NCBI GenBank assembly: GCA_951812325.1
Contig: OX638294.1
Location: 529,136 to 593,135 of the forward strand
Direction of reading: 5' to 3'
Origin: an uncultured Thermoanaerobaculia bacterium
Lineage (GTDB): Bacteria; Acidobacteriota; Thermoanaerobaculia; Multivoradales; Multivoraceae
Length of the DNA: 64,000 nucleotides
Shown: piece by piece, positions 1 to 64,000 of the stretch
Layout of the letters: each line of letters starts with the position of its first letter
How positions within the stretch are numbered: the stretch's first letter is position 1
Program-made: the position numbers and the translations under genes
Notes under the pieces: generated by a model
Told to the model about the DNA's origin: nothing
What the model saw: the letters and a program-made list of their open reading frames with translations, nothing else
Databases searched by the model: none

Positions 1-98
1 ACGGCAACGAAGTCGGCGTCGACGAACCGGTCCGGCTGGCGGACGGCGACGAGATCGGGGTCGGCGCCGCAATCCGCCTGACCGTGTCGACGGACTGA
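1..98 (+). CDS. FHA-domain protein, C-terminal end only (5' part lies outside the window)
   Basis: The frame starting at nt 3 reads GNEVGVDEPVRLADGDEIGVGAAIRLTVSTD, with stop TGA at 96-98. The L-x-DGD-x-I-x-x-G pattern is typical of the last strands of FHA domains. It lies 9 nt upstream of a vWA gene, a common pairing. Confidence 0.45.
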   Translation, partial: GNEVGVDEPVRLADGDEIGVGAAIRLTVSTD

Positions 99-107
99 GG
101 CGCCGCC

Positions 108-1004
108 GTGAAACGGATTCGCCGGGAATCCAGCATCTTCAGCGTCTCGGCCATCGATCTCTTCGCCTCGGCCCTGGGCGCGTTCATTATCGTCGCGTTC
201 GTGCTTCTGCCCTACTTCCCCAACACCGGCGACGCCCGGTCCGACGAGGTCGACGCCCTGCGCGCTCGAGCCGCCAGGGCCGAGGCGGAACGCGACTCCG
301 CAAGAGAGGAACGCGATTCCGCAAGACGGGCACTCGACTCCGCGAGACCCGCACTCCAACCGGCCCGCCAGGAAGACGGATCGACCGTGCAGGTGCTGCC
401 GCCCATCGACCTCGTCATCGCCCTCGACACGACCGGCAGCATGACCGCCGAGATTGTCAGCCTGCGCGAGGAGATCGCCGGGCTGGCGGAGCTCCTGCTC
501 GACCTGACCGAGGACGCCGCCATCGGCATCATCGACTTCAAGGACGGGTGCGGCGGCGCGCCCGCGCTGCGCGTCGCCCCACTGCAACCGGTCGACCGCG
601 GATCCGTGCCCCGGCTGACGACCTTCGCGCGGTCGATGCGCGCCGGGTCGGCAAGATGCAACACGACAGCGGACGAGGACTTCGCGGAGGCGCTCCGCGC
701 GGCCGCCGCCTCTGCATGGCGATCGGGCAGCGAGCGCCGGTCGATCGTCCTGATCACGGACAACCCGGCCCACGCCCATCTGCGGGACCAGGCGATCGCG
801 GATGCCGGGAGCTTCGCCGCCCGCTCCGGCGCCCTGCACACCGTATCGACCGTGTTCGTCGATCCTCCCTTCGCCGCTCGTCGCAGCTATCCGGGCACGG
901 CGTCCTTTCTGCAGCAGGTCGCGGTCACGGGCGGCGGGCAGTTCGTCCGCTCGAGTGAGAACGCGTCCCTCTCCGTGATGATCCTGCGGGCGATCTTCGG
1001 CTGA
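108..1004 (+). CDS. membrane-anchored von Willebrand factor A (vWA) domain protein
   Basis: 298-aa ORF. It has an N-terminal TM helix (SAIDLFASALGAFIIVAFVLLPYF), an Ala/Arg/Glu coiled coil (ERDSAREERDSARRALDSAR), then a vWA MIDAS-type start DLVIALDTTGSM. Confidence 0.8.
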   Translation: MKRIRRESSIFSVSAIDLFASALGAFIIVAFVLLPYFPNTGDARSDEVDALRARAARAEAERDSAREERDSARRALDSARPALQPARQEDGSTVQVLPPIDLVIALDTTGSMTAEIVSLREEIAGLAELLLDLTEDAAIGIIDFKDGCGGAPALRVAPLQPVDRGSVPRLTTFARSMRAGSARCNTTADEDFAEALRAAAASAWRSGSERRSIVLITDNPAHAHLRDQAIADAGSFAARSGALHTVSTVFVDPPFAARRSYPGTASFLQQVAVTGGGQFVRSSENASLSVMILRAIFG

Positions 1005-1172
1005 TGCCGTCCGCCCGCGAACTGTACGCTCCAGCGTGGCGACCCGCTCTTTCAGCTCCTCCCCGCTGTCTTCGGCTGATGCCGACCGGCGGCGAACTGT
1101 ACGCTCCAGCGTGGCGACCGGCTCTTTCAGCTCCTCCCCGCTGTCCTCGGCTGATGCCGACCGCCGGCGAGC
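995..1172. repeat. 75-bp tandem duplication (about 2.4 copies) anchored on the vWA stop codon
   Basis: The string cttcggctgatgcc occurs at 995 and 1070, and cctcggctgatgcc at 1145. The string actgtacgctccagcgtggcgacc occurs at 1021 and 1096. The first copy contains the last codons and TGA of the vWA gene. Confidence 0.9.
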
Positions 1173-1250
1173 CGTCGACCGCCGCCTGAGCCGCCGTTCG
1201 AGGTATGGCGCCGTGCAACCCGGACACCGCGCCCGTTCCCGAATCAGGTC

Positions 1251-3140
1251 CTACCGGCGCTTGAACCGCCGTTCGAGGTCCCGGTCCGTCAACTCCAGCA
1301 CGACCGGTCTTCCGTGCGGGCAGGTGTACGGGTGTTCGCAGGCAAAGAGCTCCCCGATCAGGCTCTCCATCTTCTCCGCCGACAGCGCCTGGTGCATCTT
1401 GACCGCGGCCCGGCAGGCGCGGCTGGCCGCCAGCTGGGTCAGGAGGTACTCGGCCAGCGCCTCCTCCTCGCTCGGCAGCTCGTCGCCGCCGGCGACACGA
1501 GTCGCGAGTCGGAGCACCAGGCTCTCCGCCTCGGCGTCCGGCAGCACCGCGGGGATCGCGGTGATCGCGGCGCTGCCGCCGGAGAGGCTGCTGACCGAGT
1601 AGCCGCACCGCGCGAGGCCCGCGGAACACTCGGCCAGCGCCGCGTTCTCCGCTGCGGAGAGCTCCAGCACGCGGGGCACGAGCAGCGTCTGACTCCTGGA
1701 CTCCTGCTCGGCAAGACTGAAGCGGAACCGCTCGTACAGAATGCGCTCGTGGGCCACGTGCTGGTCCACGACAAGCAACGACTCAGGTCCCTCGATCAGG
1801 ATCATCGTTCCCTTGTACTGACCGATCAGCCGGAGCGACTCCCGGCCCTTCCCCGACAGGGGGACCGGGGAGGAAGGCTGCGGCCGGTAGGCGACCTCAG
1901 CCAGCTTGCCTGCCGGCCCCGGCCGGCTACCGCCGTAGCGCGCGGCAAGTTCCGCCGCCCAGCTCGGAACCTCGGGCGCTGCGGCGCCTTCCTCCCGACG
2001 GGCCTCGCCCGCCGCGCCGGCGCCGAGCCAAGGCGCCGCGCGTCGGGTCTCACGGACCTGCCCGGCGCCGGTCCAGGCCGGGGGCGCCATCGGTCCGCCA
2101 GGTTCCCGCAGGGGCGCCGGCTCCTCACCCTTTGCCGCCTCCAGCCCTCTGCGGAGCGCGCTGCCGACCCGCCCGAGAATCGCCGCGTCGCGAAAGCGGA
2201 CCTCCGCCTTCTGCGGGTGAACGTTCACGTCGACCGATTCCGGGGGCACGTCGAGGAACAGAAACAGGGCTGGCGCCGGGTCGCCCTTCATCAAGTCCCG
2301 AACCGCCTTGTAGTAGATGGCGAGCACGGCCCGGTCGCGCAACAGGCGACCATTGACGAAAACGAACTGCCGCCTGCCCCTGGAAGTCTCGCGGTCGCCG
2401 ACGAAACCGTCGACGCCCTGCCGCCTCCTGGCCTCGGGCAGCGGAATCAGGTGACTCGCCAGATCGGGCCCGAACAGCTGGGCAATCCGTTCCAGCCGGC
2501 CGGCCGAGTCGATTCCGGTCGCCTGGGCGCGCAGAAGCTCTCGCGGGGGAGACGCCCCGTCGGGAGCGTGGCGCAGAACGAAGGTCACGTCCGGACGCGC
2601 CAGGGCGTATCCCTGGACCACCGTCGTCGCATGCCGCAGTTCGGTTGCCGTGCGCTTGAGGAACTGCTTGCGCGCCGGCACGTTGTAGAACAGCGACTCC
2701 ACCCTCACCGTCGTCCCGCGCGGCCGGCTCACCGGCTCATCGACCGCTGCCTTCCCGCCCTCGACCAGGAGCCTGTGGCCCTCGCCGGGGCTTTGCGCCG
2801 TGAGCAGTTCGCACTTCGAGACGGCGGCAATCGAAGACAACGCCTCGCCGCGGAACCCCAGGGTCGCGACCTCGAGCAGGTCCTCGAAAGAGCCGATCTT
2901 GCTCGTCGCGTGGCGCTCGACCGCCAGGATCGCTTCTTCGGCCGCGATGCCGCTGCCGTCGTCCGTGACCACGATCAGGTCCTTGCCGCCGTTCGTCAGG
3001 TCGACCTCGAGCCGCGAGGCGCCGGCGTCGAGCGCATTCTCGACGAGTTCCTTGACGACGGACGACGGTCGCTCGATCACCTCGCCCGCCGCGATCTTGG
3101 AGATCAGCGTGTCGGGAAGCCGCTGCAGCGGGCGGCGCAC
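1251..3140 (-). CDS. mutL: DNA mismatch repair protein MutL
   Basis: N-terminal GHKL ATPase motifs (LISKIAAGEVIERPSSVVKELVENALDAGA, VTDDGSGI) and the C-terminal endonuclease/dimerisation region (ACEHPYTCPHGRPV). The open frame runs up to 3335, but that extension is made of the 78-bp tandem repeat. GTG at 3140 (VRRPLQRLPDTL) gives a typical ~629-aa MutL. The start is uncertain. Confidence 0.9.
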   Translation of the reverse strand: MRRPLQRLPDTLISKIAAGEVIERPSSVVKELVENALDAGASRLEVDLTNGGKDLIVVTDDGSGIAAEEAILAVERHATSKIGSFEDLLEVATLGFRGEALSSIAAVSKCELLTAQSPGEGHRLLVEGGKAAVDEPVSRPRGTTVRVESLFYNVPARKQFLKRTATELRHATTVVQGYALARPDVTFVLRHAPDGASPPRELLRAQATGIDSAGRLERIAQLFGPDLASHLIPLPEARRRQGVDGFVGDRETSRGRRQFVFVNGRLLRDRAVLAIYYKAVRDLMKGDPAPALFLFLDVPPESVDVNVHPQKAEVRFRDAAILGRVGSALRRGLEAAKGEEPAPLREPGGPMAPPAWTGAGQVRETRRAAPWLGAGAAGEARREEGAAAPEVPSWAAELAARYGGSRPGPAGKLAEVAYRPQPSSPVPLSGKGRESLRLIGQYKGTMILIEGPESLLVVDQHVAHERILYERFRFSLAEQESRSQTLLVPRVLELSAAENAALAECSAGLARCGYSVSSLSGGSAAITAIPAVLPDAEAESLVLRLATRVAGGDELPSEEEALAEYLLTQLAASRACRAAVKMHQALSAEKMESLIGELFACEHPYTCPHGRPVVLELTDRDLERRFKRR

Positions 3141-3165
3141 CGGCGGCGCATTGGGTTCCGGCCCC

Positions 3166-3330
3166 GTCACGACGCCCGCCGACTCGCCAACAGCGGCATC
3201 TTCCAGCCGCGTGGCGCCAACGCCGGGTTCCCTTCCGGCCTCGGTCACGGCGCCCGCCGACTCGCCAACAGCGGCATCTTCCAGCCGCGTGGCGCCAACG
3301 CCGCGTTCCCTGCCGGCACCGTCACGGCGC
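3166..3330. repeat. 78-bp tandem duplication (2 copies plus anchor) abutting the recO stop codon
   Basis: The string gtcacg recurs at 3166, 3244 and 3321. The block gactcgccaacagcggcatcttccagccgcgtggcgccaacgcc occurs at 3181 and 3259. The recO stop (tca at 3322-3324 on the + strand) lies in the rightmost partial unit. Confidence 0.9.
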
Positions 3331-4086
3331 GACATCCCGCAGCGTCCGCTGCATCACGCCGTAGCTGCGGAGTTCCTTGCCCAGGAAGGCCCGCCGGACC
3401 TCCCGCGCAATCGCCTCGACCGACTTGAGCGTCGACTCGTCAACGCCTCCGTTCTCCTGCAGCCGGGCCAGACCGGCGCCGCCGATGCGGCGCAGGAAGG
3501 CGAGAGCCGGCTCGCCGATCCGCCGGTTCGCGCCGGCCCCGGCGCCGCACGAAGGACACAGCAGGCCTTCCCCGTCGACCGCCAGCATCGCCTCGTCTCC
3601 GAGCGCGTTGCCGCAGGACGGGCACTGCCGGGGCGCCGGGAACACGCCGGAGAGCCGCAGGGTCCAGCATTCCAGGTAGCGAGCCGCCAGGGAGCGGTCG
3701 CAGCCGGCGAGCAGCGCCTGCACGGTCGTATCCAGGAGCCGGTAGAGGTGGTTCTCGGGCTCGTCCTCCTGGGCGAAGACCTGCATGTGCTCGGCGAGAT
3801 ACGAAGAGACGAGAATCCCCTCGAGGTCGGCATGCAGGGCTCCGGGACTCCTGATCATCTCCGCGTCGCCGAGCCGCACCAGGTCACGGCCGTCCTTCTC
3901 GAACCATGACAGGTGCACCTTGGCGAGCTGCTGCAGCTCGCCGCCGAAACGGCTGAAGCGGGCCCGGGCGCTGCGCGCAGCACCCCGCTTCAACCCCCAG
4001 TCGCGGCTCAGAAAGACAACGATCCGATCCCGCTCGTGCAGATCGATGGTCTGAAGCAGCAGTGCCTCGCCGCTTCGCCGCTTCAT
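3322..4086 (-). CDS. recO: DNA repair protein RecO
   Basis: 254 aa. It has an N-terminal OB-fold-like region (EALLLQTIDLHERDRIVVFLSRDWG) and a Cys4 zinc motif (CPSCG...LLCPSCG). Size and layout are typical of RecO. Confidence 0.8.
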   Translation of the reverse strand: MKRRSGEALLLQTIDLHERDRIVVFLSRDWGLKRGAARSARARFSRFGGELQQLAKVHLSWFEKDGRDLVRLGDAEMIRSPGALHADLEGILVSSYLAEHMQVFAQEDEPENHLYRLLDTTVQALLAGCDRSLAARYLECWTLRLSGVFPAPRQCPSCGNALGDEAMLAVDGEGLLCPSCGAGAGANRRIGEPALAFLRRIGGAGLARLQENGGVDESTLKSVEAIAREVRRAFLGKELRSYGVMQRTLRDVAP

Positions 4087-4101
4087 CGTTCCATCGGCCG
4101 G

Positions 4102-5472
4102 TCAGCGGACCAGCCTGTCGATCATCAGGGCGGCCAGGCCGAAGTACACCAGGATGCCCGTGATGTCGCTGAAGGTCGTGACCATGGGGCCGCTGGCCAC
4201 CGCCGGGTCGATGCCCATGCGCTCGAAGGCCATCGGCAGCAGGGAGCCGATCAGCGACGCGAGCATGATGGCGAGAAAGAGCGAACTCGCAACCACCGCG
4301 CTGTAGGCGGGGTTCTGTTCCAGGAACGCCGACACCGCCGCCGCAACTGTCGAGCAGACCAGGCCCACGACGAGACCGATCCGGATCTGCTGCATCAGGA
4401 AGCGCCGCATCCGGCCGCCGCCCTCGCCGATCCTGCCGGTGGCCAGACCGCGCACGGTCAGCGTCATCGTCTGACTGCCGATGTTGCCTCCCATGCCCAT
4501 GACCACCGGCGCGAAGGCGAGCAGGAAGACCGCGTCCAGTCTCATCTGGAACTGCTTCATCAGGACGCCGGTCAGGGTCAGACCGATCAGGTTGACCAGC
4601 AGCCAGGGCAGCCGGATGCCGGCTACGCGCCACGACCGTTCCCGGTACAACAACTCGTCGTCCGAGGTCCCGACCATCTTGTAGAAGTCCTCTTCCGCCT
4701 CCTCCTGCACGATGTCGATCACATCGTCCACGGTCACCAGCCCCAGCAGGCGACGGTCCTCGTCCACCACGGGAATCGCCAGGAAGTCGTAACGCGAAGC
4801 GAGCTGCGCCACATCTTCCTGGTCCGTATCGGTGTTCGCGGTGACCAGACCACGGTTCATGATCTCGCTCAGGCTGCGGGTGGGCACCGAGAGCAGGAGT
4901 TGCCGCAGGGACAGGACACCGACCAGGCACCCCTCCGGATCGACGACGTAGAGGTAGAAGATCATCTCGACCTCGCCGTGTTCGCGGATCTTGGCGATCG
5001 CCTCGCCGACCGGCGTGTCCTCCGGCAGGGAGAAGAACTCCGTGTTCATGATCCGCCCGGCCGTGTCCTCCTCGTAGGCGAACTGGGTCTGCAGTTCATC
5101 GCGGTCGGGCCGGTCGAGCAGAGCCAGCACGGAGTCGCGCAGCTCGTCCTCGAGACCGTCGACGATCTCGACACTGTCGTCGACCGCCAGGGGAGCCAGC
5201 AGACCCGCGATCTCGGACGGCGAGAGCGCCTCGAGCAGCGGCCGCCGTTCGCCGGGCTCCAGCTCCAGCAACACCTCGCCGGCCGAGTCCGGGTAGTCCT
5301 CGAGCGCCAGCCGGACGACGAACAGCTGCTCCGTGGGCACCAGTTTCCGCAGCGCGGCGGCAACGTCTCCGGGCCGCACCTTGCTGAGCACGCGCGAAAG
5401 GTTGCGGCGGGCGCCGCGGCGCGCCAGCCGGCGCATCGTGTCGCCCAGAATCTCGACTCGCTGGGTGGACAT
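4102..5472 (-). CDS. mgtE: magnesium transporter MgtE
   Basis: 456 aa. It has an MgtE N-domain, tandem CBS domains and a C-terminal 5-TM domain with the GGNIGSQTMTLTVRGLATG motif. Confidence 0.9.
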   Translation of the reverse strand: MSTQRVEILGDTMRRLARRGARRNLSRVLSKVRPGDVAAALRKLVPTEQLFVVRLALEDYPDSAGEVLLELEPGERRPLLEALSPSEIAGLLAPLAVDDSVEIVDGLEDELRDSVLALLDRPDRDELQTQFAYEEDTAGRIMNTEFFSLPEDTPVGEAIAKIREHGEVEMIFYLYVVDPEGCLVGVLSLRQLLLSVPTRSLSEIMNRGLVTANTDTDQEDVAQLASRYDFLAIPVVDEDRRLLGLVTVDDVIDIVQEEAEEDFYKMVGTSDDELLYRERSWRVAGIRLPWLLVNLIGLTLTGVLMKQFQMRLDAVFLLAFAPVVMGMGGNIGSQTMTLTVRGLATGRIGEGGGRMRRFLMQQIRIGLVVGLVCSTVAAAVSAFLEQNPAYSAVVASSLFLAIMLASLIGSLLPMAFERMGIDPAVASGPMVTTFSDITGILVYFGLAALMIDRLVR

Positions 5473-5789
5473 GACGAGTCGGATCGTACCAGTGGGGACC
5501 GGCGGGACGCCCGGACGCCGGCGCCAGATGCTCCCCGGCTTCCGGACCAGGGCTCCTCAGCCTGTTGGCGGGACCCGCAACCGTTCGCCGCCCTGTCGGG
5601 GCGGGTACCGTGCCGTAGGGCGTCGGGTCGCAGACGGCCTGCGCGAAGGCTGCCCGGGTTCCCAGCACAACCGCGCAGCGACAACGAAGCCAGCGCTCCT
5701 GCCCTATGGTCCGCATCACGGCGTCGCCGCGAAGTGGCGCGCCCAACGCCCTGAGCCCGGCGCGCCGGCCTGCGGCCTCCCCGCCCGCG

Positions 5790-6257
5790 CTAGCGGACCT
5801 CGAAGACGGCGTCGATCTCTACCGGCACGTTGAACGGCAGCTGGTTGGCGCCCACGGCGAAGCGGGCGTGCCTCCCCTTGTCGCCGAAGACCTCCACCAT
5901 GAGGTCCGAGGCGCCGTTGATCACCGCCGGGTGGTTGTCGAAGTCGTCGCTGCAGTTGACGAAGCCGCCGAGCTTCACGCAACGGACGACGCGTTCCAGG
6001 TCGCCGCCGCAGGCTGCCGCGACGACGGCCACGATGTTCACCGCGACCAGACGGGCGGCCTCCTGCGCCTCCTCCAGCGAGTAGTCGACACCCACCTTGC
6101 CCCGGTACGCCAACCGCCCGTCCTTCACCGGCACCTGGCCGGAAACGAAGACGAGCGACCCCGTGCGCACGAAGGGCACGTAGTTCGCGGCGGGCGCCGC
6201 GGCTTCGGGGAGTTCCAGGCCGAGCGCTTCAAGGCGCTCCTTGATCGTCGTGGTCAT
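5790..6257 (-). CDS. RidA/YjgF/L-PSP family protein
   Basis: 155 aa. It shows YjgF-type conserved blocks (FVSGQVPV, ARFAVGANQLPFNVPVEIDAVFEV). Confidence 0.8.
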   Translation of the reverse strand: MTTTIKERLEALGLELPEAAAPAANYVPFVRTGSLVFVSGQVPVKDGRLAYRGKVGVDYSLEEAQEAARLVAVNIVAVVAAACGGDLERVVRCVKLGGFVNCSDDFDNHPAVINGASDLMVEVFGDKGRHARFAVGANQLPFNVPVEIDAVFEVR

Positions 6258-6502
6258 CCAGGCAGACTCCTCGGCGCCTGCGAGCGCCCGATGTCGCGGG
6301 GCGGCAGGCTGCGACCCGGTGGCGTGGTCATCCCGACCGACTCCCCGGCGCCTGCAAGCGCCCGATGTCGCGGTGCGGCAAGCTGCGACCCGGTGGCGTG
6401 GTCATCCGGACCGACACGCCGGCGCCTGCAAGCGCCCGATGTCGCGGGGGGCAAGCTGCGACCCGGTGGCGTGGTCATCCGGACCGACTCCCCGGCGCCT
6501 GC
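6251..6502. repeat. 74-bp tandem duplication (about 3.4 copies) spanning the LLM stop / ridA start junction
   Basis: The string tggtcatcc occurs at 6251, 6325, 6399 and 6472. On the minus strand each unit carries ATGACCACG, the first three ridA codons. The rightmost unit holds the LLM stop in an overlapping ATGA. Confidence 0.9.
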
Positions 6503-7422
6503 GCAAAGGCGGCGAACAGCTCCTCGAACGCCTTGATCTGGTTGCCGGCCGCCGACGACGGCACCAGGATCGGCGTGCCGATACCGGCGTCGAACCAGCG
6601 CTCGACCCCCTCGCGCACCTCCGCCGCGGCGCCGAACAGCGTGCAATCGGCCAGCCAGCGATCCGACAGCAACCCCGGAATGCGGTCCATCTCGCCCTGT
6701 TCGACGGCCTGCTCCACCGCCTCCATCTCCTCGACGTAGCCGGCCGCCTTCCAGTAGTTGCGGTAGTTCGGCAGCAGCACGTAGCGGCTCAGGGTCTTGC
6801 GGTTGCGGGCCGCCGCCAGATCACGATCGTCGGAGATCACCGTCGGGATCATGTTGCCCACGAAGAAGTCGGGATCGGCGGCCCTTCCCCCCGTTGCCGC
6901 CAGGGAATGCGCCATGTGGGAGCGGGCGCCATTCGCGAACACCATGCCGTCGCCGATCTCCGCGGCGGTGGCGATCATCCGGTCGCGCAGCGTGGCGAGG
7001 ACGATCGGCGGCAGTTCGCCGGCGCCAGGCACCGCCTTCAGTTCGTCGACGAAGGAGCGGATATCGGACAGCGGCTTGCCGACGGTGACGCCCAACCGCG
7101 CGTGCGCCGGCGCGTGGCCGACGCCGACGCCGAACCGGAAGCGGCCCCGGGACACCTCGTGGATGAAGGACGCCGTGTGCGCGAACTCGGTCACGTGCCG
7201 GGTGTAGATGTTCACGATCGAGGTGCCGAACCGAATCCTCTCGGTACAAAGCGCGATCGCCTCGCAGAGCGCCAGCCCGTCGCCCATGCTGGGACAGTAG
7301 ATGCCGCTGAAACCACGGCGTTCGATCTCCGCCGCCAGGTCGAGCGTGAGCCGCCGGCGCCCCGGCACCGCAGCGAGGGAGACCGCCGGGAGGCCGTCGT
7401 GTTGCGGAGGCGCCGTCGTCAT
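6475..7422 (-). CDS. LLM-class (luciferase-like) F420-dependent oxidoreductase
   Basis: 315 aa, a TIM-barrel luciferase-like family by motif (FSGIYCPSMGDGLALCEAIALCTERIRFGTSIVNIYTRH, RFRFGVGVGH). It is in the same window as an F420 biosynthesis cluster. Confidence 0.75.
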   Translation of the reverse strand: MTTAPPQHDGLPAVSLAAVPGRRRLTLDLAAEIERRGFSGIYCPSMGDGLALCEAIALCTERIRFGTSIVNIYTRHVTEFAHTASFIHEVSRGRFRFGVGVGHAPAHARLGVTVGKPLSDIRSFVDELKAVPGAGELPPIVLATLRDRMIATAAEIGDGMVFANGARSHMAHSLAATGGRAADPDFFVGNMIPTVISDDRDLAAARNRKTLSRYVLLPNYRNYWKAAGYVEEMEAVEQAVEQGEMDRIPGLLSDRWLADCTLFGAAAEVREGVERWFDAGIGTPILVPSSAAGNQIKAFEELFAAFAQAPGSRSG

Positions 7423-7437
7423 GCCCGCGGCAGGTTA

Positions 7438-10400
7438 TCAGCGTCCCGAGGCGACGATCTCAAGGGCGTCGAGAACCTTCTGCGCCTGCTTGCGGTCGAG
7501 ATACGGATGAGCGAACTGGTTGCGATAGCTCCGCAGGCAGCCGTAGCAACTGACATCGCAGCCGCAGCCGCCGGCCACCCGGCGGCGGGCGCCGGCGAGC
7601 ACCCTCATGAGGACGTCGTCGTCGTCCAGTTGCGTGACCAGACCGGCGCCGCCGGGAACGTTGTCGTACAGCACGACCGCCGATGCGTCAGGCACGCTCC
7701 CGGCGGCGATGGTGACGTTCAGGTCGTTCTGCGGAACGCCGATCGCGTCTGCGGCACCAAGGAGAACGGCGTAGGCGACCGAGTAGGCCGGCCACTGGTC
7801 ACGCAGGTCCGGGAACTCCATGCGGACGACGTCCGTGACCAACTCGTGGCCCAGCGAGAACTGTTCGAGCATTCCCCTGCACTCCCGACCGGTCGGAGCC
7901 TCGTGTTTGGCCGTGCGCTTCGCAGAGTGGGCGCCGCATGATCGGCAAACGAGGAACCCCCGACCGCCATGGCCTTCGCAGAGTATGACCAGAGTTCCCG
8001 AGGCGGCCGAACTGACACGCAACCCACAACGAGTTTGTGCGATATCGGCGTCGGCGTCGGCGAAACCCTGGAAGAACGGACGAGTGCTGTACACCCTGTG
8101 CGCTCGTCGCCGGGGAGGCTTCGGGTCCCTGAACATGGGTGTGACGAAACCAAACCGGGGAATCAGGTACTTCTTCCGCACCTGGGCTGGCGCATCGGAG
8201 CTTCCCTCGGTCCACTGTTCGAAGCTCCGCGAGTCGTCGTGCCGGTACATCCGTACCGGCCATTCCTTGCCGGACACCTTCCTGATCCCGCAAGACTCCC
8301 ACTCGAGCTTGTTCGCCACGACCTTCCCGCCCGGCGCGTACTCGGCGATCGCCTGGGAGAGGTCCCGCTGAAGAGACACGTTCAGCCCCCCGCCCCGAAC
8401 CTGCCGGGTGTGCAGCTCGACAACATCAACCGGGAAGCCGTACTTGGGGATCACGGCCTTCCGCGACAGGAACTCCAGTGTCGACCGGCCGGCGACCGTG
8501 TCCATGCGCTTCTTGACATCCTCTGCCTTTCGATACCCGCGTCGAGCAACAGCTGTCGCTTCGATCTCTCCCAGTTCGAGGTACTCCGAGCAGACCTCCG
8601 CCTCGGCGAGCCCGAGCCGGCTGTCCGGACCTCCGATGCGTTCGATCCACCGCCGGTCGCGCAGGCCCACGGCATCCGCCACGCCCTCAGGGACGATCCG
8701 GATCAGCATGGACTCAATCGACGTCGAGTTCTCTTCGCACCAAGTGGTGAAATCCCCCGCAGCCCGCGGAGCCTTCCAATCCTCGATGAAGGCGGCGACG
8801 TTCGTGAACCGCTTCCGGTGACGATGGAAGAACCCACTCAGGACGGCCGCCGCCATGTGGCGCAAGACGATGCGATCGTTTGAAAGATGAAGTCTCGGCG
8901 GATCCACATCGCCGCGGATCATGCTCGCTTCCGGATCCTCGTAGTGATGGAGGTCGTGCGGGTTGCGCCGGCAGTATGTCACCGCGAGGCCGGCCCGCTC
9001 TCCGCGTCCGGCCCGCCCAACTCTCTGGACGTAGTTGAATGGTTCCGGCGGCACGTTGCGCAGGAACACCACGTCGAGATCACCGAGGCTCACGCCCACC
9101 TCGAACGTCGTTGAGGAACTGAGGAGCTCGACCTCCCCGTTCTTGAACTTCTCCTGCAGGCGACGGGCCTTTTCCGGAGCGACCTGCGCGGTGTGTTCTT
9201 CCGCTCGCAGCCGCGGCGGCAGGCTCGGGCTCTCGTAGAGAAGCCTGTAGTGGTTGTCCACAAAGGTCCCCGGGTTCGCCGGATGCAGACCTCCGCTACA
9301 GCCGATCCGGGGACACACACCCCGGACGAAGTGCGGGGTCACCGTGGTGCAGGTGTCGCAGCGCCAGATCGGGTCGTCTCCGACCGGGTGGAGGCGCAGC
9401 CACTCCGAGCCCAGACGAAACGTGCCATCGAACTTCTCGCGAACGAGCAGCATACCGGTCGAAACCGCTGTCAGCGCTTTCCAGATCCCATAGGCCGCCG
9501 CCGTGCTCGGTTCCAGGGCCGTCGCCGCATCCCGGCCGTTCTTGCCGAGAACCCGGGGAAGGAAGTGCTTGACGAGCCCGGAAGCCCGGCTTCCCCATTG
9601 GGCAACGTGAGGGCGACCGCCCGGTTTTCCCAGGCCGTAGGCTGTCTGAGGGAGCTTGGAGACGTCCCTCCATACCGGGGCACCCTCGGTCGAAGGCAAG
9701 CGGAGAGCACGACGGGCCGGAAACGCGCTGAGGCAGTACTGAACCAGGCTCGATGCCTCGACCTCCGTGAGGTTCCAAGGTGGAGCGAGCAGCTCAGGCG
9801 GTACCGAGAAGTCCGCGGGAAGCGCGACGGTCCAGCGAACGAGACCGACACCGCTCAGGGAGATCCGCCGTTCTTCCGTGACGATCTCACCAAGGATCGC
9901 CGTCAGGACACATCGCCGGTGGGACTCCGCGGTCTCCGAGGCTCCGAACAGCCCGGCGCGCTCCCGGATTCTCCGCAGTCTGCTCGCCAGATCCTCGATG
10001 CTCAGGCCCTCTCCGGCCGCCGCCTCCCGCGCCGCCCGGAAGATCAGGTTCCGGTCGAGCAACCGACGGTAGGAGTCCTGGGCGTACCACGCGAAAAACG
10101 CCGCCTCCTGCCGACTGTCCGCGAAGGCGAGCACCTTTCGCCGCTTCTCGGGAAGCAACTCGAGCAGGGCGGTCGCGATGACCGCGTTCGGGCCGTCCGA
10201 CCCGTGGACGATTTCCTGAACCGGGTCGCCGACGCCGCCGCGACGGTAGCCGCAAGCCTCACACTGGCGGAGCTGATCCGGGTGGTCCTTGTGGGTTCGG
10301 CAGCGCACGACCTTGATTCCTGCGTCGCAGTCGCAGGTCAGATCTCGACTGGTGACCAGGCCGCAGCGCCGGCATAGTGTCCTGTTCCCTTCTTCCGAGG

Positions 10401-11685
10401 GCATGAAGAACTCGGCTCCGAAACCGGATCGCCCCGGATCGCGAACCGCCTCCCGGAGTCTTCCGCGGAGCACCTGGCCGACGTAGTAGTGCTGGCCGCA
10501 TTCCCGGCAGAGCGCGAGTTCGAGAGGCGTGGCCTTCGCCTCCTTCTCGCTCTCCCCCTCGTCGTCGCCGCGGTTGAGACGGACGACGTCGCGGCCTTCA
10601 CGGTGGACCAGGAAAGCGCCCTCGAGCGCCCTGAGGAATGCGTGATACCGACTTGCTTCTTCACCACGCTCCTCTTCGCGCTCCGCAAAGACCACGTCTC
10701 CAGACCCGAAGGGCTCGCCAAACAGAGTCTTCGCGAATTTCGCGACTGCCGCCCGGTCTTCCTCTGCCTCACTAGTCGACAGAGTGGCGCTAGTCGCGAT
10801 GCAACGGAACGGCTTGTCGCTGCCTCGACCGCCCTCGCAGATTCGCTGCTTGAGCCGCCGGATCAGCATGGCCATCTCCATCCCCTTGGCGCCCCGATAC
10901 TGGTGCGCTTCATCGAGCACCAGAAAGCGCCAGCGGGAACCTCGACCCTCATCGAAGAGCGGGCTGTCGTCGGGCCGGATCAGCAGGTACTCCAGCATGG
11001 AGTAGTTCGTCAGCAGGATGTGGGGCGGCGAATCCCGCATCTCCTCGCGGAACACGAGTTCTCCCGGAAGCCGACCCTCCTCCCTCGTCTTGCCATGACG
11101 CCATTTGTCTCGGACGTTGTAGGGCGTCTGCCCGATGTACTGGCCGAACGTCGGACGAAAAGCAGATCCCGAGGCCGCAAGCGCCCGGCAGATCTCGCCC
11201 AACCGTTCGCGTTGGTCATTCGCCAGGGCGTTCATCGGATAGAGGATCAGCGCCCGGACACCCCCATCGTCCAGCTCGCCGGAAAGGTGCTGCCGGTACA
11301 GGTGCAGGAGGATCGGATAAAGAAAACTCTCCGTCTTCCCGCTAGCCGTCCCGGTTGCCACCACGGCATTCCGGTCCTCGGCGTGAAGCAGCCTGATCGC
11401 CTGCTCCTGATGCATGTAGAGCGGCTGTTCGATCAGGGCTGGCTCAACGCCGATGCTACGGCCAGGAAACCACTCCCGCGCCAGCACTCGCGCCGAAACG
11501 CCTCGCCGGAAGTCACGGGAGCGTTCAGGAATCGGCCCCTTGAGCAGGGTTCCCTCTTCGCGAAGCGCCTGCTGGAAGGAGGCTCTGAGCGCCGGATCCC
11601 GGAAGAAGAACGAGGTCTTGAGATAAGCCTCGTAGCGACGGCGGATCCGCTCGGGCCATTCGTTGATTTCAAGCGCGCTGGGCAT
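7438..11685 (-). CDS. large DEAH-box superfamily-2 helicase with C-terminal DUF1998/MZB zinc domain
   Basis: Helicase motifs present: motif [12 protein letters not shown], motif [14 protein letters not shown], motif [10 protein letters not shown] and motif [12 protein letters not shown] Cys-rich insert sits between the RecA lobes ([25 protein letters not shown]). The C-terminus [12 protein letters not shown]...[18 protein letters not shown] is the DUF1998 four-Cys signature. The likely start is ATG 11685 ([10 protein letters not shown]), which overlaps the upstream gene's stop by 17 nt. The ORF is open to 11742. Confidence 0.85.
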
Positions 11686-14600
11686 CGAGCCACCCTCGCA
11701 ACCGATCGACGTTGTCCTGATCCACGGCAATCCGCTCCTCATCCACGGAGACCCTCGACCGCCGGATTTCGACGCGAGTCAATCCCGCCTGTTCCAGTTC
11801 GTCCGGGCTGTAGCCGACCTGCCTCCAGACACGGGGCCGTGGTTGCATCCAGGCCTTCGGCGGCGGCACATCCCAGACGCGCAACGGCTTGACCGCATGG
11901 TTCCCGAAGCTCACCAGCAGCGCTCGCTCCTTCGCCGCCGGCCGGGCCACGGCGACGTAGTCCCGGAAGTCCCGAAGGGGCACGCTCACCACCCGCCACT
12001 CTTCAACCAAGGTTGCGGGGTACTTCCTTCGGGTCACCGAGTCGAAGCCGACCCGGACTCTCCCTACCGCTTGAGGCAGACGAAGCTCCAGGCGCCGGCC
12101 CTCCTCGCTGAAGCACTGGAAGTCCTGCCGCTTGCACTCGAACCGGACCGCCTTCCAGGCCCCTGGTTCGCCGGTACCTCCGCGCATCCGCCACCACACT
12201 CGCGGAGGGCGAACAACGATTCGCACGACGCCTGAGGGCGTGGGGATCCGGTACACGGCCCGCTCGCCATCCGGGTCCGGCCTGGTACGGCGAGGACTCC
12301 AGACGGTACCGCCTCGCTTTCGACCTGGCGTTTCGGGCACTCGCCGGCCTCCTCGACCCCGGCTGTCGGCTATCAATTGCACGCTGGCCTCCCGATGCCC
12401 GGTCGCCTCCGGAAGCAGGGCGGTGGAGCGGGTGTAGCTCTCTTCGTTGATCCTGATCTCGCGGAGTTCCTCAAGGAGACGGAATTGGCCGCTGTCGCAC
12501 AAGCCGTCGTCGTCGTAGGCCCGGATGTAGAAGCGGCCCTGGCGACCGGCCAGAACGTCCGGCAGGGACTTCTCGGCCGGGTCGAAGGTCTCGCCGAGCC
12601 AACCGGACTCCCCTTCGGAACCCACGCGGACCTCCCGAACGGTCGAACCGCAGGAGAGGTTGGGGATCGTGCGAAACAGGTCGCCCTGCCGGGAGTCGTC
12701 GAAGACCCGTACGCCGGAGAGCTCGAACGCCGCGCCGACCGGGTCGAGCGGGTATCCCGCGAACCCCACGTCCCCGTCGGTCGCGTCGCCCTTCTCGACT
12801 CGGAAGTAGTGGACCAGGAAGCCATCTCCACAAGGCGACGGCTCCACCGGCGGGACGCCCAGCCGATCCCAGTCCTCGGGGGCGACCACCAGGAAACTGC
12901 CCGGACGCACGCCGCGCACCCGCCGCCCCACGCCGCTCCAATCGGCTGCGGCCCGGAAGATGAGAGGTTTGCTGCCCTCGAACAGAGGCACGTCGAACCC
13001 TACGCCGCCAGCCGTGCGCACCTTGAGGGAGCCACTGCAGGACGGAATCGCGAAGACGCCATCTCGCAGATCGAGTTCCTCGTCATCGAAGACGACCTCC
13101 TGAACGTCCAGACCGTCCGGGGCCGACAGCGCCAGGGCGAAACCCCAGCCGTCGTCACGCTCCCTGCAGATGAGCTCCGGCCGCAGAGAAGGGCGAACCC
13201 TTGTCTCCGGCAGCGGTCCGACCCCGGATCGGACCGGGAGTCCGTCCCTCCGGCCACCGATCTCGGCTACCGGACGACGCGCCGCTGGCTCCTCCGGCGG
13301 AGGCGTCTCCGGAGCGTACGGACGGGGCGCGACTGGAGGTGGATCCGCGTTTGGCCCGGTCCCCGCCGCCTGTCCGACAAGCCGCAGCTCACTCGTCCTG
13401 ATCCGGTTGCAGACGGTTCTGAACGAGGCTTCGCGCAGAGACATGGCCGAAAGACCCTCCAGAAGGTCGAGCAGTCGGGACCAGTCGGACTCAGCGAACC
13501 GGAGAGTCGGCATTCCCGCCTCCGGCGGCGACGGCGTCCCGTTCAGGAACGACCGGCGCCGGGCTTTCGCCTCCGCCACTTCCTTCTCCAGGCGCTCCAC
13601 GCGTCTCCTGGCTCGCGTCAGGTCGTCCGTCTTCCGCTCGACCCGCTCCCTCAAGCGCTTGATCCTGCTGCGGGTGCGCTCCAGATCGCCTTCCAGCGCC
13701 CTCATCTTCTCCAACACGCCGGCCCGCTTGGCCGCGCGCTTGCGGCCGTTCCCGTCGAGCCGCGTAACCGGGTCGTCGACCTCCACCAACGTCGAGAACC
13801 CGGGTGGCGCGGAACGCGCCACACGCGAAGCAGTCGGTCCGCCCGTCATCGGGCGGATCGACTGCAACGGCTGCGGGGGCTTGCGATCCGCGAGTTCGGT
13901 CAATGCCAGGAGCCACGTCGTCAGATCGGGGTGGGTGGCGATTGCCTGGAGAATCAACCACTTGCCCTCCTCCATTGCCCGCCCGAGCTCGACTTCGTCT
14001 TCCTGGTCGAGCAACGGTTCCCTGCGTACCTCTGCCTGGTACAGAGCCGCCGGGTTGAGACCCCGTTCCGGGTCGGCGTCCTCACCCGGCACGCAGGCGT
14101 CGTCCGTCCTCTGGCCTGACGTGCCGTGCCGGGCCAGTCTCCTGCGGGAGTGAGGCAGCGCGGCGCCGACCCGGGGCGCCTCCGGATCGGGTGGAATCCG
14201 CCTCTTCGGAAAAGTCCAGGGATCGGTACTCCCGTCAAGGAGGGGCGACAGGCCACGGACGAGGTCCGGGCGCCTGAGCTTGCGAAGTGCCTTGGCCTGA
14301 ATCTGGCGGATGCGCTCGCGGGTGATGTGGAACCGCTTGCCGACCTCCTCCAGCGTGTGCTCCTCACCCTCGTCGAGGCCGAAACGCATCCGAAGCACCG
14401 TCTCCTCACGCGGTGACAGGGGCCGCAGCAGGTTACCGACCTTCTCGCGCAGGTCAGCCGAGATGACCTCGTCGATCGGCGACGGCGAATTTCTGTCCAC
14501 GATGAAGTCGCCGAGATACAAGTCCTCTGCTCCGGCCAGCGCATCGAGCGACACCGGCTCCTGGCCGATCTCCATGATCTCGCGCACCCTGGCGGCGGCA

Positions 14601-15448
14601 AGACCCATGTGCTCGGCGATCTCCTTGGCCGTCGGGTCGCGGCCGAGCTCCTGGACCAGCGACCGCGAGGTGCGGGTCACCTTGTTGATGTTCTCGACCA
14701 TGTGAACCGGAACACGGATCGTCCGTGACTGGTTGGCGATCGCCCGCGTCACGGCCTGACGGATCCACCACGTGGCGTAGGTCGAGAACTTGTGGCCGCG
14801 GTGGTACTCGAACTTCTCGACCGCTGTCACCAGGCCGATGTTCCCCTCCTGGATCAGGTCCGGGAGCTGCAGGCCCCGGTTCCTGTGCTTACTCGCGATC
14901 GAGCCGACCAGCCGCAGGTTGGACACGATGAATCGATGTCTCGCCGGCTCGCGAACCGCCACGCCACGCTCCACCTTTGCCAACATCTCCCGCAACTCGA
15001 CCCGCGACACGCAGTGGCGCACCTCCAGCGCCCGGAGTTCGTCGTTGCAGTGGCACTCCGGCGCCACCTGAAGCGGGTGGATACCGCCTTCAACGCACCG
15101 GAACCGTTGGCGGATCGACTTGACCAGGGCGACCAGCCGATCGAGGTCGGAGGCGTCAAGCCCCAGCTTGACGATCAATGCCGAACGACGTTCCCCCAGG
15201 CGGCCGAGCTCGCGTTCCATCGCCGAGCGCGCTTCACGGTCATCCTCGATCTCCGCACTCAGGCGGCCCACCGACTGACGGGCGCTCGTCAGAGCCTCGC
15301 CCGCCCGCTCGACTCCTTGCGCAAGCCGGTAGAGCGACCTCAGGGCCCTCGGATTCTCCGCGACCCAGGCAGCCGCAACCGGCTCCTCGTCGACCGGCAG
15401 AGCCTCAAGAGATGGGGATGCACCCTCTGAATCCGCGGATTGCTTCAT
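11669..15448 (-). CDS. sigma70-domain fusion protein: sigma regions 2-3-4, then region 1.2, a coiled coil, and a ~440-aa module shared with the ZorD-like protein
   Basis: The sigma70 core is near-canonical: [118 protein letters not shown] region-1.2-like block follows downstream of it ([31 protein letters not shown]). The C-terminal part aligns with 23085-24360. The likely start is ATG 15448 (MKQSADSEG); the ORF is open to 15559. Confidence 0.8.
13796..13862. repeat. twin-hairpin core of the MITE-like family, embedded in-frame in the sigma-fusion CDS
   Basis: The string cccgggtggcgcggaacgcgccacacgcgaagcagtcggtccgcccgtcatcgggcgg matches the core of the 41512 element at about 51 of 61 positions by eye. 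Both stems are preserved. It is translated as [19 protein letters not shown], against [19 protein letters not shown] in the other copies. Confidence 0.75.
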
Positions 15449-15671
15449 CCTCGTGTCGGTCAGGTTACATGCGATGATGCCATCCGACCACCACGAGCGC
15501 CAGGAACCGAACTGTCCAAGGACTCCAGCCCCTCGTCTCGCGGCGGCGCGCCTGCCCAACGCCGCCGGAGTGCCTTGTGCGGTGCTAACCTGCGTCGCTT
15601 CCTCTCGCTACCGCGCCGATGAACACGATGCCCCTCCCAGCGTGGCCGACCGGCCCGAAGCTGAACCTCTC
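15449..15671. promoter_or_regulatory. divergent control region between the sigma-fusion operon and the zor operon (extent depends on the true zorA start)
   Basis: This is head-to-head gene geometry. The stretch looks locally less GC-rich (ggttacatgcgatgatgccatcc). No convincing -35/-10 pair was identified. Confidence 0.3.
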
Positions 15672-17861
15672 GTGCGTCTGAACCTCGGGGAGGCTTTTGC
15701 CGACTGGATTCTTGAGCTGGCCGGCCTGCTGCGTCACGAGGCAGCTCCCGGGTGGGTCTCGCTCGCGCTCATGGCCGGCCTGTTTGCAGCGCTGATCAGC
15801 TATTCGTGGCGCGCCCGAGGCCTGCTCAGGACCATTGCCGAGAGCAGATCCGTGATCGGCGACACCCACACTGCTTTCGACGACTCCCGGTTCATCGAGA
15901 TCAGCCAGTCCTTCAAGAAGTGGGAGAGCGTCACGAGGCAAACGGCACGTCACCGGCTCGGGGAGGCCTGGCGCGAGTTCGCCGAGACCGTCAATCGCCA
16001 GAAGGGCCTGTTCAACACGGTCAGACCGAGGGAGTTCTTCGACCGCGAACTGCTCCACATGGAGCATCGTTTCTTCGCTCAGCTCCCTGCGCTGTTCGTC
16101 TCCGTTGGGCTCCTGCTCACATTCCTTGGCTTGGTCGCGGCGCTCGACCAGACACGCGGAATCCTCCAGGAAACAGGGGTGGACACCGTGAGCGAAGGGC
16201 TCCGGAACCTGCTCCAGGTCGCCGGCGCAAAGTTCATCATGTCCCTCACCGGCCTCTTCTGCTCCATCGTTTTCGGACTTTGGTTCCGGACGCGCGAGGG
16301 GAAGATCGACGAAGCGCTGCACGGCCTGTGCGCCGACATCGAGCGGGGATTCGAGTACCGGAGCGCCGACAGCTTTCTGCTTGAGAAGGTACTCGAGGTA
16401 CTCGAGGAGCAGGGGACGCACCTCCAGACCTTTAGCACGGAACTCGTCGCCCAGGTGGCGCGGCCCTTGCGGGAGGAAATCCCCCAGGCGATGCGGGACT
16501 CAATTCGGGAAGCGATGGGGCCTGCGCTGGCCAAGTTCGAGGAAGGCGCAGGGAAAGGCCTCGATTCACTGGTCGCAGGCGTGTCGAAAACGATGAGCGG
16601 CGGTGTCCAGGACTCGGCTCGCGCCATCAGCGAGACGATGGACAGGGTGGGCCAGACCTTGAACGACGTCGCCTCCCGGCTGGACGACTCGGCCGTATCC
16701 ATGGGCGGACAGATGGACCATGCAGTCGGCGCGCTCGCCGGCGAAATCCTCTCCCTCAGAACTGCCATGGCCGATTCGACGGAAGCTGCAAGGGAGAACC
16801 TGCAGGACGGCGCGCAAGGGATGCGCGCGACGATGGAAGAAGCGCTCCAGGAGATTCGCAAGAGCACCCAGGCCGGTGCGGATGGCATCGACAAAGCAGC
16901 CACGGCGATGGCCGCGGCAGTGGCCGGTTCAACGCACGCGGCAAGCGAGAACCTGCAGGACGGCGCGCAGGGAATGCGCGCCACGATGGAGGATGCTCTT
17001 CAAGAGATCCGCAAGAGCACTCAGGCCGGCGCGGACGGCATCGACCACGCAGCCACGGCAATGACCGCGGCGGTGGACAAGCTGGCGACCCGAGCTGACG
17101 AGGCGTCGAAGTCGGCGTTCGCCGCGGGGAGCCGGACGATCGAGGAAGCAAGCCTACGTGCTGTCGAGGGCCTGGGAGCATCCGCGGAAGCGGTTTCCCA
17201 GGCGATGAAAGGGATGGCCGGCGATGTTCGCGACCGCGTAGGCGAGGCCTCTTCCGCCATTGGCAGCGACCTGCTCGACCAGTTGAAGGACCTTGCCGCC
17301 GCGATCGGCGAGTTGCAGACCCGGATCACGTCGTCCGTCGGAACCGTCGACCGCTATGCCGAATCCCTCGATAGCGGCACACGCACGATCACCCGGGCGA
17401 CGGCCGGACTGAGCTCCGCGAGTACGGAACTGACGCAGGCCGCCCTCCCTGTTCGCGGCGCGGTGTCGGATCTGGTCGAGGCGAACCGTTCCATGGAACA
17501 GAAGGTCTCGACCACGGCGGAAGCAATGGAGTCGGGCGTTCGCCTGATCACCCAGCAGACTGTTGCCACGTTGAGATCGACGGCAGACGCGGTCCGGAAC
17601 TCTCAGGCCGCCGCGGAGGAAACCCGGAGATCACTTGAACAGGTGACCCGGAAGTTCCAAGATCTGGTCGAGCGGTTCGGCGGTCTCGACCATCGTCTGG
17701 GCGAAGCGTGGAAGAAGCTCGAAGCGGACGCGAGAGCCAGTTTGGCTGAGTTCCGCCGCTTCGAGGAGGAGTTGAACCAGGAGTTCGCCCGGTCGCTCGG
17801 AAAGCTGCAAGAGGTCATCGAGCAAGCGGAGCCCTTCACACCGCGAAACGGAAGGTACTGA
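15453..17861 (+). CDS. zorA: ZorA-like MotA/ExbB-family stator protein with long helical tail
   Basis: TM helices are present ([20 protein letters not shown]; [21 protein letters not shown]; [21 protein letters not shown], MotA/ExbB-like). They are followed by about 500 aa of Ala/Glu/Gln-rich helical tail. The gene lies directly upstream of a MotB/OmpA-like gene. The start is uncertain: GTG 15453 would leave no promoter space, and GTG 15672 (VRLNLGEAF) is an alternative. Confidence 0.75.
16794..17075 (+). repeat. in-frame 153-bp (51-aa) tandem duplication inside the ZorA tail
   Basis: [43 protein letters not shown] starts at 16794. [43 protein letters not shown] starts at 16947. There are 3 aa differences in 43. 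Confidence 0.9.
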
Positions 17862-17867
17862 GAGCGA

Positions 17868-18707
17868 ATGGCGATCGGGTCGCGGGCTCGACGGCGAGGC
17901 GAGGAGCGGCAGGATTCCGCGTTCGTCACGGTCACGGATCTCACTGTCTCCTTCCTGTTCGTCCTCCTCATCCTGCTGGCTTTCTTCGCTTCGGAGTTCC
18001 GACCCGACGAGGAAGAACCGGATGCCGAGCCGGAACCGCTGGCGGCCTACCTTGAGAGCGCAGCCGCAACGCGGCTCCAGATCCTGGAGTTCATCGCGGA
18101 GCGGCTTCGAGCGAACCTCCCCGGCCTTCGTATCAGCGTTGTCGCCGCGGACGGCATCATCCGCTTCCGCAGCGACGAGCTCTTTCGGCCCGGGCAGTGG
18201 AGAATCCCCAAGGGCAGCATGCCCGAACGAGTGGCCCGCGCCCTCGGCGATGCACTGCTCGACACCCTGCCCTGCTACACGATCGGCCCAGCCGCGGCGA
18301 TGCCGCAGGACTGCGAGGACGTGCTTGCCGCGATCGAGACGATTCAGATCGAAGGCCACACCGACGATCTGCCACTCCTGCTGGCCCTCCAGGAGCGCGA
18401 GAGCATGAAGGACAATCTGGATCTCTCGGCGCGGCGCGGGGCGGAGACCCTGCGGGCGATGACTGACGGCTATCGCCCCGAACTGATGGACTACAGGAAC
18501 ATCCGAGGCGAGCCTGTGCTGTCATTCGCCGGCTACGGTTCGATGCGGCCGATCGACGACCGACCGACGGACACCGGAAGGGCCGCAAACCGCAGGGTGG
18601 ACATCCGTTTCATCCTTCAGACGCCGCAGAATCTGGCTCAGATCGAGCGGATCCGAGCGCGGCTCACGGCGCAACGCGAAGGACTGCCGCCCGTGGCAAA
18701 CCGTTGA
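17868..18707 (+). CDS. zorB: ZorB-like MotB/OmpA-family stator subunit (peptidoglycan-binding)
   Basis: 279 aa. It has a single N-terminal TM helix with a conserved acidic residue (FVTVTDLTVSFLFVLLILLAFF). It also has a C-terminal OmpA-like domain (IQIEGHTDDLPL, NLDLSARRGAETLRAM, FAGYGSMRPI, NRRVDIRF). It starts 7 nt after the zorA stop. Confidence 0.8.
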   Translation: MAIGSRARRRGEERQDSAFVTVTDLTVSFLFVLLILLAFFASEFRPDEEEPDAEPEPLAAYLESAAATRLQILEFIAERLRANLPGLRISVVAADGIIRFRSDELFRPGQWRIPKGSMPERVARALGDALLDTLPCYTIGPAAAMPQDCEDVLAAIETIQIEGHTDDLPLLLALQERESMKDNLDLSARRGAETLRAMTDGYRPELMDYRNIRGEPVLSFAGYGSMRPIDDRPTDTGRAANRRVDIRFILQTPQNLAQIERIRARLTAQREGLPPVANR

Positions 18708-18714
18708 CGGCGCT

Positions 18715-20166
18715 TTGGCAATGAGAGGCAAGCGCTTCGACCTGGAAAGCGAGAGTCGGCTCTCTTCCCTGCTCGAGCCGGATCGCCCGGGACAGAACCG
18801 GAGCGGGCGGCAGCCGGCACGGCGGATTGGCGAGCCGGTCGCCCTCCGGCGCGCGGCCCGGCAAGTCGACCAAGCGTATCCCGACATCGATCCCGACGTG
18901 AGGGAGGAAGACCGTGAACAACTGGTCCGCGAGCTCGACCGGCGACAACGGTCGGACGACTGGCGCGACTACACTTGGGCCGATCTGCAGAGGGCTGCCC
19001 GGGCGCTGCTCCAGCCTGGCCAGAGCCGGCAGCGGGGACGCTCTGGCCGGTGGAACATCACGCCCAGCCGCTCAAGAAATGCCCTGCACCAGCAGCCCGC
19101 GTACCGACCGCTCGTTGGGTTCCTGCTCGCACAGGTCGACGAGCAGGCCAAGCCTCGCTTCCTGCGCACGATGTGGCGGCTCTACCTGTCGACCTTCAAT
19201 AGACACTCCTCGCTCACGCAACAACTGGCTCGCCGACTCGATGCCTGTGTTCGGCACACGTTGCTGCCGATTCGGGGGGCAGTGGATCTCGGTATCCTGA
19301 AGCCCAGATCCGCAGTCGAGAACCTCGCCGCCCGGATGGCCGCCGACCCGAGTCCCTTCGAGTTCATCAAGGACATCGGCATCGAAGCGCCCCACGGCGA
19401 GGGATTGATGGCGCAGGTGCACGAACGGTTCGTTCGCCAGCATGGGGCAACGCAACTCCGACGCCACCAGGAAGAAAGCTCTCGCCTGCTTTACTGGATC
19501 GCGCCGCCCAATGCTCGCCCGATGGAAGCAGGGGCCGAACTCGGGATCAATGCCCTGCTCGCTCCCTGGGAGCGCTCCGAACCCGGCCGGGAACTCCGCA
19601 AGAGGCTGGAGACCGCGCTGATTCGCGGATTCGGCGATCCCAGGATCATTCGCACCGGCGCCTGGTCCCGCTCTAGACCCGATGCCCGAGCAGTCATGAT
19701 GCGTTGGCTGGCCGGCGAGACGATCGAGGTCTTCTTCGAGATCATCTCCAAGGCCGTCACGTCCCACATGTGGGCGGATCGCAGAGGTCTCTGGACGGAG
19801 TTGTACCGAGCGAGCCGCATCCACGAGGCGTGGTTCGCGTTGAGTCCTCGCGGTGAGGAAGCGGCGAGAAGGCTCAGAGGGAACCAGGACGTGCCGCTCG
19901 CCTACGGCAGAAACGAATCCCGGAACTCCGGGGACAGGGACAAGTGTCTTCTAGTAATGAGGATCGACCGCGATCGCGTCGTCGTCGAGGGTTCGCACAG
20001 CTTCAAGACTCACGTTTATCGCCGCGGCGACCGCCGGAGTGTCTCGCTATACGAGGACACCTACGATTGCGACAATGTTCGTGACCACGGGCGGACCGGC
20101 CACGCCAACGCCTTCGTCCACCACTCGGCCTGGGAACGGCGAGTTCGCGCGGCGCTTGACGGATGA
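18715..20166 (+). CDS. zorC: ZorC-like protein (candidate EH-signature domain)
   Basis: 483 aa. It sits in the ZorC position between zorB and the SNF2 gene, and its stop overlaps the next start (ATGA at 20163-20166). The C-terminal VVVEGSHSFKTHVY and AFVHHSAWERRV resemble the E-x-SH / H-x-x-W pattern I recall for EH-signature domains. This is not verified by HMM. ATG 18721 is an alternative start. Confidence 0.55.
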   Translation: MAMRGKRFDLESESRLSSLLEPDRPGQNRSGRQPARRIGEPVALRRAARQVDQAYPDIDPDVREEDREQLVRELDRRQRSDDWRDYTWADLQRAARALLQPGQSRQRGRSGRWNITPSRSRNALHQQPAYRPLVGFLLAQVDEQAKPRFLRTMWRLYLSTFNRHSSLTQQLARRLDACVRHTLLPIRGAVDLGILKPRSAVENLAARMAADPSPFEFIKDIGIEAPHGEGLMAQVHERFVRQHGATQLRRHQEESSRLLYWIAPPNARPMEAGAELGINALLAPWERSEPGRELRKRLETALIRGFGDPRIIRTGAWSRSRPDARAVMMRWLAGETIEVFFEIISKAVTSHMWADRRGLWTELYRASRIHEAWFALSPRGEEAARRLRGNQDVPLAYGRNESRNSGDRDKCLLVMRIDRDRVVVEGSHSFKTHVYRRGDRRSVSLYEDTYDCDNVRDHGRTGHANAFVHHSAWERRVRAALDG

Positions 20167-23100
20167 CGGCCATCGAACACGCGGTGCAGCCCGACCGCGT
20201 GCTCTTTCGAGCCATCCGCTCCCGGACCCGATCACAGCGCCAACCCGGCCAGCGAGAGCCGACCGATTCCGGCTTGTCGGTCGACGCCTGGGTCGGCGGC
20301 GATCTTGCGCGTTGTTCCGCGCTAGCTGCGCTTCGCAGATTCGGGCACGAGCATCCCGGCGCAGTTGCGGTCCGGGATAGAGAGATCTCCGCCTCGCACG
20401 CCGCAGTCGCCGCTCTCACCCCCACGCAGGCAAGCGCCCTGAACCTCCCCGAGCGCCCGCCCTTCTCGCTCAAGCTTGACGTCAGGGGCGTGATCGGCAG
20501 CGGGAGTTTCGCGCTCCGGACCGAGTGGCAGCGAGGCGGGCTGCCAGTCACGACACGTCGGCTGGGCGCCTTCCTCAACAGCGGACACGGCGACTTCCTG
20601 ATCCCCGAACCCCTTTTCTCCGCAGTCGAACTCGCTGCCAACTTCGATGCCGCTTCGACCGACATCTCCGGCCACTGGAGCGGGTTAGCCCGATTCCGCC
20701 GCCTGTTCGACGACCCGGCAACCGATAGCGCAGTCGAGATGACGCCCTTCCTCCGGGGTATCCGGATCTTCACTGTCGGGGCCTTGACCCTCGACGTTCG
20801 ACAGAGCGTCGACGGCGTCGAGTTCGATCCGATTCCGCTAAGCGCAGAGGCAAAGGAAGGAGCAACCGAAGACGCCAGGGAGATAGACGATCCGGAGTGC
20901 GTTCTGCCGAAGGACATGCTGAAACGTTTTCAGGCCGACCCAAGGACCGGCTTCTCCGCCTTCTCGACGGCCAAGCGGAGCTACCTGCTCGGCGCCAATA
21001 CCTACGTCCTCGTCGACGAGGACCTGCTCGCCGCCCTCGAGGTTGTCCGTGAGAAGCAGCAGGCGCCGCCCGAAGATCGACGGGGTTTCGCTGCGAATCC
21101 GGGCGCAGCGATCGCGGAGCGGCTGGCCGAAAGGGTGAAGCGGGAAAACCCGGATGCCGACGCGATCGACCTCGGAGAGGCGATCGAGGACCGGACGTCG
21201 CGAGTGTTCATCGAGACCGCTCACTACGCCAGGTGCGCCGAGGAAGCGGGAGTCTGGGAGCGCCCGCATGCGAAGGACCCACCCGATGGTTCGGGCGCCC
21301 CCCGGCCCGAGGAGATTGCGGAACAGGGCGATACGCAGCGGGCGCCCGAACTCGAGTCTCCCGGCGACATCGACCAACCTCGTACGGGACCGCCGCCCGC
21401 CCGCAGAAACGAACTCGACGATGCCGACGCTCTGCTGCTACTCGAACCGCGAAGGGAACTCGTGGAAGAGACTCCCTGGCCGGCGCGGGTCGAGACCAAG
21501 CCGTATCCGCACCAGATCGCCTGCTTCGAGTGGCTCGTCGCGTCCTGGGCAACGGGCCAACCAGGCGTGCTGAACGCGGACGATCAGGGACTCGGCAAGA
21601 CGCTGGAGACGTTGGCATTCCTCGCTTGGCTGCAGAACGAAGTCGATGCGGCCGGCGAAGGACCGGCGGACCTGAGTTGCCGGGCGCCGATCCTCGTCGT
21701 GGCGCCCACCGGGCTGCTTCGCAACTGGGAGACCGAGGTCGTTCAGCACCTCGGGGCCACCGGATTGTTCGCGGCCCATCGAATCTACGGCTCCTTCCTC
21801 AATCTGTACCGAAAACCCGGCCTCCACGGCGCAGATACGGGGGACGGTCGCAGCCGACTTCACTTCAAGCCCGTCCGCACAGCGGTCGAGAGAGACCGCG
21901 GCCACCTGCAGTGGATGCTCACGACCTATCAGACCCTGACGAACTACCAGCAGAGCTTTCGTCAGCTCTACTTCTCGACCGTCGTGTTTGACGAGATCCA
22001 GATGGTGAAGAACCCGGCAACGGCCCGCGCCCGGGCGGCGCGCTCGGTCCAGGCGGACTTCCGTATCGGGCTGACCGGAACGCCGATCGAGAACCGGACG
22101 ACGGACGTGTGGGCGGTGATGGAAGTCCTCGCCCCCGGCCGTCTGGGTTCGCTGCGCGACTTCGAAGCGCGCTACGGCGAACCCTCGAAGGAAAGCCTGG
22201 ACGAGCTCCACGGCCGACTCTTCGAACCGCAGCCCATCGCCGGGGACGGCGAGGCGCCACCGCTCGCGATGAGGCGTCTGAAGGAAAGCGTGCTAGCCGG
22301 CCTGCCGAGGAAGTCCCACACTCGTTACCGCGAAACGATGCCGCCGCGGCAGGCAACGGCCTACAACGAGGCCGGGAATCTGCTCCGGACCGGCGAGAGA
22401 GGCGCGGCCTTCAGGACGATTCACCGGCTGCGCGCGGTCTCTCTGCACCCCGACGACCCAAAGACCGCAGGTGGCACAACAGACGCCTACATCGAAGCCT
22501 CCGCCCGGCTGGCCAGGCTCAGTGCGCTACTCGACGACCTCCACGAAAAGGGCGAACGGGTGCTGCTGTTTATCGATGACCTCGACATGCAGGCGTTTGT
22601 CGCCCAGTGGCTGCGCTCCCGCTACGCCCTTGGCGAAGTCCCGATCATCAACGGTTCGACTCCCGTGCCCCGGCGGCACGAACAGATCCGCCGCTTCCAG
22701 AAGCATGCGCCCGACAGCCGCGAGTTCGACGTCTTCATCCTCTCGCCCCGAGCCGCGGGCTTCGGCCTCACTCTGACGGCGGCAACCCATGTCATTCACC
22801 TCACCCGGTGGTGGAACCCCGCCGTCGAAGAGCAGTGCAACGACCGGATCTACCGAATCGGGCAGACCCGGGACGTGACCGTGCATCTGCCGATGGCGAT
22901 TCACCCGGCGGAGCCCGAACGATCGTTCGACCACCTACTCGACGAGTTGCTCCGAAAAAAGGGGGAACTCGCCCGCTCGGCCCTGTGGCCTCCGGCCGCG
23001 TCGGAGAGCGAACTCGGACAGATGATGGAGGAGCTTCTGGGAACCGGCCCGACCGTTGACTCGCTGCCCCCGGTTGTCCGGGCCCCGGAACTCATCTGCC

Positions 23101-24575
23101 GGCAGACCTTGGACGAACCGCCCTGGACTCTGGCGTTGTCGGCGCCTGAGGACGTGGAGGTGGACGAGGTTCTCTTCGACGACGATCCTCTGGAGCGGTT
23201 TGAAAAGGACTGGGAGATACCGTCCTGCGCCGGCAGATTACACGTCTTGACCGCCGACGCCCGGGCGCACAGCGTCGAGCTCTTCTCCGGAACGCCGCTC
23301 ATCTTCAAGTTGCCCGTCAACTGGGAGGGGCCGGGGCGTCGCGTCCGAGCGACGGGGCGAGGTCACTATCTCGTCGTGGCGCCCGAAGGCTGGCGGCGAA
23401 CGGGACACGTACCGGTCGCGCCTGATCCCTGTGGCGACGGCTTCCTGGCGCACTACTTCCACTTTGACGCTCACGGGCCGGCCGATGAACAGCAAGGCTT
23501 CGAGGAGTGCCCGCTCCCTTCCGTCGGTCCCGGCTTCACGCTGGGCGGTGACCGGGTCTTCGATGACGCCAGGGACGGTGGACTCTTCGGCGAGACACCG
23601 GGTTTGAATCTGGCCCCTGAGGTTCGAGCGGCCTGGGTCGGCATGGCGGATGGCAACGGCTGGCAGGGCGAGACGTTCGATCCGCGCACGACGGAGCTGT
23701 GGGAGGTGCTGGGTGACCGCGAGGGCTCGTTCGTCCTTCGGGTGTACGACGAATGGGGCCTGCGCGACAGCGGCCGGTTCCGCCTGTTGCGGGGGCTTCG
23801 AGAGATCGAGGTCGCCGGCGAGCCCTACACGGAGGGCACTCTTCTTGTACCGGGCGAGCGGGGCCAGCGCCCGGTGGTCGTTCGGCTTAGAGCCTCCGCA
23901 GCCTGCACGACCGGCCCGGATTGGGTCTTCAACTCAAGGACAAGCACGCCAGCGCCGGACGACGAGCAAGTCGATCTCCCGGTTGCGACGAACTCGGGCG
24001 CGGCGATAGTCGTCGTTCGACCGCCGCGTATCTGGTGGCGGCTCGAAGCGGTCCGGGGTGATATCGGCAGATGGGGCGCCAAGCCAATCGAACTGACGCG
24101 CGAGGAATTCATCACGGCGGCGGAGAACCAGGAGGCGCTTGTGGTGCTGCTGCCTCGAAGAGTGTCGGGCGTTCGCGCTGGTTTCGACCCGGGGGACACC
24201 CGAAGCTATCCCGCAAACCTGGAGGACGGCAGACGCCTTGCACGGCTACCGCTTCTCGCTTTCCGTGACTACAGGGCGGTGGCCCAGCCCATGCCCGCGG
24301 AGACGACATTCCTTGTGATCGTTGAGACGCACACGATGACGCCGATTCGGCTGCGCGAGGAGATTCTCCCCGCGGGAGCAACCGACGAAGCCGTCGCCGT
24401 TGCTGAAACGTCGAGGAGCGAACAGGAGGCCGAAGCGGGCGCATTTCCGATCGAATCGCCGGATCCCGTCGATCGACGCGTGAGTCGTCGGCGCAAAGCG
24501 AATCGAGCCCTGAGCGTTTGGACGCTCAGGTTTCTGAAGTGGGCCAGGTCTTGGAGCTCTTCCCGGCGTGAATGA
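20163..24575 (+). CDS. zorD: ZorD-like SNF2-family helicase with a ~480-aa C-terminal extension
   Basis: SNF2 motifs present: YPHQIACFEWLV, NADDQGLGKTLETLAF, VVFDEIQMVKN, LTGTPIENRTTDVW, FILSPRAAGFGLTLTAATHVIHLTRWWNPAVEEQCNDRIYRIGQTRDV. The last ~480 aa (from PELICRQTLDEPPW) are paralogous to the C-terminus of the sigma-fusion protein. Confidence 0.75.
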   Translation: MTAIEHAVQPDRVLFRAIRSRTRSQRQPGQREPTDSGLSVDAWVGGDLARCSALAALRRFGHEHPGAVAVRDREISASHAAVAALTPTQASALNLPERPPFSLKLDVRGVIGSGSFALRTEWQRGGLPVTTRRLGAFLNSGHGDFLIPEPLFSAVELAANFDAASTDISGHWSGLARFRRLFDDPATDSAVEMTPFLRGIRIFTVGALTLDVRQSVDGVEFDPIPLSAEAKEGATEDAREIDDPECVLPKDMLKRFQADPRTGFSAFSTAKRSYLLGANTYVLVDEDLLAALEVVREKQQAPPEDRRGFAANPGAAIAERLAERVKRENPDADAIDLGEAIEDRTSRVFIETAHYARCAEEAGVWERPHAKDPPDGSGAPRPEEIAEQGDTQRAPELESPGDIDQPRTGPPPARRNELDDADALLLLEPRRELVEETPWPARVETKPYPHQIACFEWLVASWATGQPGVLNADDQGLGKTLETLAFLAWLQNEVDAAGEGPADLSCRAPILVVAPTGLLRNWETEVVQHLGATGLFAAHRIYGSFLNLYRKPGLHGADTGDGRSRLHFKPVRTAVERDRGHLQWMLTTYQTLTNYQQSFRQLYFSTVVFDEIQMVKNPATARARAARSVQADFRIGLTGTPIENRTTDVWAVMEVLAPGRLGSLRDFEARYGEPSKESLDELHGRLFEPQPIAGDGEAPPLAMRRLKESVLAGLPRKSHTRYRETMPPRQATAYNEAGNLLRTGERGAAFRTIHRLRAVSLHPDDPKTAGGTTDAYIEASARLARLSALLDDLHEKGERVLLFIDDLDMQAFVAQWLRSRYALGEVPIINGSTPVPRRHEQIRRFQKHAPDSREFDVFILSPRAAGFGLTLTAATHVIHLTRWWNPAVEEQCNDRIYRIGQTRDVTVHLPMAIHPAEPERSFDHLLDELLRKKGELARSALWPPAASESELGQMMEELLGTGPTVDSLPPVVRAPELICRQTLDEPPWTLALSAPEDVEVDEVLFDDDPLERFEKDWEIPSCAGRLHVLTADARAHSVELFSGTPLIFKLPVNWEGPGRRVRATGRGHYLVVAPEGWRRTGHVPVAPDPCGDGFLAHYFHFDAHGPADEQQGFEECPLPSVGPGFTLGGDRVFDDARDGGLFGETPGLNLAPEVRAAWVGMADGNGWQGETFDPRTTELWEVLGDREGSFVLRVYDEWGLRDSGRFRLLRGLREIEVAGEPYTEGTLLVPGERGQRPVVVRLRASAACTTGPDWVFNSRTSTPAPDDEQVDLPVATNSGAAIVVVRPPRIWWRLEAVRGDIGRWGAKPIELTREEFITAAENQEALVVLLPRRVSGVRAGFDPGDTRSYPANLEDGRRLARLPLLAFRDYRAVAQPMPAETTFLVIVETHTMTPIRLREEILPAGATDEAVAVAETSRSEQEAEAGAFPIESPDPVDRRVSRRRKANRALSVWTLRFLKWARSWSSSRRE

Positions 24576-24584
24576 AGCCGCAGC

Positions 24585-24734
24585 CACTCGACTTGGCGAT
24601 CGCCCGGTTCACACCGCCGGACAACACCGGCCGGTGTTCACTGGGCTTAGGGCGCGGAGTTCGTGCCGGCCCTACTCGGCCGCGAGGCCCAGCCTCCGAG
24701 GGCGCCCGTCGTTCCAGCTACGCTACGGGCCGCG
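24585..24734 (+). pseudogene. decayed internal fragment of a CoA-transferase paralogue, directly upstream of the intact gene
   Basis: PLDLAIARFTPPDNTGRCSLGLG, a frameshift, then AEFVPALLGREA...PRAPVVPATLR parallels residues PFDLAIAQFTPPDGNGNCSLGIGAGFLPALLERRE...PGAPTVPADRF of the downstream gene (nt 25045-25230). Confidence 0.6.
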
Positions 24735-25997
24735 ATGGAGAAACTCGCTCCCGAACAGGTCGGCTCGCTGCTCCGCCCCGGCATGAAAGTCGCCGTTCTG
24801 GGCGGCTGCAACGAACCTCGCGGCATCGCCGCCGCGCTGCACGCTCAGCCCGAGGCAACCGCCGGCGTGGAGTTCACGGTCACCCGCATCCCCGGCATCG
24901 CCTCGCCGACGCTCGCACCCTGGGCCGGCTCGACGGTGCGGAGCTTCTTCGTCACGCCCGAGATGCGCGCCGGCTTCGAGGCCGGCTTTGTCCGTTTCGT
25001 GCCGATGCAGTACCGGCACGTCTGGGACGATCTCGTCGCGGCGCCCTTCGATCTGGCGATCGCTCAGTTCACGCCGCCGGACGGGAACGGGAACTGTTCC
25101 CTCGGCATCGGCGCCGGCTTCCTGCCGGCCCTGCTCGAACGCCGCGAGGTCCCCTTCGTCGCCGAATGGAACCGCGCGCTGCCCCGGCTGCCCGGCGCGC
25201 CGACCGTCCCTGCCGACCGGTTCGAGTACGTCGTGCAAACAGAGGTCGAGCCGCCCACGCTTGCCAGCCGGCCCGGTCCGGTGGCTGAGCGCATCGGCGT
25301 CCTGGTTGCCGGCCTCGTCCGCGATGGCGACTGCATCGAAACCGGTGTCGGAGCGATCCCGGGCGCGGTGCTGGCGGCGCTGCACGATCACCGCGACCTC
25401 GGCTTTCACTCCGGCCTCCTGTCCGATGGCGTGATGGATCTCGTGGAAGCAGGCGCTGTCACCGGCGCCTGCAAGACGATCGACAGGGGGCGTCTGGTCG
25501 CGGCCATGGTCCTCGGCTCACCCGCCCTCTACGACTGGGCGAGCCGCTGCGATCTGATCGACCTGCGCACCGTCGACTACACCCATGATGTGCGGGTCAT
25601 CGCGAAGCTGGACAACTTCGTCGCGCTGAACTCCGCGGTCGAAGTGGACCTCTTCGGCCAGGTCAACTCGGAGATCGTGCGGGGCCGTCAGATCAGCGGC
25701 ACGGGCGGCGCCGTCGACTTCATGCGCGGCGCCCGGATGTCGGCCGGCGGACGCTCGATCGTCGCCTTCGAGGCAACCGCCGGCGGAGGCCGCTTCTCCC
25801 GGATCGTCCCGGCGCTGCCGGCCGAGCACGCGGCTACGGCGCTGCGGACCGACGCCGACACATTCGTTACCGAGTACGGTGTCGCCGAAGTCCGCGGGCT
25901 GGACATCGTCGAGCGGGCCCGGCGCTTGATCGCGATCGCCGCGCCTCGGTTCCGCGATGAGTTGAGCCGGCAGGCGGTCGGATCGCTTGAGGCCTGA
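24735..25997 (+). CDS. acetyl-CoA hydrolase/transferase family protein (4-hydroxybutyrate/succinyl-CoA:acetate CoA-transferase-like)
   Basis: The layout is typical of the family (GIGAGFLPAL; ETGVGAIPGAVLAAL; GLHSGLLSDGVMDLVEAG; NSAVEVDLFGQVNSE; SGTGGAVDFMRGA). The likely start is MEKLAPEQ at 24735; the ORF is open from 24663 through the pseudogene fragment. Confidence 0.8.
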   Translation: MEKLAPEQVGSLLRPGMKVAVLGGCNEPRGIAAALHAQPEATAGVEFTVTRIPGIASPTLAPWAGSTVRSFFVTPEMRAGFEAGFVRFVPMQYRHVWDDLVAAPFDLAIAQFTPPDGNGNCSLGIGAGFLPALLERREVPFVAEWNRALPRLPGAPTVPADRFEYVVQTEVEPPTLASRPGPVAERIGVLVAGLVRDGDCIETGVGAIPGAVLAALHDHRDLGFHSGLLSDGVMDLVEAGAVTGACKTIDRGRLVAAMVLGSPALYDWASRCDLIDLRTVDYTHDVRVIAKLDNFVALNSAVEVDLFGQVNSEIVRGRQISGTGGAVDFMRGARMSAGGRSIVAFEATAGGGRFSRIVPALPAEHAATALRTDADTFVTEYGVAEVRGLDIVERARRLIAIAAPRFRDELSRQAVGSLEA

Positions 25998-26005
25998 GAG
26001 TCGGC

Positions 26006-26474
26006 GTGCGCCGACGCTCAGCCGGCGGAGGCAGCGAACGGCCGGTCCTACGCCTTCGCGCTCGGCCTCGCCGACACGGCCTGGCGCCAACGCAGCAGGT
26101 TCGGCGTCTCCTCGGTGACCTGGGTGCGCCGACGCTCGGCCGGCGGAGGCAGCGGACGGCCGGTCCTACGCCTTCGCGCTCGGCCTCGCCGACACGGCCT
26201 GGCGCCAACGCAGCAGGTTCGGCGTCTCCTCGGTGACCTGGGTGCGCCGACGCTCGGCCGGCGGAGGCAGCGGACGGCCGGTCCTACGCCTTCGCGCTCG
26301 GCCTCGCCGACACGGCCTGGTGCCAACGCAGCAGGTTCGGCGTCTCCTCGGTGACCTGGGTGCGCCGACGCTCGGCCGGCGGAGGCAGCGGACGGCCGGT
26401 CCTACGCCTTCGCGCTCGGCCTCGCCGACACGGCCTGGCGCCAACGCAGCAGGTTCGGCGTCTCCTCGGTGACC
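26006..26474. repeat. 118-bp tandem duplication (4 copies) of the GST gene 3' end plus downstream sequence
   Basis: Minus-strand stop codons recur at 26402, 26284, 26166 and 26048. Each is preceded by the same 23 codons (VTEETPNLLRWRQAVSARPSAKA). The array fills the gap between convergent genes. Confidence 0.95.
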
Positions 26475-27013
26475 TTGAACCTGGTCACCCGGCCGAAGTC
26501 GATCCCGATCTGGGCCGTGATGTCGGCGATCGAGTACTCGTCGCCGGCGACGAACTCGCGGTCCGCGAGTTCCCGGTCGAGCCACTCCAGGCGCTTCGTC
26601 GCGTGGCTGCGCTGACCTTCTCCGTAGTCCGGGTACTGCTCGATGAGCTTGGCGAAGTACGGATGGGTGTTGCGGAAGACCTGCATGATCGGCAGGGCGA
26701 TCTCCATCTCCATGCGCCGCTGCCACATCTCGATGCGGGCCGCCTCTTCGGGGTCGCTGCCGCCCATCAGAACGGGTTCCGGCTGCAGCTGCTCGAAGTA
26801 GCGGCAGATGGCGACCGACTCGGCGATGAACGTGCCGTCGTCGAGCTCGAGCACGGGAACGCGGCCCAACGGATTCTTCTGGCGGAAGGGCTCCTGGCGG
26901 TTTTCGGCATTGCCCAGGTCGACCGGTACGATGGGAACCTCGATGCCCTTCTCGGCGAGAAAGATGCGGACGCGGCGGCAGTTGGGGGCGGTGGCGGCTT
27001 CGTGTAGCTTCAT
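26402..27013 (-). CDS. glutathione S-transferase
   Basis: 203 aa from MKLHEAATAPNCRRVRIFLAEKGIEVPIVPVDL...NPLGRVPVLELDDGTFIAESVAICRYFE, a thioredoxin-like GST N-domain followed by a helical C-domain. The ORF is open to 27166, but ATG 27013 fits the family. Confidence 0.85.
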   Translation of the reverse strand: MKLHEAATAPNCRRVRIFLAEKGIEVPIVPVDLGNAENRQEPFRQKNPLGRVPVLELDDGTFIAESVAICRYFEQLQPEPVLMGGSDPEEAARIEMWQRRMEMEIALPIMQVFRNTHPYFAKLIEQYPDYGEGQRSHATKRLEWLDRELADREFVAGDEYSIADITAQIGIDFGRVTRFKVTEETPNLLRWRQAVSARPSAKA

Positions 27014-27193
27014 GGCGTGGAACAGTCTCCTGGAGGGTCGGCTGCTGATGGTCAAGGGTTGGAAGAGGACGGACTCGCCGTGCAACCCGGGGGGCGCCCG
27101 AACCACCTGGCGCGCGAGTTCAAGGCTCAAGGCCTGCAAGAGGACGGGCGCGCAGTGTAACCGCATCCGGCGCGCGAATCACGGGGCGCACCG

Positions 27194-27991
27194 ATGATCG
27201 AACTGTTTGGCCAGCCGTCGTTCTGGGCGGCGCTGTTCTCGGTCACGCTGATCCAGATCGCGCTCGGCGCCGACAACCTGATCATCATCACGATCATCGC
27301 CAACAAGCTGCCCGACGCTCGGCGCAAGCAGGCGATCCAGCTCGGCCTGGTGCTGGCGATGGCGCTCCGCATCGTGCTGCTGCTGATCCTGAGCCTGGTG
27401 CTCGGGGCCGCGACGACCGAACTCTGGACCTTCGACGGGGCGTTCCTCGGCGTCGGGATGGCCGGCAGCGTCGACGGCAAGTCGCTCGTGCTCGTGATCG
27501 GCGGCCTGTTCCTGATCTGGAAGGGCATAAAGGAGCTGCGCATCAAGCTGAAGGCGGTCGAGCACGAGGTCGCGAAGGCAAGCCGCTTCGCCGAGGTGGT
27601 CACCCTGATCGTCGGCATGAACCTGATCTTCTCCGTCGACTCGATCCTGACCGTCGTCGGCATGACGGACATCTTCGCCGTCATGGTCGGCTCGGTGCTC
27701 ATCTCGGTCGCGCTGATGCTGGTCTTCGCCGGTCCGATCTCGCGGTTCCTCAGCTCCAACCCCGAGTTCGAGATCCTCGGCCTGTTCGTCCTCCTGCTGA
27801 TCGGCTTCGTGCTGATCCTCGAAGCGGGCCACAGCGCGCACCTGACCGTGAACGGCGCCCCCACCCCGTACATCCCGCAGTGGATCGTCATCTTCATCCT
27901 GCTGCTGATGTTCGCGCTCGACCTGTACCAGAACTGGTGGGAGCGAAAGCAGGAGGTCGACGCGGTAACGCTCCACCGGCGGCGCAAGTAG
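27194..27991 (+). CDS. TerC/Alx-family integral membrane protein
   Basis: 265 aa, multi-TM. The N-terminus WAALFSVTLIQIALGADNLIIITIIANKLP is the TerC-family signature. Confidence 0.85.
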   Translation: MIELFGQPSFWAALFSVTLIQIALGADNLIIITIIANKLPDARRKQAIQLGLVLAMALRIVLLLILSLVLGAATTELWTFDGAFLGVGMAGSVDGKSLVLVIGGLFLIWKGIKELRIKLKAVEHEVAKASRFAEVVTLIVGMNLIFSVDSILTVVGMTDIFAVMVGSVLISVALMLVFAGPISRFLSSNPEFEILGLFVLLLIGFVLILEAGHSAHLTVNGAPTPYIPQWIVIFILLLMFALDLYQNWWERKQEVDAVTLHRRRK

Positions 27992-28137
27992 CAGCCGCAC
28001 GCCCCCGCCGGGCGCCGAAGGCCGCACGGTCGACGCGGTAACGCTCCACCGGCGGCGCAAGCAGCAGCCGCACGCCCCCGCCGGGTGCCGAAGGCTGCAC
28101 GGTCAACGAGGTAACGCCCCACCGGCGGCGCAAGCAG
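27956..28137. repeat. 73-bp tandem duplication (about 2.5 copies) of the TerC 3' end
   Basis: The string gtcgacgcggtaacgctccaccggcggcgcaag occurs at 27956 and 28029, with a diverged copy (gtcaacgaggtaacgccccaccggcggcgcaag) at 28102. The TAG stop in copy 1 becomes CAG in the later copies. Confidence 0.9.
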
Positions 28138-28241
28138 AGGCAGGCTGAGCCGAATCGGGCGGTATACGATCCCCGCCCTCACATCCGTGGGGCCTTCGCC
28201 TGCCAGGCCCCGACTTCAACTCACTCCACTGGAAGCCGCCG

Positions 28242-28946
28242 ATGTCCGAGAACGATTCAGCCAGTCCGCCACTGCCCACTCTCGCCATGCTCGGCGCCAC
28301 CGGCGACCTTGGCGGCGGCCTCGCCCGGCGCTGGGCCGCGGCCGGCTACTCGATCGTCATCGGCTCGCGCTCGCGGGAAAAGGGCGCCGGCTCGGCCGAG
28401 GACGTGAACGAGCAGCTTCGCGCGCAGGGCCTGGCCCCCTCGGTCCGCGGCACGGACAACCTGAGCGCCGCCGAGGAAGGCGACCTCGTCGTGCTGACCG
28501 TGCCTTACGCCTTCCAGCGCGCCACGCTGGAGGCGGTGCGCGACGCGCTCCAGGGCAAGATCCTGGTCGACTGCACGGTGCCGCTCGTCCCGCCGAAGGT
28601 CGCGCGGGTGCAGCTTCCCGACGAGGGCTGCGCCGCGGTCATCGCCCAGCAGGCCGTCGGCCCGGATGTGCGCGTCGTCTCGGCCTTCCAGAACGTCGGC
28701 GCCGCCCACCTGCGGGAAGACGACGCGGTGGATTGCGACGTGCTGGTGACCGGCGACGATCCGGCGGCGCGCGCCGAAGTCATCGAACTGATCGAGGCGC
28801 TGGGGATGCGCGGCTGGCACGCCGGGCCGCTCGACAACGCCGCCGCCGCCGAGGCGCTGACCTCCGTCCTGATCCAGTTGAACCGCAAGTACGGCATTGC
28901 CGGCGCGGGGATCCGGATTACCGGCCAGGTGACCCGCACTCCCTGA
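28242..28946 (+). CDS. npdG: NADPH-dependent F420 reductase (F420H2:NADP+ oxidoreductase)
   Basis: 234 aa. It has a Rossmann start LAMLGATGDLGGGLARRWAAAGYSIVIGSRS. Size and context next to the cof genes fit. Confidence 0.75.
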   Translation: MSENDSASPPLPTLAMLGATGDLGGGLARRWAAAGYSIVIGSRSREKGAGSAEDVNEQLRAQGLAPSVRGTDNLSAAEEGDLVVLTVPYAFQRATLEAVRDALQGKILVDCTVPLVPPKVARVQLPDEGCAAVIAQQAVGPDVRVVSAFQNVGAAHLREDDAVDCDVLVTGDDPAARAEVIELIEALGMRGWHAGPLDNAAAAEALTSVLIQLNRKYGIAGAGIRITGQVTRTP

Positions 28947-28992
28947 AGACGGTCGGCTGACGACCGCCTCGCTTGCCGCACTCGCCGCACCC

Positions 28993-29205
28993 GTGCCGAG
29001 GAGACGGGTAGCCTTCGGCCTCCGAACTTCCGATCCTGAGGTGCCGACGTGGTGGGCCGCGGGGAAGCAGTACCCGAGGCGACGGGTAGCCTTCGGCCTC
29101 CGAACTCCCGATCCTGAGGGGCAGACGTCGTGGGCCGCGGGGGAGCAGTACCCGAGGCGACGGGTACCCTTCGGCCTCCGAACTTCCGATCCGTTCCTCC
29201 GCGTT
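28993..29205. repeat. 78-bp intergenic tandem repeat (about 2.7 copies) between npdG and cofE
   Basis: The string gacgggta occurs at 29003, 29081 and 29159. The unit ccgaggcgacgggtagccttcggcctccgaacttccgatcctgagg contains a gccttcggc hairpin. Confidence 0.9.
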
Positions 29206-29233
29206 CACCGGCCGCCGCGTCGTCGTCTGCATC

Positions 29234-29995
29234 ATGTTGAGCATCCAGTCCGTACCCGGCCTTCCCGAAGTCCGACCCGGCGACGACCTGGCCTTCCTGA
29301 TCACGGAAGCGATGCACCGGGCGCGCCTGACGTTGCGCGCCGGCGATGTACTCGTCGTCGCCCAGAAGATCGTCTCCAAGGCCGAAGGCCGAATCGTCGA
29401 ACTCGCGACGGTCGAACCCCGTGCCGAAGCCGTGCGGCTGGCGGCGGAGTGCGACAAGGATCCGCGGCTGATCGAACTCGTGCTCCGCGAATCCACCGCA
29501 GTGCTCCGCACCGTGCCGGGAGTCATCATCGTCGAGCATCGGCTCGGCCTGGTGCTGGCGAACGCGGGGATCGATCAGTCGAATCTGCGGCCAGGCGACG
29601 ACCACGGCTGCGCCCTGCTCCTGCCGGAGGATCCGGACGCCTCGGCGGCGGACCTGCGTGAAGCGCTCGCGGCGCGTTTCGGGGTCGAGGACATCGGCGT
29701 GACGATCAACGACAGCGTCGGCCGGGCCTGGCGTCTCGGCACCGTCGGGCTGGCAATCGGCGTTGCCGGCATGACGGCGCTCCGGGACCTGCGCGGAGAC
29801 CGCGACCGGTTCGGCCGTGAACTCCAGGTATCGGAAACCGGGATCGCCGACCAGATCGCAAGCGCCGCCCAGGTCGTCCAGGGCGAGGGCGACGAAGGCG
29901 CGCCCGTGGTGCGCGTCCGCGGCCTGAATAAGCTCGGGCCGGCTCAGGACGCGCGCGCGCTCCTGCGGCCTCGCAACCAGGATCTGTTCCGGTGA
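29234..29995 (+). CDS. cofE: coenzyme F420-0:L-glutamate ligase (stand-alone CofE)
   Basis: 253 aa. The N-terminus reads PGLPEVRPGDDLAFLI...GDVLVVAQKIVSKAEGRIVEL, and the sequence also contains ANAGIDQSN. There is no C-terminal nitroreductase-like domain. Confidence 0.85.
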   Translation: MLSIQSVPGLPEVRPGDDLAFLITEAMHRARLTLRAGDVLVVAQKIVSKAEGRIVELATVEPRAEAVRLAAECDKDPRLIELVLRESTAVLRTVPGVIIVEHRLGLVLANAGIDQSNLRPGDDHGCALLLPEDPDASAADLREALAARFGVEDIGVTINDSVGRAWRLGTVGLAIGVAGMTALRDLRGDRDRFGRELQVSETGIADQIASAAQVVQGEGDEGAPVVRVRGLNKLGPAQDARALLRPRNQDLFR

Positions 29996-31074
29996 GCACC
30001 GGCCCGTCGCCGTCGGAGGGCGCCCGGACGCGCTTTGCCGACTCGCAACCGGAATCTGTTCCGGCGGGCCCCGGCACGGGCCGCTGCCTCGCGCTGTCCG
30101 GCGGCGTTGGCGGCGCCAAGCTCGCACTCGGACTGTCGCGGGTTCTGCCGCCGGAGGACCTGACGATCGTCTGCAACACGGCGGACGACTTCGATCATCT
30201 CGGTCTCCGCGTCTGCCCCGACCTCGACACGGTGATGTACACCCTGGCCGGCGTCTCCAACCGCGTTACCGGCTGGGGTCAGGCGCACGAGACGTGGTCC
30301 TTTCTCGAGGCGCTTGCCCGGCTCGGCGGCGAGACCTGGTTTCGGCTCGGCGACCGGGATCTGGCGACCCACGTGGAGCGGACCCGCAGACTCCGCGCCG
30401 GCGAAAGCCTGACCGGGGTGACGGACGCGCTGTGCCGGGCGCTCGGCGTCGAAGCGAGGGTGCTGCCGATGAGCGACGATCCGGTGCGCACCGTCGTCGG
30501 CACGCGGGACGGCGAACTGAGCTTCCAGCACTACTTCGTCCGCGACCGCTGCGCCCCGGCGGTGACGGGCTTCCGCTTCGCGGGCGTCGATGCCGCCCGC
30601 CCGGCGCCGGACTTCCTCGCCGCCCTCGAGGACGACGCGACGGCGGCGATCGTCATCTGCCCCTCAAACCCCTTCGTCAGCGTCGATCCCGTGCTCGCGG
30701 CGCCGGGCGTCGAGCGGGCCCTGCGCCGCACAAGAGTTCCCGTCGTCGCGGTCTCACCCATCGTCGGCGGCGCGGCGATCAAGGGCCCCGCGGGCAAGAT
30801 GATGGCGGAACTCGGGATGCCGGTCACGGCAATCGGGGTCGCCAGGCACTACCGGAAACGGGATCTGCTCGACGGCTTCGTCATCGATCACGTCGATGCC
30901 GGGCAGGCGGCGGAAATCGAGAATCTCGGCCTCCCCACCCTGGTGACCGGCACGGTGATGGAGACGCTGGCCGACCGCGAACGCCTCGCCAGGGAGACGA
31001 TGGACTTCGCCCGCGGGCTCGCCCTCCCGCCCGACGACATCGTGGAAGCCGCGCCGCCGGAACCGTCCACGTGA
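29992..31074 (+). CDS. cofD: 2-phospho-L-lactate transferase (CofD/FbiA)
   Basis: 360 aa with LALSGGVGGAKLALGL and CNTADDFDHLGLRVCPDLDTVMYTLAG. The start overlaps the cofE stop. Confidence 0.9.
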   Translation: MSTGPSPSEGARTRFADSQPESVPAGPGTGRCLALSGGVGGAKLALGLSRVLPPEDLTIVCNTADDFDHLGLRVCPDLDTVMYTLAGVSNRVTGWGQAHETWSFLEALARLGGETWFRLGDRDLATHVERTRRLRAGESLTGVTDALCRALGVEARVLPMSDDPVRTVVGTRDGELSFQHYFVRDRCAPAVTGFRFAGVDAARPAPDFLAALEDDATAAIVICPSNPFVSVDPVLAAPGVERALRRTRVPVVAVSPIVGGAAIKGPAGKMMAELGMPVTAIGVARHYRKRDLLDGFVIDHVDAGQAAEIENLGLPTLVTGTVMETLADRERLARETMDFARGLALPPDDIVEAAPPEPST

Positions 31075-31781
31075 CGACGGAGGGCCTGTGGACGGTCCTG
31101 CCGGTCAAGGCCTGGTCCGAGGCCAAGCGGAGGCTGTCTCCCATCCTGAGCGCCGGAGAGCGGGAGGCCCTGGCCCGCTCGATGCTCGACGACGTGCTCG
31201 AGGCGATAGCGGGCGCCCCCCACGTCACGGGCACGCTTGCCGTGACCGCGGACGACGTGGCGGCGAGCTACCTCAGGGCAGCCGGATGCGAGGTTCTGTC
31301 CGAGCCCCGGCGAGGCCTGAACCGGGCGCTGGGCACGGCCGCCGGGGAACTCGGGCGCCGCGGCGAGGCGACGATGCTCGTCTTGCCGATCGACCTGCCC
31401 CTGGTGACCGCGGCGGACCTGCAGGAACTCTGCGCCCGGCACTTCGAGGATCAAGGACGCCACGTGGGCGGGAAGGCGCCGGGAGCGGCGGTGACCGTGG
31501 CGCCCGACCGCTTCCGTTCCGGGACCAACGCCCTGGTCTGTTCGCCGCCCGGATGCATCCCGTTCCGCTTCGGCGACGGCAGCTTCCACGCCCATCTGCG
31601 GGAGGCGGAAAGGGCGAGAGCCGCTCACTCCAGCGTGGTCCTCGCGAATCTCGGACTCGACGTGGACCATCCGGACGATCTGGCCGAACTGCTGCGGCTC
31701 GACCGTTCGGGCCGAACAGGCCGCTTCCTGCGTGGACTCGGGGCGCCGGACCGGCTGGAGATCCCGCGCAACCGGGACTGA
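31071..31781 (+). CDS. cofC: phospho-lactate/PEP guanylyltransferase (CofC/FbiD)
   Basis: The GTG start overlaps the cofD stop (GTGA at 31071-31074). The sequence WTVLPVKAWSEAKRRLSPILSAGEREALARSMLDDVL and LPIDLPLVTAADL fit the MobA-like CofC fold. Confidence 0.8.
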   Translation: MTTEGLWTVLPVKAWSEAKRRLSPILSAGEREALARSMLDDVLEAIAGAPHVTGTLAVTADDVAASYLRAAGCEVLSEPRRGLNRALGTAAGELGRRGEATMLVLPIDLPLVTAADLQELCARHFEDQGRHVGGKAPGAAVTVAPDRFRSGTNALVCSPPGCIPFRFGDGSFHAHLREAERARAAHSSVVLANLGLDVDHPDDLAELLRLDRSGRTGRFLRGLGAPDRLEIPRNRD

Positions 31782-31874
31782 TACCGTTCGGCACTCTTCG
31801 AGCCTGTCGCATCCCAGTCCGATCGAAATTGTCGCCGGGCACCGATCGGCTCGGCGCCCGCCGCCGTCATCGCC

Positions 31875-34517
31875 ATGTCACCTCCGCTCAGCGCGTTCCT
31901 GGACCGTCGCCCGACCCCTGACGAAGCGCACGCGCTTGCCCGCATCGAGCCGGGCGCCGGCCTCGACCAGCTGGTCGAGATGGCCGGCGAGCTGCGCGAC
32001 CGGGGCCACGGCGACCTGATCTCCTACTCGCGCAAGGTGTTCCTGCCGCTCACCCACCTGTGCCGGGACATCTGCCACTACTGCGTTTTCGCACAGCCGC
32101 CCAGGAAGGGCGAGGCGGCGTACATGCCGCTCGACAGCGTGCTGAGCCAGGCACGCCTCGCCGCGGCGGCCGGTTGCAAGGAGGCTCTCTTCACCCTCGG
32201 GGACAAGCCCGAGCTGCGCTACAAGGCGGCCCGCGAGGGCCTGGCGGAACTCGGCCACGAGTCGACCCTCTCCTACCTCCGCGAGGCCGCGGAACGGGTG
32301 TTTACCGAGACCGGGCTCCTGCCCCACCTGAACCCGGGCCTGATGACCGCCGGGGACATCGAGCGTCTGCGCCCCGTATCGCCGTCGATGGGCATCATGC
32401 TGGAGAGCGTGTCCATGCGGCTGCACGAGAAGGGCCAGGCGCACTACGGCTGCCCCGACAAGGTGCCCTCGCGAAGGATGGAGACGCTCCGGCTGGCCGG
32501 CGAGGCACGGGTGCCCTTCACCTCCGGCATTCTGATCGGCATCGGCGAGACGCGCGAGGAACGGATCGACGCCCTGCTCGCGATGCGCGGCCTGCACGAA
32601 GAGTACGGTCACATCCAGGAAGTCATCGTCCAGAACTTCCGCGCCAAGCCCGGGACCCGGATGAAGGACGCGCCCGAGCCGACCCTCGAGGACCTGCTGT
32701 GGACGATCGCCGCGGCGCGCCTCGTGCTCGGACCCGGGATGCACATTCAGGCGCCGCCGAATCTGAGCCCGGGCGTTCTGCCGCAGCTCATCGCAGCCGG
32801 CATCGACGACTGGGGCGGCGTCTCGCCGGTCACTCCGGACTTCGTCAACCCCGAGGCCCCCTGGCCCCACCTCGAACGTCTCGGCGAAGAGACCGCCGCC
32901 GCCGGCAAGACCCTGGTCGAGCGTCTGACGGTCTATCCGGAGTGGGCCAGACGCGGCGAGATCTGGCTCGACGACGGCCGCGGCCAGAGTCGCGCCGTCC
33001 GCCGCATGGGTGGCGTCCGTGCCGCCGTCCTGCAGCGCATCGACTCCACCGGGCTGCCGCGCACGGACGAGTGGTCGCCGGGAGAACAGACGCCGCCGCC
33101 GCGCGACATCCTGGACACGGTGACGGCGCCGGTCAGCCGCAACGGCAACGGCAACAGCGCCGTCGCTCCGACGCGCGAGATGCACCGCGAACCCCTGAGC
33201 ATGCGCGCCGGAGTCTCCGCGCCGTCGGCCGCGCCGGACCGAGCCCGGAGTTGCCCCCGCGAACCCCCGAGCATGCGCGCCGGAGTCTCCGCGCCCGTTC
33301 AGGCGGCCCTCGACCGGGTCCGCTCGGGCGGGGACCTGACCGAGGATCAGATCGCCGCCCTCTTCCGCGCCCGCGGCGCCGACTTCACCGCCGTCTGTTC
33401 CGCCGCCGATCAGGTCCGCCGCGAGGTGAACGGCGACACGGTGACCTACGTCGTCAACAGGAACATCAACTACACGAACGTCTGCTACTTCAAGTGCCAG
33501 TTCTGCGCCTTCTCGAAGGGCAAGCTGAGCGAGAACCTGCGCGGCAAGCCGTACGACCTGGAACTCGAGGAGGTCATGCGCCGCACGGTCGAGGCCTGGC
33601 AGCGCGGCGCGACGGAAGTCTGCATGCAGGGCGGCATCCACCCGGACTACACGGGCGAGACGTATCTCGGAATCTGCCGGGCGGTGAAGGAGGCGGCGCC
33701 CGAAATCCACGTCCACGCCTTCTCGCCGCTCGAGGTCTGGCAGGGCGCCGCGACCCTCGACATGCCGCTTGGCGACTACCTGCTGCTCCTCAAGGAGGCG
33801 GGCCTGGGCACCCTGCCCGGCACCGCCGCCGAGATCCTCGACGACGAGATTCGCGCGATCATCTGCCCCGACAAGCTGAACACGGACCAGTGGCTCGAGG
33901 TGATGGAGACCGCCCACGGGGTCGGCTACCGCACGACGGCGACGATCATGTACGGCCACGTCGACGGCCCGCGAAACTGGGCCCGTCACCTGCTCCGCCT
34001 GCGCGACCTGCAGAAGCGCACCCGCGGCTTCACCGAGTTCGTGCCCCTTCCCTTCGTCCACATGGAGGCGCCGCTCTACCTCAAGGGCCGCGCCCGCAAG
34101 GGGCCGACCTTCCGCGAGGCGGTGCTCATGCACGCCGTCGCCCGGCTGGCGCTTCACCCCTGGTTCGAGAACGTCCAGGCCTCCTGGGTCAAGATGGGGC
34201 CGGAAGGCGTCGCGGCCTGCCTCCGGGCCGGAGTGAACGACCTCGGCGGCACGCTGATGAACGAGAGCATCACCCGCGCCGCCGGTTCCGAGCACGGCCA
34301 GGAACTGCCGCCGTCCGCGATGGAGGCGCTGATCCGCAAGCTGGGCCGCGTGCCGAAGCAACGGACGACCGCCTACGGCGCCCCGCCCCCGGAACGCGTC
34401 GAAGCTTCCTTCCAGGCGGCGGAACTGGCCGCCGTGCTGAACACGCCCGCGCACCGGTACGAGCGCACCGGCCCCCTGCGGCTCGTCCGCCCGGGCTTGG
34501 GCGCCGACGGCGCCTAG
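31875..34517 (+). CDS. fbiC: FO synthase, fused CofG+CofH (FbiC)
   Basis: 880 aa with two radical-SAM halves (CRDICHYCVF and CYFKCQFCAF CxxxCxxC motifs). The linker carries a 72-bp in-frame duplication. Confidence 0.9.
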   Translation: MSPPLSAFLDRRPTPDEAHALARIEPGAGLDQLVEMAGELRDRGHGDLISYSRKVFLPLTHLCRDICHYCVFAQPPRKGEAAYMPLDSVLSQARLAAAAGCKEALFTLGDKPELRYKAAREGLAELGHESTLSYLREAAERVFTETGLLPHLNPGLMTAGDIERLRPVSPSMGIMLESVSMRLHEKGQAHYGCPDKVPSRRMETLRLAGEARVPFTSGILIGIGETREERIDALLAMRGLHEEYGHIQEVIVQNFRAKPGTRMKDAPEPTLEDLLWTIAAARLVLGPGMHIQAPPNLSPGVLPQLIAAGIDDWGGVSPVTPDFVNPEAPWPHLERLGEETAAAGKTLVERLTVYPEWARRGEIWLDDGRGQSRAVRRMGGVRAAVLQRIDSTGLPRTDEWSPGEQTPPPRDILDTVTAPVSRNGNGNSAVAPTREMHREPLSMRAGVSAPSAAPDRARSCPREPPSMRAGVSAPVQAALDRVRSGGDLTEDQIAALFRARGADFTAVCSAADQVRREVNGDTVTYVVNRNINYTNVCYFKCQFCAFSKGKLSENLRGKPYDLELEEVMRRTVEAWQRGATEVCMQGGIHPDYTGETYLGICRAVKEAAPEIHVHAFSPLEVWQGAATLDMPLGDYLLLLKEAGLGTLPGTAAEILDDEIRAIICPDKLNTDQWLEVMETAHGVGYRTTATIMYGHVDGPRNWARHLLRLRDLQKRTRGFTEFVPLPFVHMEAPLYLKGRARKGPTFREAVLMHAVARLALHPWFENVQASWVKMGPEGVAACLRAGVNDLGGTLMNESITRAAGSEHGQELPPSAMEALIRKLGRVPKQRTTAYGAPPPERVEASFQAAELAAVLNTPAHRYERTGPLRLVRPGLGADGA
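33186..33296 (+). repeat. in-frame 72-bp tandem duplication in the FbiC inter-domain linker
   Basis: The string cgcgaacccctgagcatgcgcgccggagtctccgcgcc at 33186 is matched by cgcgaacccccgagcatgcgcgccggagtctccgcgcc at 33258 (REPLSMRAGVSAP / REPPSMRAGVSAP). Confidence 0.9.
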
Positions 34518-34529
34518 CAGCCTGCCATC

Positions 34530-34600
34530 CATGCGCCCGCTGACGGGCGCACGGACTGGTTCACGGGTGGCGCGGAACCGCGCCACCCGGGTTCTGGCCG
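34530..34600. repeat. isolated twin-hairpin core of the MITE-like family (inverted orientation) between convergent genes
   Basis: The string tgcgcccgctgacgggcgcacggactggttcacgggtggcgcggaaccgcgccacccggg is the reverse complement of the core at 41636-41697. Confidence 0.8.
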
Positions 34601-34807
34601 GCATCCGGCGCGGAGCACCGGCTCCGGAGATTCGGCCACAAACCGGGTTCGCCCATCTGGCCGACCAGCCAGACCGGTTCCGGATCGCCGCCTTACTCTC
34701 CGCCCGCTACTTCGACGTCGTGGAAGGTTGCTCGTTCAGGCCCAGGAAGTGAGGCTCGGATTCCTGACGGCGGACCGGCAGTTGGAAGCCGGCGCCAGGC
34801 GGGGCCC

Positions 34808-35848
34808 CTACAGCACCGCCTCCGCGATTGCGTCGAGCGCCTCCGGCTGCTGGCAGCCGAGCAGCATGGAAGCGACCTGGCCCTTGGCCCCGGCTTCCTT
34901 CCAGGCCGCCAGACGGTCCACGATCCGCTCCTTCGGACCGACCAGGGCGACGTCGTCGACCAGGGCGTCCGGGACGGCGCCGATCGCCTCGCTCTTCTTG
35001 CCGCCGAGGAAGTTGTCCTGGATGGCCTTCGCCTCGTCCGGGTAGCCGAGGCGCTTGGCGTAGTCGTTGTAGAAGTTCTTGTCGCGCGCGCCCATCCCGC
35101 CGATGTAGAGGGCCATGCTCCTCTTGACCGGAGTGCGGCACTGCTCCACATCGTCGCCCATCACGACGGTGACGAATGGCATGACCCGGAAGTCGTCCAG
35201 TCCCTTGCCGTTGCCGGCCGCAGCGAAGCCGCGGTCGAGGGCGCCCTCGAGCAGGTCGAATCGCTCCGGGTTCATCCAGATCGGGAACACCCCGTCCGCA
35301 ACCTCGGCGCTGCATGCGAGCCCGTTCGGGCTGATCGACGCCGTGTAGATCGGGATCGAAGTGTCCGCCGCCAGGATGCACCTGAGCGGCTTGCCGAGAC
35401 CTGTCGCATCGTCGCCGCGATAGGGCAACTGGTAGTGGTAGCCGTCGTGGGTGACCGGCGCGTCCCGCGCGAAGACCTTGCGCATGATCTCGATGTACTC
35501 CTTCGTGCGGGTCAGCGGCCGCCCGTACGCGACGCCGTGCCAGCCCTCGATCACCTGGGGACCGGAAGGCCCCAGACCGACGAGGAAACGGCCTCCGGAG
35601 AGCTGGTTCAGGGTCATCGCGGTCATCGCGGTCATCGCGGGACTGCGCGCCGGCATCTGCATGATCGCCGTGCCGACCTTGATCTTCGAGGTCTGGGCGA
35701 GAACCCACGCCGCCGTCGAGACCGCGTCGGAGCCGTAGGCCTCGGCCGTCCATACCGAGGTGAAGCCGGCGCTCTCCGCCCGGCGAATCCGGTCGATCGG
35801 GATGTTCATCTGGCTGCCGAAGGCGCCCGCGAGCAGTCCTAATTCCAT
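34808..35848 (-). CDS. LLM-class F420-dependent oxidoreductase
   Basis: 346 aa from MELGLLAGAFGS, with GGAGA 8 nt upstream. It shows luciferase-like blocks (FTSVWTAEAYGSDAVSTAAWVLAQTSKIKVGTAIMQM, GRFLVGLGPSGPQVIEGWHG). The ORF is open to 35989. Confidence 0.8.
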   Translation of the reverse strand: MELGLLAGAFGSQMNIPIDRIRRAESAGFTSVWTAEAYGSDAVSTAAWVLAQTSKIKVGTAIMQMPARSPAMTAMTAMTLNQLSGGRFLVGLGPSGPQVIEGWHGVAYGRPLTRTKEYIEIMRKVFARDAPVTHDGYHYQLPYRGDDATGLGKPLRCILAADTSIPIYTASISPNGLACSAEVADGVFPIWMNPERFDLLEGALDRGFAAAGNGKGLDDFRVMPFVTVVMGDDVEQCRTPVKRSMALYIGGMGARDKNFYNDYAKRLGYPDEAKAIQDNFLGGKKSEAIGAVPDALVDDVALVGPKERIVDRLAAWKEAGAKGQVASMLLGCQQPEALDAIAEAVL

Positions 35849-35934
35849 CGTCCAGTCTCCAATGTCCTGAGTGCCTGTCGATTCCTCTGGGGAAAACGGG
35901 CGCGAGACTAGCAGCCCGGACATAGACTGGTCAC

Positions 35935-36759
35935 ATGCGCCAGGAGAACGAGGAGCCACGCGTGCGGAAACCGGGCGCCGGTCGCACACGCAGCCAGGTT
36001 CTGTGGCCGCTCGCGTTCCTCACGCTGATCCTCGGGTTGGTCGTGGCGATCGTGATCAGTTTCTTCGTCATCCGAGTGACCATGCTGCCCAGGGAGGTGG
36101 TGGAGGGCGGCCGCGAGCTCGCCCGCGACGCCGCCCTTGCCGTCGAGCGGATCGCGAAGGCGTTCCACACGGGCACCGTCCAGACCTCCTTTCTGAGTTA
36201 CGCCACCGAAGTCTCGGGCAGCGCCTTCCTGCAGTTCGCCTCTCTCGACCAGATCGAGGTGCTCCAGCGCACGGACTCGACAAGCCTGCTGTGGGGGCGG
36301 CTCAGGCTGCCTGACGTGATGGTCGAGGCGCGGGTTCCGGTCCGCTACACCTACTACCTGGACCTCGAGGACGAGTGGTCCCTGACCCTGGACGGAACGA
36401 CGGTCCATGTGCTGGCGCCAGGCGTGCGTGCAAACCGGCCGGCCGTGGACACTTCGGCGATCGAGTACCGGGTCCAGGCGGATTCGCTCCTGCGCGACGA
36501 GGAGGCGGTCCTGGAGCGGCTCCGGCGCCGCATCACGGACCAGTTGGCGTCTCGCGCGGGCGAGAACATCGCCCTGGTGCGCGAACTCGGGCGGCGCAGG
36601 ACGGCCGACTTCGTCCGCACGTTCCTCCTGTCGCAGTTCGGCGAGGACGTCGAGGGATATCGGATCGAGGTCAGTTTCCGGGACGAAGTCGACCTTCCCG
36701 CTTCGCCGGCCCTTGGCCCCGAGGCGTCGCGCGTCGTGACCGGGCAAGAGCAGCAGTGA
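35935..36759 (+). CDS. membrane-anchored DUF4230-like protein
   Basis: 274 aa. It has an N-terminal TM helix (VLWPLAFLTLILGLVVAIVISFFVI) and a body with a VPVRYTYYLDL-type pattern that I associate with DUF4230. Not HMM-verified. Confidence 0.55.
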   Translation: MRQENEEPRVRKPGAGRTRSQVLWPLAFLTLILGLVVAIVISFFVIRVTMLPREVVEGGRELARDAALAVERIAKAFHTGTVQTSFLSYATEVSGSAFLQFASLDQIEVLQRTDSTSLLWGRLRLPDVMVEARVPVRYTYYLDLEDEWSLTLDGTTVHVLAPGVRANRPAVDTSAIEYRVQADSLLRDEEAVLERLRRRITDQLASRAGENIALVRELGRRRTADFVRTFLLSQFGEDVEGYRIEVSFRDEVDLPASPALGPEASRVVTGQEQQ

Positions 36760-36866
36760 GCGGCAGTGAGAGGCCGGCAGTGAGAGTGGACCTGGACGCG
36801 AGCGAGGACAGCGAGGACAAGGGGCACTTGCAGCATTGAGCGGCAGTGAGAGACCGGCGGTGAGAG
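36750..36866. repeat. 78-bp tandem duplication anchored on the DUF4230 gene stop codon
   Basis: The string gcagcagtgagcggcagtgagaggccggcagtgagag at 36750 is matched by gcagcattgagcggcagtgagagaccggcggtgagag at 36828. Confidence 0.85.
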
Positions 36867-38236
36867 ACCGCCTGGCGCGCCGACGCCAGCGACTGCGGGC
36901 CCGACAGGCGGACCGCTTCGGCCGCATGGCGGAGCAGGTCCACGTTCACAACCCGTTCTACCGGGCAAAGTGGCAAGCCGCCGGCTTCGACTCCCCGCCG
37001 ACCCTGGACGACCTGGAGAACCTTCCCTTCACGACCAAGGCCGAGCTCGCCGCCGACCAGGACGCGAACCCGCCCCGGGGCAGCAACCTGACCTTCCCCT
37101 TCGACCGCTACGTGCGCGTTCACCGCACGTCGGGAACGACCGGCAAGCCGCTGCGCTGGTTCGACACCCCGGCCAGCTGGCAGTGGTTCCTCGATTGCTG
37201 GCTTGAAACCTACAGGGGCGCCGGCGTCGGTCCCGACGACCGAGTCTTCGTCGCCTTCGGCTTCGGCCCCTTCGTGGGCTTCTGGACCGCGTTCGAGGCA
37301 GCGCAGCAACTCGGCTGTCTGGCCATGCCCGGCGGTCACCTGAGCACCGAGCAGCGCCTCAACGTGATCCGCGAGGAAGGCGCCACGGTTCTGGTGGCGA
37401 CGCCGACCTATGGCCTGCGCCTGCTCGAGGTCGCACGCCAGCTGGGCGTCGATCTCGCCGTCAGTTCGATCGAGCGGACGATTCACGGCGGCGAGCCGGG
37501 CGCCGGCGTACCGGCCGTCAAGCGCCAGCTCGCGGAGGGGTTCGGAGCTCGGGTCTTCGACCACGCCGGCGCGACGGAGGTCGGCGCCTGGGGCCACCCC
37601 TGCGGCGTCGGCGAGCATCTCCACATCTTCGAGGAGGAGTTCATCGTCGAGTGGCTCGACCGGACGACCGGAGAGCCGCTCCAACCGCTCGGCCCAGGCG
37701 CAAGCGAGACCGACCCGACCCTCGGCGAACTCGTCGAACATGGGCCTCGAGCGCGCGCTGGAGCGGCGGGCGCAAGCGAGACCGACCCGACCCTCGGCGA
37801 ACTCGTGCTGACCAACCTGGGCCGGATCGGCAGCCCGGTCGTCCGCTACCGCACCGGCGACGTCGGACGCCTGTGCGCCGCCGGCTGTCCCTGCGGCCGG
37901 CCGACCGTCTACCTCGATGGCGGTGTTCGCGCCCGCGCCGACGACATGTTCATCGTCCGCGGCGTGAACGTCTACCCGAGCTCGATCGACGCGATGATCC
38001 GGGAAGTCGGCGGAGTCGCCGAGTACCGCGCGACGGTACGCGAACGCCGGCAGATGGTCGAAGTCGAACTGGAGGTCGAGCCGGAGCCCGGCCGCGCGGC
38101 CGGAGTTCTCCGTCTCCGGCTACAGGATCTCTTCCAGAGGCGCCTCAGCCTCCGGATACCGGTACGCATCGCGGCGACCGGTTCCCTGACCCGCTATGAA
38201 CTCAAGGCGAACCGCTTCACGCTGGAGCGACCGTAG
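36836..38236 (+). CDS. phenylacetate-CoA ligase-like adenylate-forming enzyme (PaaK / F390 synthetase family)
   Basis: Family motifs present: NPFYRAKWQAAGF, RVHRTSGTTGKPLRWFDT, GGEPG, RYRTGD and FIVRGVNVYPSSID. The start is uncertain (TTG 36836 or GTG 36860). Confidence 0.8.
   Translation: MSGSERPAVRDRLARRRQRLRARQADRFGRMAEQVHVHNPFYRAKWQAAGFDSPPTLDDLENLPFTTKAELAADQDANPPRGSNLTFPFDRYVRVHRTSGTTGKPLRWFDTPASWQWFLDCWLETYRGAGVGPDDRVFVAFGFGPFVGFWTAFEAAQQLGCLAMPGGHLSTEQRLNVIREEGATVLVATPTYGLRLLEVARQLGVDLAVSSIERTIHGGEPGAGVPAVKRQLAEGFGARVFDHAGATEVGAWGHPCGVGEHLHIFEEEFIVEWLDRTTGEPLQPLGPGASETDPTLGELVEHGPRARAGAAGASETDPTLGELVLTNLGRIGSPVVRYRTGDVGRLCAAGCPCGRPTVYLDGGVRARADDMFIVRGVNVYPSSIDAMIREVGGVAEYRATVRERRQMVEVELEVEPEPGRAAGVLRLRLQDLFQRRLSLRIPVRIAATGSLTRYELKANRFTLERP
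37697..37808 (+). repeat. in-frame 72-bp tandem duplication inside the PaaK-like CDS
   Basis: GASETDPTLGELV is encoded at 37697 and again at 37769. Confidence 0.9.
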
Positions 38237-40466
38237 CGGACGGCCGGTTCAGGACCGCGAGCGTGCCGAACAGGACCGCTCCCACGCCGTTCACCGCGAT
38301 CCCCATCGCCGGCCCGCCCAGGTCCGGGACGAGCAGCAGAGCCGCCGAAACCAGCATCAGGACCCGCAGGGGCCTGCTCAACTCGGCGCGCAGGTAGCCG
38401 CTGACCCCGGCGGCCAGAGCCAGGATCCCGACCACCGCCGCGCCCAGGGCGAGCAACAGCGGCGGCAGGCCGGCGGCCCCTGCCGCGAAGAGGTTCCCAC
38501 CGTCCTCGTCCATCAGCAGCAGCGCCGGCCGGTAGACGAACATGTACGGCAGCGTGAAGCCGACCAGGGCGAAGCGGAACGCCGCCAGCGCCGTGCGCAT
38601 GACCGGCGCCTGAGCCAGGCTGGACGCCGCGTAGGCGGCCAGCGCGACCGGCGGCGTGACCATGGACATCATCCCGAAGTAGAAGATGAACAGGTGCGCG
38701 GCGAGCGGAATCACGCCGAGTTCCGACAGCAGGGAACCCATCAGCGTCGCCATGAGCAGGTAGCAGACGACGGACGGCACGCCCATGCCGAGAACCAGCG
38801 ACGTGACCATGATCCCGAGCAGGGCCAGGAACAGGTTGGTCGCCACGACCGACTTGATCGCGGCGCTGAAGTCCACGGCGATCCCGGTCTGCTGGACAAT
38901 TCCGATGATCGCGCCGACGCAGGCGCTCGCGGCGACCAGCGGAATCCCGTTGCGAGCCGCCTTGGTCAGCGCGCCGAGGATGTGCGGGCGCCACGCGCGG
39001 TGAATCAGCCCGAAGACCATCAGCCCGAGCATCGCCACGATCCCCGAGGAAAGCCAGGACTCGAAGACCTGCCGGAACGACGGGTCGGCCGGCGTGTCCG
39101 CCCACACGAGTTGATGGAGGATCGCCACCGCGCCGAAACAGCCGAGCGTCAGCTGGCGCAGCCTGCGCGGCAACTCGAACTCCTCGCGAAAAACCGCCAG
39201 GATCAGGATCACGATCAGCGAGCCCGTCACCGCGCGGAACGGCGAGAAACGCAGCAGAAGCAGCAGGATCAGGGTGCCGAGCGCGGAAATGAAGACGACC
39301 GCATCGAAACGGAGGACCGGCGGCGGCTCCCCGTCCCGCTTCGGCGTTCCGATGCGTCTCGAGTAGAAGTGGACGATCAGGAAGATCGACAGGTAGAAGA
39401 GGACCGCGGGGAGCAGAGCGGCCTGGACGATCTGCAGGAAGGTGACCTGGGGCTCCACGATCTCGAGCATCATGTAGGCCCCGGCGCCCATGACCGGCGG
39501 CACCAGCGCACCGCCCGAAGCCGCCGCGGCCTCGACCGCCGCCGCGACGTGCCGCTTGAAGCCGTTGCTGCGCATCATGGGAATCGTGAAAGCCCCGGTC
39601 GTCACCGCGTTGGCGACCGCGCTGCCCGACAGGGAGCCCAGAAGGCCGCTGCTCAGAACCGCCACCTTCGCCGGGCCGCCGGGCCTGGACCCGAACACCC
39701 GTTCGGCGAAGCGCATGACGAACCGGGTCGCCCCCGACATCTCGAGGAAGGCGCCGAAGACGACGAAGAGGAAGACGTAGCGGAACATGACGGAAGCCGC
39801 GGGCCCGAACACGCCCAGGCTCTGCAGGAAGGTCGTGCCGACCACGTCGCGCGGGTTCTGGCCGGCATGCGGGAAGAGCCAGTCCGGCAGGATCGGCCAG
39901 CCGCTGCGCAGGCTGTAGTAGCAGTAGAGCGTGTGCGCGACGAAGACCAGGGCCAGCGCGGGAACGATCCAGCCGATGCTGCGGCGGGCCGCCTCGAGGA
40001 CGAGCACCAGGCCGATCAGCCCGAGCGCGATGTCGCCGCCGGTCTCGATTCCGGCCCGGTTGCCGAGCGACCGGCCTCCCGCCCAGAGATGCTCGAAGGC
40101 GGGCTCCGTCTGCACGACGACGTACGCACAGGCCCCCGCCGCCGCCAGGCCCAGCACCAGGTCCAGACCGCGCAGCCACCGGTTCGAGGCAAGCCTCCCG
40201 TGAACCGGAAAGGCGAGGAAACAGAGCAGCAACCCGCCGCCGACGAACACCGCCAGCGACGACTGCGGCAGCAGGACGCCGTAGTTGACCTCGAACAGGA
40301 CGAAGAAGCACAGACCGACGCCGAGCGCCGCGATCAGGAAGCGGCGAAACCGTTCAAGGCTCGCCGGACCTGAGCTGGATTCCTCGGCGCCGGCGGATGC
40401 GGGCGAGACGCCCGCGTTCCCGGAAGGCACGGCGACTGACTTGGACGGCTGGTCTGGCGCGCTCAA
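38217..40466 (-). CDS. TRAP transporter fused permease (DctQ/DctM-like, TAXI-type)
   Basis: About 750 aa and highly hydrophobic with many TM segments. It lies directly downstream of a TAXI receptor gene. The proposed TTG start at 40466 overlaps the receptor stop (TTGA). The ORF is open to 40613, so the start is uncertain. Confidence 0.8.
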   Translation of the reverse strand: MSAPDQPSKSVAVPSGNAGVSPASAGAEESSSGPASLERFRRFLIAALGVGLCFFVLFEVNYGVLLPQSSLAVFVGGGLLLCFLAFPVHGRLASNRWLRGLDLVLGLAAAGACAYVVVQTEPAFEHLWAGGRSLGNRAGIETGGDIALGLIGLVLVLEAARRSIGWIVPALALVFVAHTLYCYYSLRSGWPILPDWLFPHAGQNPRDVVGTTFLQSLGVFGPAASVMFRYVFLFVVFGAFLEMSGATRFVMRFAERVFGSRPGGPAKVAVLSSGLLGSLSGSAVANAVTTGAFTIPMMRSNGFKRHVAAAVEAAAASGGALVPPVMGAGAYMMLEIVEPQVTFLQIVQAALLPAVLFYLSIFLIVHFYSRRIGTPKRDGEPPPVLRFDAVVFISALGTLILLLLLRFSPFRAVTGSLIVILILAVFREEFELPRRLRQLTLGCFGAVAILHQLVWADTPADPSFRQVFESWLSSGIVAMLGLMVFGLIHRAWRPHILGALTKAARNGIPLVAASACVGAIIGIVQQTGIAVDFSAAIKSVVATNLFLALLGIMVTSLVLGMGVPSVVCYLLMATLMGSLLSELGVIPLAAHLFIFYFGMMSMVTPPVALAAYAASSLAQAPVMRTALAAFRFALVGFTLPYMFVYRPALLLMDEDGGNLFAAGAAGLPPLLLALGAAVVGILALAAGVSGYLRAELSRPLRVLMLVSAALLLVPDLGGPAMGIAVNGVGAVLFGTLAVLNRPSATVAPA

Positions 40467-41452
40467 CCGGCGGCTTCGGGCCAGACGCCGATCTCGCGGT
40501 AGAAGCGTTCCGCGCCCGGATGGAAGGGGGTGCCGGTGTAGCGCGCCACGTTCGCCTCGTTGATCGCGCGCCCGGCGGGATGCTTGTCGGCCACCGACTG
40601 GCGGTTGTCCCAAAGCGTCTTCGTGATCCTGTAGACCAGCTCCTCGTCCGCGTCGGCCGAGGCAATCAGGTGCATCGAGCCCACGTTGAGCCCCGGATAG
40701 TCCTCGCTCAGGTCGGAATAGGCGTCGGCCGGAATCGTCGCGAGCTGGAAGAAGGGATAGTCGGCGGCCAGTTGCTGCCGCGTCTCCTCATCGAACGGCA
40801 CGAAGCGGATGTCGTAGGTGCTGCACGCCTGGGTTACCGCGCCGGTGGGCACGGCGCCACCCAGGAACGCGGCGTCGATCGCCCCGTCACCCAGCATGTC
40901 GACCGCGCCGCTCTGGGTGCCGTACACCTGGGTGAAGTCGTCGTAGGTCACGCCGTGGGCGGCCAGCAAGGGCTCGACGAACATCTCGAAGCCCGCGCCG
41001 GCGACGCCGACCATCGCTCGACGGCCCGCCAGATCGCCCATGCTCGTCACGCCCGAATCCGTCTTCGTCACGAAGGTCGCGATGTTCGGCGCCAGGGTGG
41101 CCACGGCGCGGATGTCGTAGCTCTGCTCCCAACCGGACTCGCCGAGAACCGCGAAGTAGCTGATCGCCGAATTGGAGAGCGCGAGCTGCAGTTCGCCCCG
41201 CACCAGCCGGCGGATGTTCTCCTGCGAGCCCTTCGTGCCGCGGGGCTGCACGCGCCATTCGTTCTCGCCCCGGTTCTCGTTCAGGACCTCGGCGATCGCG
41301 CCGCCGACGACCGGGAAAGCGCCGCCGACCGGCGCGGTTCCCATGCTCAGGAACTGCGGACCGCCGGAAGCTGCGTCGCCCGCGTCGCCGCCACCGCCGC
41401 AGGCGAGGCAGAAGACGAGCAGAGGGAGTGAAGCGAGGGAACGGATCTTCAT
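40463..41452 (-). CDS. TAXI-family TRAP transporter solute-binding lipoprotein
   Basis: It has a lipoprotein signal MKIRSLASLPLLVFCLACGG. The body fits the TAXI/NMT1-like fold (ENIRRLVRGELQLALSNS, TLAPNIATFVT). It ends ...HPGAERFYREIGVWPE. Confidence 0.8.
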   Translation of the reverse strand: MKIRSLASLPLLVFCLACGGGGDAGDAASGGPQFLSMGTAPVGGAFPVVGGAIAEVLNENRGENEWRVQPRGTKGSQENIRRLVRGELQLALSNSAISYFAVLGESGWEQSYDIRAVATLAPNIATFVTKTDSGVTSMGDLAGRRAMVGVAGAGFEMFVEPLLAAHGVTYDDFTQVYGTQSGAVDMLGDGAIDAAFLGGAVPTGAVTQACSTYDIRFVPFDEETRQQLAADYPFFQLATIPADAYSDLSEDYPGLNVGSMHLIASADADEELVYRITKTLWDNRQSVADKHPAGRAINEANVARYTGTPFHPGAERFYREIGVWPEAAG

Positions 41453-41511
41453 GCGGGGATTCCTCTCGAACCGCGAAAACGCCAGAACCGGCAAACCGGG
41501 AGCGCGCGATC

Positions 41512-41765
41512 CTAGCAGTCCGCGGCAGAAGTCCGTGTCGCACCGAGAGTGGCCAGGCGCCCGCCCGGCAAGGCGCGACCAGGGAGCATATCGGGGCCGC
41601 CCTCAATCCCGGGAACAAGGGCGACAGAGGAGCTTGCCCGGGTGGCGCGCTCCGCGCCACCCGCGAACCAGTCCGTGCGCCCGTCATCGGGCGCACGAAT
41701 AGCACGATGCCGGGCGGGATGCATGGCCGCTCGAATGCAGCGCGACTTCTGCCACGGACTGCTAG
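41512..41765. mobile_element. 254-bp MITE-like non-autonomous element, copy A
   Basis: The terminal inverted repeats ctagcagtccgcggcagaagtc and gacttctgccacggactgctag match at 21 of 22 positions. It has an internal twin-hairpin core and no coding capacity for a transposase. A near-identical copy lies at 56712-56964. Confidence 0.8.
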
Positions 41766-41782
41766 AAGGCGGCCAACCGCTC

Positions 41783-43174
41783 TCAGCCGCCCGGCTCGGC
41801 GATGCAGTAGAGGAAGCTCGCGGTGCGCAGATACAGCCTGCCGGGCGCCACTCCCAGCGACGACAGCGTGAAGCCCTGGACCTCGTTCCTGGACAGGATC
41901 TCGAACTCGGGACCGTCGCGGACGACCGTGGTCACCCCGTCCTCGTTCGTCGCGTAGACCTTGCCGTCGGCAACCAGCAGGGAGGCGCTGTAGGTGCCCG
42001 GGGCCAACCGCCGGTTCTCCCAGACCGGCTTCCCGGTGGCCGCGTCGAGCCGCGACAGCAGACCGTTGTCTCTCAGCAGGTAGAGGGTCTCCCCGTCGGT
42101 CGCCGGCGTCGGCACGTCCGGTCCGCGGTCCGTCTCCCACAGGATTTCAGGATCGCCGCCGTCCCCAAGCCGCAGCGCCTTCATCGGACTGACGCGGGTG
42201 GGCACGAAGACCAGGTCGCCCGAAGCCACCGGCGACGCGACGACCCGGTACATCGGGCTGTCCCTTGGGTTGAAGCCCTCCACCCGCCAGAGCTCGCGGC
42301 CGCTGCCGGGGTCGTGGCCCGTAGCGACGTCGCCTCCGTTCAACACGAGAACGTGTCCATCGCCGCTCTCGACCAGGGCCGGCGTGATGTAGGCGTCCGG
42401 CGACTCCATCCGCGCGTTGGTGGGCCGCTCCTGCCGCCAGATCGTCTCCCCCGAGTCGGCGTCGATGGCCAGCAGGTAGGACGGATCGTCCGTCTTCATG
42501 CCGTGCAGTACCGGCACGAAGAGCACGTTCCGCCACAGCAGCGCGGAGGAGCCGTAGCCGTGGTTCAGCCCGAAGGCGCCGTAGTCCTGTTCGAGTTCGC
42601 GCGCCCAGAGCTGGTTGCCCTCGAAATCCCAGGCCTGCAGGACGCCGGTGCCGGTCAGCACCCAGACCCGCTCGCCGTCCGTGACCGGCGACGGCGACGA
42701 CATGTTGTGCTTGCGCTGGAACCGGTTGCCGCCTGCCACCTTCCGCCGCCAGACGACTTCGCCGGAGTCGGCGTCGACCAGCCACAGGAAGAGGTCGTCC
42801 CCTTCCGCCACGTTGAGGAAGAGGCGCTTGCCGACGACGATAGGCGTTGATCCCGAGCGATCCGGAAGCGGCAGTTTCCAGACGATGTTCCGCTCCGTTT
42901 CGCCGTCGTGGGACCACTCGAGCGGCAGACCGGTGTGCTCGCTGTAGCCGTTGCGGTCGGGGCCTCGCCAGTTCGGCCACTCCGAGGCGCCCGCCGCCGC
43001 GACGGCGGCGAGGGACGCGAGGGACGCGAGGGACGCGCAGACGGTGCGAAGCGCGCGCCGCGGCCCGGCCGCGAGTCTCCGGGGCCCGGCCTCGGGAACG
43101 CCCACGCGGAGGCCGACGAAGGAACGCCGGCGGATGAAGGTCTCCCGATCGCCCGCGAGGTCGACGCGGCTCAC
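41783..43174 (-). CDS. PQQ-like beta-propeller repeat protein (secreted)
   Basis: 463 aa. It has a signal-like N-terminus, WPNWRGPDRNGYS, and repeated ...G..VW... propeller blades (GEVVWRRKV, GKPVWENRR). Confidence 0.75.
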   Translation of the reverse strand: MSRVDLAGDRETFIRRRSFVGLRVGVPEAGPRRLAAGPRRALRTVCASLASLASLAAVAAAGASEWPNWRGPDRNGYSEHTGLPLEWSHDGETERNIVWKLPLPDRSGSTPIVVGKRLFLNVAEGDDLFLWLVDADSGEVVWRRKVAGGNRFQRKHNMSSPSPVTDGERVWVLTGTGVLQAWDFEGNQLWARELEQDYGAFGLNHGYGSSALLWRNVLFVPVLHGMKTDDPSYLLAIDADSGETIWRQERPTNARMESPDAYITPALVESGDGHVLVLNGGDVATGHDPGSGRELWRVEGFNPRDSPMYRVVASPVASGDLVFVPTRVSPMKALRLGDGGDPEILWETDRGPDVPTPATDGETLYLLRDNGLLSRLDAATGKPVWENRRLAPGTYSASLLVADGKVYATNEDGVTTVVRDGPEFEILSRNEVQGFTLSSLGVAPGRLYLRTASFLYCIAEPGG

Positions 43175-46119
43175 GCAGCCTCCCGCGCCGGCGCCGGCTC
43201 TTCGGCTTCCGCGGCCGCCGCTTCCTCGTCCGGTTGCGCCGATTCCGGCATCAGCAGGACCTGGACCAGGTTCTCACCGGCGAGATAGTCCTCCGCGGCT
43301 TCCGCGATCATGTCCGCATCGAGCTCATCGAAGAGCCGCTCGTACTCAAGAATCGTGAGCGGATCCTCGCCAAACCGGTACACCGTCTGCAGCACGCCCA
43401 GCCAGAAGCCGTTCGTCTCCTTCGCCGTCTCCCTGGCCCGGCGCTGCTGTTCCCGGATGCTGGCCACCTCCTCTTCCGTCGCCGGTTCGGTGCGAATCCT
43501 CGCGATCTCCTCGTCGACCGCCTGGAGCATCTCCCCGACGCGGTCGGGATCGCAGCCGAAGAGAATCTGCACGGCGAACTCCGGGACCGGGATCCGGTCC
43601 GCGCCTCCGCTCACGTTGGCGCCGTAGGTACCGCCCAGTTCCTCCCGCAGACGCTCCCGGAGACGCTCCCGCAGCAGCGAGGTCATCGAGTCCAGGCGGT
43701 AGCGGTTCAACTGGCTCTGTTCGAAGGAGCCGCTGAACACCAGGGCGACCTGGCTCTGCTCCTCCAGGCCCTTGTACACCGTCCGTTCGATGCGGCCCCT
43801 GGGGGTGCGCACGCCGACATCTCTCCAGGTTTCCTCGCGACCGGTGGACGGCAGGCCGCCCAGCCAGGTCTCGACGAGCGGTTCGACCGCGTCCAGTTCG
43901 AAGCTGCCGGCCAGGAAGAAGGTGAAGTCGGAGAAGTCCCGGAAGCGGTCCTCGTAGACGGCGAAGATCCGGTCCTGGTCCAGTTCCGTCAGCATCTCCT
44001 CGGTCAGCAGGCGGCGACGCGGATGGTTCTGGCTCAAGAGCTCGACGAACGTCTTCATGAAGGCGTATCGGGGCATCGCGCTCTGGTTGCGCAGCAGGGC
44101 GCCCTGCCGGGTCAGAAAGGACTCGTACGCCTCCGCGTCGCGGCGCGGCGAGGTTCCGCCCAGGTAGATCAGCTCGAACAGCGTCTCCAGGTCCTTTGGC
44201 GAGCCTCGACCGCCGATGCTCTCGAACAGCGGCCCGATGACGGCGCCGACGCGTGCGACCTTGCCGGCCAGCGCCTTGTTCAACTGGGTGAGGCTGAAGT
44301 TCCCGAAGCCGGAGAGTTGCACCACCGACGTCGCCACGTTGGCCTCCAGCCAGTCCTCGTCCGAGACCAGCGAGGCGCCCCCGGGGCTGAAGGAGCCAAC
44401 CAGGATCTCGTCGTTCTTGAAATCGCTCGGGCGCAGAACGACCCGGACGCCGTTCGAGAGCCGCCACTCGGTGACCCCGAGCTCCTCGATCGTCGACCGT
44501 TCCACGATCCGGCCGGGCGAAGGCGGGACGGGCACCAGCGCGCCCTCGCCGACGTCGTCCTCGTAGGCCGCGACCTCGACCTGCCCGACCCGGTCGAAGG
44601 CGGCGAGCAACTCCTCCTCGGCGGGCTGGTCGAGCCCCTCCTTCTCGGGGCCGCTGGCCAGAATCACGCGGTCGTGGTCGTGGATCCAGGAGTCGGCGAC
44701 CGCGTTGACCTCGGCCAACCCGATCTCGGGCACGTACCGCCGCGCCAGCTCCCGCTCGTAGGCGATGCCCGGAAACGGCTCATCGCTCAGGAAGTGCCGC
44801 GAGTACTCGCCGGTGTACGCCGCGGAATGGGTCTTGTCCCGTTCGTCCCAGGCCCGGTCGATCGAGCGCAGCGTGTTGATCCGCGCCCGTTCCAGCTCAC
44901 TCTCTTCGAAACCGTGCCGCCGGGCCCGCTCGGACTCGGTGAGCAGGGCCTCGAGCGCCCGTACCGCGTCGCCCTCACGGGCGCCGGCCGAGAGCACGTA
45001 CAGGCTGCGGGTGCGGGCCAGCGTCCCCCTGCCGCTGGTGGCGCCGATGAACGGCGGGTCGGCCTCCTCGGCCCGCTCCGCCAGCCGGTTGTTCAGCATC
45101 CCGTTGTAGAGGCCGCGGACCAGTCGTGCGCGGTAGTCCGCAACGGTGACGAACTCATCCGCCGGGCCCTTGTACGCGACCGATACCGAGGAGCGCGGCA
45201 ACTCGGGATCGCTGAACACGGACACCAGCGTCTCTTCGTGGGGCGGAATCTCGGCTTCGAACCGCTCGCGCGGCTCGTCCGGCCCCTCGAGCCTGCCGAA
45301 GCGTTCCCGGATCTCCGACGCGACCTCCGCCGCGTCGAAGTCCCCCACGGCGATCACCGCCATCAGATCCGGCCGATACCAGTCGCGGTAGAAGTCCCGC
45401 AGCCGCTCCGGCGGCGCCTCCCGCAGCATCTCCGGGTCGCCGATCGGCAACCGCTCGGCGTAGCGCGAGCCGTGGAAACGGTAGGGAATCTCCGCATCGC
45501 GCAGCCGCGCGCCCGCACCCCGATCGCCCCTCCATTCCTCGACCACGACGCCGCGTTCCTTCTCGATCTCCTCGTCCTCCAGGCTGACGCCCGAAGCCCA
45601 GTCCTCAAGTACCAGAAGCGCCGTGTCGAGAATCTCCGGATCGTCGGTCGGCACTTCCAGCATGTAGACGGTCTCGTCGAAGCTCGTGTAGGCGTTGACG
45701 TCGGGCCCGAACCGCATGCCGATGCCCTGCAGGTAGTCGAGCAGCTCCGTCTTCTCGAAGTTCCTCGTGCCGTTGAACGCCATGTGCTCGACGAAGTGCG
45801 CCAGACCGCGCTGGTCGTCGTCCTCGAGCACCGAGCCCGCACGCACGATGAGACGCAGGAAGGCGCGGTTCTCCGGCCGGCCATTGCTGCGCACGTAGTA
45901 GCGGAGACCGTTGTCCAGTTCTCCGGTCAGCACGGCCGGATCCCGGGGCAGGACCTCGGTCAGCTCCCAGGTCCAGTCGCCGCCACCCTCCGCCGTTTCG
46001 CCGGCGGCTTCCTCCTGCTGGGCAAACGCGGCGGCGACACCGCAGAGGAGGACGGAAAGCGAGACGATCCCGACCAGGACACCGCCGTGCGTTTCCCCCG
46101 ACGACCGGGTACCCGACAT
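43171..46119 (-). CDS. M16 (pitrilysin/insulinase) family zinc peptidase, double-unit
   Basis: It has the inverted zinc motif HFVEHMAFNGT and two tandem M16 halves. It has a signal peptide from MSGTRSSGETHGGVLVGIVSLSVLLCGVAAAFA (ATG 46119). The ORF is open to 46197. Confidence 0.85.
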   Translation of the reverse strand: MSGTRSSGETHGGVLVGIVSLSVLLCGVAAAFAQQEEAAGETAEGGGDWTWELTEVLPRDPAVLTGELDNGLRYYVRSNGRPENRAFLRLIVRAGSVLEDDDQRGLAHFVEHMAFNGTRNFEKTELLDYLQGIGMRFGPDVNAYTSFDETVYMLEVPTDDPEILDTALLVLEDWASGVSLEDEEIEKERGVVVEEWRGDRGAGARLRDAEIPYRFHGSRYAERLPIGDPEMLREAPPERLRDFYRDWYRPDLMAVIAVGDFDAAEVASEIRERFGRLEGPDEPRERFEAEIPPHEETLVSVFSDPELPRSSVSVAYKGPADEFVTVADYRARLVRGLYNGMLNNRLAERAEEADPPFIGATSGRGTLARTRSLYVLSAGAREGDAVRALEALLTESERARRHGFEESELERARINTLRSIDRAWDERDKTHSAAYTGEYSRHFLSDEPFPGIAYERELARRYVPEIGLAEVNAVADSWIHDHDRVILASGPEKEGLDQPAEEELLAAFDRVGQVEVAAYEDDVGEGALVPVPPSPGRIVERSTIEELGVTEWRLSNGVRVVLRPSDFKNDEILVGSFSPGGASLVSDEDWLEANVATSVVQLSGFGNFSLTQLNKALAGKVARVGAVIGPLFESIGGRGSPKDLETLFELIYLGGTSPRRDAEAYESFLTRQGALLRNQSAMPRYAFMKTFVELLSQNHPRRRLLTEEMLTELDQDRIFAVYEDRFRDFSDFTFFLAGSFELDAVEPLVETWLGGLPSTGREETWRDVGVRTPRGRIERTVYKGLEEQSQVALVFSGSFEQSQLNRYRLDSMTSLLRERLRERLREELGGTYGANVSGGADRIPVPEFAVQILFGCDPDRVGEMLQAVDEEIARIRTEPATEEEVASIREQQRRARETAKETNGFWLGVLQTVYRFGEDPLTILEYERLFDELDADMIAEAAEDYLAGENLVQVLLMPESAQPDEEAAAAEAEEPAPAREAA

Positions 46120-46206
46120 CGCGCCCCGACTGCCCGCGCTCCGCCCCGAAGGGCCGTTCCACTCGATCATCGGTTCCTCCTCCTCTGTGGTTGTCAACTG
46201 GGGTTG

Positions 46207-46959
46207 TCAACGGCTGGGGACCGCCGGCGCCCCGCCTTCCACCCGCACCACCGCACCGGCGGGGAGCGCCTCGACCAGTGCCGCCAGCGCGCGGTCCGCG
46301 GCGCCGCGGCTGCGGCTGTCCACCGTCAGTTTGACCCGGTAGTCCCCGTCCATCACCGGGTAGCTGCCGATCTCGACCTCGGCGTGAGCGGCGACCACCA
46401 GATCGAGCATCTCGGCGATGTCCGTTTCGCGGCACAGCGTGTACACGGCCCGGCTGTGAAACCGCCGGCCGGCCGCCAACCGGTCGCGCAGCAGCGGCAG
46501 CTTCATCCGGAAGATCCGGGGCACGCCGGGCAGCACGTAGACGTTGCCCATCACGACGGATGGCCACGGCACATCGGGTGTGCTGACCAGATCGGCGCCC
46601 TCCGGCACGTCGGCCATTCGCAGGTGACCCTCCGAGCAGCGCTCCCCCACCATCTCGCGAATCTTCGTCACCAGTTCCGGAGAGCGCACCAGGGGTCGCT
46701 CGAACGCGGCGGCCACCGCCTTCAGGGTCACGTCGTCGTGGGTCGGACCGACGCCGCCCGAGGTGATCAGGTAGTCGAAACGACCTCGGAGACGCCGAAT
46801 GTCACCGGCGATGCCCGCGATGTCATCGGGGCAGACGACCACCCGCCGCAACTCGATTCCCAAGCCGAACAGCTCCCGGGCCAGCAGGGTCAGGTTCGCC
46901 TCCTCGACCTTGCCGGTGAGGATTTCGTTCCCGATGATCAGCGCCGCCGCAGTCGGCAT
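46207..46959 (-). CDS. CinA-N / MoCF-biosynthesis (MoaB/MogA-like) domain protein
   Basis: The sequence AALIIGNEILTGKVEEANLTLLARELFGLGIEL...DYLITSGGVGPTHDDVT is the canonical molybdopterin-binding-fold signature. Confidence 0.75.
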   Translation of the reverse strand: MPTAAALIIGNEILTGKVEEANLTLLARELFGLGIELRRVVVCPDDIAGIAGDIRRLRGRFDYLITSGGVGPTHDDVTLKAVAAAFERPLVRSPELVTKIREMVGERCSEGHLRMADVPEGADLVSTPDVPWPSVVMGNVYVLPGVPRIFRMKLPLLRDRLAAGRRFHSRAVYTLCRETDIAEMLDLVVAAHAEVEIGSYPVMDGDYRVKLTVDSRSRGAADRALAALVEALPAGAVVRVEGGAPAVPSR

Positions 46960-46975
46960 CGCGCTAGCTTACTCG

Positions 46976-47767
46976 TCAACGACCGACGAAACGGGGAGCG
47001 CGACGCTCGGTCAGGGCCTGCACGCCCTCGCGCGCATCCGCGGTACGGAAGGTGATCTCCTGTTCCGCGTTCTCCAGATCCAGCGCCTCATCGATTGTCC
47101 GCTCCAGGGTGCCGCGCAGGGTCCTCCTGGTCGCCTTCACCGCCAGCGGACCGGCCGCCGCGACCTCCAGAGCCAGGTCCTCCACGACCTGGTCGAAGTC
47201 CTCGTCCGCCTCCCGGCCGGCAATGCCCCAGTCGACCGCCGCCGCGGCATCGATCAGCCGCCCGGTGTAGAGAAGCTCGGCGGCGCGGGCGGGGCCGATC
47301 AGTCGCGGGAGCGTCCAGGTCGCGGCCATGCCCGGGTGGATTCCGAGGCGCACGAAAGTCATCCCCACCCGCGCTCCGGTCCTGATCACCCGCATGTCGC
47401 ACCCGAGCGCAAAGCACAGGCCGGCGCCGATCGCGTGGCCGTTGATCGCCGCGATCGACGGCGCCTCGAGGTCGCGGACCGAGAGGTAGAGACGGTAGAA
47501 GTTCGCGCCGCCGCCGAGGCCGGGGCCGGCATCCGGCTCCGGGCTGACCTCCTCCCGGATGCTCTTCAGGCTGCCGCCGGCGCTGAAGGCGCGGCCGGCG
47601 CCGCGCACGATGACCACGCGGGTCTCGTCCCGTTCGTTGATCAGGGGCACGGCGTCGCGGATCTCGGCGCCCATGGCCGAGGTCATCGCGTTCAACTGCG
47701 ACGGCACGTTCAGGGTCAACCTCGTGATCGGTCCCTGGTGGTCCACCAGTATGTGATCGAAGCTCAT
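46976..47767 (-). CDS. enoyl-CoA hydratase/isomerase (crotonase) family protein
   Basis: 263 aa from MSFDHILVDHQGPITRLTLN with a strong SD (aagaggagg). It has crotonase motifs (VIVRGAGRAFSAGG, IAAINGHAIGAGLCFALGCDMR). The ORF is open to 47896 through a MITE. Confidence 0.85.
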   Translation of the reverse strand: MSFDHILVDHQGPITRLTLNVPSQLNAMTSAMGAEIRDAVPLINERDETRVVIVRGAGRAFSAGGSLKSIREEVSPEPDAGPGLGGGANFYRLYLSVRDLEAPSIAAINGHAIGAGLCFALGCDMRVIRTGARVGMTFVRLGIHPGMAATWTLPRLIGPARAAELLYTGRLIDAAAAVDWGIAGREADEDFDQVVEDLALEVAAAGPLAVKATRRTLRGTLERTIDEALDLENAEQEITFRTADAREGVQALTERRAPRFVGR

Positions 47768-47790
47768 GGTGCGCCTCCTCTTTCGGCTGA

Positions 47791-47935
47791 GTGACTCCGG
47801 GGCCGGCAGACCGTGCCGGAAGTCCGCGTCGCACCGGGAACGGCGGGGCGCCCGTCCGGCAAGGCACGATGAGGGAGTGTAGCGGGCCGCCGTCAACCCG
47901 GGAAACAGCGGCGACAGGAGTCACGGACTGCTAGA
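47791..47935. mobile_element. short (~145-bp) diverged variant of the MITE-like element lacking the twin-hairpin core
   Basis: It shares ggaagtccgcgtcgcacc...ggcgcccgtccggcaaggcacgatgagggag...caacccgggaaacagcggcgacaggag with the left half of copy A. It ends with the same terminus tcacggactgctag. Confidence 0.65.
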
Positions 47936-47944
47936 ATCCGGCCC

Positions 47945-48511
47945 ATGCTGACGATCACCGAGCTGGCACAGGAGAAAGTCGCGGCCGCGATGGAGGACGA
48001 GGAGCGCGACGACCTCGCTCTACGCCTCGCGATCACCGGCCGCAGCGGCGGCGGCTTCCGCTACCAGATGGACCTGGTGGGAACAGACGAGACCCGGTCC
48101 GGCGACCAGGTCCTGGAAACCGACGCGTTCAAGGTCTACATCGACTCCGAGAGCGCGCCGGACCTCGAGGGCGCCACGATCGACTTCGTGACCCGCCTGT
48201 CCGAGAGCGGCTTCAAGTTCGACAACCCGAACTCTGCCTGGGGCGAGGGGGCCGCTGCCGATGTCCAGCGCGTCCTCGACGATCAGATCAATCCGCAGAT
48301 CGCCGCCCACGGCGGCTTCGTCACCCTGCTCGAGGTCAGGGACGAGACGGCGTTCGTCACGATGGGCGGCGGCTGCCAGGGTTGCGGCATGGCCGACTAC
48401 ACCCTGAAGCAGGGAGTCGAGCAGGCCATTCTCGAAGCGGTGCCGACCGTCCGTCGCGTGCTCGACACGACGGACCACGCCGCCGGCACGAACCCGTACT
48501 ACGCGCCGTAG
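47945..48511 (+). CDS. NfuA-like Fe-S cluster carrier (IscA-like N-domain + NifU C-domain)
   Basis: 188 aa. The C-terminal HGGFVTLLEV...GGGCQGCGMADYTLKQGVE is the NifU CxxC motif. Confidence 0.8.
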   Translation: MLTITELAQEKVAAAMEDEERDDLALRLAITGRSGGGFRYQMDLVGTDETRSGDQVLETDAFKVYIDSESAPDLEGATIDFVTRLSESGFKFDNPNSAWGEGAAADVQRVLDDQINPQIAAHGGFVTLLEVRDETAFVTMGGGCQGCGMADYTLKQGVEQAILEAVPTVRRVLDTTDHAAGTNPYYAP

Positions 48512-49245
48512 CCCCCCTCCGCCGCCGCCATGAGGCGACCGACGCGGCGCAGAGCGGCCATCGTCTCAGGCGAATCCTCGACCTCGTTGAGGGCCCGGTG
48601 GATCTCTGCCGCCGTCCAGCCTGGGAAGGCCCGGCTGCTGGGCGCTTCAACGTAACCCGACCCGCGATGAAGGAAGATGGTCAGACCGGGCCGGCGGCGG
48701 CCCGTGGATTTCACCGTGTCGGGCACTTCGACCCAGATCTCCCGCAGCCCCCAAGCCGCGTAGTCGGCGAGCTTGCCGCCGCGGCCACGGCGGCCGCGGC
48801 GAACGTCCGTGGAGAAATCGACTTCGAGGACGACATCGGGCAACGAGTCGCTGCCTACCTCGACGTACAGACCAGCCGGACGATCCCTCGACGGGTGGAG
48901 GTAGATCGATTCGTCGGCCTGCAGAACGAGCTGCCTGCGGCCCTCGGCATCGCGCTGCACGATGTCTACCGATCCGCCCGAGACGATCCGGGAACCCCGG
49001 GTCCGCCCGATCTCATGGACAAGCACGACCAGCCGACGTGAAGAGTACTCGTGCGGAAAGCCCGTCGGCTCCCGCAACAAGTTGGCAGTCTCCGTGCTCG
49101 CCTCCCAGCACTCCACTCTGCCGCTGTAGCTCTCGTACTCCTCGTGCGACATGTGGACTTGCCGGCATCCGCGGTAGGCGCGAAGGCCAGGCGCGGCTCG
49201 ACCTGACCGCGGATCGGTTCCAGACGACTCGGCTGCGTCGGCCAT
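48499..49245 (-). CDS. Uma2-family (DUF820) putative endonuclease
   Basis: It has the PD-(D/E)xK-like core PDVVLEVDFSTDV...KLADYAAWGLREIWVEVPD. The start is uncertain (ATG 49245 or 49152). The ORF is open to 49488. Confidence 0.65.
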   Translation of the reverse strand: MADAAESSGTDPRSGRAAPGLRAYRGCRQVHMSHEEYESYSGRVECWEASTETANLLREPTGFPHEYSSRRLVVLVHEIGRTRGSRIVSGGSVDIVQRDAEGRRQLVLQADESIYLHPSRDRPAGLYVEVGSDSLPDVVLEVDFSTDVRRGRRGRGGKLADYAAWGLREIWVEVPDTVKSTGRRRPGLTIFLHRGSGYVEAPSSRAFPGWTAAEIHRALNEVEDSPETMAALRRVGRLMAAAEGGYGA

Positions 49246-49364
49246 GCCAGAAAACGTATCACCGGGAGCGAGCCCGCGCACGGGCGAGAGCGAACCGAAC
49301 GCGAACCGAACCCTTGATGTCCGGACGACGAGTCGAACGACTCCTTCCGGCCTGAGCCGCCCTG

Positions 49365-49393
49365 TTGCCGATCGGCCACGGTTGTGGAATAGT
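49365..49393 (+). promoter_or_regulatory. candidate sigma70-type promoter for the nqr operon
   Basis: TTGCCG, a 17-nt spacer, then AATAGT, about 85 nt upstream of the nqrA ATG. Each hexamer matches consensus at 4 of 6 positions. This is a pattern match only. Confidence 0.25.
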
Positions 49394-49478
49394 CTCTTTC
49401 CGGTTGAGCGACGCGTTCCGATTCGCCCTCGCTCGCCGGACCAGAGCTCGATCGCCGGAATAGAGCACGTCTCGATCG

Positions 49479-50885
49479 ATGGGCACACACCGTTTCAGAC
49501 GGGGATTGCGCGTGCCCATTTCGGGCGCTCCCGAGCAGACGCTGGACGACGCGGCGGCGCCCGGCGCGGTCGCGGTCGTCGCGGCCGACTATCCCGGCAT
49601 GAAGCCTGCGATGCATGTCTCGCCGGGGGACGCAGTGCGGCGCGGGCAGCTCCTGTTCGAGGACCGCAAGCAGCCCGGCGTCCGGTTCACGTCGCCTGCC
49701 GCAGGCGCCGTCGCGGCGGTGAACCGGGGCGCCAAGCGGGCCCTGATCTCGGTCGTCGTTCGCGTGGACGCCTCCGACCGCGCGAGCGGCGGCGCCCAGG
49801 TCGACTTCGCCAGCTACACCGGACGTCACCCCGGCGCCCTCTCCCGCGAGGAAGTCGAGGCGCTGCTCGTCGAGTCCGGCGACTGGGCCGCCCTCCGGGC
49901 CCGGCCCTTCGGACGCACGGCGGCGCCCGGAGCGACGCCGAAGTCGATCTTCGTCACCGCGATGAACAGCGAGCCCTTCGCGCCCGAAGTCGACCGGATT
50001 GCGGCAGGTCGGGCCGGCGACCTGGAACGGGGCCTCGCGGCTCTCGCCCGGCTGACCGAAGGGCCGGTCTACGTCTGCCGCGCTCCCGGAACCCTGGCCG
50101 GCCTCGAGGCCAGCGGCCGGATACGAATCGAGGAGTTCGTCGGCCCCCACCCCGCCGGCGCGCCGGGACTGCACATCCACACCCTGGATCCGGTCGATCG
50201 CAGCAAGCTCATCTGGCAGATCGGGCTCCAGGACACATTGGCGATCGGTCGCCTGTTCGCGACCGGCGAGCCGGACATCTCACGCATCGTCGCCCTCGCC
50301 GGGCCACCGGTCCGCAGGCCACGTCTGCTCCGCACGCGGCTCGGCGCCTCCCTCGCCGACGTGACCCGGGGCGAGCTCGGCGACGGCGCGGCAGCGATCC
50401 CCGACGATGCCGTGCGAGTCGTCACCGGCTCGCCGCTCAGCGGGCGAACCGCGAGCGGCGAGGGCGCACCGGCCGACCTGCACGGCTACCTGGGCCGCTT
50501 CCACGACACGGTCAGCGTGCTCGAGGACGACCACGACCGCCGCTTTCTGGGCTGGCTGCAGCCGGGCTTCGGCGCCTTCTCGCGAGCCCGCGCCTTCGCC
50601 TCTTCCCTGCTGCCGAGCAAGTCGTTCGCGATGACGACGACCACCTACGGATCGCCGCGGGCGATCGTTCCGGTCGGCCTCTACGAGAGCGTCTTCCCCT
50701 GGGATCTGCAGCCGACCTTCCTGCTCAAGTCGCTCGTGGCCGGCGACATCGAGCGCGCCGAGGAACTCGGATGCCTCGAACTGCTCGAGGAGGATCTGGC
50801 TCTCTGCACCTTCGTTTGCCCCGGCAAGACGGAGTACGGCCCCTACCTGCGCGACGCGCTCGAACTGATCGAGAAGGAAGGCTAG
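49479..50885 (+). CDS. nqrA: Na+-translocating NADH:quinone oxidoreductase subunit A
   Basis: 468 aa with the N-terminus [14 protein letters not shown]. It is the first gene of a six-gene nqr order. Confidence 0.9.
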
Positions 50886-50901
50886 ACGCCTCCCGCCGAC
50901 G

Positions 50902-52155
50902 ATGAAGTTCCTGCGCAAGATCCTCGACCGTCAGGCCCGCCACTTCGAGCGGGGCGGGAAGCTCGAGCGCTTCTATCCCCTGTACGAAGCGCCCGACACC
51001 TTCCTGTACACGCCGGGCAAGACGACCGCCGGCGCCGCCCACGTGCGCGATGCGCTCGACCTGAAGCGGTTGATGATGACGGTCGTCGTCGCGCTCGTGC
51101 CCTGCGTCCTGATGGCGATGTGGAACACCGGCCGGCAGATCCACGTGGCGGTCGCAGGCGGCGCCAGCGCGCTGCCCAACTGGCGGACCGATGCGATGGA
51201 GACGCTCGGGCTGCCCTTCGACGCGACCAGCCTGCTCTCGAACTCGGTCCACGGCGCGCTCTACTACCTGCCGGTCCTGATCGTGACCTTCGCCGTCGGC
51301 GGACTCTGGGAGGGCCTGTTCGCGGTCGTCCGCCGCCACGACGTGAACGAAGGCTTCCTGGTCACCGGCATGCTCTTTCCGCTGGTGCTGCCGCCGACCA
51401 TCCCGCTGTGGCAGGTCGCGGTCGGCATCACCTTCGGCGTCGTCGTCGGCAAGGAGATCTTCGGCGGCACGGGCTTCAACGTCCTGAACCCCGCGCTGAC
51501 CGCGCGCGTGTTCCTCTTCTTCGCCTACCCCGCCCAGATCTCGGGCGACGCGGTGTGGATCGCGGCGCGCACCTCGGCCGACGGCTACAGCGGCGCCACC
51601 GCCCTCGGCGACATCGCGGTGCACGAGGCCGAAGAAGGCTCAAGCGCCGCGCTGAACGGTCTGGCCGCCATCGAGGGCTCCGTGACCTGGATGCAGGCAT
51701 TCCTGGGCGACATTCCGGGTTCGATGGGCGAGACCTCGACCTTGGCCTGCCTGATCGGCGCCGCGATCCTGATCGCCACCGGCATCGGTTCCTGGCGCAT
51801 CATGGTCGCCGCCACCGCCGGGTCCTTCGCCATCTCCATGCTGCTCAACCTGATCGCGTCGACGACGAATCCGATGCTCTCCGTGCCCTTCGGCTGGCAT
51901 GTCGTGCTCGGCGGCTGGGCCTTCGGCATCGTCTTCATGGCCACGGATCCGGTCAGCGCGGCGCAGACGAACCAGGGTCGGTACATCTACGGTTTTCTGG
52001 TCGGCGTGCTGGCGATTCTCATCCGCACCGTGAATCCCGCCTTCCCGGAAGGCGTGATGCTCGGCATCCTGTTCATGAACCTGTTCGCGCCGCTGATCGA
52101 CCACTACGTGTTGAAGGCGAACATCAAGCGCCGAAAGGCGCGCTACGCTCTGTAG
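50902..52155 (+). CDS. nqrB: Na+-NQR subunit B
   Basis: 417 aa, polytopic. The sequence DGYSGATAL contains the FMN-attachment-type S-G-A-T motif. Confidence 0.9.
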
Positions 52156-52182
52156 CCAGGGCTCCGACCGGCGAGATTCGAC

Positions 52183-52965
52183 ATGGCAGACCGACAGGCC
52201 ACCGGCTACACCCTCCTGTTCGCGACCGCAATCTGCATCGTGTGCGGGATTCTCGTGTCCTCGTTCGCGGTCAGCCTGGAGGATCTCCAGGACGAGAACG
52301 CGGAACTCGACAAGCGCAAGCGCGTGCTCGAAGCGGTGGGCCTGCTCCAGCCGGGCGAGCGGGTGACGCCGGAGGAGGTGGCCGACCGCTTCGCACCGAT
52401 AGACCCGGTGATCATCGACCTCGCGACCGGTGAGGCGCAGGCCGACGCCGCGCCGGCCACCTTCGACCAGCAGCGGCGGGCCCGGAATCCCTCGACCAGC
52501 GTCGAGTTGCCCAGGAACAAGGCCAGCGTCAAGCGCCTACCCGATCAGGTCCTGCTCTACGAAGTGCGCGGCGACGACGACGAGCTCGAGATGGTCGTGT
52601 TGCCGATCGAGGGTCTGGGCCTGTGGGGCACCCTCTACGGCTTTCTGGCGCTCGACGCGGACACGACGACCGTGCGCGGCATCACCTACTACCTGCACAA
52701 GGAGACGCCGGGCCTTGGCGGCGAGGTGGACAACCCGCGCTGGAAGGCGCGCTGGACGGGACGCCGCGCGTTCGACGAAGACGGCGAGTTCCAATTGGCG
52801 GTGATCAAGGGCCAGGCTGCCGGCGCGGAAGAGGACCCCTACCGGGTGGACGGTCTGAGCGGCGCAACGATCACGAGCAACGGAGTGACGAACATGCTCG
52901 ACTTCTGGCTCGGCGAGAGAGGTTTCGAGGCGTATCTCGCCCGAATTCGGGGGGAGGCGAACTGA
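52183..52965 (+). CDS. nqrC: Na+-NQR subunit C
   Basis: 260 aa with a single N-terminal TM helix. [11 protein letters not shown] is the flavinylation motif. Confidence 0.9.
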
Positions 52966-53591
52966 TGGCGGTCAAGAAGAGCGAAGCGGTGCTCGATCCG
53001 CTCTGGAACAACAACCCGATCGCGCTCCAGGTGCTCGGCATCTGCTCGGCGCTCGCGGTGACCACGAAGATGGAGACCTCGCTCGTCATGTGCGTGGCGG
53101 TCATCTGCGTGCTCACCCTCTCCAATCTCACGATCAGCCTGCTGCGGCATCAGATCCCGAACAGCATCCGGATCATCGTCCAGTTGACCGTGATCGCCTC
53201 CCTCGTCATCGTGACCGACCAGATCCTGAAGGCCTACGTGTTCGAGATCAGCAAGCAGCTCTCGGTGTTCGTCGGGCTGATCATCACGAACTGCATCATC
53301 ATGGGCCGGGCCGAGGCGTTCGCGATGCAGAACCCGCCCTCCCGGGCGATCCTCGACGGCATCGGCAACGGCCTCGGCTACAGCGCGATCCTGATGGCCA
53401 CAGCGGTGCTCAGGGAGCTGTTCGGATCCGGGAAGCTGTACGGCTACTCCATCCTGCCCACCGTTTCCGAGGGAGGCTGGTACCTGCCGAACGGTCTGAT
53501 GCTGCTTTCACCCGCCGCCTTCTTCATCATCGGGGGATTGATCTGGGCTCTCCGGGTCTGGAAGCCCGCACAAGTCGAGATGGACGGCTAG
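52965..53591 (+). CDS. nqrD: Na+-NQR subunit D
   Basis: The ATG overlaps the nqrC TGA (TGATG). [33 protein letters not shown] is typical of NqrD/RnfE. The ORF is open from 52623 in the same frame. Confidence 0.9.
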
Positions 53592-53606
53592 AGGGGGACC
53601 GGGACG

Positions 53607-54224
53607 ATGTTCGAGGAATACCTCAACCTCGCAGTCAAGGCCATCTTCATCGAGAACATGGCCCTGACGTTCTTTCTGGGAATGTGCTCGTTCCTGGCCG
53701 TGTCGAAGAAGGTGGAGACCGCGGTCGGACTCGGCCTGGCGGTCATTTTCGTGCTCACCGTCACCGTCCCGGCCAACAACCTGATTCAGACCCACCTGCT
53801 GAGCGAAGGGTCGCTCTCCTGGCTGAGTCCGGAGTTCGCCGACGTCGACCTGACCTTCCTGAACCTGCTGTGCTTCATCGGCACGATCGCCGCGATGGTT
53901 CAGCTCGTCGAGATGACGACCGACCGCTTCTTCCCGGCGCTTCACGCCACCCTGGGGATCTTCCTGCCCCTGATCGCCGTCAACTGCGCCATCCTGGGCG
54001 GTTCCCTGTTCATGGTCGAGCGTGACTACGATTTCGGGGAGAGCGTGGTCTTCGGTCTGGGCTCCGGCATCGGCTGGTTCCTGGCGATCGTCGCCCTGGC
54101 GTCCATCCGCGAGCGTCTGCGCTACAGCAACGTGCCCCACGGCCTGCGCGGTCTGGGCATGACCTTCATCGTCACCGGGCTGATGGCGTTCGGCTTCATG
54201 GCCTTCGGGGGCATCCAGCTGTGA
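53607..54224 (+). CDS. nqrE: Na+-NQR subunit E
   Basis: 205 aa. The sequence [24 protein letters not shown] is typical of NqrE/RnfA. Confidence 0.9.
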
Positions 54225-55438
54225 TCACCGTCGTCCTCGGGGTGACGATGTTCACCGTCGTCATCCTCGCCCTGGTCACGATCCTGATGCAGGCCAAGGC
54301 CCGGCTCATCGCCGGCGGCGAGGTCTCCATCCTGATCAACGAGGAAAAGACGCTGACCGCCAGCACCGGCGGCACGCTGCTCGGAACCCTGGCCGAGCAC
54401 CAGATCTTCATCCCCTCGGCCTGTGGCGGTCAGGGCACCTGCGGGGTGTGCACCGTCGATGTGCACGACGGCGGCGGCGCGATGCTGCCAACCGAGAAGA
54501 CCCACATCAGCCGTCGCGAGGCCCGCGAGGGCTGCCGCCTGAGCTGCCAGGTGAAGATCAAGGAGGACATGAAGATCGGCATCCCGGCCGAAGTGTTCGG
54601 GGTCAAGAAGTGGCAGTGCAAGGTGCGTTCGAACGAGAACGTCGCCACCTTCATCAAGGAACTCATCCTGGAGCTTCCGGCCGGCGAGGAGGTGCCCTTC
54701 CGCGCCGGCGGCTACATCCAGATCGAGTGCCCGCCCCACGTCGTGAACTACAGCGACTTCCAGGTGGAGGACGAGTACCACGAGGACTGGGATCGCTTCA
54801 AGCTCTGGAGCCTGGTCTCCGAGGTCGACGAGACGGTGGTCCGCGCCTACTCGATGGCGAACTACCCGGAGGAGAAGGGCATCATCATGCTGAACGTCCG
54901 CGTGGCCACGCCGCCGCCTCGCGAGATGGATCTTCCGCCCGGCCAGATGTCCTCATACATCTTCGACCTGAAGCCCGGCGACGACGTGACGATCGCCGGT
55001 CCATTCGGCGAGTTCTTCGCCAAGGACACGGACGCCGAAATGATCTTCGTCGGCGGCGGCGCCGGCATGGCGCCGATGCGCTCCCACATCTTCGACCAGT
55101 TCCGGCGCCTTCACACGGACCGCAAGGTGTCCTTCTGGTACGGCGCCCGCTCCTACCGCGAGGCCTTCTACACCGACCACTTCGACCGGATCGCCGCGGA
55201 GAACCCGAACTTCTCCTGGCACCTCGCGCTGTCCGATCCCCTCGAGGAGGACAACTGGGACGGCTACACCGGATTCATCCACCAGGTCCTGTACGACAAC
55301 TACCTGAAGGACCACCCCTGTCCGGAGGACGTCGAGTACTACCTCTGCGGACCGCCGCTCATGCTGCAGGCCTGCATGAAGATGCTCGACGACCTGGGAG
55401 TCGAGCCCGAGAACATCGCCTTCGACGACTTCGGCTAG
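54221..55438 (+). CDS. nqrF: Na+-NQR subunit F
   Basis: 405 aa. It has an N-terminal TM helix, a 2Fe-2S ferredoxin motif ([12 protein letters not shown]) and an FNR-like FAD/NADH domain (RAYSMANYP). Confidence 0.95.
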
Positions 55439-55537
55439 CAGCCCGTGGCCGAATCCCCGTCGCCACGGGAGCGGTCAGGCGTCCGTCCGGCACGGCACGA
55501 CGCGTCCGACTCCCTAGGCTGCGCCGGTCGCGGTCGG

Positions 55538-56977
55538 ATGCTGTGGGTGCTCGCCACCCTCGCGCCGGTCCTTGCGTTCCCGGCTCCGGGCTGCGGACGG
55601 GCGGCGAACGAAGTCGTGCTGCAGGGGCCCACGATGGGCACCTACTACCGGGTTCGCGCGCTCGCGGAGGCTGGCGAGAGCGAGGCGATACGGCGTCTCG
55701 TCGAAAGGCGGTTGGAAGCGGTGGACCGGGCGATGTCGACCTATCGGGACGACTCGGAAACCTCGCGCTTCAACGGGCTCGCGGCCGGCGAGTCGTTCGC
55801 CCTCTCGGAGGAAGCCTGGCCGGTCGTGGAACTCGCCTGGAGAGTGCGCGAAGAAAGCGGCGGCGCGTTCGACCCGACGGTGGGGCCTCTGGTCGACGCC
55901 TGGGGCTTCGGCGCGCCGGGGCGCGGCGCGGCGCCGGTTCCTCCCGGCGAGGATGCGCTGACCGAGTTGGCGAGAGCGGTGGGCGGGATCGAGCTGCGGC
56001 CCGCCGACCGACGCCTTCTCAAGCTCCATCCCGGCGCCGCGCTCGATCTCTCGGCAATCGCCAAGGGATGGGCCGTCGACCGGGTTTCGGAGGATCTGAC
56101 CCGGGCCGGTCATGCCAACCACCTGGTCGAGATCGGCGGCGAGGTGCGCACCGCCGGCCACAGCAGCGCCGGTGATCCGTGGCGTGTCGCGATCGAGCGG
56201 CCCGCCCCGAGACGAGCGCGAAGCGCGGCTGTGGCGCCAGGCAGAGGCGTCCCGCGGCGCGGTGCGATCGAGCGTCCTCCGGCGCCGGCCGCCCCGTTTG
56301 CTGCGGCGCCGAACCGGACCCTGCCGCCCGGCCTGCAACAGGTCCTGGAACTGACCGACGGGGCCCTGGCCACCTCGGGTGACTACCGCAACTACTGGGA
56401 ACAGGGCGGCATCCGCTACTCCCACACGATCGATCCCCGGACCGGCCGCCCGGTCGAACACGCCGTCGCCTCGGCCAGCGTGGTTCATGCGAGCTGCGCC
56501 GTCGCCGATGCGTACGCGACCGCCCTGATGGTCCTCGGCCCCGACGAAGGCCTGCGCTGGGCGAACCGGCACGCCATCTCCGCCCTGCTCCTCGTCTACC
56601 GCGAGGACTCGCTGGAGGAGCTCCCCAGCAACGCCTTCCGCGACCGCTTCCACACCACCGAACGGCGCCGGGAGCCTGCGCCGCAGGACGCGGCGCGGCG
56701 AGTTCCCCGGACTAGCAGCCCGTGGCAGAAGTCCGTGTCGCACCGAGAGTGGCCAGGCGCCCGCCCGGCAAGGCGCGACGAGGGAGCATATCGGGGCCGC
56801 AAGCAATCCCGGGAACAAGGGCGACCGAGGAGCGACCCGGGTGGCGCGCTCCGCGCCACCCGCGAACCAGTCCGTGCGCCCGTCATCGGGCGCACGGATG
56901 GCACGATGCCGGGCGGGATGCATGGCCGCTCGAATGCAGCGCGACTTCTACCACGGGCTGCTCGCTCGTCGGTCTGA
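55538..56977 (+). CDS. apbE: FAD:protein FMN transferase ApbE (3' tail encoded by a MITE)
   Basis: It has a lipoprotein-like signal MLWVLATLAPVLAFPAPGCG. ApbE blocks are present (GPTMGTYYRV, DPTVGPLVDAWGFG, DLSAIAKGWAVDRV, LATSGDYRNYWEQGGIRYSHTIDPRTGRP, ADAYATALMVLG). The frame continues through the element at 56712-56964 to a stop at 56975-56977. Confidence 0.85.
   Translation: MLWVLATLAPVLAFPAPGCGRAANEVVLQGPTMGTYYRVRALAEAGESEAIRRLVERRLEAVDRAMSTYRDDSETSRFNGLAAGESFALSEEAWPVVELAWRVREESGGAFDPTVGPLVDAWGFGAPGRGAAPVPPGEDALTELARAVGGIELRPADRRLLKLHPGAALDLSAIAKGWAVDRVSEDLTRAGHANHLVEIGGEVRTAGHSSAGDPWRVAIERPAPRRARSAAVAPGRGVPRRGAIERPPAPAAPFAAAPNRTLPPGLQQVLELTDGALATSGDYRNYWEQGGIRYSHTIDPRTGRPVEHAVASASVVHASCAVADAYATALMVLGPDEGLRWANRHAISALLLVYREDSLEELPSNAFRDRFHTTERRREPAPQDAARRVPRTSSPWQKSVSHREWPGARPARRDEGAYRGRKQSREQGRPRSDPGGALRATREPVRAPVIGRTDGTMPGGMHGRSNAARLLPRAARSSV
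56712..56964. mobile_element. 253-bp MITE-like element, copy B
   Basis: It is collinear with copy A (41512-41765), with roughly a dozen differences by eye. It has the same termini and the same twin-hairpin core. Confidence 0.8.
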
Positions 56978-57026
56978 GGCGAGGCCTCGCCACAGCTGCC
57001 GCTGAGGCTAGACTCCGCTTCGAGCC

Positions 57027-57209
57027 ATGGCGATCCTGTTTCTCACCATCACCGTCATCGCGATCTGCGTGGTCCTGATGTCGGTCGGCGTGCTGCTGAG
57101 CGGTCGCTGCCTGCGTGGGTCCTGCGGCGGCCCGGACGTTCTCGGGCCCGACGGCGAGTCCCTCAGTTGCGCCAACTGTCCGCTGAGACGCGCGCAGGAG
57201 GACACCTGA
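57027..57209 (+). CDS. nqrM: Na+-NQR maturation protein NqrM (DUF539-like)
   Basis: 60 aa. It has one TM helix followed by GSCGG...C..C (LRGSCGGPDVLGPDGESLSCANCP). It sits in the canonical position after apbE. Confidence 0.7.
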   Translation: MAILFLTITVIAICVVLMSVGVLLSGRCLRGSCGGPDVLGPDGESLSCANCPLRRAQEDT

Positions 57210-59407
57210 TCGGCGCCGGAGGCGATCCGGAGCGCCCGATCCGGATCACCCATCACGGCGAGGCGCAGCCGTTCTCCCGCGGGCTTCTTGCCCGCAGCCT
57301 CTACGCGGCCGGACTCGACTTCGACCGGGCCTACCGGCGCGTGGAGCAACTGCAGCGACAGTTGCAGCGCGAAGGCACCACCGGCCTCGAGAAGCGGCAG
57401 CTCGCCCAGCGGATCGCCAAACTCCTGGAAGCGGAAGAAGGCGCGGACACTGCTCGACGCTACCGGCTCATTCGTCGCCTCCGACGGCTCCCCAAACCGC
57501 TCATCATCTACATCGGCGGCGCCGGAGGCGCCGGCAAGTCGACTCTGGCGCTCGACCTGGCGCCTCAGCTCCGCATCTACCGGATCAACGCCACCGACAC
57601 GGTGCGTCAGGTCATGCGGATGGTGTTCGCTCCGGCGATTCTGCCGGCTCTGCACGTCTCGAGTTACGAGATGCCCGCGGATCCCTCGAGCGATTTCGCT
57701 CCGGGCGCCGCCAGACCCCAGATGGCAACCCTGGAAGAACAGGCCACGCGGATATGCGTCGGCGTTCGGGCGGTGGTCGAACGGGCGATTGCAGAGAACC
57801 TGAGTCTGGTCGTCGAAGGCGTCCACCTCCTGCCCGGCCTGGTTCCGTTCACCGATCTCGAGGGCGAGGCCTACCAGTTCTTCACCATGCTCTCGACCCC
57901 GGACGAGGAGATCCACCGCAGCCACTTCCTCGCGCGCGAGTCGCTTGGCGTCCGCAGGCGCAACCGGCAGCTCGACCATTTCCGGGTCATCCGCGGGCAA
58001 CAGAACCACCTGTTGCATCTGGCCGAGGAAGCGGGGGTTCCGATCCTCGACACGACGGAGCGGGAGGAGCTGCTCCCGACCGCGATCGCTCTGATCGGCC
58101 AGAGCCTCTCACAGCGCCTGCCCTGGCTCACCCAGGCATCGGCGACATCTCTCAGCGAGCGGCGCACACCGGCTCTCCTCCTCGTGGTCGACGGTCTGCC
58201 CGACCGGCCGCTGCGATCGCTTGGCGCGCGGACACCGCTCGAAGCCGCGCGGACGCCCACGCTCGACCGACTGGCCCGGGAAGGGGTCTGCGGGCTGGCC
58301 GACCCGGTAGCTCCCGGCGTGGTCCCGGATACGGCATCGGGAAACCTCGCGCTGTTCGCCCAGTCGCCCCGGGTGATGACCCGGGGGCCGATCGAGGCGC
58401 TGGGCGCCGGCCTCAAACTGAAGGCCGGGACAATCGCCATCCGGGGCAACTTCGCCACCCTCGATGAACGCGGCTTCGTCGTCGATCGCCGGGCCGGACG
58501 CATCCGCAGGGGGGCCGGGAAACTCGCGAAGGCAATCGACCGACTCGACCTGCCGGCCTCGGACCGGGTCAAGATTCGCGTCCGGGCCACAACGGAACAC
58601 CGCCTCGCGATCACGCTGCGCGGAGAAGGCCTCACGTCGGCCATCGAAGGCTCCGACCCGGGCGACGGCGCTCCGTCCGGGCGGCCCCTGGCGCCGAGAC
58701 CCCTCGATCCGAACGACGACGGCGCCGAGCGCACCGCGCGCATCCTGGCCCTGTTCGAACAGGAGGCGAGACGCGCGTTGTCGCGTCATCCGGTGAACCG
58801 GGAGCGCCGTGAGAAGGGCGAACTGCCGGCGAACTCCGTCCTGACCCGGGGTGTGGGCCGCGTCCACCAGCTTCTGCCTCTCGAGCCGGGCGGTCTGCCG
58901 ATCAGCGCGGCCTGCATCAGCGGCGATCGGACGGTGATGGGCATCGCCTCGGCGCTCGGCGCGGCCGTGATCCGTCGCCGCGGCATGACCGCCAACATCG
59001 ACACGGACCTGGGCCTCAAGTTCGACCACGCCGTCGAGGCCCTCGAAGAGCACGACCTGGTCATGGTCCATGTCAAGGGCGCCGACATCGCGGCCCACGA
59101 CCGCCGCCCCGATCTGAAGGTCGCCTTCCTGGAGCGACTCGACCGCGAGCTCGGCGCGCTGCTCGAGAAGCTCGAGAAGCTCGCGCAACCGATCCGGATC
59201 GCCGTGACGGCGGACCACGCCACCCTGTCCGAAGCGGGCGCCCATGGCGCCGATCCGGTGCCGGTGCTGATCTGGGGCAACGGGATCGCGGCCGACTCGG
59301 TGACCAGCTTCGGTGAACGCGCCGCCGGCGCCGGCAGGTTGAACCGGTTCCCGCTCCAGCTCCTGATCGAGCGGCTGTTCGAACAGCACGGCGACCAGGC
59401 GCCGTGA
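57167..59407 (+). CDS. fusion protein: 2-phosphoglycerate kinase-like P-loop domain + cofactor-independent phosphoglycerate mutase (ApgM-type)
   Basis: The N-terminal half has an ATP-cone-like PFSRGLLARSLYAAGL and a P-loop IYIGGAGGAGKSTLA. The C-terminal half has LLLVVDGLPDRP, TPTLDRLAREGVCGL, PDTASGNLALF and ADHATLS, which fit the alkaline-phosphatase-superfamily mutase. The start is uncertain (the TTG 57167 ORF overlaps the nqrM end). Confidence 0.7.
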   Translation: MRQLSAETRAGGHLIGAGGDPERPIRITHHGEAQPFSRGLLARSLYAAGLDFDRAYRRVEQLQRQLQREGTTGLEKRQLAQRIAKLLEAEEGADTARRYRLIRRLRRLPKPLIIYIGGAGGAGKSTLALDLAPQLRIYRINATDTVRQVMRMVFAPAILPALHVSSYEMPADPSSDFAPGAARPQMATLEEQATRICVGVRAVVERAIAENLSLVVEGVHLLPGLVPFTDLEGEAYQFFTMLSTPDEEIHRSHFLARESLGVRRRNRQLDHFRVIRGQQNHLLHLAEEAGVPILDTTEREELLPTAIALIGQSLSQRLPWLTQASATSLSERRTPALLLVVDGLPDRPLRSLGARTPLEAARTPTLDRLAREGVCGLADPVAPGVVPDTASGNLALFAQSPRVMTRGPIEALGAGLKLKAGTIAIRGNFATLDERGFVVDRRAGRIRRGAGKLAKAIDRLDLPASDRVKIRVRATTEHRLAITLRGEGLTSAIEGSDPGDGAPSGRPLAPRPLDPNDDGAERTARILALFEQEARRALSRHPVNRERREKGELPANSVLTRGVGRVHQLLPLEPGGLPISAACISGDRTVMGIASALGAAVIRRRGMTANIDTDLGLKFDHAVEALEEHDLVMVHVKGADIAAHDRRPDLKVAFLERLDRELGALLEKLEKLAQPIRIAVTADHATLSEAGAHGADPVPVLIWGNGIAADSVTSFGERAAGAGRLNRFPLQLLIERLFEQHGDQAP

Positions 59408-59926
59408 ATGGCGAAGAAGATCCAGCGACCGGTCCAGCGACGGGCGGATCTGGCCGGCGGCCGGGGCTTCGCCTGCGTCGCACTGGACCGGCCCGCCGAT
59501 CCGGTGAACGTCGGCCACGTCCTGCGCGCCGCACTCTGCTTCCAGGCTCGCATGATCATCCTGGGCCAGCCCTCGAAGGACATCGACGTCCGGCGGCTGC
59601 CGACGGATCCGACCAGGGCCTACCGGCACGTTCCGGTGATCGAAGTCGACGATCTGATTGCCGCGACCCCTCGCGATGCCGCTCTGATTGCGGTCGAGAT
59701 CGTGCCGGACGCGATCGCACTTCCCGACTTCGCTCACCCCGAGCGGGCCTGCTACGTCTTCGGCCCGGAGAGCGGCGCGGTTTCCGACCGCATTCTCGAA
59801 CGGAGCGACTGTCGTCTCCGCGTCCCCACCGCCGTGTCGCTGAACCTCGGGATGACGGTCGGGGTCGTCCTCTACGACCGCTGCGCCGATCGCTGGCGGC
59901 GCACCGACGACGAACCCGGAGGCTGA
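59408..59926 (+). CDS. SpoU/TrmH-family RNA 2'-O-methyltransferase
   Basis: 172 aa. The sequence DRPADPVNVGHVLRAA, then YVFGPESGAVSD and VPTAVSLNLGMTVGVVLYD, fit the SPOUT knot motifs. Confidence 0.75.
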   Translation: MAKKIQRPVQRRADLAGGRGFACVALDRPADPVNVGHVLRAALCFQARMIILGQPSKDIDVRRLPTDPTRAYRHVPVIEVDDLIAATPRDAALIAVEIVPDAIALPDFAHPERACYVFGPESGAVSDRILERSDCRLRVPTAVSLNLGMTVGVVLYDRCADRWRRTDDEPGG

Positions 59927-59927
59927 A

Positions 59928-60620
59928 TCAGTCCGGCGCCGTCCCCGCGGCCGGCTCGGCGAAGAGCGACAGCAGCGGCAGCCCGGCCCGCTCGCGCACG
60001 GACCGGCGCACGAGGCGCTGCCTGAGATCCGGCAGCCTCTTCTCGTCCACGCGTCCCGCCATCCGGTCGAGAACCTCATCGGCCCCCGCCGTCACCGCGT
60101 CGCGCTCCGCCGGCGGCAGGGACTCGAACGCCGCCGCCGTGAGCTCGACGTCCAGGTCGGCCAACCGGACTTCGACCTCGGGCGCCGGACCGCTCAACTC
60201 GAGCAACCTGCTCCGCCAGGCATCGACATCCGCCAATGCCGCCGGCAGCGCCGAGGCCAGCAGTCCAAGCCTTGCCGGCACATCGATCGCGGAGGGCCTC
60301 CGACGCACTGGCGGCGCCGCCCCCAGTTCCCGATACAGCGCCCACGCCTTCTCCACCGCCGCCCGGCAGTAGCGCAGACTGCCGACACGGCGCTTCGGCG
60401 CCTCCGGCGACGCGGCCAACCGCTCGGCCCGGCGCGCGAACACTTCGCGGATGCTCTCCAGGACCAGCGCCAGCGGTATGCCTTCCTGCCGCCACTGTTG
60501 CGCCAGATGCCAGTCGGCGGGATTCAGCAGCAGCGGCGATCCCCGCAGCCGAATGAACTCCTCTTCGATCACCTCGAAGTAGTCGCCGTCTCCTGTCTCG
60601 GGATCCGCCCCCGGCTTCAC
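59928..60620 (-). CDS. hypothetical helical protein
   Basis: 231 aa from GTG 60620, which overlaps the birA stop (GTGA). I recognise no family. The longer ORF to 61097 overlaps birA out of frame and is rejected. Confidence 0.5.
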   Translation of the reverse strand: MKPGADPETGDGDYFEVIEEEFIRLRGSPLLLNPADWHLAQQWRQEGIPLALVLESIREVFARRAERLAASPEAPKRRVGSLRYCRAAVEKAWALYRELGAAPPVRRRPSAIDVPARLGLLASALPAALADVDAWRSRLLELSGPAPEVEVRLADLDVELTAAAFESLPPAERDAVTAGADEVLDRMAGRVDEKRLPDLRQRLVRRSVRERAGLPLLSLFAEPAAGTAPD

Positions 60621-61435
60621 GCCTCGATGACCTCGCCCGAGGAGATCGTGCGGAGACCGGCCGGCGTCTCGAGCCGGAAGCGGCCGCCTTCGTCGAAGCC
60701 CGCGAACCGGCCGGAGATCGTCTCGCCGCCGATCCGGCAGCTCACGTGATCGCCCTCGCGATGGGCGCTGCAGCGACAATAGGCATCCAGGGTGTACGCG
60801 TGGTCTCCGGCGCGGCCCAACTCGCGTTTGAGCGTCGTCGCGAGCCGCTCGACCACGGCTGCCCGCGCGGGCGGACGTGCGGTTTCCAGAGCGAGCGATG
60901 TCGCCGCCGGCGTCGGCAGTTCGCCGTCGACGCCGAAGTCGTAGTTCACCCCGAAGCCGATCGCCGCGGCCATCTCGCCCCGGCTGCCCGCAACCGTCTC
61001 GATCAGGATGCCGGCGATCTTGCGACCGTCCACGAGGACGTCGTTGGGCCACTTCAGGCTCGCCCGGCCGTTCACGAACTCGGCCAGCCCGCGACACACG
61101 CCGATCCCGGCCAGGAGCGGCAACGCGCCGAGCTGGTCCTGCAGCGGGCCGGCGCCGGTGACCGGCAGCGGCTGCAGCCAGGTGCAGTAGAGGCCGCGTC
61201 CCGCGGTGCTGACCCAGGACCGCCCCTGTCGTCCTCGGCCCTCTGTCTGTTCAAGTGCCACGACGAGGGCCGTCTGCGGCATCGACCCCTCTTTGAAGAA
61301 CCGTTCGACGAGGGCCTTCACGAAACGGTTCGTCGAATCGACCGTGTCCATCAGGACCAGGTTCTCCGGCAAGCGCTCCGAACGGGCGCGAAGGTCCCCT
61401 GCGAACCGGTCGAAGTCGGTAGAACGGCGCTCCAT
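60617..61435 (-). CDS. birA: biotin-[acetyl-CoA-carboxylase] ligase
   Basis: 272 aa. It has the biotin-binding loop GRGRQGRSWVS and KWPNDVLVDGRKIAGILIE. There is no N-terminal HTH repressor domain. Confidence 0.85.
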   Translation of the reverse strand: MERRSTDFDRFAGDLRARSERLPENLVLMDTVDSTNRFVKALVERFFKEGSMPQTALVVALEQTEGRGRQGRSWVSTAGRGLYCTWLQPLPVTGAGPLQDQLGALPLLAGIGVCRGLAEFVNGRASLKWPNDVLVDGRKIAGILIETVAGSRGEMAAAIGFGVNYDFGVDGELPTPAATSLALETARPPARAAVVERLATTLKRELGRAGDHAYTLDAYCRCSAHREGDHVSCRIGGETISGRFAGFDEGGRFRLETPAGLRTISSGEVIEA

Positions 61436-61685
61436 CGGGGCGGGAGCCTAGCAATCGCGGAGCTCGACGACGACGGGCGCGCCGATGGGCCTGCCCCGAA
61501 GCGGCCGGCAGCCGGGCGCCATCGCCGGCAGCGCCGGGTGCCCGGCTTCCGACATGAGATCACCGCAAACCCCGCAGCGGGCATCGCTGCGCGCGCCGGA
61601 ACTCGCCGCCGGTTCGCTGCCCGAGAACGTTGCCGCCCGGGCAGCCTCCGGAGCAGCCGGGCTTCAGGCCGCGCCCTCTTGCCGC

Positions 61686-64000
61686 TCAGAGCGCCAGGAT
61701 CCCGGTCACCCGGCGGCGCTGCTCCTCCAGTTCGGCGAGGCGGGCGCGGTTGCCCTCGACCACGTGAGCCGGGGCCCTCTCGAGAAACCGGGCGTTGGAA
61801 AGACGGCCGCGGGCGCCGGCGATCTCGGCATCGATCTTCCGCAGGTCCCCGTTCAGCTTCGCCCGCTCGGCCTCGCTCATCGCCGGCGCCTCGACCTCGA
61901 ACGCCAGGTTCAGGCCGGCGGCACGATCCCGCACCAACCCGACCGGGCCTTCGCCCGCCGTCACCTGGCCGACGCCGGCGACCGCGTCGAGGAGAGGCGC
62001 CTGTTCCACGACGAAGGCGACCAGACTCTTCTCGCCGGCCTCGACGAAGACGGACATCCTGACGGCCGCGGCGAGGTTTCTCTCGCGGCGAAGGCTGCGG
62101 GCCTTCTGGACCACGGAGACCAGAACGTCCATGCCCCGCTCGGCTTCCTGCGACCGGAGTTCGTGATCACCCAACGGGTAGGCCTCGGTCGCGATGCTGC
62201 GGAGTCCCGCGGACCCGGGCGCCGGGGCGCGCGGCAGGCGCTGCCAGAGCTCCTCCGTCAGATGCGGCATCACGGGGTGCAGCAGCCGGAGGCTCGCGTC
62301 GATGGCGAACAGGAGCGTCTCGGCGGTCCGCGGCCGCGGCGCCCGTCCGGCGAGCGCCGGCTTCGCGAACTCGATGTACCAGTCGCAGAGCTCGTGCCAG
62401 AAGAAGTGGTAGAGCGCGTTGCAGGCGCGGTCGAAACGGAACTCCTCCAGGGCATCGTTCACCGCCGCGGCAGTCGCGGAGAGACGCGAGAGGATCCACC
62501 GCTCCGGAGCAGCCAGGTCGTCACCCGTCAGAGCCGCGGCCGAAGCCGGTGTCGCCGCCCCTGCGGTGCGTGCCAGCGCGAAGCGGACCGCGTTCCAGAT
62601 CTTGTTGCCGAAGGCCCGATAGCCGGCCATCCGTTCCAGGTCGAGCGGAATATCGCGCCCGGGCACGTCGAGCACCGCCAGCGTGAAGCGCATCGCGTCG
62701 GCCCCGTACTCCTCGACCAGGTCCATCGGGTCGACCGTGTTGCCCCTGGTCTTCGACATCTTCTCGCCGTGCGGGTCGCGGACCAGCCCGGTCAGATGGA
62801 CGGTGCGGAACGGGATGCCGCCATGGAAGTGGTTGGAGAGCATGACCATTCGCGCCACCCAGAAGAACAGGATGTCGTAGCCGGTGATCAGGACGTCCGT
62901 CGGGTACCAGGTGCGGAGGTCCGCCGCCTGCTCATCCGGCCACCCGAGAGTCGAGATCGGCCACAGCCCGGAGGAGAACCAGGTGTCCAGGACGTCCGGA
63001 TCCCGGGTCAGGTCCGTCGTCCCGGCCATCTGCTCGGCCTCCTCGCGGTTCATCGCCACGTGGCAGGCCCCGTCCCGGTCGTACCAGGCCGGAATGCGGT
63101 GTCCCCACCAGAGCTGACGCGAGATGACCCAGGGCCGGATGTTCGTGAGCCAGTGCTTCCACGTCTTGTCCCAGGAATTCGGGATCAGCTCCAGGCGTCC
63201 TTCTTCGACTGCCGCGAGCGCCTCCTTCGCCATGCCGGAGACGTCGGCGAACCACTGCGGCGACAGCATCGGTTCGATCGGCTCGCCGCTGCGCTGTGAA
63301 TGCCCCACGCTGTGCACATGCGGCACGGTCTTCACCAGACGCCCTTCCGCCTCGAGACGCTCAACGACGCGGCGACGGGCCTCGAATCGGTCGAGACCCT
63401 CGAACCCGGGCCCGGCCTCGGCGGTCATCCGGCCGTCCAGGCCGATCACCCGCACGCCGGGGAGGTCGTGCCGGCTTGCGATCTCGTAGTCGTTCGGATC
63501 GTGGAACGGCGTCACCTTGACCAGCCCGGTGCCGAACTCCGGATCGACGTGCTCGTCGGCGACCAGCCGAAGACGCCGTCCCAGGATCGGAAGTCGGGCG
63601 AAGCGACCGGCCAGGCGGCGGTAGCGCTCGTCCTCCGGGTGGAAGGCGACCGCGGTGTCGCCGAGCATCGTCTCGGGGCGGGTGGTCGCGACGATCAGCT
63701 GTTCCCCACCGGAACGATCACCCTCCCCCCCGGACTCCAGCGGGTAGGCCAGATGGTAGAGGGCGCCCTCGACCTCACGGTTCTCGACCTCCAGATCGGA
63801 GACCGCGGTCCGCAGCACCGGCGACCAGTTCACCATGTGCTCGCCGCGATGGATCAGGCCCTCCCGGTGGAGGCTGACAAAGGCCGTGCGGACCGCGTGC
63901 GCCAGACCGTCGTCGAGAGTGAACCGCTCGCGAGACCAGTCGCACGAAGCGCCCAGGCGCTGCAACTGCCGCCTGATGTTCGCGTGGTACCTGTGCTTCC
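61686..64000 (-). CDS. valS: valyl-tRNA synthetase (N-terminus beyond the window edge)
   Basis: It has the KMSKTRGN (KMSKS) motif, an anticodon-binding domain and a C-terminal coiled coil. The frame stays open to nt 64000. Confidence 0.9.
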   Translation of the reverse strand, partial: KHRYHANIRRQLQRLGASCDWSRERFTLDDGLAHAVRTAFVSLHREGLIHRGEHMVNWSPVLRTAVSDLEVENREVEGALYHLAYPLESGGEGDRSGGEQLIVATTRPETMLGDTAVAFHPEDERYRRLAGRFARLPILGRRLRLVADEHVDPEFGTGLVKVTPFHDPNDYEIASRHDLPGVRVIGLDGRMTAEAGPGFEGLDRFEARRRVVERLEAEGRLVKTVPHVHSVGHSQRSGEPIEPMLSPQWFADVSGMAKEALAAVEEGRLELIPNSWDKTWKHWLTNIRPWVISRQLWWGHRIPAWYDRDGACHVAMNREEAEQMAGTTDLTRDPDVLDTWFSSGLWPISTLGWPDEQAADLRTWYPTDVLITGYDILFFWVARMVMLSNHFHGGIPFRTVHLTGLVRDPHGEKMSKTRGNTVDPMDLVEEYGADAMRFTLAVLDVPGRDIPLDLERMAGYRAFGNKIWNAVRFALARTAGAATPASAAALTGDDLAAPERWILSRLSATAAAVNDALEEFRFDRACNALYHFFWHELCDWYIEFAKPALAGRAPRPRTAETLLFAIDASLRLLHPVMPHLTEELWQRLPRAPAPGSAGLRSIATEAYPLGDHELRSQEAERGMDVLVSVVQKARSLRRERNLAAAVRMSVFVEAGEKSLVAFVVEQAPLLDAVAGVGQVTAGEGPVGLVRDRAAGLNLAFEVEAPAMSEAERAKLNGDLRKIDAEIAGARGRLSNARFLERAPAHVVEGNRARLAELEEQRRRVTGILAL

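Follow-up and report, generated by a model that had tools for sequence, protein, structure and literature searches.

Why would the first 38 kb of a 64,000-nucleotide stretch of an uncultured Thermoanaerobaculia genome (the whole of the stretch analyzed, hereafter the window) carry so many tandem arrays of nearly the same period? The initial annotation had described tandem duplications with units near 72 to 78 bp, six of them anchored on a stop codon, and had attributed them to a process rather than to a repeat family. Tandem Repeats Finder (TRF) and a repeat search recovered seven arrays (a1 to a7), and the repeat search added three 1.5-copy repeats (a8, a9, and a10), confirming that the arrays are real. 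Two older arrays that had not been listed, one of them diverged (a11) and one with a period of 72 bp (a12), bring the census to 12, with a period of 72 to 80 bp in 10 of them (Table 1). The stops of all six stop-anchored arrays (vWA, recO, LLM, GST, TerC, and DUF4230-like) were located. Their boundaries do lie 3 to 24 codons from the stop, as first described, although this is a trivial outcome of a unit of about 75 bp that contains the stop. The DUF4230 array measured 80 bp instead of the 78 bp first given, and the two 72-bp arrays read as full duplications (a8 and a10) are really 1.5-copy A-B-A structures.

Table 1. Tandem arrays in the window, in order of position (A, repeated segment found at both ends; B, segment between A copies)
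Array	Position	Strand	Period, copies, and form	A	B	Site
a1	994-1170		75 bp x2.4, 94% matches, A(BA)2	~29 bp, last 3 codons and TGA of vWA gene	~46 bp	Between convergent vWA (108-1004, +) and mutL; vWA TGA 1002-1004
a2	3156-3330		78 bp x2.3	~20 bp, recO TGA overlapping GTG start (GTGA)	~58 bp	recO(-)/mutL(-) junction; recO stop 3322-3324
a3	6249-6502		74 bp x3.4	~33 bp, contains RBS and ATGA	~41 bp	LLM(-)/ridA(-) junction
a4	16768-17076	+	153 bp x2.0, copies 85% identical (DNA)			In-frame 51-aa duplication, coiled-coil tail of ZorA
a5	26006-26475		118 bp x4.0, copies 98-99% identical; unit is native DNA, last 24 codons and stop of GST (-)			Between convergent genes; GST stop 26402-26404
a11	27052-27201		75 bp x2.0, old duplication			Divergent GST/TerC promoter region
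a6	27955-28137		73 bp x2.5, A(BA)2	37 bp, last 12 codons and TAG of TerC	36 bp	TerC TAG 27989-27991
a7	28996-29192		78 bp x2.5	41 bp	37 bp	Intergenic, upstream of cofE
a12	29963-30075	+	72 bp, old A-B-A	41 bp, copies 83% identical	31 bp	cofE stop/cofD start junction
a8	33185-33295	+	72 bp, in-frame A-B-A	39 bp (13 aa), arms 72 bp apart	33 bp (11 aa)	FbiC inter-domain linker
a9	36742-36875		80 bp, A-B-A, 54-nt arms 81%	54 bp, including 12-14-nt microsatellite	26 bp	DUF4230-like/phenylacetate-CoA-ligase-like junction; DUF4230-like stop 36757-36759
a10	37697-37806	+	72 bp, in-frame A-B-A	38 bp, both copies 100% identical	34 bp	Phenylacetate-CoA-ligase-like gene

Counting only periods of at least 30 bp, the window holds 10.9 arrays per 100 kb and the conspecific loci hold 18.8, compared to 0.74 per 100 kb (about 1 per 135 kb) in diverse control loci and none in 299 kb from other species of the clade. 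This excess is far above chance. The reported clustering of the periods also holds, since 10 of 12 values falling between 72 and 80 bp has a probability of ~2e-12 under a log-uniform expectation from 30 to 400 bp. The units themselves are mutually unrelated (best pairwise z = 3.5 in 110 all-against-all comparisons), in agreement with a process rather than a repeat family. No array was found in the 38- to 64-kb part of the window, in the window genome and its conspecific alike (P ~0.002), and such confinement to the first 38 kb is not what a uniform genome-wide process predicts. Just left of the window, the conspecific contig L165 carries further tandem repeats with periods of 33 to 60 bp. Given these repeats, the 72- to 80-bp peak may be less sharp on a genome-wide scale.

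We then compared the window with its closest relatives. The conspecific set comprised independent HiFi (hifiasm) contigs (L164, L165, and L170) with 97 to 99.6% identity to the window, corresponding to one other genome of the species over about 57 kb, and the sister-species set amounted to about 300 kb at about 90 to 95% identity. Four arrays (a2, a3, a11, and a12) were present unchanged in the conspecific contigs, with a2 (77 bp x2.2) and a3 (x3.4) found in L165, a12 shared with L164, and a11 identical in L164. The copy-number polymorphism that the initial annotation had proposed to look for was also found within the species, with 4 copies of a5 in the window against 1 in L164, 2.5 against 5.5 for a6, 2.5 against 1.5 for a7, and 1.5 against 0.5 for a10, which is thus absent from L164 even though its flanks are 99.5% identical. 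Other sites differed in sequence: L165 has a single A at a1 and then an unrelated stretch of 211 nt, and L164 carries a different 51-nt insert at the point of a8 and, at a9, a different middle part with more microsatellite copies. Outside the array loci, the conspecific alignment of about 42 kb contained one indel, of 3 nt. Length variation between the conspecifics therefore amounts approximately to the array loci plus two wholesale sequence replacements located at two of them. Based on these comparisons, the arrays are confined to one species-level lineage.

Arrays that are missing from the other species of the clade, and B segments that match nothing, could also be expected if the contig were misassembled or its consensus faulty. 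We consider such an artefact exceedingly unlikely, and the initial annotation had also found it the poorer fit. The window is part of a 4.63-Mb contig, and the independent contigs ERZ18545498 ptg000223l and atg000098l contain the arrays as well, differing in copy number and by unit-level substitutions. In addition, array placement respects gene and reading-frame boundaries, and the best-conserved copies are the gene-proximal ones. An artefact is thereby refuted for the loci common to independent contigs; a1 and a10 are found in the window only.

The structure of the units becomes apparent when their sites are projected onto relatives. According to these alignments, most arrays (8 or 9) are not plain duplications, since relatives have the form x-A-y where the window reads x-A-(B-A)n-y. 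Between the same flanks, relatives have 20 to 21 bp at a2 (just the junction, with stop and start overlapping), 28 to 38 bp at a3, exactly 37 bp at a6 (five relatives), 30 bp at a9, and 38 bp at a10, versus 175, 254, 183, 134, and 110 bp, respectively, in the window. Segment A is thus native, with a length of 20 to 54 bp, as against 26 to 58 bp for B. The lengths of the two parts vary similarly (SD of 8.8 for A and 8.9 for B) and are anticorrelated (r = -0.95), and their sum is 74.9 +/- 2.9 bp (permutation p = 2e-5). The constrained quantity is the total added length, neither part singly. Copies of B inside one array are 89 to 100% identical, and no counterpart of B was found in the flanks in direct orientation, in relatives, or, on either strand, in 2 Mb of loci, nor did B match IMG/VR viral contigs or phage records. 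The arrays vary in age, with identity between A copies going from 100% down to about 80%, and a10 is the youngest event; its insertion is absent from all 120 homologues listed (412 to 434 aa).

Ordinary replication slippage, in which a pre-existing native sequence is duplicated and the copies then diverge, accounts for a minority of the arrays. The a5 site has one 115-bp copy in L005 and one copy in L164, and both copies of a11 align to the one copy that L005 has, with strong divergence in the second half of copy 1. As judged from these alignments, plain duplication of native DNA applies only to these two arrays and, probably, to a4, for which the L084 ZorA homologue (54% aa identity) is exactly 51 aa shorter over the stretch. 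The term tandem duplication used initially therefore suits a5, a11, and probably a4, but not the 8 or 9 arrays for which relatives have A only. These include a2, a3, a6, a7, a10, and a12, and probably a1, a8, and a9. The identity of B to the flank from which it would have been copied is at random level (about 22 to 40%), and divergence is no explanation at a10, since the copies of A there match each other at 100% and B bears no relation to either flank in direct orientation. Plain slippage can thus be ruled out for the majority class of arrays, and we find it unlikely as the explanation of the whole set. Nonetheless, three plain duplications and two periods outside the 72- to 80-bp range (118 and 153 bp) indicate that more than one process may act.

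A native segment on both sides of inserted DNA is known from transposition, as a target-site duplication (IS/Tn), and from end joining with filler or templated insertions (polymerase-theta-type repair). The inserts of two arrays are reminiscent of the latter in that they resemble the inverted adjacent flank: the reverse complement of B in a10 resembles the 22 nt directly upstream of A (p = 0.002), and a similar resemblance was seen for a8 (p = 0.012). It was absent in the other seven arrays. Unlike a target-site duplication, the duplicated segment is 20 to 54 bp long and variable, and the insert lacks element ends. Neither transposition nor end-joining repair accounts for a constant A+B.

The A-B-A form is also what spacer integration yields, and a Cas1-Cas2-like integrase could have inserted B ectopically and duplicated A, with recombination amplifying the units. 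Such off-target integration is documented in E. coli, according to the report of Nivala et al. (2018) as cited in PMC7054753. As in CRISPR arrays, a target segment is duplicated around an insert of similar size; the unit of about 72 to 78 bp matches arrays with 36- to 37-nt repeats, and six arrays have an A of 36 to 41 bp and a B of 31 to 39 bp, typical of those systems. However, an integrase determines each of these lengths independently of the other, whereas here the parts vary and the total is fixed, which argues against integration of this type. Moreover, the would-be spacers are identical within an array, and A differs at every locus, leaving no constant repeat sequence or length. B also lacks viral or phage matches, and no cas gene was detected among the proteins scanned in the window alone, out of 4.63 Mb (about 40 with Pfam and 6 with PADLOC). 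We therefore regard ectopic integration as quite improbable.

Another known system, the MIRUs, consists of 40- to 100-bp elements lying between operon genes, whose ORF ends overlap the stop and start of the neighbors (PMC3184786; PMC12548453). A MIRU-like or MITE-like mobile family inserting at gene junctions and forming tandem arrays would agree with the unit size and with the position of a2, a3, a9, and a12, which occupy overlapping stop/start sites between co-oriented genes; the other eight arrays do not. At a3, a spurious 74-codon ORF runs from an ATGA at the LLM stop to an ATGA at the ridA start, with the -4 spacing of MIRUs. In contrast to MIRUs, which form one dispersed and presumably mobile family, each locus here has its own sequence and re-uses local DNA, every unit including native A, and the host is an acidobacterium. 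The array units have no terminal inverted repeats, no palindromic fold (folding z of -1.9 to +1.0), and no dispersed copies in 2 Mb of loci. Since the units are unrelated, MIRU-like and MITE families are excluded, and we give this reading virtually no weight. A true MITE with 20-nt terminal inverted repeats does occur in the window (41512-41763 and 56712-56962) and is unrelated to the arrays. No Rfam match reached the gathering score, and the window contained no tRNA or tmRNA, although the array units are tRNA-sized. As anticipated, REP, CRISPR, and terminator biology do not provide the answer, considering the unrelated units, their unremarkable folding, the lack of Rfam matches, and the fixed A+B.

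The placement of the arrays supports the proposal that their positions were filtered by selection. With a coding fraction of 0.91 in the window, at least 8 of the 12 arrays fall in non-coding DNA or at gene junctions, which together make up ~9% of it (P ~2e-6). Periods were said to be multiples of 3 inside genes, and this is true of all four arrays located in reading frames. Because A stands at both ends of an array, neighboring genes retain their stops and starts. At a3, for instance, the LLM stop (6475-6477) comes from the rightmost A and the ridA ATG (6255-6257) from the leftmost, LLM being 315 aa long in the window versus 306 aa in relatives, and the mutL frame is open through a2. Similarly, a12 gives CofD a 24-aa N-terminal extension (360 aa in the window and L164 versus 326 aa in L167). 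Conservation of the gene-proximal A further supports selection: at a6, this copy shows 1 difference from L005 and keeps its TAG, compared with 5 differences in distal A, and the distal copies carry more substitutions and have CAG in place of TAG. The arrays might instead be selected functional elements, such as spacers tuning translational coupling or expression of downstream genes (mutL, ridA, and cofD), with copy number as a contingency switch. In favor of this reading, four arrays coincide exactly with a stop/start overlap and copy number varies within the species, but the unit sequences have nothing in common, some arrays lie between convergent genes (a1 and a5) or inside proteins (a8 and a10), and sister species do without them. 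A selected function is, in our opinion, very unlikely.

The explanation that we consider likely is that the arrays are lineage-specific VNTR loci that arose by insertion-duplication, grew through slippage, and were then sifted by selection. A founding event would convert x-A-y into x-A-B-A-y, adding each time 72 to 80 bp made up of a variable re-copy of the adjoining native DNA (A) and of new sequence (B). The resulting direct repeats would later grow or shrink by slipped-strand mispairing or unequal recombination, and gene-breaking arrays would be purged by purifying selection. With A at both ends, such purging would leave survivors gathered at gene 3′ ends, stop/start junctions, and intergenic DNA, and in-frame arrays would persist in tolerant linkers. 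Since no source of B was traced, the founding step is a description rather than a mechanism. One weak candidate is a template switch during replication or repair, in which the strand might leave its template after A, acquire a short stretch not copied from the allelic template, and re-enter at the start of A; this guess would require some means of measuring off about 75 nt.

The arrays resemble bacterial VNTRs or minisatellites, such as the MLVA markers ETR, QUB, and Mtub of Mycobacterium tuberculosis, which have head-to-tail, locus-specific units of tens of bp, are often intergenic, end in a partial copy, and vary in copy number between strains. Head-to-tail locus-specific units of about 10 to 150 bp and copy-number differences within the species (a5, a6, a7, and a10) are both found here. 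Three features set the window apart from such VNTRs, i.e., a dozen loci in 38 kb versus ~1 per 135 kb in controls, a nearly shared unit length (72 to 80 bp) in a single species, and units of which mostly just a part is native. In the classical model, minisatellites arise from native DNA by slippage at short repeats on either side, which yields no novel B.

A bolder reading, which we hold only tentatively, is a previously undescribed type of DNA transaction whose ruler measures about 75 nt. Such a transaction would insert de novo (non-allelic or untemplated) sequence, re-copy the adjoining target, and add 72 to 80 bp, thereby creating minisatellites and new protein segments and dominating indel evolution in this lineage, whether because an enzyme of replication or repair has changed in this lineage or through novel insertion machinery. 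Should the founding A-B-A step, in which the added length is fixed, prove to be a genuine enzymatic signature, it would represent a new bacterial mutational mechanism and would show the natural birth of minisatellites and of short new peptide segments, such as the 24-aa insertion in the CoA ligase, the extension of CofD, and a 9-aa extension of the LLM oxidoreductase. The loci would also provide strain-resolving markers for an uncultured group. Ordinary slippage with rapid turnover would still make this an extreme lineage-specific proliferation of VNTRs. The position of a2 further prompts the hypothesis that expression of repair genes has changed in the very lineage with the unusual indel spectrum: the recO/mutL stop-start overlap is present in every sister species examined and is split by this array in the window.

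Tandem Repeats Finder and a repeat finder recovered the arrays that the initial annotation had listed from the sequence alone, a list that had missed two older arrays, a11 and a12. Periods lie between 72 and 80 bp in 10 of the 12 arrays. When compared with one another, the units show no sequence kinship, and they match neither Rfam families nor tRNA; their folding is unremarkable, which rules them out as structured elements. We found nothing specific in the literature on stop-anchored arrays of about 75 bp of this type. The F420 biosynthesis cluster (window 28242-34517), which encodes an F420-dependent oxidoreductase, cofE, cofD, cofC, and a fused fbiC (cofG/cofH), holds three of the arrays (a7, a12, and a8).

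Tandem arrays, defence genes, and MITE-like copies in the window. Basis: i, Tandem Repeats Finder / repeat finder and Pfam context; ii, repeat finder (1.5-copy structures) and Pfam context; iii, older, exposed by comparison with relatives, with Pfam context.
Feature	Position	Strand	Period and copies, or identity	Setting or description	Length in relatives	Length in window	Basis
a1	994-1170		75 bp x2.4	vWA stop			i
a2	3156-3330		78 bp x2.3	recO stop / mutL start	20-21 bp	175 bp	i
a3	6249-6502		74 bp x3.4	LLM stop / ridA start	28-38 bp	254 bp	i
a4	16768-17076		153 bp x2.0	ZorA tail			i
a5	26006-26475		118 bp x4.0	GST stop			i
a6	27955-28137		73 bp x2.5	TerC stop	exactly 37 bp	183 bp	i
a7	28996-29192		78 bp x2.5	intergenic, upstream of cofE			i
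a8	33185-33295		period 72, 1.5 copies	FbiC linker			ii
a9	36742-36875		period 80, 1.5 copies	DUF4230-like / phenylacetate-CoA-ligase-like gene junction	30 bp	134 bp	ii
a10	37697-37806		period 72, 1.5 copies	within phenylacetate-CoA-ligase-like gene	38 bp	110 bp	ii
a11	27052-27201		75 bp x2	divergent GST/TerC promoter region			iii
a12	29963-30075		period 72	cofE stop / cofD start			iii
DruE-like DEAD/MZB helicase	7438-11742	-		defence island (7438-24575)
~1260-1300-aa protein	11669-15559	-		sigma-70 regions 2-4; PADLOC MzaA match
ZorA	15453-17861			Zorya type I, complete
ZorB	17868-18707			Zorya type I
ZorC	18715-20166			Zorya type I
ZorD	20163-24575			Zorya type I
MITE-like element, full copies	41512-41763; 56712-56962		94% identical	~250 bp
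MITE-like element, partial copies	47806-47920; 55435-55502
MITE-like element, hairpin part	34511-34592; 13798-13855

The arrays are specific to this lineage. The closest relatives, identified by a CofE scan of species-representative genomes (MAGs titled Candidatus Multivorans, Holophagales, Thermoanaerobaculia, and Acidobacteria), are syntenic with the window at roughly 80 to 94% DNA identity, and additional ones were obtained by protein look-ups and by scanning a metagenome. Tandem repeats with a period of at least 30 number 10.9 per 100 kb in the window and 0.74 in diverse control loci, and are absent from the 299 kb of relatives. A search for further conspecific genomes returned P0011, P0013, and P0157, which are other species and lack the arrays.

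Projecting the array flanks onto these relatives defined a short native segment, A, which at most sites is all that the relatives carry. Where relatives read x-A-y, the window thus reads x-A-(B-A)n-y, B being an added segment without counterpart, so that the arrays have the form A(BA)n. No recognition motif was apparent by eye where x meets A or where A meets y. The description as tandem duplications holds for a5, a11, and probably a4, which are plain duplications of native DNA (a5 is a single 115-bp copy in another locus, L005, and ZorA of locus L084 is shorter by exactly 51 aa at the a4 site), but not for a2, a3, a6, a7, a10, and a12, and probably not for a1, a8, and a9, where relatives carry A alone. 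A is 20 to 54 bp long and B is 26 to 58 bp, and the two lengths are strongly anticorrelated (r = -0.95), with A+B amounting to 74.9 +/- 2.9 bp where an SD of 12.5 would be expected if they were independent (permutation p = 2e-5). The constrained quantity is the total added length, neither the duplicated nor the inserted part alone. Such a constant sum is not predicted by transposon target duplication or end-joining filler as the founding step. CRISPR-type integration would yield A-B-A, but it fixes repeat and spacer lengths independently and does not repeat one same spacer, and no cas gene was found among the window proteins scanned (roughly 40 with Pfam, 6 with PADLOC); the likeness of the arrays to CRISPR units is one of layout only.

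A conspecific HiFi assembly (ERZ18545498) provided three contigs 97 to 99.6% identical to the window, L164 and L165 (from ptg000223l) and L170 (from atg000098l). A short-read k-mer artefact, conceivable for periods near k = 77, 79, or 119, was excluded by the 4,634,923-bp source contig and by the presence of arrays in independent hifiasm contigs. Arrays a2, a3, a11, and a12 are essentially the same in the conspecific contigs as in the window. The copy-number polymorphism that the initial annotation had proposed looking for in related genomes was found at a5 (4 copies in the window versus 1), a6 (2.5 versus 5.5), a7 (2.5 versus 1.5), and a10, which is missing from the conspecific between flanks 99.5% identical. 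At the nucleotide position of a8 the conspecific carries another insert, of 51 nt; a9 (L164 16740-16910) has another middle part and more microsatellite copies; and at a1 the sequence after A is swapped for 211 unrelated nt. Outside the array loci, the conspecific alignment of ~42 kb contains one 3-nt indel, so that array loci dominate recent length change. Shared loci with altered copy number in independent HiFi contigs, within an otherwise nearly indel-free alignment, rule out an assembly artefact for the shared loci and confirm that these arrays are real. The arrays gain and lose units one by one and, by anatomy and behaviour, are VNTRs or minisatellites. They resemble MIRU in position and size (PMC3184786; PMC12548453) but, unlike MIRU, do not form one sequence family.

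The microsatellite within A of a9 (window 36748-36870) has a unit of 12 to 14 nt, GGCAGTGAGAGNCC, whose copy number varies between conspecific genomes. Two convergent-gene intergenic regions (vWA/mutL and acetyl-CoA hydrolase/GST) also differ wholesale between them (window 1023-1250; L165, reverse complement, 6940-7150; L164 6050-6250), and the ~200 nt of mutually unrelated sequence there had no match in any locus compared.

Once founded, arrays would grow and shrink as their 72-80-bp direct repeats mispair by strand slippage or recombine unequally. As a founding step, flap or slippage models would produce native sequence only. For B, no match was found in the window, 2 Mb of loci, IMG/VR (three exact scans), or GenBank phages. 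Comparison ruled out a reversed, complemented, or shuffled flank as well as a transition-hypermutated copy, and enrichment for a patchwork of local 6-8-mers was not consistent. Copies of the neighbouring 70 nt, direct or reverse-complement, gave no signal except at a10 and a8. In a10, the youngest event, B imperfectly resembles the reverse complement of the 22 nt immediately upstream of A (empirical p = 0.002), and a8 has a similar geometry (p = 0.012); the remaining seven arrays tested showed nothing of the kind. This inverted-flank signal, which does not comfortably survive multiple-test correction, may point to an origin by snap-back or template switching. The chance that the founding step represents a new mechanism is substantial, though below even.

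Selection filters where arrays persist. Although about 91% of the window is coding, at least 8 of the 12 arrays are non-coding or at gene junctions (P about 2e-6). As initially noted for three of the arrays, periods within reading frames are all divisible by 3 (72, 72, 72, and 153 bp; n = 4), while the others are unconstrained (73, 74, 75, 75, 78, 78, 80, and 118). Because A stands at both array ends, the upstream gene finds its stop in the first A and the last A supplies the start of the downstream gene, and an ATGA or GTGA overlap thus tolerates the insertion. In a6, TAG is retained in the gene-proximal A, which has 1 difference from L005; the distal copies read CAG and carry up to 5 changes. 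Some proteins are altered: LLM has lost its TAG and reads 9 aa into a3 (315 versus 306 aa), CofD is extended N-terminally by 24 aa (360 versus 326 aa), and inserts of 13+11 aa are present in both the ligase and FbiC. At the recO/mutL junction, the mutL ATG of the sister species overlaps the recO stop; in the window (3156-3330), 156 bp of array separate the genes and GTG replaces ATG in every junction copy. MutL may be expressed differently in the very lineage in which the unusual indel spectrum is seen.

The arrays are unevenly distributed: all lie in the first 38 kb of the window, and both genomes lack them at 38-64 kb (P about 0.002). Positions 1-37734 have diverged from the conspecific contigs by 1 to 2.5% (mostly 2 to 2.5%), and positions 37769-64000 by 0.4 to 0.5%. 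The change falls at a10, which may mark a recent recombination or sweep boundary. Four further tandem repeats lie in L165 (16608-18396), immediately to the left of where the window begins; their periods are 36, 33, 60, and 39 bp, each divisible by 3. They are in or beside two genes, one for a PP2C-like protein and one for a 556-aa protein in which Pfam domains are lacking; tandem repetition in this species is thus not restricted to 72-80 bp.

The array-rich part flanks a defence island, with arrays on both of its sides. Most sister species have the LLM gene next to the acetyl-CoA hydrolase gene, indicating that the island is a ~17-kb insertion. Other window-specific insertions (5501-5780, 41521-41773, 43029-43157, and 47786-47929) hide no degenerate arrays, and two of these four are a MITE-like element unrelated to the ~75-bp arrays. 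Its termini are 20-nt inverted repeats, AGCAGCCCGTGGCAGAAGTC ... GACTTCTACCACGGGCTGCT. The conspecific L170 lacks the 56712 copy and locus L081 lacks the one at 41512, indicating that the element has moved recently.

Follow-up and report, generated by a model that had tools for sequence, protein, structure and literature searches.

The window, the whole 64 kb stretch of DNA analysed here, contains a complete type I Zorya gene set: tandem genes for ZorA (MotA-like, with a long tail) and ZorB (MotB/OmpA-like), an EH-signature ZorC and an SNF2 ZorD. All are on the forward strand. ZorA (15453-17861) matches PADLOC ZorA1 (1.6e-141) and has an NCBIfam ZorA_1 score of 188.2 bits, just below the cut-off of 190; its coordinates are the limits of the ORF, in which translation probably begins further downstream. 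ZorB (17868-18707) matches PADLOC ZorB1 (1.6e-72) and Pfam OmpA, and ZorC (18715-20166) matches Pfam PF15611 (9e-42) and PADLOC ZorC1 (3e-98). ZorD (20163-24575, 1470 aa) matches PADLOC ZorD (3.9e-286) and PDB 8qy7 (2e-56). It has an N-terminal domain, an SNF2 motor at aa 445-960 (about 21495-23042; Pfam SNF2-rel_dom and Helicase_C), a grafted module and a low-complexity end of 73 aa.

Two genes are transcribed divergently from the zor operon, and a scan of the divergent intergenic region found no promoter or terminator. The first, at 11669-15448 on the reverse strand, encodes a 1259-aa protein with Pfam and NCBIfam matches, which is also stored in the protein database as a 1259-aa product (P0208). 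It is composed of an N-terminal helical region, sigma-70 regions 2, 3 and 4, a region 1.2-like segment, a coiled-coil or disordered linker, the module, and an eL13-like tail. The three sigma regions are in order at aa 174-392 (about 14273-14929; PF04542 6e-18, PF04539 5e-22, PF04545 2e-17), and the region 1.2-like segment is at aa 469-495. The sigma part scores 419 bits against NCBIfam RpoD and 329 bits against TIGR02393 (RpoD_Cterm, cut-off 354). The protein misses the MzaA equivalog cut-off (331.8 vs 800 bits), and the sigma part alone aligns to that model.

The C-terminal tail of this protein (11672-11872, reverse strand, 67 aa) is divergent and falls below Pfam significance for L13e. It aligns to the tail of the wider module family, with invariant E and R columns common to all 64 sequences including P0208. 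The A1 family profile matches PDB eL13 with E = 7e-10, and the proteins P0006 and P0002 score 31.6 and 27.9 bits against Pfam L13e (cut-off 24.9), with coverage of only some 55 of 180 profile positions.

The second gene (7438-11742, reverse strand) overlaps the stop of the first by 74 nt and encodes a compact DruE/YprA-like helicase of 1434 aa with DEAD, Helicase_C and MrfA Zn-binding domains and no nuclease domain. The MZB domain ends at aa 1403 of 1434, and Pfam gives no PLD or Vsr match. The helicase matches PADLOC DruE1 (2e-144) and DruE3 (1.6e-141) and, in the PDB, a 2108-aa 'DEAD/DEAH box helicase' (9tu7, 1.4e-78), YprA (6znp, 1.6e-18) and 9wae. The large helicases 9tu7 and 9wae are read here as DruE, a reading based on the PADLOC match and 2026 preprints and not on the PDB names.

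The module occurs exactly twice in the window (tblastn). Copy 1 (11873-13180, reverse strand) is aa 757-1192 of the sigma fusion, and copy 2 (23085-24353, forward strand) is a C-terminal graft at aa 975-1397 of ZorD. The original prediction had described a module of about 440 aa, at 11870-13180 and 23085-24360, common to a sigma fusion and a ZorD-like SNF2 protein. The ORFs are as described, the coordinates match those of the structured module, and the homology is confirmed by alignment. BLASTP of 11669-13300 (reverse strand) as one sequence and 22950-24575 (forward strand) as the other gives a single collinear alignment of 11876-13225 with 23040-24353, with 197/451 identities (44%), 14 gap positions, 322 bits and E = 3e-108. 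The Smith-Waterman score of one copy against the other is 879; 200 shuffles score 42.5 +/- 6.7 (z about 124).

The same prediction called the module unnamed and rich in beta subdomains, and both descriptions hold. Searches of Pfam, NCBIfam, PADLOC (with a limit of E <= 10 as well) and PDB sequences (phmmer and profile searches) gave no match. The AF2 model (pLDDT 85, pTM 0.79) is all-beta with about five sandwich domains, and the pLDDT of the module exceeds 90 in the predicted structure of a canonical family member. Foldseek searches of PDB and BFVD with two AF2 models return only generic Ig-like arrays, including LILRB3, contactin, Sap S-layer and phage Ig-like decorations, at probabilities of 0.96-1.0; TM values are nevertheless below 0.2 because the inter-domain geometry differs. 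No DruH-like match was found in these libraries, which apparently do not include the DruH structures of the 2026 preprints. The models confidently predict a tandem array of Ig-like beta sandwiches. Thirty residues, mostly aromatic and with a PRxWWR motif among them, are invariant in the family and kept across phyla. The module is a specific sequence family and not a common repeat, though its fold is generic Ig-like. The original prediction had set a module linked to Zorya against a widespread generic domain; the fold is generic by Foldseek and there is no general linkage to Zorya, but the sequence family is specific and the alignment significant.

The module family and its helicase cassette

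An exhaustive profile search (E <= 1e-30) recovers at least 922 representatives of the family at 50% identity clustering. Word-indexed protein searches under-report it (17 and 53 matches) and do not return the ZorD of locus L001. In 77 of 84 non-redundant loci, from more than 12 phyla, the module gene is directly upstream of a gene for a DruE/YprA-type helicase, the start of which is at or overlaps the module-gene stop (median -61 nt); these helicase partners have 50-85% identity. No third conserved gene accompanies the pair in the 84 loci. The helicase is the module's one constant companion, and the home of the module is in the protein that partners a DruE/YprA-like helicase. The original prediction had left the helicase at 7438-11742 unconnected to the module. 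It had also proposed a survey of the heads carried by the module in other genomes; most module-helicase loci turn out to have no sigma head and no Zorya nearby. Genes of zor type are close by in only five of about 88 module loci (L001, L006, L007, L088 and L092).

Four parts make up the canonical partner protein: a disordered N-terminus, then a basic K.PR.IGGRR motif, an array of about five Ig-like domains and, as a tail, a small ribosomal-protein-like segment that is eL13-, bS18- or bS6-like. A sigma-70 head is found on the module only in one Acidobacteriota lineage, where loci L008-L010 and L091 have sigma fusions without Zorya. In L001 the sigma part and the module appear as two unfused genes; this arrangement was rejected as an assembly-gap artefact (a run of X). 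In L072, from a Longimicrobiales genome, a single protein of 1756 aa has the module ahead of a DpdE/ZorD-like SNF2 motor and is encoded directly upstream of a DruE-like helicase. Here the module was joined to an SNF2 motor for a second time and independently.

A tblastn search of 72,556 plasmids gave no match to the module. The gene pair is probably a two-gene anti-phage cassette. With at least 922 clusters, the family is a large uncharacterised group of partners for compact DruE-like helicases that is missed by current defence-finder models.

Origin of the ZorD copy and selection on it

The ZorD-borne module is rarer than the sigma fusion. It is present in three syntenic genomes, those of the window, L001 (where ZorD also has 1470 aa) and L088, and always adjoins the cassette; a metagenome scan gave no match to the ZorD tail. 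Phylogenetic reconstruction places the ZorD copy as sister to the local sigma-fused Acidobacteriota clade in 200 of 200 neighbor-joining bootstraps. The copy is a local paralogue that arose by local duplication, and the tree leads us to reject a distant horizontal origin of the tail. Copy 2 has neither the eL13-like tail nor the K.PR.IGGRR motif, and it keeps all 30 family-invariant residues. Its dN/dS is 0.22 against L001 and 0.23 against L088, and it is under purifying selection. These values are from orthologue pairs, since at 44% identity synonymous sites are saturated and a copy-versus-copy dN/dS was set aside; in the same dN/dS table, the L007 and L088 rows of ZorA are codon-threading artefacts to be disregarded.

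The alignment with E. coli ZorD (8qy7) stops at aa 941 of the window ZorD, and the nearest ZorDs (P0201, P0202 and P0204; 65-69% identity, 1018-1035 aa) end exactly at the graft junction and have no module. Mrr_cat (PF04471) is located at this junction in about 95 of the 120 best ZorD matches. The module fills the slot in which most related ZorDs carry an Mrr nuclease, which suggests that the ZorD C-terminus is a swappable slot that can hold a recognition module or an Mrr nuclease or stay empty.

Two loci in the same chromosomal hotspot have one system each: L089 has Zorya without the cassette and a ZorD of 1020 aa without the tail, and L091 has the cassette without Zorya. Wherever Zorya, the cassette and a visible ZorD end occur together (the window, L001 and L088), the tail is present. 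This co-occurrence leaves out L006, L007 and L092, in which the ZorD C-terminus is beyond the end of the sequence and exceptions may exist. As three related genomes are compared with one in a single lineage, the association amounts to about one evolutionary event.

Possible roles of the module

The module most likely serves as a shared recognition or docking unit linking Zorya I with the pathway of the Druantia-like helicase. The original prediction of a common docking or sensing module stands in part: both hosts carry one module under selection and shared binding is reasonable, but the module is not a Zorya tail with two equivalent heads. The explanation that best accounts for the observations as a whole, to which we give about an even chance, is that the module of the cassette partner was grafted onto ZorD and couples Zorya to the Druantia-like helicase. 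By analogy with E. coli DruH, the partner protein would be the subunit for recognition or regulation, with the helicase as motor. At a chromosomal defence hotspot of one Acidobacteriota lineage, the partner gene gained a complete sigma-70 head (regions 2-4), and a duplicate of its module was added to the C-terminal end of the adjoining ZorD, where most related ZorDs have an Mrr-type nuclease domain or stop. The graft would give ZorD the binding specificity of the Druantia-like partner. Its target would most likely be either the DruE-like helicase while engaged on phage ssDNA or on fork intermediates, or else the DNA intermediates in their own right, so that the Zorya SNF2 nuclease-motor is brought to the working site of a nuclease-less helicase.

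Two observations speak against parts of this explanation. Two E. coli studies found no stable complex of DruH and DruE in vitro, which weakens the version in which the module docks on the helicase. Because the ZorD copy is without the ribosomal-protein-like tail and the basic motif, it would not bind nucleic acid alone if those parts are needed. Cooperation between Zorya and Druantia, which occurs in trans in E. coli, would be hard-wired at this locus; two defence systems that cooperate there may be physically wired together here. The synergy is being actively studied, in several papers of 2025-2026, and in E. coli it is attributed to shared DNA intermediates and to no physical link. A ZorD that carries the core of the Druantia-side partner offers a direct, testable handle on where the two pathways meet.

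A further step, which we consider unlikely, is that the module is a dedicated inter-system coupler that takes the SNF2 nuclease-motor of Zorya to a nuclease-less DruE-like helicase acting on phage DNA while its parent is a phage-sensing sigma factor. A DruH-type sensor would gate an RpoD-like sigma, and infection would reprogramme RNA polymerase. If true, two named defence systems would here be linked through a common protein domain for the first time, and the sensor-sigma fusion would belong to a new class. The eL13-, bS18- and bS6-like tails could mean that the whole Druantia-like branch reads ribosomal or structured-RNA cues.

Alternatively, though this seems rather unlikely, the module may be a shared trigger sensor with no physical coupling. 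It would recognize a phage cue, for example a late structural protein; on ZorD it would open a ZorAB-independent activation, on the sigma protein it would release or activate the sigma head, and both systems would answer one cue without touching each other or the same DNA. Ig-like arrays commonly bind protein, and in the proposal of Wu et al. (2026) DruH is activated by late proteins of the phage (PMC13192584). Evolution across phyla is much quicker in the module (27-39% identity) than in the helicase (50-60%), as in an arms race, and the sigma-module genes of the window and L001 are divergent alleles (dS 0.8-1.1 vs 0.10-0.14 for the zor genes), which is typical of arms-race sensor genes. However, dN/dS values of 0.2-0.3 reveal no positive selection at this resolution, and the 30 mostly aromatic residues stay invariant across phyla. 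A trigger sensor also leaves unexplained why the tail is found only beside the cassette and why the module is fused to an SNF2 motor in L072.

Pairing of the two paralogues is quite improbable as the role of the module. The modules would have retained a surface for self-association from their ancestor, by which they would heterodimerize and tether ZorD to the sigma-module protein, and thence to RNA polymerase or the helicase. Heteromers are frequent among duplicated self-associating domains, the ZorD tail co-occurs with its parent gene, and the legend to Fig. 5 of Wu et al. refers to functional dimers of E. coli DruH (PMC13192584). The other two E. coli studies found DruH to be monomeric in isolation, the copies have diverged to 44% identity, and oligomerization in the family is hypothetical.

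It is similarly doubtful that the module is a generic Ig-like spacer, a passive scaffold whose presence on ZorD is a neutral or structural accretion unlinked to the cassette. The module has no evident catalytic motif and by Foldseek resembles only generic Ig-like arrays with low TM values, yet it belongs to a specific sequence family tightly linked to one helicase clade. The ZorD copy is under purifying selection with its invariant residues intact, it replaces a functional Mrr slot, and an independent SNF2 fusion exists in L072.

The reading of the original prediction, in which a docking module specific to Zorya would attach to ZorC or to the tail of ZorA and so carry both heads to the activated ZorAB motor, has in its favour that the two genes flank the zor operon. 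It is very improbable and largely refuted by the distribution: the module occurs mostly away from Zorya, some sigma fusions have no Zorya, canonical ZorDs (the nearest relatives included) work without the tail, and nothing supports docking to either protein.

Comparison with known systems

Among known systems, Druantia type III, above all its subtype III-B, comes closest. As in that system, the cassette has a single partner gene in one operon with, and directly upstream of, a DEAD-Helicase_C-MZB helicase (YprA/MrfA-like). Subtype III-B consists of DruH and a compact DruE without PLDs (10.64898/2026.05.13.724758); the window helicase is likewise compact and without PLD, a likeness judged from the published description of III-B. 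Identity of the cassette helicase clade to the nearest compact DruE from a plasmid is only about 33%. E. coli DruH has ten domains arranged in a ring, including Fn3/Ig-like ones, and it binds ssDNA between Ig-like subdomain five and its C-terminal domain. The partner here is also large and multi-domain, rich in Ig/Fn3-like sandwiches, after which comes a C-terminal domain with possible nucleic-acid binding. It differs by its long disordered N-terminus and ribosomal-protein-like tail.

Six family members gave no match at E <= 10 in PADLOC, a database that contains DruH models. An hhalign comparison of the partner family with the protein that partners a compact DruE on a C. butyricum plasmid gave a probability of 0.07%. 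The module has no Pfam match, whereas Wu et al. describe DruH with predicted YjiT domains (PMC13192584). Matches on E. coli plasmids were considered as a source of DruH and rejected, since the gene set is ARMADA II-like, and the Druantia locus of E. coli ATCC 8739 was not located. The partner in Ralstonia, considered for the same purpose, is annotated with just 470 aa and is possibly cut short. As homology to DruH was not detected, the analogy is one of position and fold class, by which the module protein appears to occupy the position of DruH.

Pairs of an SNF2 protein and a YprA-family helicase define DISARM (DrmD with DrmAB), Dpd (DpdE with DpdJ) and ARMADA, and the window likewise holds both motors in one defence locus. 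Unlike those systems, it has no methyltransferase or base-modification genes, and its SNF2 partner comes from a complete Zorya. Dpd is approached more closely by L072, where the module is fused to a DpdE-like SNF2. With MzaA of the MZA system and with ECF41/42, which are ECF sigma factors with C-terminal sensor extensions, the sigma-module protein shares a sigma-70-family domain inside a defence or sensing protein and a C-terminal extension that could regulate the sigma. In contrast to ECF41/42, the sigma here is RpoD-like (group 1/2), and its extension of 860 aa ends in the module.

Among Zorya systems, type I with EcZorD (8qy7) has the same N-terminal domain and SNF2 motor, the zorABCD order and an EH-signature ZorC, and EcZorD ends where the 500-aa C-terminal extension of the window ZorD starts. 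The Mrr-bearing ZorDs of PADLOC have the Mrr_cat nuclease where the window ZorD has the Druantia-type module. In E. coli OI-172, zorABE is transcribed divergently from druHE, and the window has the same divergent arrangement of Zorya and its neighbour. Zorya II and Druantia III synergize there via shared DNA intermediates, and Druantia can recruit ZorE without ZorAB (PMC13192584). ZorE proteins associated with Druantia carry an extra C-terminal region (PMC13192584), so that in type II, as in the window, a Zorya effector has an added C-terminal region specifically when linked to a Druantia-type system. ZorE is HNH-type and its added region is nuclease-like, with no copy of a Druantia component; the effector of the window is an SNF2 ZorD.

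The beta-rich module and its two copies

The window (G+C about 0.68) carries a complete zorABCD operon, comprising zorA (15453-17861), zorB (17868-18707), zorC (18715-20166), whose product has the EH signature, and zorD as the last gene (20163-24575, + strand). The 1470-aa ZorD is matched by PADLOC at 3.9e-286 and by E. coli ZorD (8qy7) at 2e-56. The product of a second ORF (11669-15448, - strand; same product as database record P0208) is 1259 aa long, and its sigma-70 regions 2, 3 and 4 span aa 174-392. The C-terminal regions of these two proteins form one collinear alignment with 44% identity over 451 positions (BLASTP, E = 3e-108), and their Smith-Waterman score is 879 vs 42.5 +/- 6.7 for shuffles. 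Within these regions the module occupies 11873-13180 (- strand) and 23085-24353 (+ strand). This pairwise check bears out the original prediction of a module common to the sigma fusion and ZorD, and its coordinates were correct; the window contains no third copy. The alignment with E. coli ZorD stops at residue 941 of the window ZorD; the module therefore extends the protein past the end of a canonical ZorD.

The sigma fusion also has a region-1.2-like segment after region 4 (aa 469-495, about 13964-14044, - strand), which breaks the normal order. By tblastn this segment also matches 56836-56916 and 41625-41717, which are probably region 1.2 of ordinary sigma-factor genes.

The module had not been recognised as any named domain, and indeed has no match in Pfam, NCBIfam, PADLOC or PDB sequences. 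The suspicion that it consists of beta-rich subdomains agrees with the confident AlphaFold2 model of the sigma copy, calculated on the family alignment, which is all-beta with about five sandwich domains (pLDDT 85, pTM 0.79). The model of a full-length canonical family member, P0006, has a short N-terminal helix, disorder at 22-141, the module at 148-577 with pLDDT above 90, and a small C-terminal hairpin-plus-helices domain at 600-659. Foldseek searches of PDB and BFVD returned nothing more specific than Ig-like arrays of a generic kind (LILRB3, contactin, Sap S-layer and phage Ig-like proteins) with high probabilities and TM < 0.2. Thus the fold class is clear, and these databases gave no specific structural relative.

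A two-gene cassette as the home of the module

Word-indexed searching found few relatives of the module (17 and 53), and 922 family members at E <= 1e-30 came from an exhaustive profile search across 1.84 billion representatives. Scanning one genome per species gave 80 loci, and shared neighbours were sought by tblastn of the window proteins against all loci. The one common feature was a close homolog (50-85% identity) of the window helicase (7438-11742, - strand; 1434 aa; DEAD, Helicase_C and MrfA-Zn-binding domains), which follows the module gene at 77 of 84 non-redundant loci. The helicase start overlaps the module-gene stop (median -61 nt); the overlap is 74 nt in the window (11669-11742) and about 60-70 nt at most of the 77 loci. 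This points either to coupled translation or to a true helicase start some 20 codons inside the ORF. The window helicase matches PADLOC DruE models (2e-144), two large helicases in PDB (9tu7 and 9wae) and YprA (6znp); MZB is its last domain, and it contains no nuclease domain. All-against-all ORF clustering of the loci revealed no third conserved gene. The home of the module is therefore a two-gene cassette laid out like Druantia type III.

Canonical members have, from N to C terminus, a disordered region, the conserved basic motif K.PR.IGGRR, the module, frequently a further Ig-like domain, and a small tail. In nearly all members the motif precedes the module by about 25 residues (consensus of one family alignment); it appears as EIGGRR in the window sigma fusion (about 13240-13270, - strand). 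Most tails are eL13-like (family profile vs PDB eL13, E = 7e-10); those of P0006 and P0002 exceed the Pfam threshold, as do the bS18-like tails of P0013 and P0015 (about 50 bits) and the bS6-like tail of P0194 (29 bits). Such endings are unusual for a defence-associated protein. Interchangeable ribosomal-protein-like tails suggest that these proteins could bind nucleic acid. A divergent eL13-like tail is still present in the window sigma fusion (11672-11872, - strand), and the ZorD copy has neither this tail nor the basic motif.

The cassette occurs almost only in uncultured genomes (L006-L085) of Poribacteria, Poriferihabitaceae, SAR202, Binatia, Latescibacterota and others. Because its helicase remains at least 50% identical across more than 12 phyla, and genome names point to sponge or coral microbiomes, horizontal spread within holobiont communities is suggested.

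Lineage-specific fusions and their history

Sigma heads are present only in Acidobacteriota-type loci and in protein P0123. Five of these loci also have Zorya (L001, L006, L007, L088 and L092) and four do not (L008-L010 and L091). An apparent split of the L001 sigma-module gene is an assembly gap. The ZorD graft is found in three genomes, a count made where the ZorD end lies within the available sequence, which excludes L006, L007 and L092. They are the window, L001 (ZorD of 1470 aa; 92% identity over the visible 104 residues) and L088 (P0200 plus a frameshifted continuation; about 57% identity). Both fusions are lineage-specific. An independent fusion, outside any Zorya system, is the 1756-aa ORF of a Longimicrobiales locus (L072, 8633-13903, + strand), in which the module is joined to a DpdE/ZorD-like SNF2 motor (Pfam SNF2 2e-61, PADLOC DpdE 570 bits, ZorD 360 bits) directly upstream of a DruE-like helicase. 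The sigma and SNF2 heads first proposed are real fusion partners, but the Zorya-specific reading was wrong, given the helicase neighbour and the sigma fusions without Zorya.

Neighbour joining of 80 module copies places the ZorD copy as the sister of the entire sigma-fused clade. Both the joint clade and the sigma clade without the ZorD copy are recovered in 200/200 bootstraps. This placement indicates an old local duplication as the likely source and rejects import from afar. Orthologue comparisons put dN/dS of the ZorD tail at 0.22 (L001) and 0.23 (L088) and that of the sigma copy at 0.22-0.30; the ZorD copy keeps 30/30 family-invariant residues. Synonymous divergence from the closest relative of the window, L001, is a mosaic, with dS of 0.10-0.14 for zorA-D, 0.36 for the helicase and 0.8-1.1 for the sigma-module gene (11669-15448 vs 8041-12070 of L001), so the latter is a divergent allele, probably exchanged by recombination.

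The closest ZorDs (P0201, P0202 and P0204; 65-69% identity) are 1018-1035 aa long and end exactly where the graft starts, and roughly 95 of the 120 best ZorD matches have an Mrr_cat nuclease domain at this position, which suggests that the ZorD C-terminus is an exchangeable slot. The window locus is bordered by conserved genes (1251-7422 and 24663-27166): MutL, RecO, MgtE and Bac_luciferase at one flank, acetyl-CoA hydrolase and GST at the opposite flank. The same neighbourhood in related genomes (L089, L091 and L001) looks like a chromosomal defence hotspot. L089 has Zorya only, with a tailless ZorD of 1020 aa, and L091 has the cassette only. Genomes with both have the tail in every case in which the ZorD end can be seen (window, L001, L088), a co-occurrence that is suggestive rather than statistical because it is essentially one evolutionary event.

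Relationship to Zorya and Druantia

Invasion is sensed by ZorAB, which recruits ZorC together with ZorD; the latter is an SNF2 nuclease under autoinhibition (PMC11946911). DruE loads on ssDNA as a 3'-to-5' helicase, with DruH as the likely sensor or regulator. The graft would give ZorD the binding specificity of the Druantia-like partner and would thereby couple the two pathways in cis; this is the favoured reading, at about even odds. The helicase, a DNA intermediate, a phage cue and the paralogous module are candidate ligands; simple helicase docking is disfavoured because two in vitro studies found no stable DruH-DruE complex. The sigma head would most plausibly turn the sensor into a transcriptional output device. 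Of the common docking or sensing module originally envisaged, a shared binding module remains plausible and the restriction to Zorya does not.

DISARM, Dpd and ARMADA are likewise defined by pairs of SNF2 and YprA helicases. A helicase array unrelated to the module, on the IncY E. coli plasmid NZ_CP080067.1, resembles ARMADA type II in gene order (952-aa DEAD/DEAH helicase, large SAM-dependent DNA methyltransferase, 2113-aa DEAD/DEAH helicase, ATP-dependent helicase); its 2113-aa helicase matches the YprA-like helicase of the window.

E. coli DruH, compared here by description only, is a ring of ten domains, Fn3/Ig-like ones among them, and binds ssDNA between Ig-like subdomain five and its C-terminal domain. 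The module protein resembles it in position and general build. PADLOC yielded no match to the module family at E <= 10, and hhalign found none between it and the protein that accompanies a compact DruE on a plasmid of Clostridium butyricum. Since position and build agree and sequence does not, the module protein is regarded as working like DruH and is not classed as a member of that family. The window cassette, a partner gene with a compact helicase lacking a nuclease domain, resembles subtype III-B of Druantia III, which consists of DruH and a compact DruE without PLDs (10.64898/2026.05.13.724758), and also the 'Type III-like' branch (PMC12458937). In E. coli, the genes of Zorya II and Druantia III are arranged divergently. 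The two systems synergise through DNA intermediates that they share; ZorE is recruited by Druantia without a need for ZorAB, and ZorE proteins linked to Druantia have an additional C-terminal region (PMC13192584). The feature is real and joins two known systems in a new variant form, Zorya I with a Druantia-like cassette.

Follow-up and report, generated by a model that had tools for sequence, protein, structure and literature searches.

The window analysed here is a 64,000-nucleotide stretch of a contig from an uncultured Thermoanaerobaculia bacterium (Acidobacteriota). It contains a minus-strand gene in which a sigma-70 module is fused to a long C-terminal part, a large helicase gene directly downstream of it and, back-to-back with this pair, a type I Zorya system. 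The features are as follows.

11669..15448, minus strand: whole sigma-fusion gene (P0001, 1259 aa), made up of permuted sigma head, spacer, Ig-like module and L13e-like tail
14231..15250, minus strand: sigma block 1, aa 67-406, equivalent to RpoD 216-571 (C-terminal half of the non-conserved region, NCR, and regions 2.1-4.2; 473 bits)
14720..14929, minus strand: Sigma70 region 2 (Pfam), aa 174-243, with its 10-residue and 11-residue motifs intact
14471..14695, minus strand: Sigma70 region 3 (Pfam), aa 252-326
14273..14428, minus strand: Sigma70 region 4 (Pfam), aa 341-392, with its 15-residue motif intact
14108..14230, minus strand: disordered linker joining the old C-terminus (after region 4.2) to the old acidic linker ahead of region 1.2
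13859..14107, minus strand: sigma block 2, aa 448-530, equivalent to RpoD 90-171 (region 1.2 and the start of the NCR)
13964-14044, minus strand: Pfam region 1.2 core within sigma block 2
13571..13804, minus strand: sigma block 3, aa 549-626, equivalent to RpoD 167-239 (NCR coiled-coil stretch)
13226..13570, minus strand: spacer separating sigma head from Ig module, low-confidence and Pro/Arg-rich
11876..13225, minus strand: Ig-like beta-sandwich module, aa 742-1191; shares 44% identity with ZorD aa 960-1397
11681..11821, minus strand: ribosomal-protein-L13e-like helical tail, aa ~1210-1256
7438..11742, minus strand: partner helicase gene, DruE-like and of the YprA family, with DEAD, Helicase_C and MZB/DUF1998 domains (1434 aa)
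15453..24575, plus strand: divergent type I Zorya system (ZorA 15453-17861, ZorB 17868-18707, ZorC 18715-20166, ZorD 20163-24575)
about 22971-24572, plus strand: paralogous Ig/L13e module on the C-terminus of ZorD

The longest ORF of the sigma-fusion gene spans 11669..15559 (1296 aa), and the database gene call starts at 15448 and yields 1259 aa. Residues are numbered on the 1259-aa protein (1296-aa ORF numbering minus 37) unless stated otherwise. The two genes overlap, the 3' end of the sigma-fusion gene running into the helicase gene. The linker sits where the lost region 1.1 was and differs in length among orthologues, which also have a longer version of the Pro/Arg-rich spacer. PADLOC profiles identify the four divergent genes as type I Zorya (ZorA1 1.6e-141, ZorB1 1.6e-72, ZorC1 3e-98, ZorD1 3.9e-286). 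Elsewhere in the window, an AT-skew spike at 38-40 kb corresponds to an ordinary DctM membrane transporter gene. An earlier, sequence-only reading had placed a permuted sigma factor at 13880-14940. All three peptides that it quoted fall in the one minus-strand ORF (11669..15559), but its coordinates cover only aa ~170-523 of the 1259-aa protein, and the gene does not encode a sigma factor standing alone: the sigma part is just the first half of the protein, with ~620 further residues, including the Ig/L13e module, fused behind it.

The permutation itself, with regions 2, 3 and 4 preceding region 1.2 and the start of the NCR in the same frame, was confirmed by Pfam, phmmer and an RpoD profile. 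In the numbering of the 1296-aa ORF, Pfam places Sigma70_r2 at 211-280 (64.7 bits), r3 at 289-363 (78.3 bits) and r4 at 378-429 (62.6 bits), followed by Sigma70_r1_2 at 506-532 (25.5 bits against a gathering cut-off of 22, E=1.3e-5), so the second block is region 1.2, as had been proposed. Region 1.2 starts ~75 residues past the end of region 4, whereas in a primary sigma-70 region 1.2 and the NCR come before region 2. Searching PDB sequences with phmmer aligned aa 137-405 with RpoD 347-616 and aa 451-514 with RpoD 84-147. We also made a profile from 39 RpoD sequences of Acidobacteriota (the RpoD of this lineage is 574 aa long); it matched three times, with positions 216-571 on aa 67-406 (473 bits), 90-171 on aa 448-530 (46 bits, E=1e-15) and 167-239 on aa 549-626 (25 bits, E=3e-9); all three matches far exceed chance. 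Region 1.1 is absent, with no Pfam Sigma70_r1_1 match and profile positions 1-89 unmatched. The same order recurs, each time in a single ORF, in nine further orthologues from independent assemblies. Few bacterial proteins have been studied as much as sigma-70 factors, and our literature search turned up no account of a circularly permuted one in nature.

The breakpoints also point to how the permutation may have arisen. In 10 of 10 orthologues the first domain corresponds to RpoD ~185-225 to 572 and the second to RpoD ~101-112 to 234-243. About 50 NCR residues (RpoD ~190-240) are accordingly present at both ends of the sigma module in every orthologue, the overlap in the window protein being 216-239. 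Such an overlap is what a permutation should leave behind if it went by tandem duplication with later trimming, and the suggestion that the gene stems from a tandem rpoD duplication trimmed at both ends fits well. The duplication is clear only with the RpoD profile; plain BLASTP of the N-terminus against the stretch after region 1.2 gave E=0.06 only.

Judged from the sequences, the donor is the lineage's own 574-aa RpoD, since lineage-specific NCR motifs are common to both, and for every fusion identity is higher to the 574-aa RpoD clade than to other Acidobacteriota RpoD. Compared with the 574-aa form (e.g., P0164), the window protein is 74% identical in regions 2-4; homology extends over regions 1.2, NCR, 2, 3 and 4, and the motifs for core binding, -10 and -35 are kept. 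It differs in being permuted, in the duplication of ~50 NCR residues, in lacking region 1.1 and in the DPVRMYL motif of region 1.2, which is universally conserved and here replaced. A recent duplication is not borne out. The event is old: the chromosome of one sister genome (L009) also encodes a normal 574-aa RpoD (P0216) that is 60% identical to its fusion in regions 2-4. A separate RpoD (P0214) is likewise encoded in the genome of a relative without regions 2-4 (L008). Because sister genomes carry a separate RpoD, the fusion is not the housekeeping sigma; the window genome was covered over 64 kb. We also considered a 431-aa sigma consisting of regions 2-4 only (P0218) as a split or intermediate form and rejected it, as its context is unrelated and housekeeping.

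The sigma module evolves about ten times faster than housekeeping RpoD, with a mean identity of 65% between fusions against 98% between housekeeping RpoD. Identity to the host RpoD is ~60-74% in most members and reaches 85% in one (P0004/L007), and 11-32% of the RpoD-invariant residues are altered across fusions. The window protein itself retains 79% of the RpoD-invariant positions in regions 2-4, and its Pfam matches to regions 2, 3 and 4 are above cut-off. Retention is uneven: RpoD-invariant residues are well kept in regions 2.3 (92%), 4.1 (90%), 4.2 (87%), 2.4 (82%) and 2.2 (81%), and relaxed in region 2.1 (66%), regions 3.0-3.2 (64-69%) and the first half of region 1.2 (36%). The core-binding and promoter-binding motifs are therefore the best-kept parts, in agreement with what had been noticed in the single sequence. 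Two members carry a W-to-N change at a key tryptophan of -10 melting. In another (P0006/L002), regions 2-4 are cleanly lost while the ORF and the helicase are intact and the NCR pieces RpoD 234-339 and 126-255 are kept, which indicates that the sigma core is dispensable at least in this member.

In the AF2 model, region 1.2 and the NCR are ordered (pLDDT 79-88), aa 403-470 around the linker fall below 50, and long helices are predicted at aa 23-86 and 566-637. The predicted sigma part matches the sigmaA/RpoD chains of holoenzyme structures. For the Ig/L13e module, Foldseek against the PDB returned generic tandem-Ig proteins only (TM ~0.1-0.2); the library used probably predates the DruH structure 9TUD.

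The C-terminal ~520 aa, comprising Ig-like beta-sandwiches and the L13e-like tail, belong to a large unnamed family of 877 clusters, annotated at source only as 'hypothetical protein'. Genes of this family almost always lie immediately upstream of a DruE-like helicase; in our genome scan the helicase directly followed the module gene in 23 of 25 loci, across many phyla. The window helicase matches the PADLOC profiles DruE1 (2e-144) and DruE3 (1.6e-141), with partial coverage of the DruE profile, and among PDB sequences E. coli DruE (9TU7, E=1.4e-78) far ahead of MrfA (1.6e-18). The helicase shows good conservation, with 54-83% identity. The heads of the Ig/L13e proteins are variable, and in long family members Pfam recognised no head domain other than sigma. 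Sigma-less paralogous second copies occur in the same genomes as fusions (L017 with L005, L025 with L009). Relatives of the module were not found on viral contigs, and the Acidobacteriota locus occupies a syntenic chromosomal site near recO and mutL; together, these two observations leave room for a role outside defence. We found no paper combining L13e with defence.

We favour the reading that a permuted-sigma head has been mounted on a Druantia-III-like partner, most likely as a tether to the RNA polymerase (RNAP) core and/or promoter DNA, and give it a probability of about 50%. In one Acidobacteriota clade, the partner captured a copy of RpoD whose circular permutation went by tandem duplication followed by trimming. 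The protein now reads RpoD ~190-574, a disordered linker in place of region 1.1, RpoD ~100-240/260, the spacer, the Ig-like domains and the L13e-like tail. The duplicated NCR supplies two long helices, which probably pair as a stalk; this would set the new termini at the NCR tip and lead into the Ig/L13e module. Most likely the head still binds the RNAP core (beta-prime clamp helices and beta flap) and/or -10/-35-like DNA, a prediction drawn from the loss of the autoinhibitory region 1.1 and from the preferential retention of regions 2.2-2.4 and 4.1-4.2. Dombroski and colleagues reportedly found in the 1990s that sigma-70 without region 1.1 can bind promoter DNA without core. Such binding would bring a nucleic-acid-binding module and a 3'-5' helicase to initiation complexes or to opened invader DNA, and productive initiation is probably not the activity under selection. 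Several observations count against a tether: the fast evolution of the sigma module, the W-to-N change in two members and the loss of regions 2-4 in P0006/L002; the unchanged -10 and -35 determinants, which give no obvious discrimination between self and non-self; and the missing viral-contig match together with the syntenic site by recO and mutL.

The head could instead act as an integrated decoy or guard, mimicking the host sigma so that binding by a phage anti-sigma factor or RNAP hijacker triggers the Ig/L13e partner and the helicase. DruH of Druantia III, with its variable head and Ig-like domains, has been proposed as a sensor of phage proteins, and several of our observations are in line with this idea: heads vary within the Ig/L13e family with sigma as the only recognised domain, the sigma module changes far more quickly than housekeeping RpoD, a behaviour common in sensor surfaces, and region 4 is among its best conserved parts. 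AsiA and other anti-sigma factors usually target region 4. However, we know of no anti-sigma factor in phages that infect these uncultured Acidobacteriota. A successful mimic would be expected to follow the host sigma more closely than the identities of mostly ~60-74% and the replaced DPVRMYL motif suggest, and a decoy built on region 4 needs no conservation of the -10 single-strand-binding residues of region 2.3. Such a decoy is possible, if unlikely in our estimate, and nothing favours it over plain tethering to RNAP or promoters.

We consider two further explanations improbable. The fusion might be a working alternative sigma that, within a holoenzyme, drives transcription of the defence island or of other genes, with the Ig/L13e part as a regulatory or anchoring appendage, much as has been assumed for MzaA. 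None of regions 1.2-4.2 is missing, the window protein has largely intact -10, -35 and core-binding motifs, and one other candidate defence system counts a sigma-70-family protein, MzaA, among its named components. Yet the relaxed or remodelled parts (the sigma finger of region 3.2, region 2.1 and region 1.2 in its first half) are ones that matter for initiation, and the W-to-N change in two members and the loss of regions 2-4 in P0006 are hard to square with an essential regulator. Since its promoter-recognition residues equal those of RpoD, a working sigma of this kind would also have no distinct regulon. A promoter and terminator scan of 11400-15900 detected no sigma-70-like promoter, which is weak evidence. 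In the second explanation, the head is a decaying relic of a chance capture, in which only the helical NCR pieces matter as a stalk and regions 2-4 are drifting to loss. P0006/L002, which keeps NCR pieces without regions 2-4, and the fast evolution of the module as a whole would be expected of such a relic. Regions 2-4 nevertheless remain uninterrupted in nine to ten divergent lineages (identity down to 55%), and retention of 81-92% of invariant positions in regions 2.2-2.4 and 4, against 62-69% elsewhere, is a selective pattern and not uniform decay.

Still less probable is a role outside defence, in housekeeping DNA repair or transcription-coupled work, where the sigma head would fasten a repair helicase of the YprA type to RNAP. 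YprA/MrfA relatives are repair helicases, and the conserved helicase, the syntenic site near recO and mutL and the missing viral-contig match would all suit such a role. Against it, the helicase is much nearer DruE than MrfA, the pair is patchy across phyla and accompanied by sigma-less second copies in the same genomes, Zorya comes and goes alongside, and ZorD has borrowed the same module; patchiness, paralogous copies, a variable Zorya and a module on ZorD are hallmarks of a defence island. An artefact, with the single protein produced by a frameshift, by an assembly join or by two genes called as one, is hardly credible. The linker is of low complexity and a second frame is also open across it, but 10 orthologues, from independent metagenome assemblies of Acidobacteriota and from complete chromosomes of MAGs, show the same ORF, order and breakpoints. 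In addition, no in-frame stop interrupts 14063-14233, and the gene's own frame has the highest GC at codon position 3 throughout.

On the favoured tether reading, the permuted sigma hints at a previously undescribed link from phage defence to the host RNA polymerase, with one clade wiring the partner of a DruE-like helicase to the transcription machinery. A broader and more tentative proposal, to which we give less than even odds, is that an immune system took the host primary sigma, permuted for mounting on a sensor or adaptor, and uses it to guard RNAP or to load a Druantia-type helicase at the transcription bubbles of invader DNA. Guarding RNAP against phage takeover would, if true, be an 'integrated decoy' as in plant NLRs, and a head that binds RNAP or senses RNAP hijackers would represent a new principle of sensing or targeting. 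The new chain ends in the NCR and the linker in place of region 1.1 offer a natural experiment on how sigma domains are connected. The analysis also defines an uncatalogued partner family for DruE-like helicases (Ig-like domains plus L13e-like tail, 877 clusters). Its module is physically common to the Druantia-like system and ZorD, which is relevant to Zorya-Druantia synergy; if the proposal holds, the copy on the adjacent ZorD would couple the two systems mechanistically.

Among known systems, the operon resembles Druantia type III in gene order and helicase type, with a partner that, at the sequence level, has no detectable relationship to DruH. Both are two-gene operons in which a partner gene precedes a large YprA-family DEAD/Helicase_C/MZB helicase, and the window helicase has the YprA-family architecture with MZB/DUF1998 that characterises DruE of type III. 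Like DruH, the partner consists of a head, several Ig-like domains and a plausibly nucleic-acid-binding C-terminal domain. Both operons are co-located with Zorya, and Zorya-Druantia co-localisation has been documented and synergy recently reported. The differences are a helicase of 1434 aa instead of 2108 aa (~670 aa shorter), a partner that ends in an L13e-like domain and carries a sigma head, and a Zorya neighbour of type I, not type II. Sequence searches led us to reject identity of the partner with DruH: the window protein has no PADLOC DruH match at E<=10, five typical family members have none at E<=1, and a search of PDB sequences with the module profile found no DruH chain.

MzaA of the MZA candidate defence system (NCBIfam NF041931, PADLOC PDLC02203) likewise carries a sigma-70 region 2-4 module in a defence-system protein. 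Against NF041931, the window protein scores 331.7 bits, below the cut-off of 800, and matches only profile positions 447-716 of 726, which does not qualify it as MzaA; in the PADLOC profile only positions 419-657 of 683 are matched. The sigma part of MzaA is C-terminal, following ~446 other profile positions with ~10 positions behind it, and the region 1.2 block of the window protein is unmatched by the profile. No MzaB-E neighbours were found in a PADLOC scan of the surrounding genes, which recognised the DruE-like helicase and ZorA-D, the others being housekeeping, and a literature search on MzaA and MZA returned nothing relevant. Finally, TALON/TOTE systems differ in using TBP instead of sigma, in encoding it as a separate gene, in the helicase clade and in their nuclease and TPR-CSD partners, and share with the window locus the recruitment of a basal-transcription DNA-binding fold into a conflict system built around a YprA helicase.

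All peptides noted in the sequence-only reading lie in one long open reading frame (ORF), within which the public gene call, identical to protein P0001, starts further downstream. Residues of the sigma-fusion protein are numbered here in its 1259-aa form.

Genes discussed (window positions)
11669-15559, minus strand: longest ORF carrying all of these peptides (1296 aa)
ATG start at 15448, minus strand: public gene call (1259 aa)
7438-11742: partner helicase (its gene overlaps the 3' end of the sigma-fusion gene)
20163-24575: ZorD (1470 aa), with a paralogous module at about 22971-24572

Along the protein, Pfam places Sigma70_r2, r3 and r4 first and then Sigma70_r1_2 (25.5 bits, gathering cut-off 22), identifying the second block as region 1.2. 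NCBIfam RpoD models match strongly in two stretches, and alignment with solved structures equates residues 137-405 with RpoD 347-616 and, as a separate match, residues 451-514 with RpoD 84-147, i.e., region 1.2 and the first helix of the non-conserved region (NCR). Because Pfam, NCBIfam and solved-structure matches agree, the order r2-r3-r4-r1.2 is real, as had been proposed from the sequence alone; the scope of that proposal was too narrow, since the sigma part is only the head of a far larger protein.

With the first 740 aa as query, we retrieved genuine primary sigma factors of the lineage, a 574-aa Acidobacteriota RpoD that varies very little. From 39 of these we built a profile, which matches each fusion protein twice, and the window protein three times, in the common order RpoD ~185-225 to 572, then ~101-112 to 234-243.

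RpoD profile matches in the window protein
aa 67-406: RpoD 216-571, 473 bits
aa 448-530: RpoD 90-171, E=1e-15
aa 549-626: RpoD 167-239, E=3e-9

Both blocks show lineage-specific NCR motifs in a column-by-column alignment (e.g., LLALTELA(D)RK and EIDRLEEKVSSLIV). The two-block matches and these motifs show the sigma head to be the lineage's own RpoD in circularly permuted form. Region 1.2 through region 4.2 is wholly represented, region 1.1 (profile positions 1-89) was undetectable in the fusion, where a disordered linker takes its place, and about 50 NCR coiled-coil residues (~190-240) are duplicated, one copy at each end. This overlap reads as the classical footprint of tandem duplication followed by trimming and fits the rpoD duplication trimmed at both ends that had been suggested.

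An AlphaFold2 model of residues 1-740 (mean pLDDT 65) has ordered sigma2, sigma3 and sigma4, a disordered r3.2 loop and 403-470 linker, and a confidently modelled relocated r1.2/NCR start (pLDDT 79-88). It matches sigmaA/RpoD chains of holoenzyme structures in Foldseek (probability 1.0). Two very long helices (residues 23-86 and 566-637, pLDDT up to 94) correspond to the NCR stretch that is present twice, one helix for each copy; they probably pair into a stalk, and r1.2 would pack on sigma2.

A search for the same permutation in other genomes was successful. The same breakpoints occur in 10 sequences: the window, proteins P0002 (from loci L001/L005), P0003, P0004, P0008 (L003), P0012 and P0015, and loci L006, L007 and L009, P0015 and L009 being near-identical. 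Their source assemblies are independent, their records name Vicinamibacteraceae, Holophagales and Thermoanaerobaculia, and the frame with the highest GC at third codon positions does not change across the linker. Given the shared breakpoints and this frame, a frameshift or assembly join, named beforehand as what would refute the permutation, is excluded for practical purposes, and the chance that a single protein only appears so through these or a fused gene call is negligible. A relative, P0006 (996 aa; L002/L008; gene at 10001-12991 in L002 locus coordinates), has cleanly lost everything from r2.1 to mid-r1.2, linker included, and retains both NCR pieces (RpoD 234-339, then 126-255), the C-terminal module and the helicase.

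Sister genomes also encode a normal RpoD (P0216 on the L009 chromosome, P0214 on the L008 chromosome), and over r2-r4 the L009 fusion shares only 60% identity with P0216. This separate RpoD and low identity indicate that the capture is old and that the fusion is distinct from the housekeeping sigma; a recent duplication is not borne out. Pairwise identity among fusion sigma modules averages 65% (minimum 55%), against a mean of 98% within the 574-aa RpoD clade. Between the window and its orthologues, the sigma module (56-66%) and the Ig module (51-67%) are similarly conserved and the helicase more so (65-83%). Constraint on the sigma module, measured as the share of RpoD-invariant residues retained, is region-specific.

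RpoD-invariant residues retained, by region
r2.3: 92%
r4.1: 90%
r4.2: 87%
r2.4: 82%
r2.2: 81%
r1.2, second half: 70%
r3.0: 69%
r3.2: 68%
r2.1: 66%
r3.1: 64%
NCR C-terminal half (block 1): 62%
r1.2, first half: 36%

The good conservation of core- and promoter-binding residues noted from the sequence thus holds for r2.2, r2.3, r2.4 and r4 (81-92%). In the first half of r1.2 the fusions carry a specific xALYDAEIRRE instead of the universal DPVRMYLREM. A D-to-N change in r2.4 (AIADQ to AIANQ) is common to nine of the 10 fusions, and in the invariant WW pair of r2.3 the near-identical L009 and P0015 have N instead of the first W.

Residues ~742-1259 are unrelated to sigma. They are modelled as about five beta-sandwich domains and a small helical tail (AlphaFold2, pLDDT 78.8), for which Foldseek returned generic tandem-Ig proteins and no closer relative. 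The tail matches ribosomal protein L13e models, weakly in the window protein (24 bits); typical family members reach 38-52 bits with the NCBIfam model, and three of four scanned exceed the Pfam cut-off. An exhaustive profile search delimits a family of 877 representative clusters (475 at E<=1e-30), mostly of 700-850 aa with the module C-terminal, annotated solely as "hypothetical protein" in their sources and without a PADLOC model. Two genomes hold a second module gene that lacks the sigma part and is 35-37% identical to the Ig/L13e counterpart of the sigma-bearing gene. One is L017, in the MAG of L005, with a full helicase of its own; the other is L025, on the L009 chromosome, where no more than a helicase fragment could be detected. 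The module probably binds nucleic acid, as DruH and a ribosomal RNA-binding domain suggest by analogy.

In a genome scan spanning Acidobacteriota, Latescibacterota, Binatia, Dehalococcoidia, Spirochaetia, Gammaproteobacteria and others, one particular large helicase directly follows the module gene in 23 of 25 loci. Its domains are DEAD, Helicase_C and MZB/DUF1998, and PADLOC DruE models match it at 2e-144. Among solved structures 9TU7 is closest (E=1.4e-78), E. coli DruE according to the depositors, the MrfA/YprA match being far weaker (1.6e-18). This E. coli relative loads on 3' ssDNA. Druantia type III has the same arrangement, a partner gene and then a DruE-like helicase. Its partner DruH, proposed as a phage sensor, shows by cryo-EM a globular head, several Ig-like subdomains and an ssDNA-binding C-terminal domain, a layout analogous to that of the sigma-fusion protein. 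Because the layout is analogous but no sequence relationship to DruH is detectable, we class the system as Druantia-III-like rather than a Druantia III member. A 2025 survey of the YprA helicase family makes no mention of an L13e/Ig partner or of a sigma fusion.

The sigma-fusion gene stands back-to-back with a complete Zorya system of type I (ZorA-D), the two being transcribed in divergent directions. After its SNF2 helicase, the window ZorD carries the paralogous module copy, 44% identical to that of the sigma-fusion protein over 450 residues of the Ig-like part (BLASTP, E=8e-97), and the family profile extends this match through the L13e-like tail to the ZorD end (aa 937-1470); ZorD at the syntenic locus L001 (1155 aa) is without it. 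This suggests that the module serves as a portable accessory to helicases and physically links Zorya to the Druantia-like pair. Zorya adjoins the fusion gene in the window, L001/L005, L003 and L006 and is absent beside the fusion or relative genes at L007, L009 and L002 (likewise beside the P0006 gene at L008), so its presence there is optional. In E. coli, Zorya and Druantia III are documented to co-localise and to act in synergy. The island's position is conserved among relatives: an acetyl-CoA hydrolase gene flanks it on one side, and a series of luciferase-like, MgtE, RecO and MutL genes on the other.

The longest ORFs of zorA (from 15453) and of the sigma fusion (to 15559) overlap head-to-head at 15448-15700. 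Profile matches suggest a true zorA start about 70 codons later, which would leave a divergent promoter region of about 200 bp; a simple scan of 11400-15900 found no sigma-70-like promoter there. Within zorA (16768-17076), a 153-bp unit repeated twice (85% matches) encodes a duplicated segment in the coiled-coil tail. Six short tandem arrays, each with a different consensus and some at gene boundaries, lie at 994-1170, 3156-3330, 6249-6502, 27955-28137, 28996-29192 and 26006-26475; five have units of 73-78 bp (2.3-3.4 copies, 91-94% matches) and the sixth a 118-bp unit (4.0 copies, 98% matches). A strong AT-skew spike (0.31) at 38000-40600, over three overlapping long ORFs, proved ordinary, the minus-strand ORF being a TRAP transporter DctM-type membrane protein, whose hydrophobic codon bias the skew reflects.

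The data show the head's anatomy, its origin from RpoD, an operon conserved with a DruE-like helicase, and conservation that differs by region. What might such a head be selected for? Preserved best are the surfaces by which sigma contacts RNAP and promoter: r2.2 for the beta-prime clamp helices, r4 for the beta flap, r2.3-2.4 for the single-stranded -10 element and r4.2 for the -35 element. The r3.2 finger and the first half of r1.2, both needed to initiate productively, and the auto-inhibitory r1.1 are relaxed, remodelled or lost. Because of this pattern we favour, with a probability of about 0.5, binding rather than initiation as the selected activity, positioning the module and helicase. 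The head would bind RNAP core, DNA (promoter-like or opened) or both, and would station module and helicase at transcription complexes or bubbles. The main rival, the decoy or guard first suggested from the sequence, would agree with DruH acting as a sensor, as proposed, and with how fast the head evolves, but is weakened by the head's drift away from the host sigma, and we consider it rather unlikely. Against the same conservation pattern, a true regulatory sigma and a decaying scaffold each seem improbable. A non-defence repair role is slightly less probable still.

We found no literature report of a naturally permuted sigma-70-family protein, or of an L13e-tailed partner of DruE-like helicases. 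What is new is an uncatalogued partner family of a Druantia-like helicase, one Acidobacteriota clade of which bears a permuted copy of the host primary sigma. Among known systems, the fusion falls outside the primary sigmas (r1.2 misplaced, r1.1 absent, not the housekeeping copy) and outside MzaA, the sigma-70-family component of the candidate MZA defence system, scoring 332 bits against a cut-off of 800 and differing in architecture and neighbour genes. The system resembles Druantia III, but its partner is not recognised as DruH. Transcription-factor folds have precedents in such systems: the TBP genes of TALON/TOTE and, in name only, MzaA.
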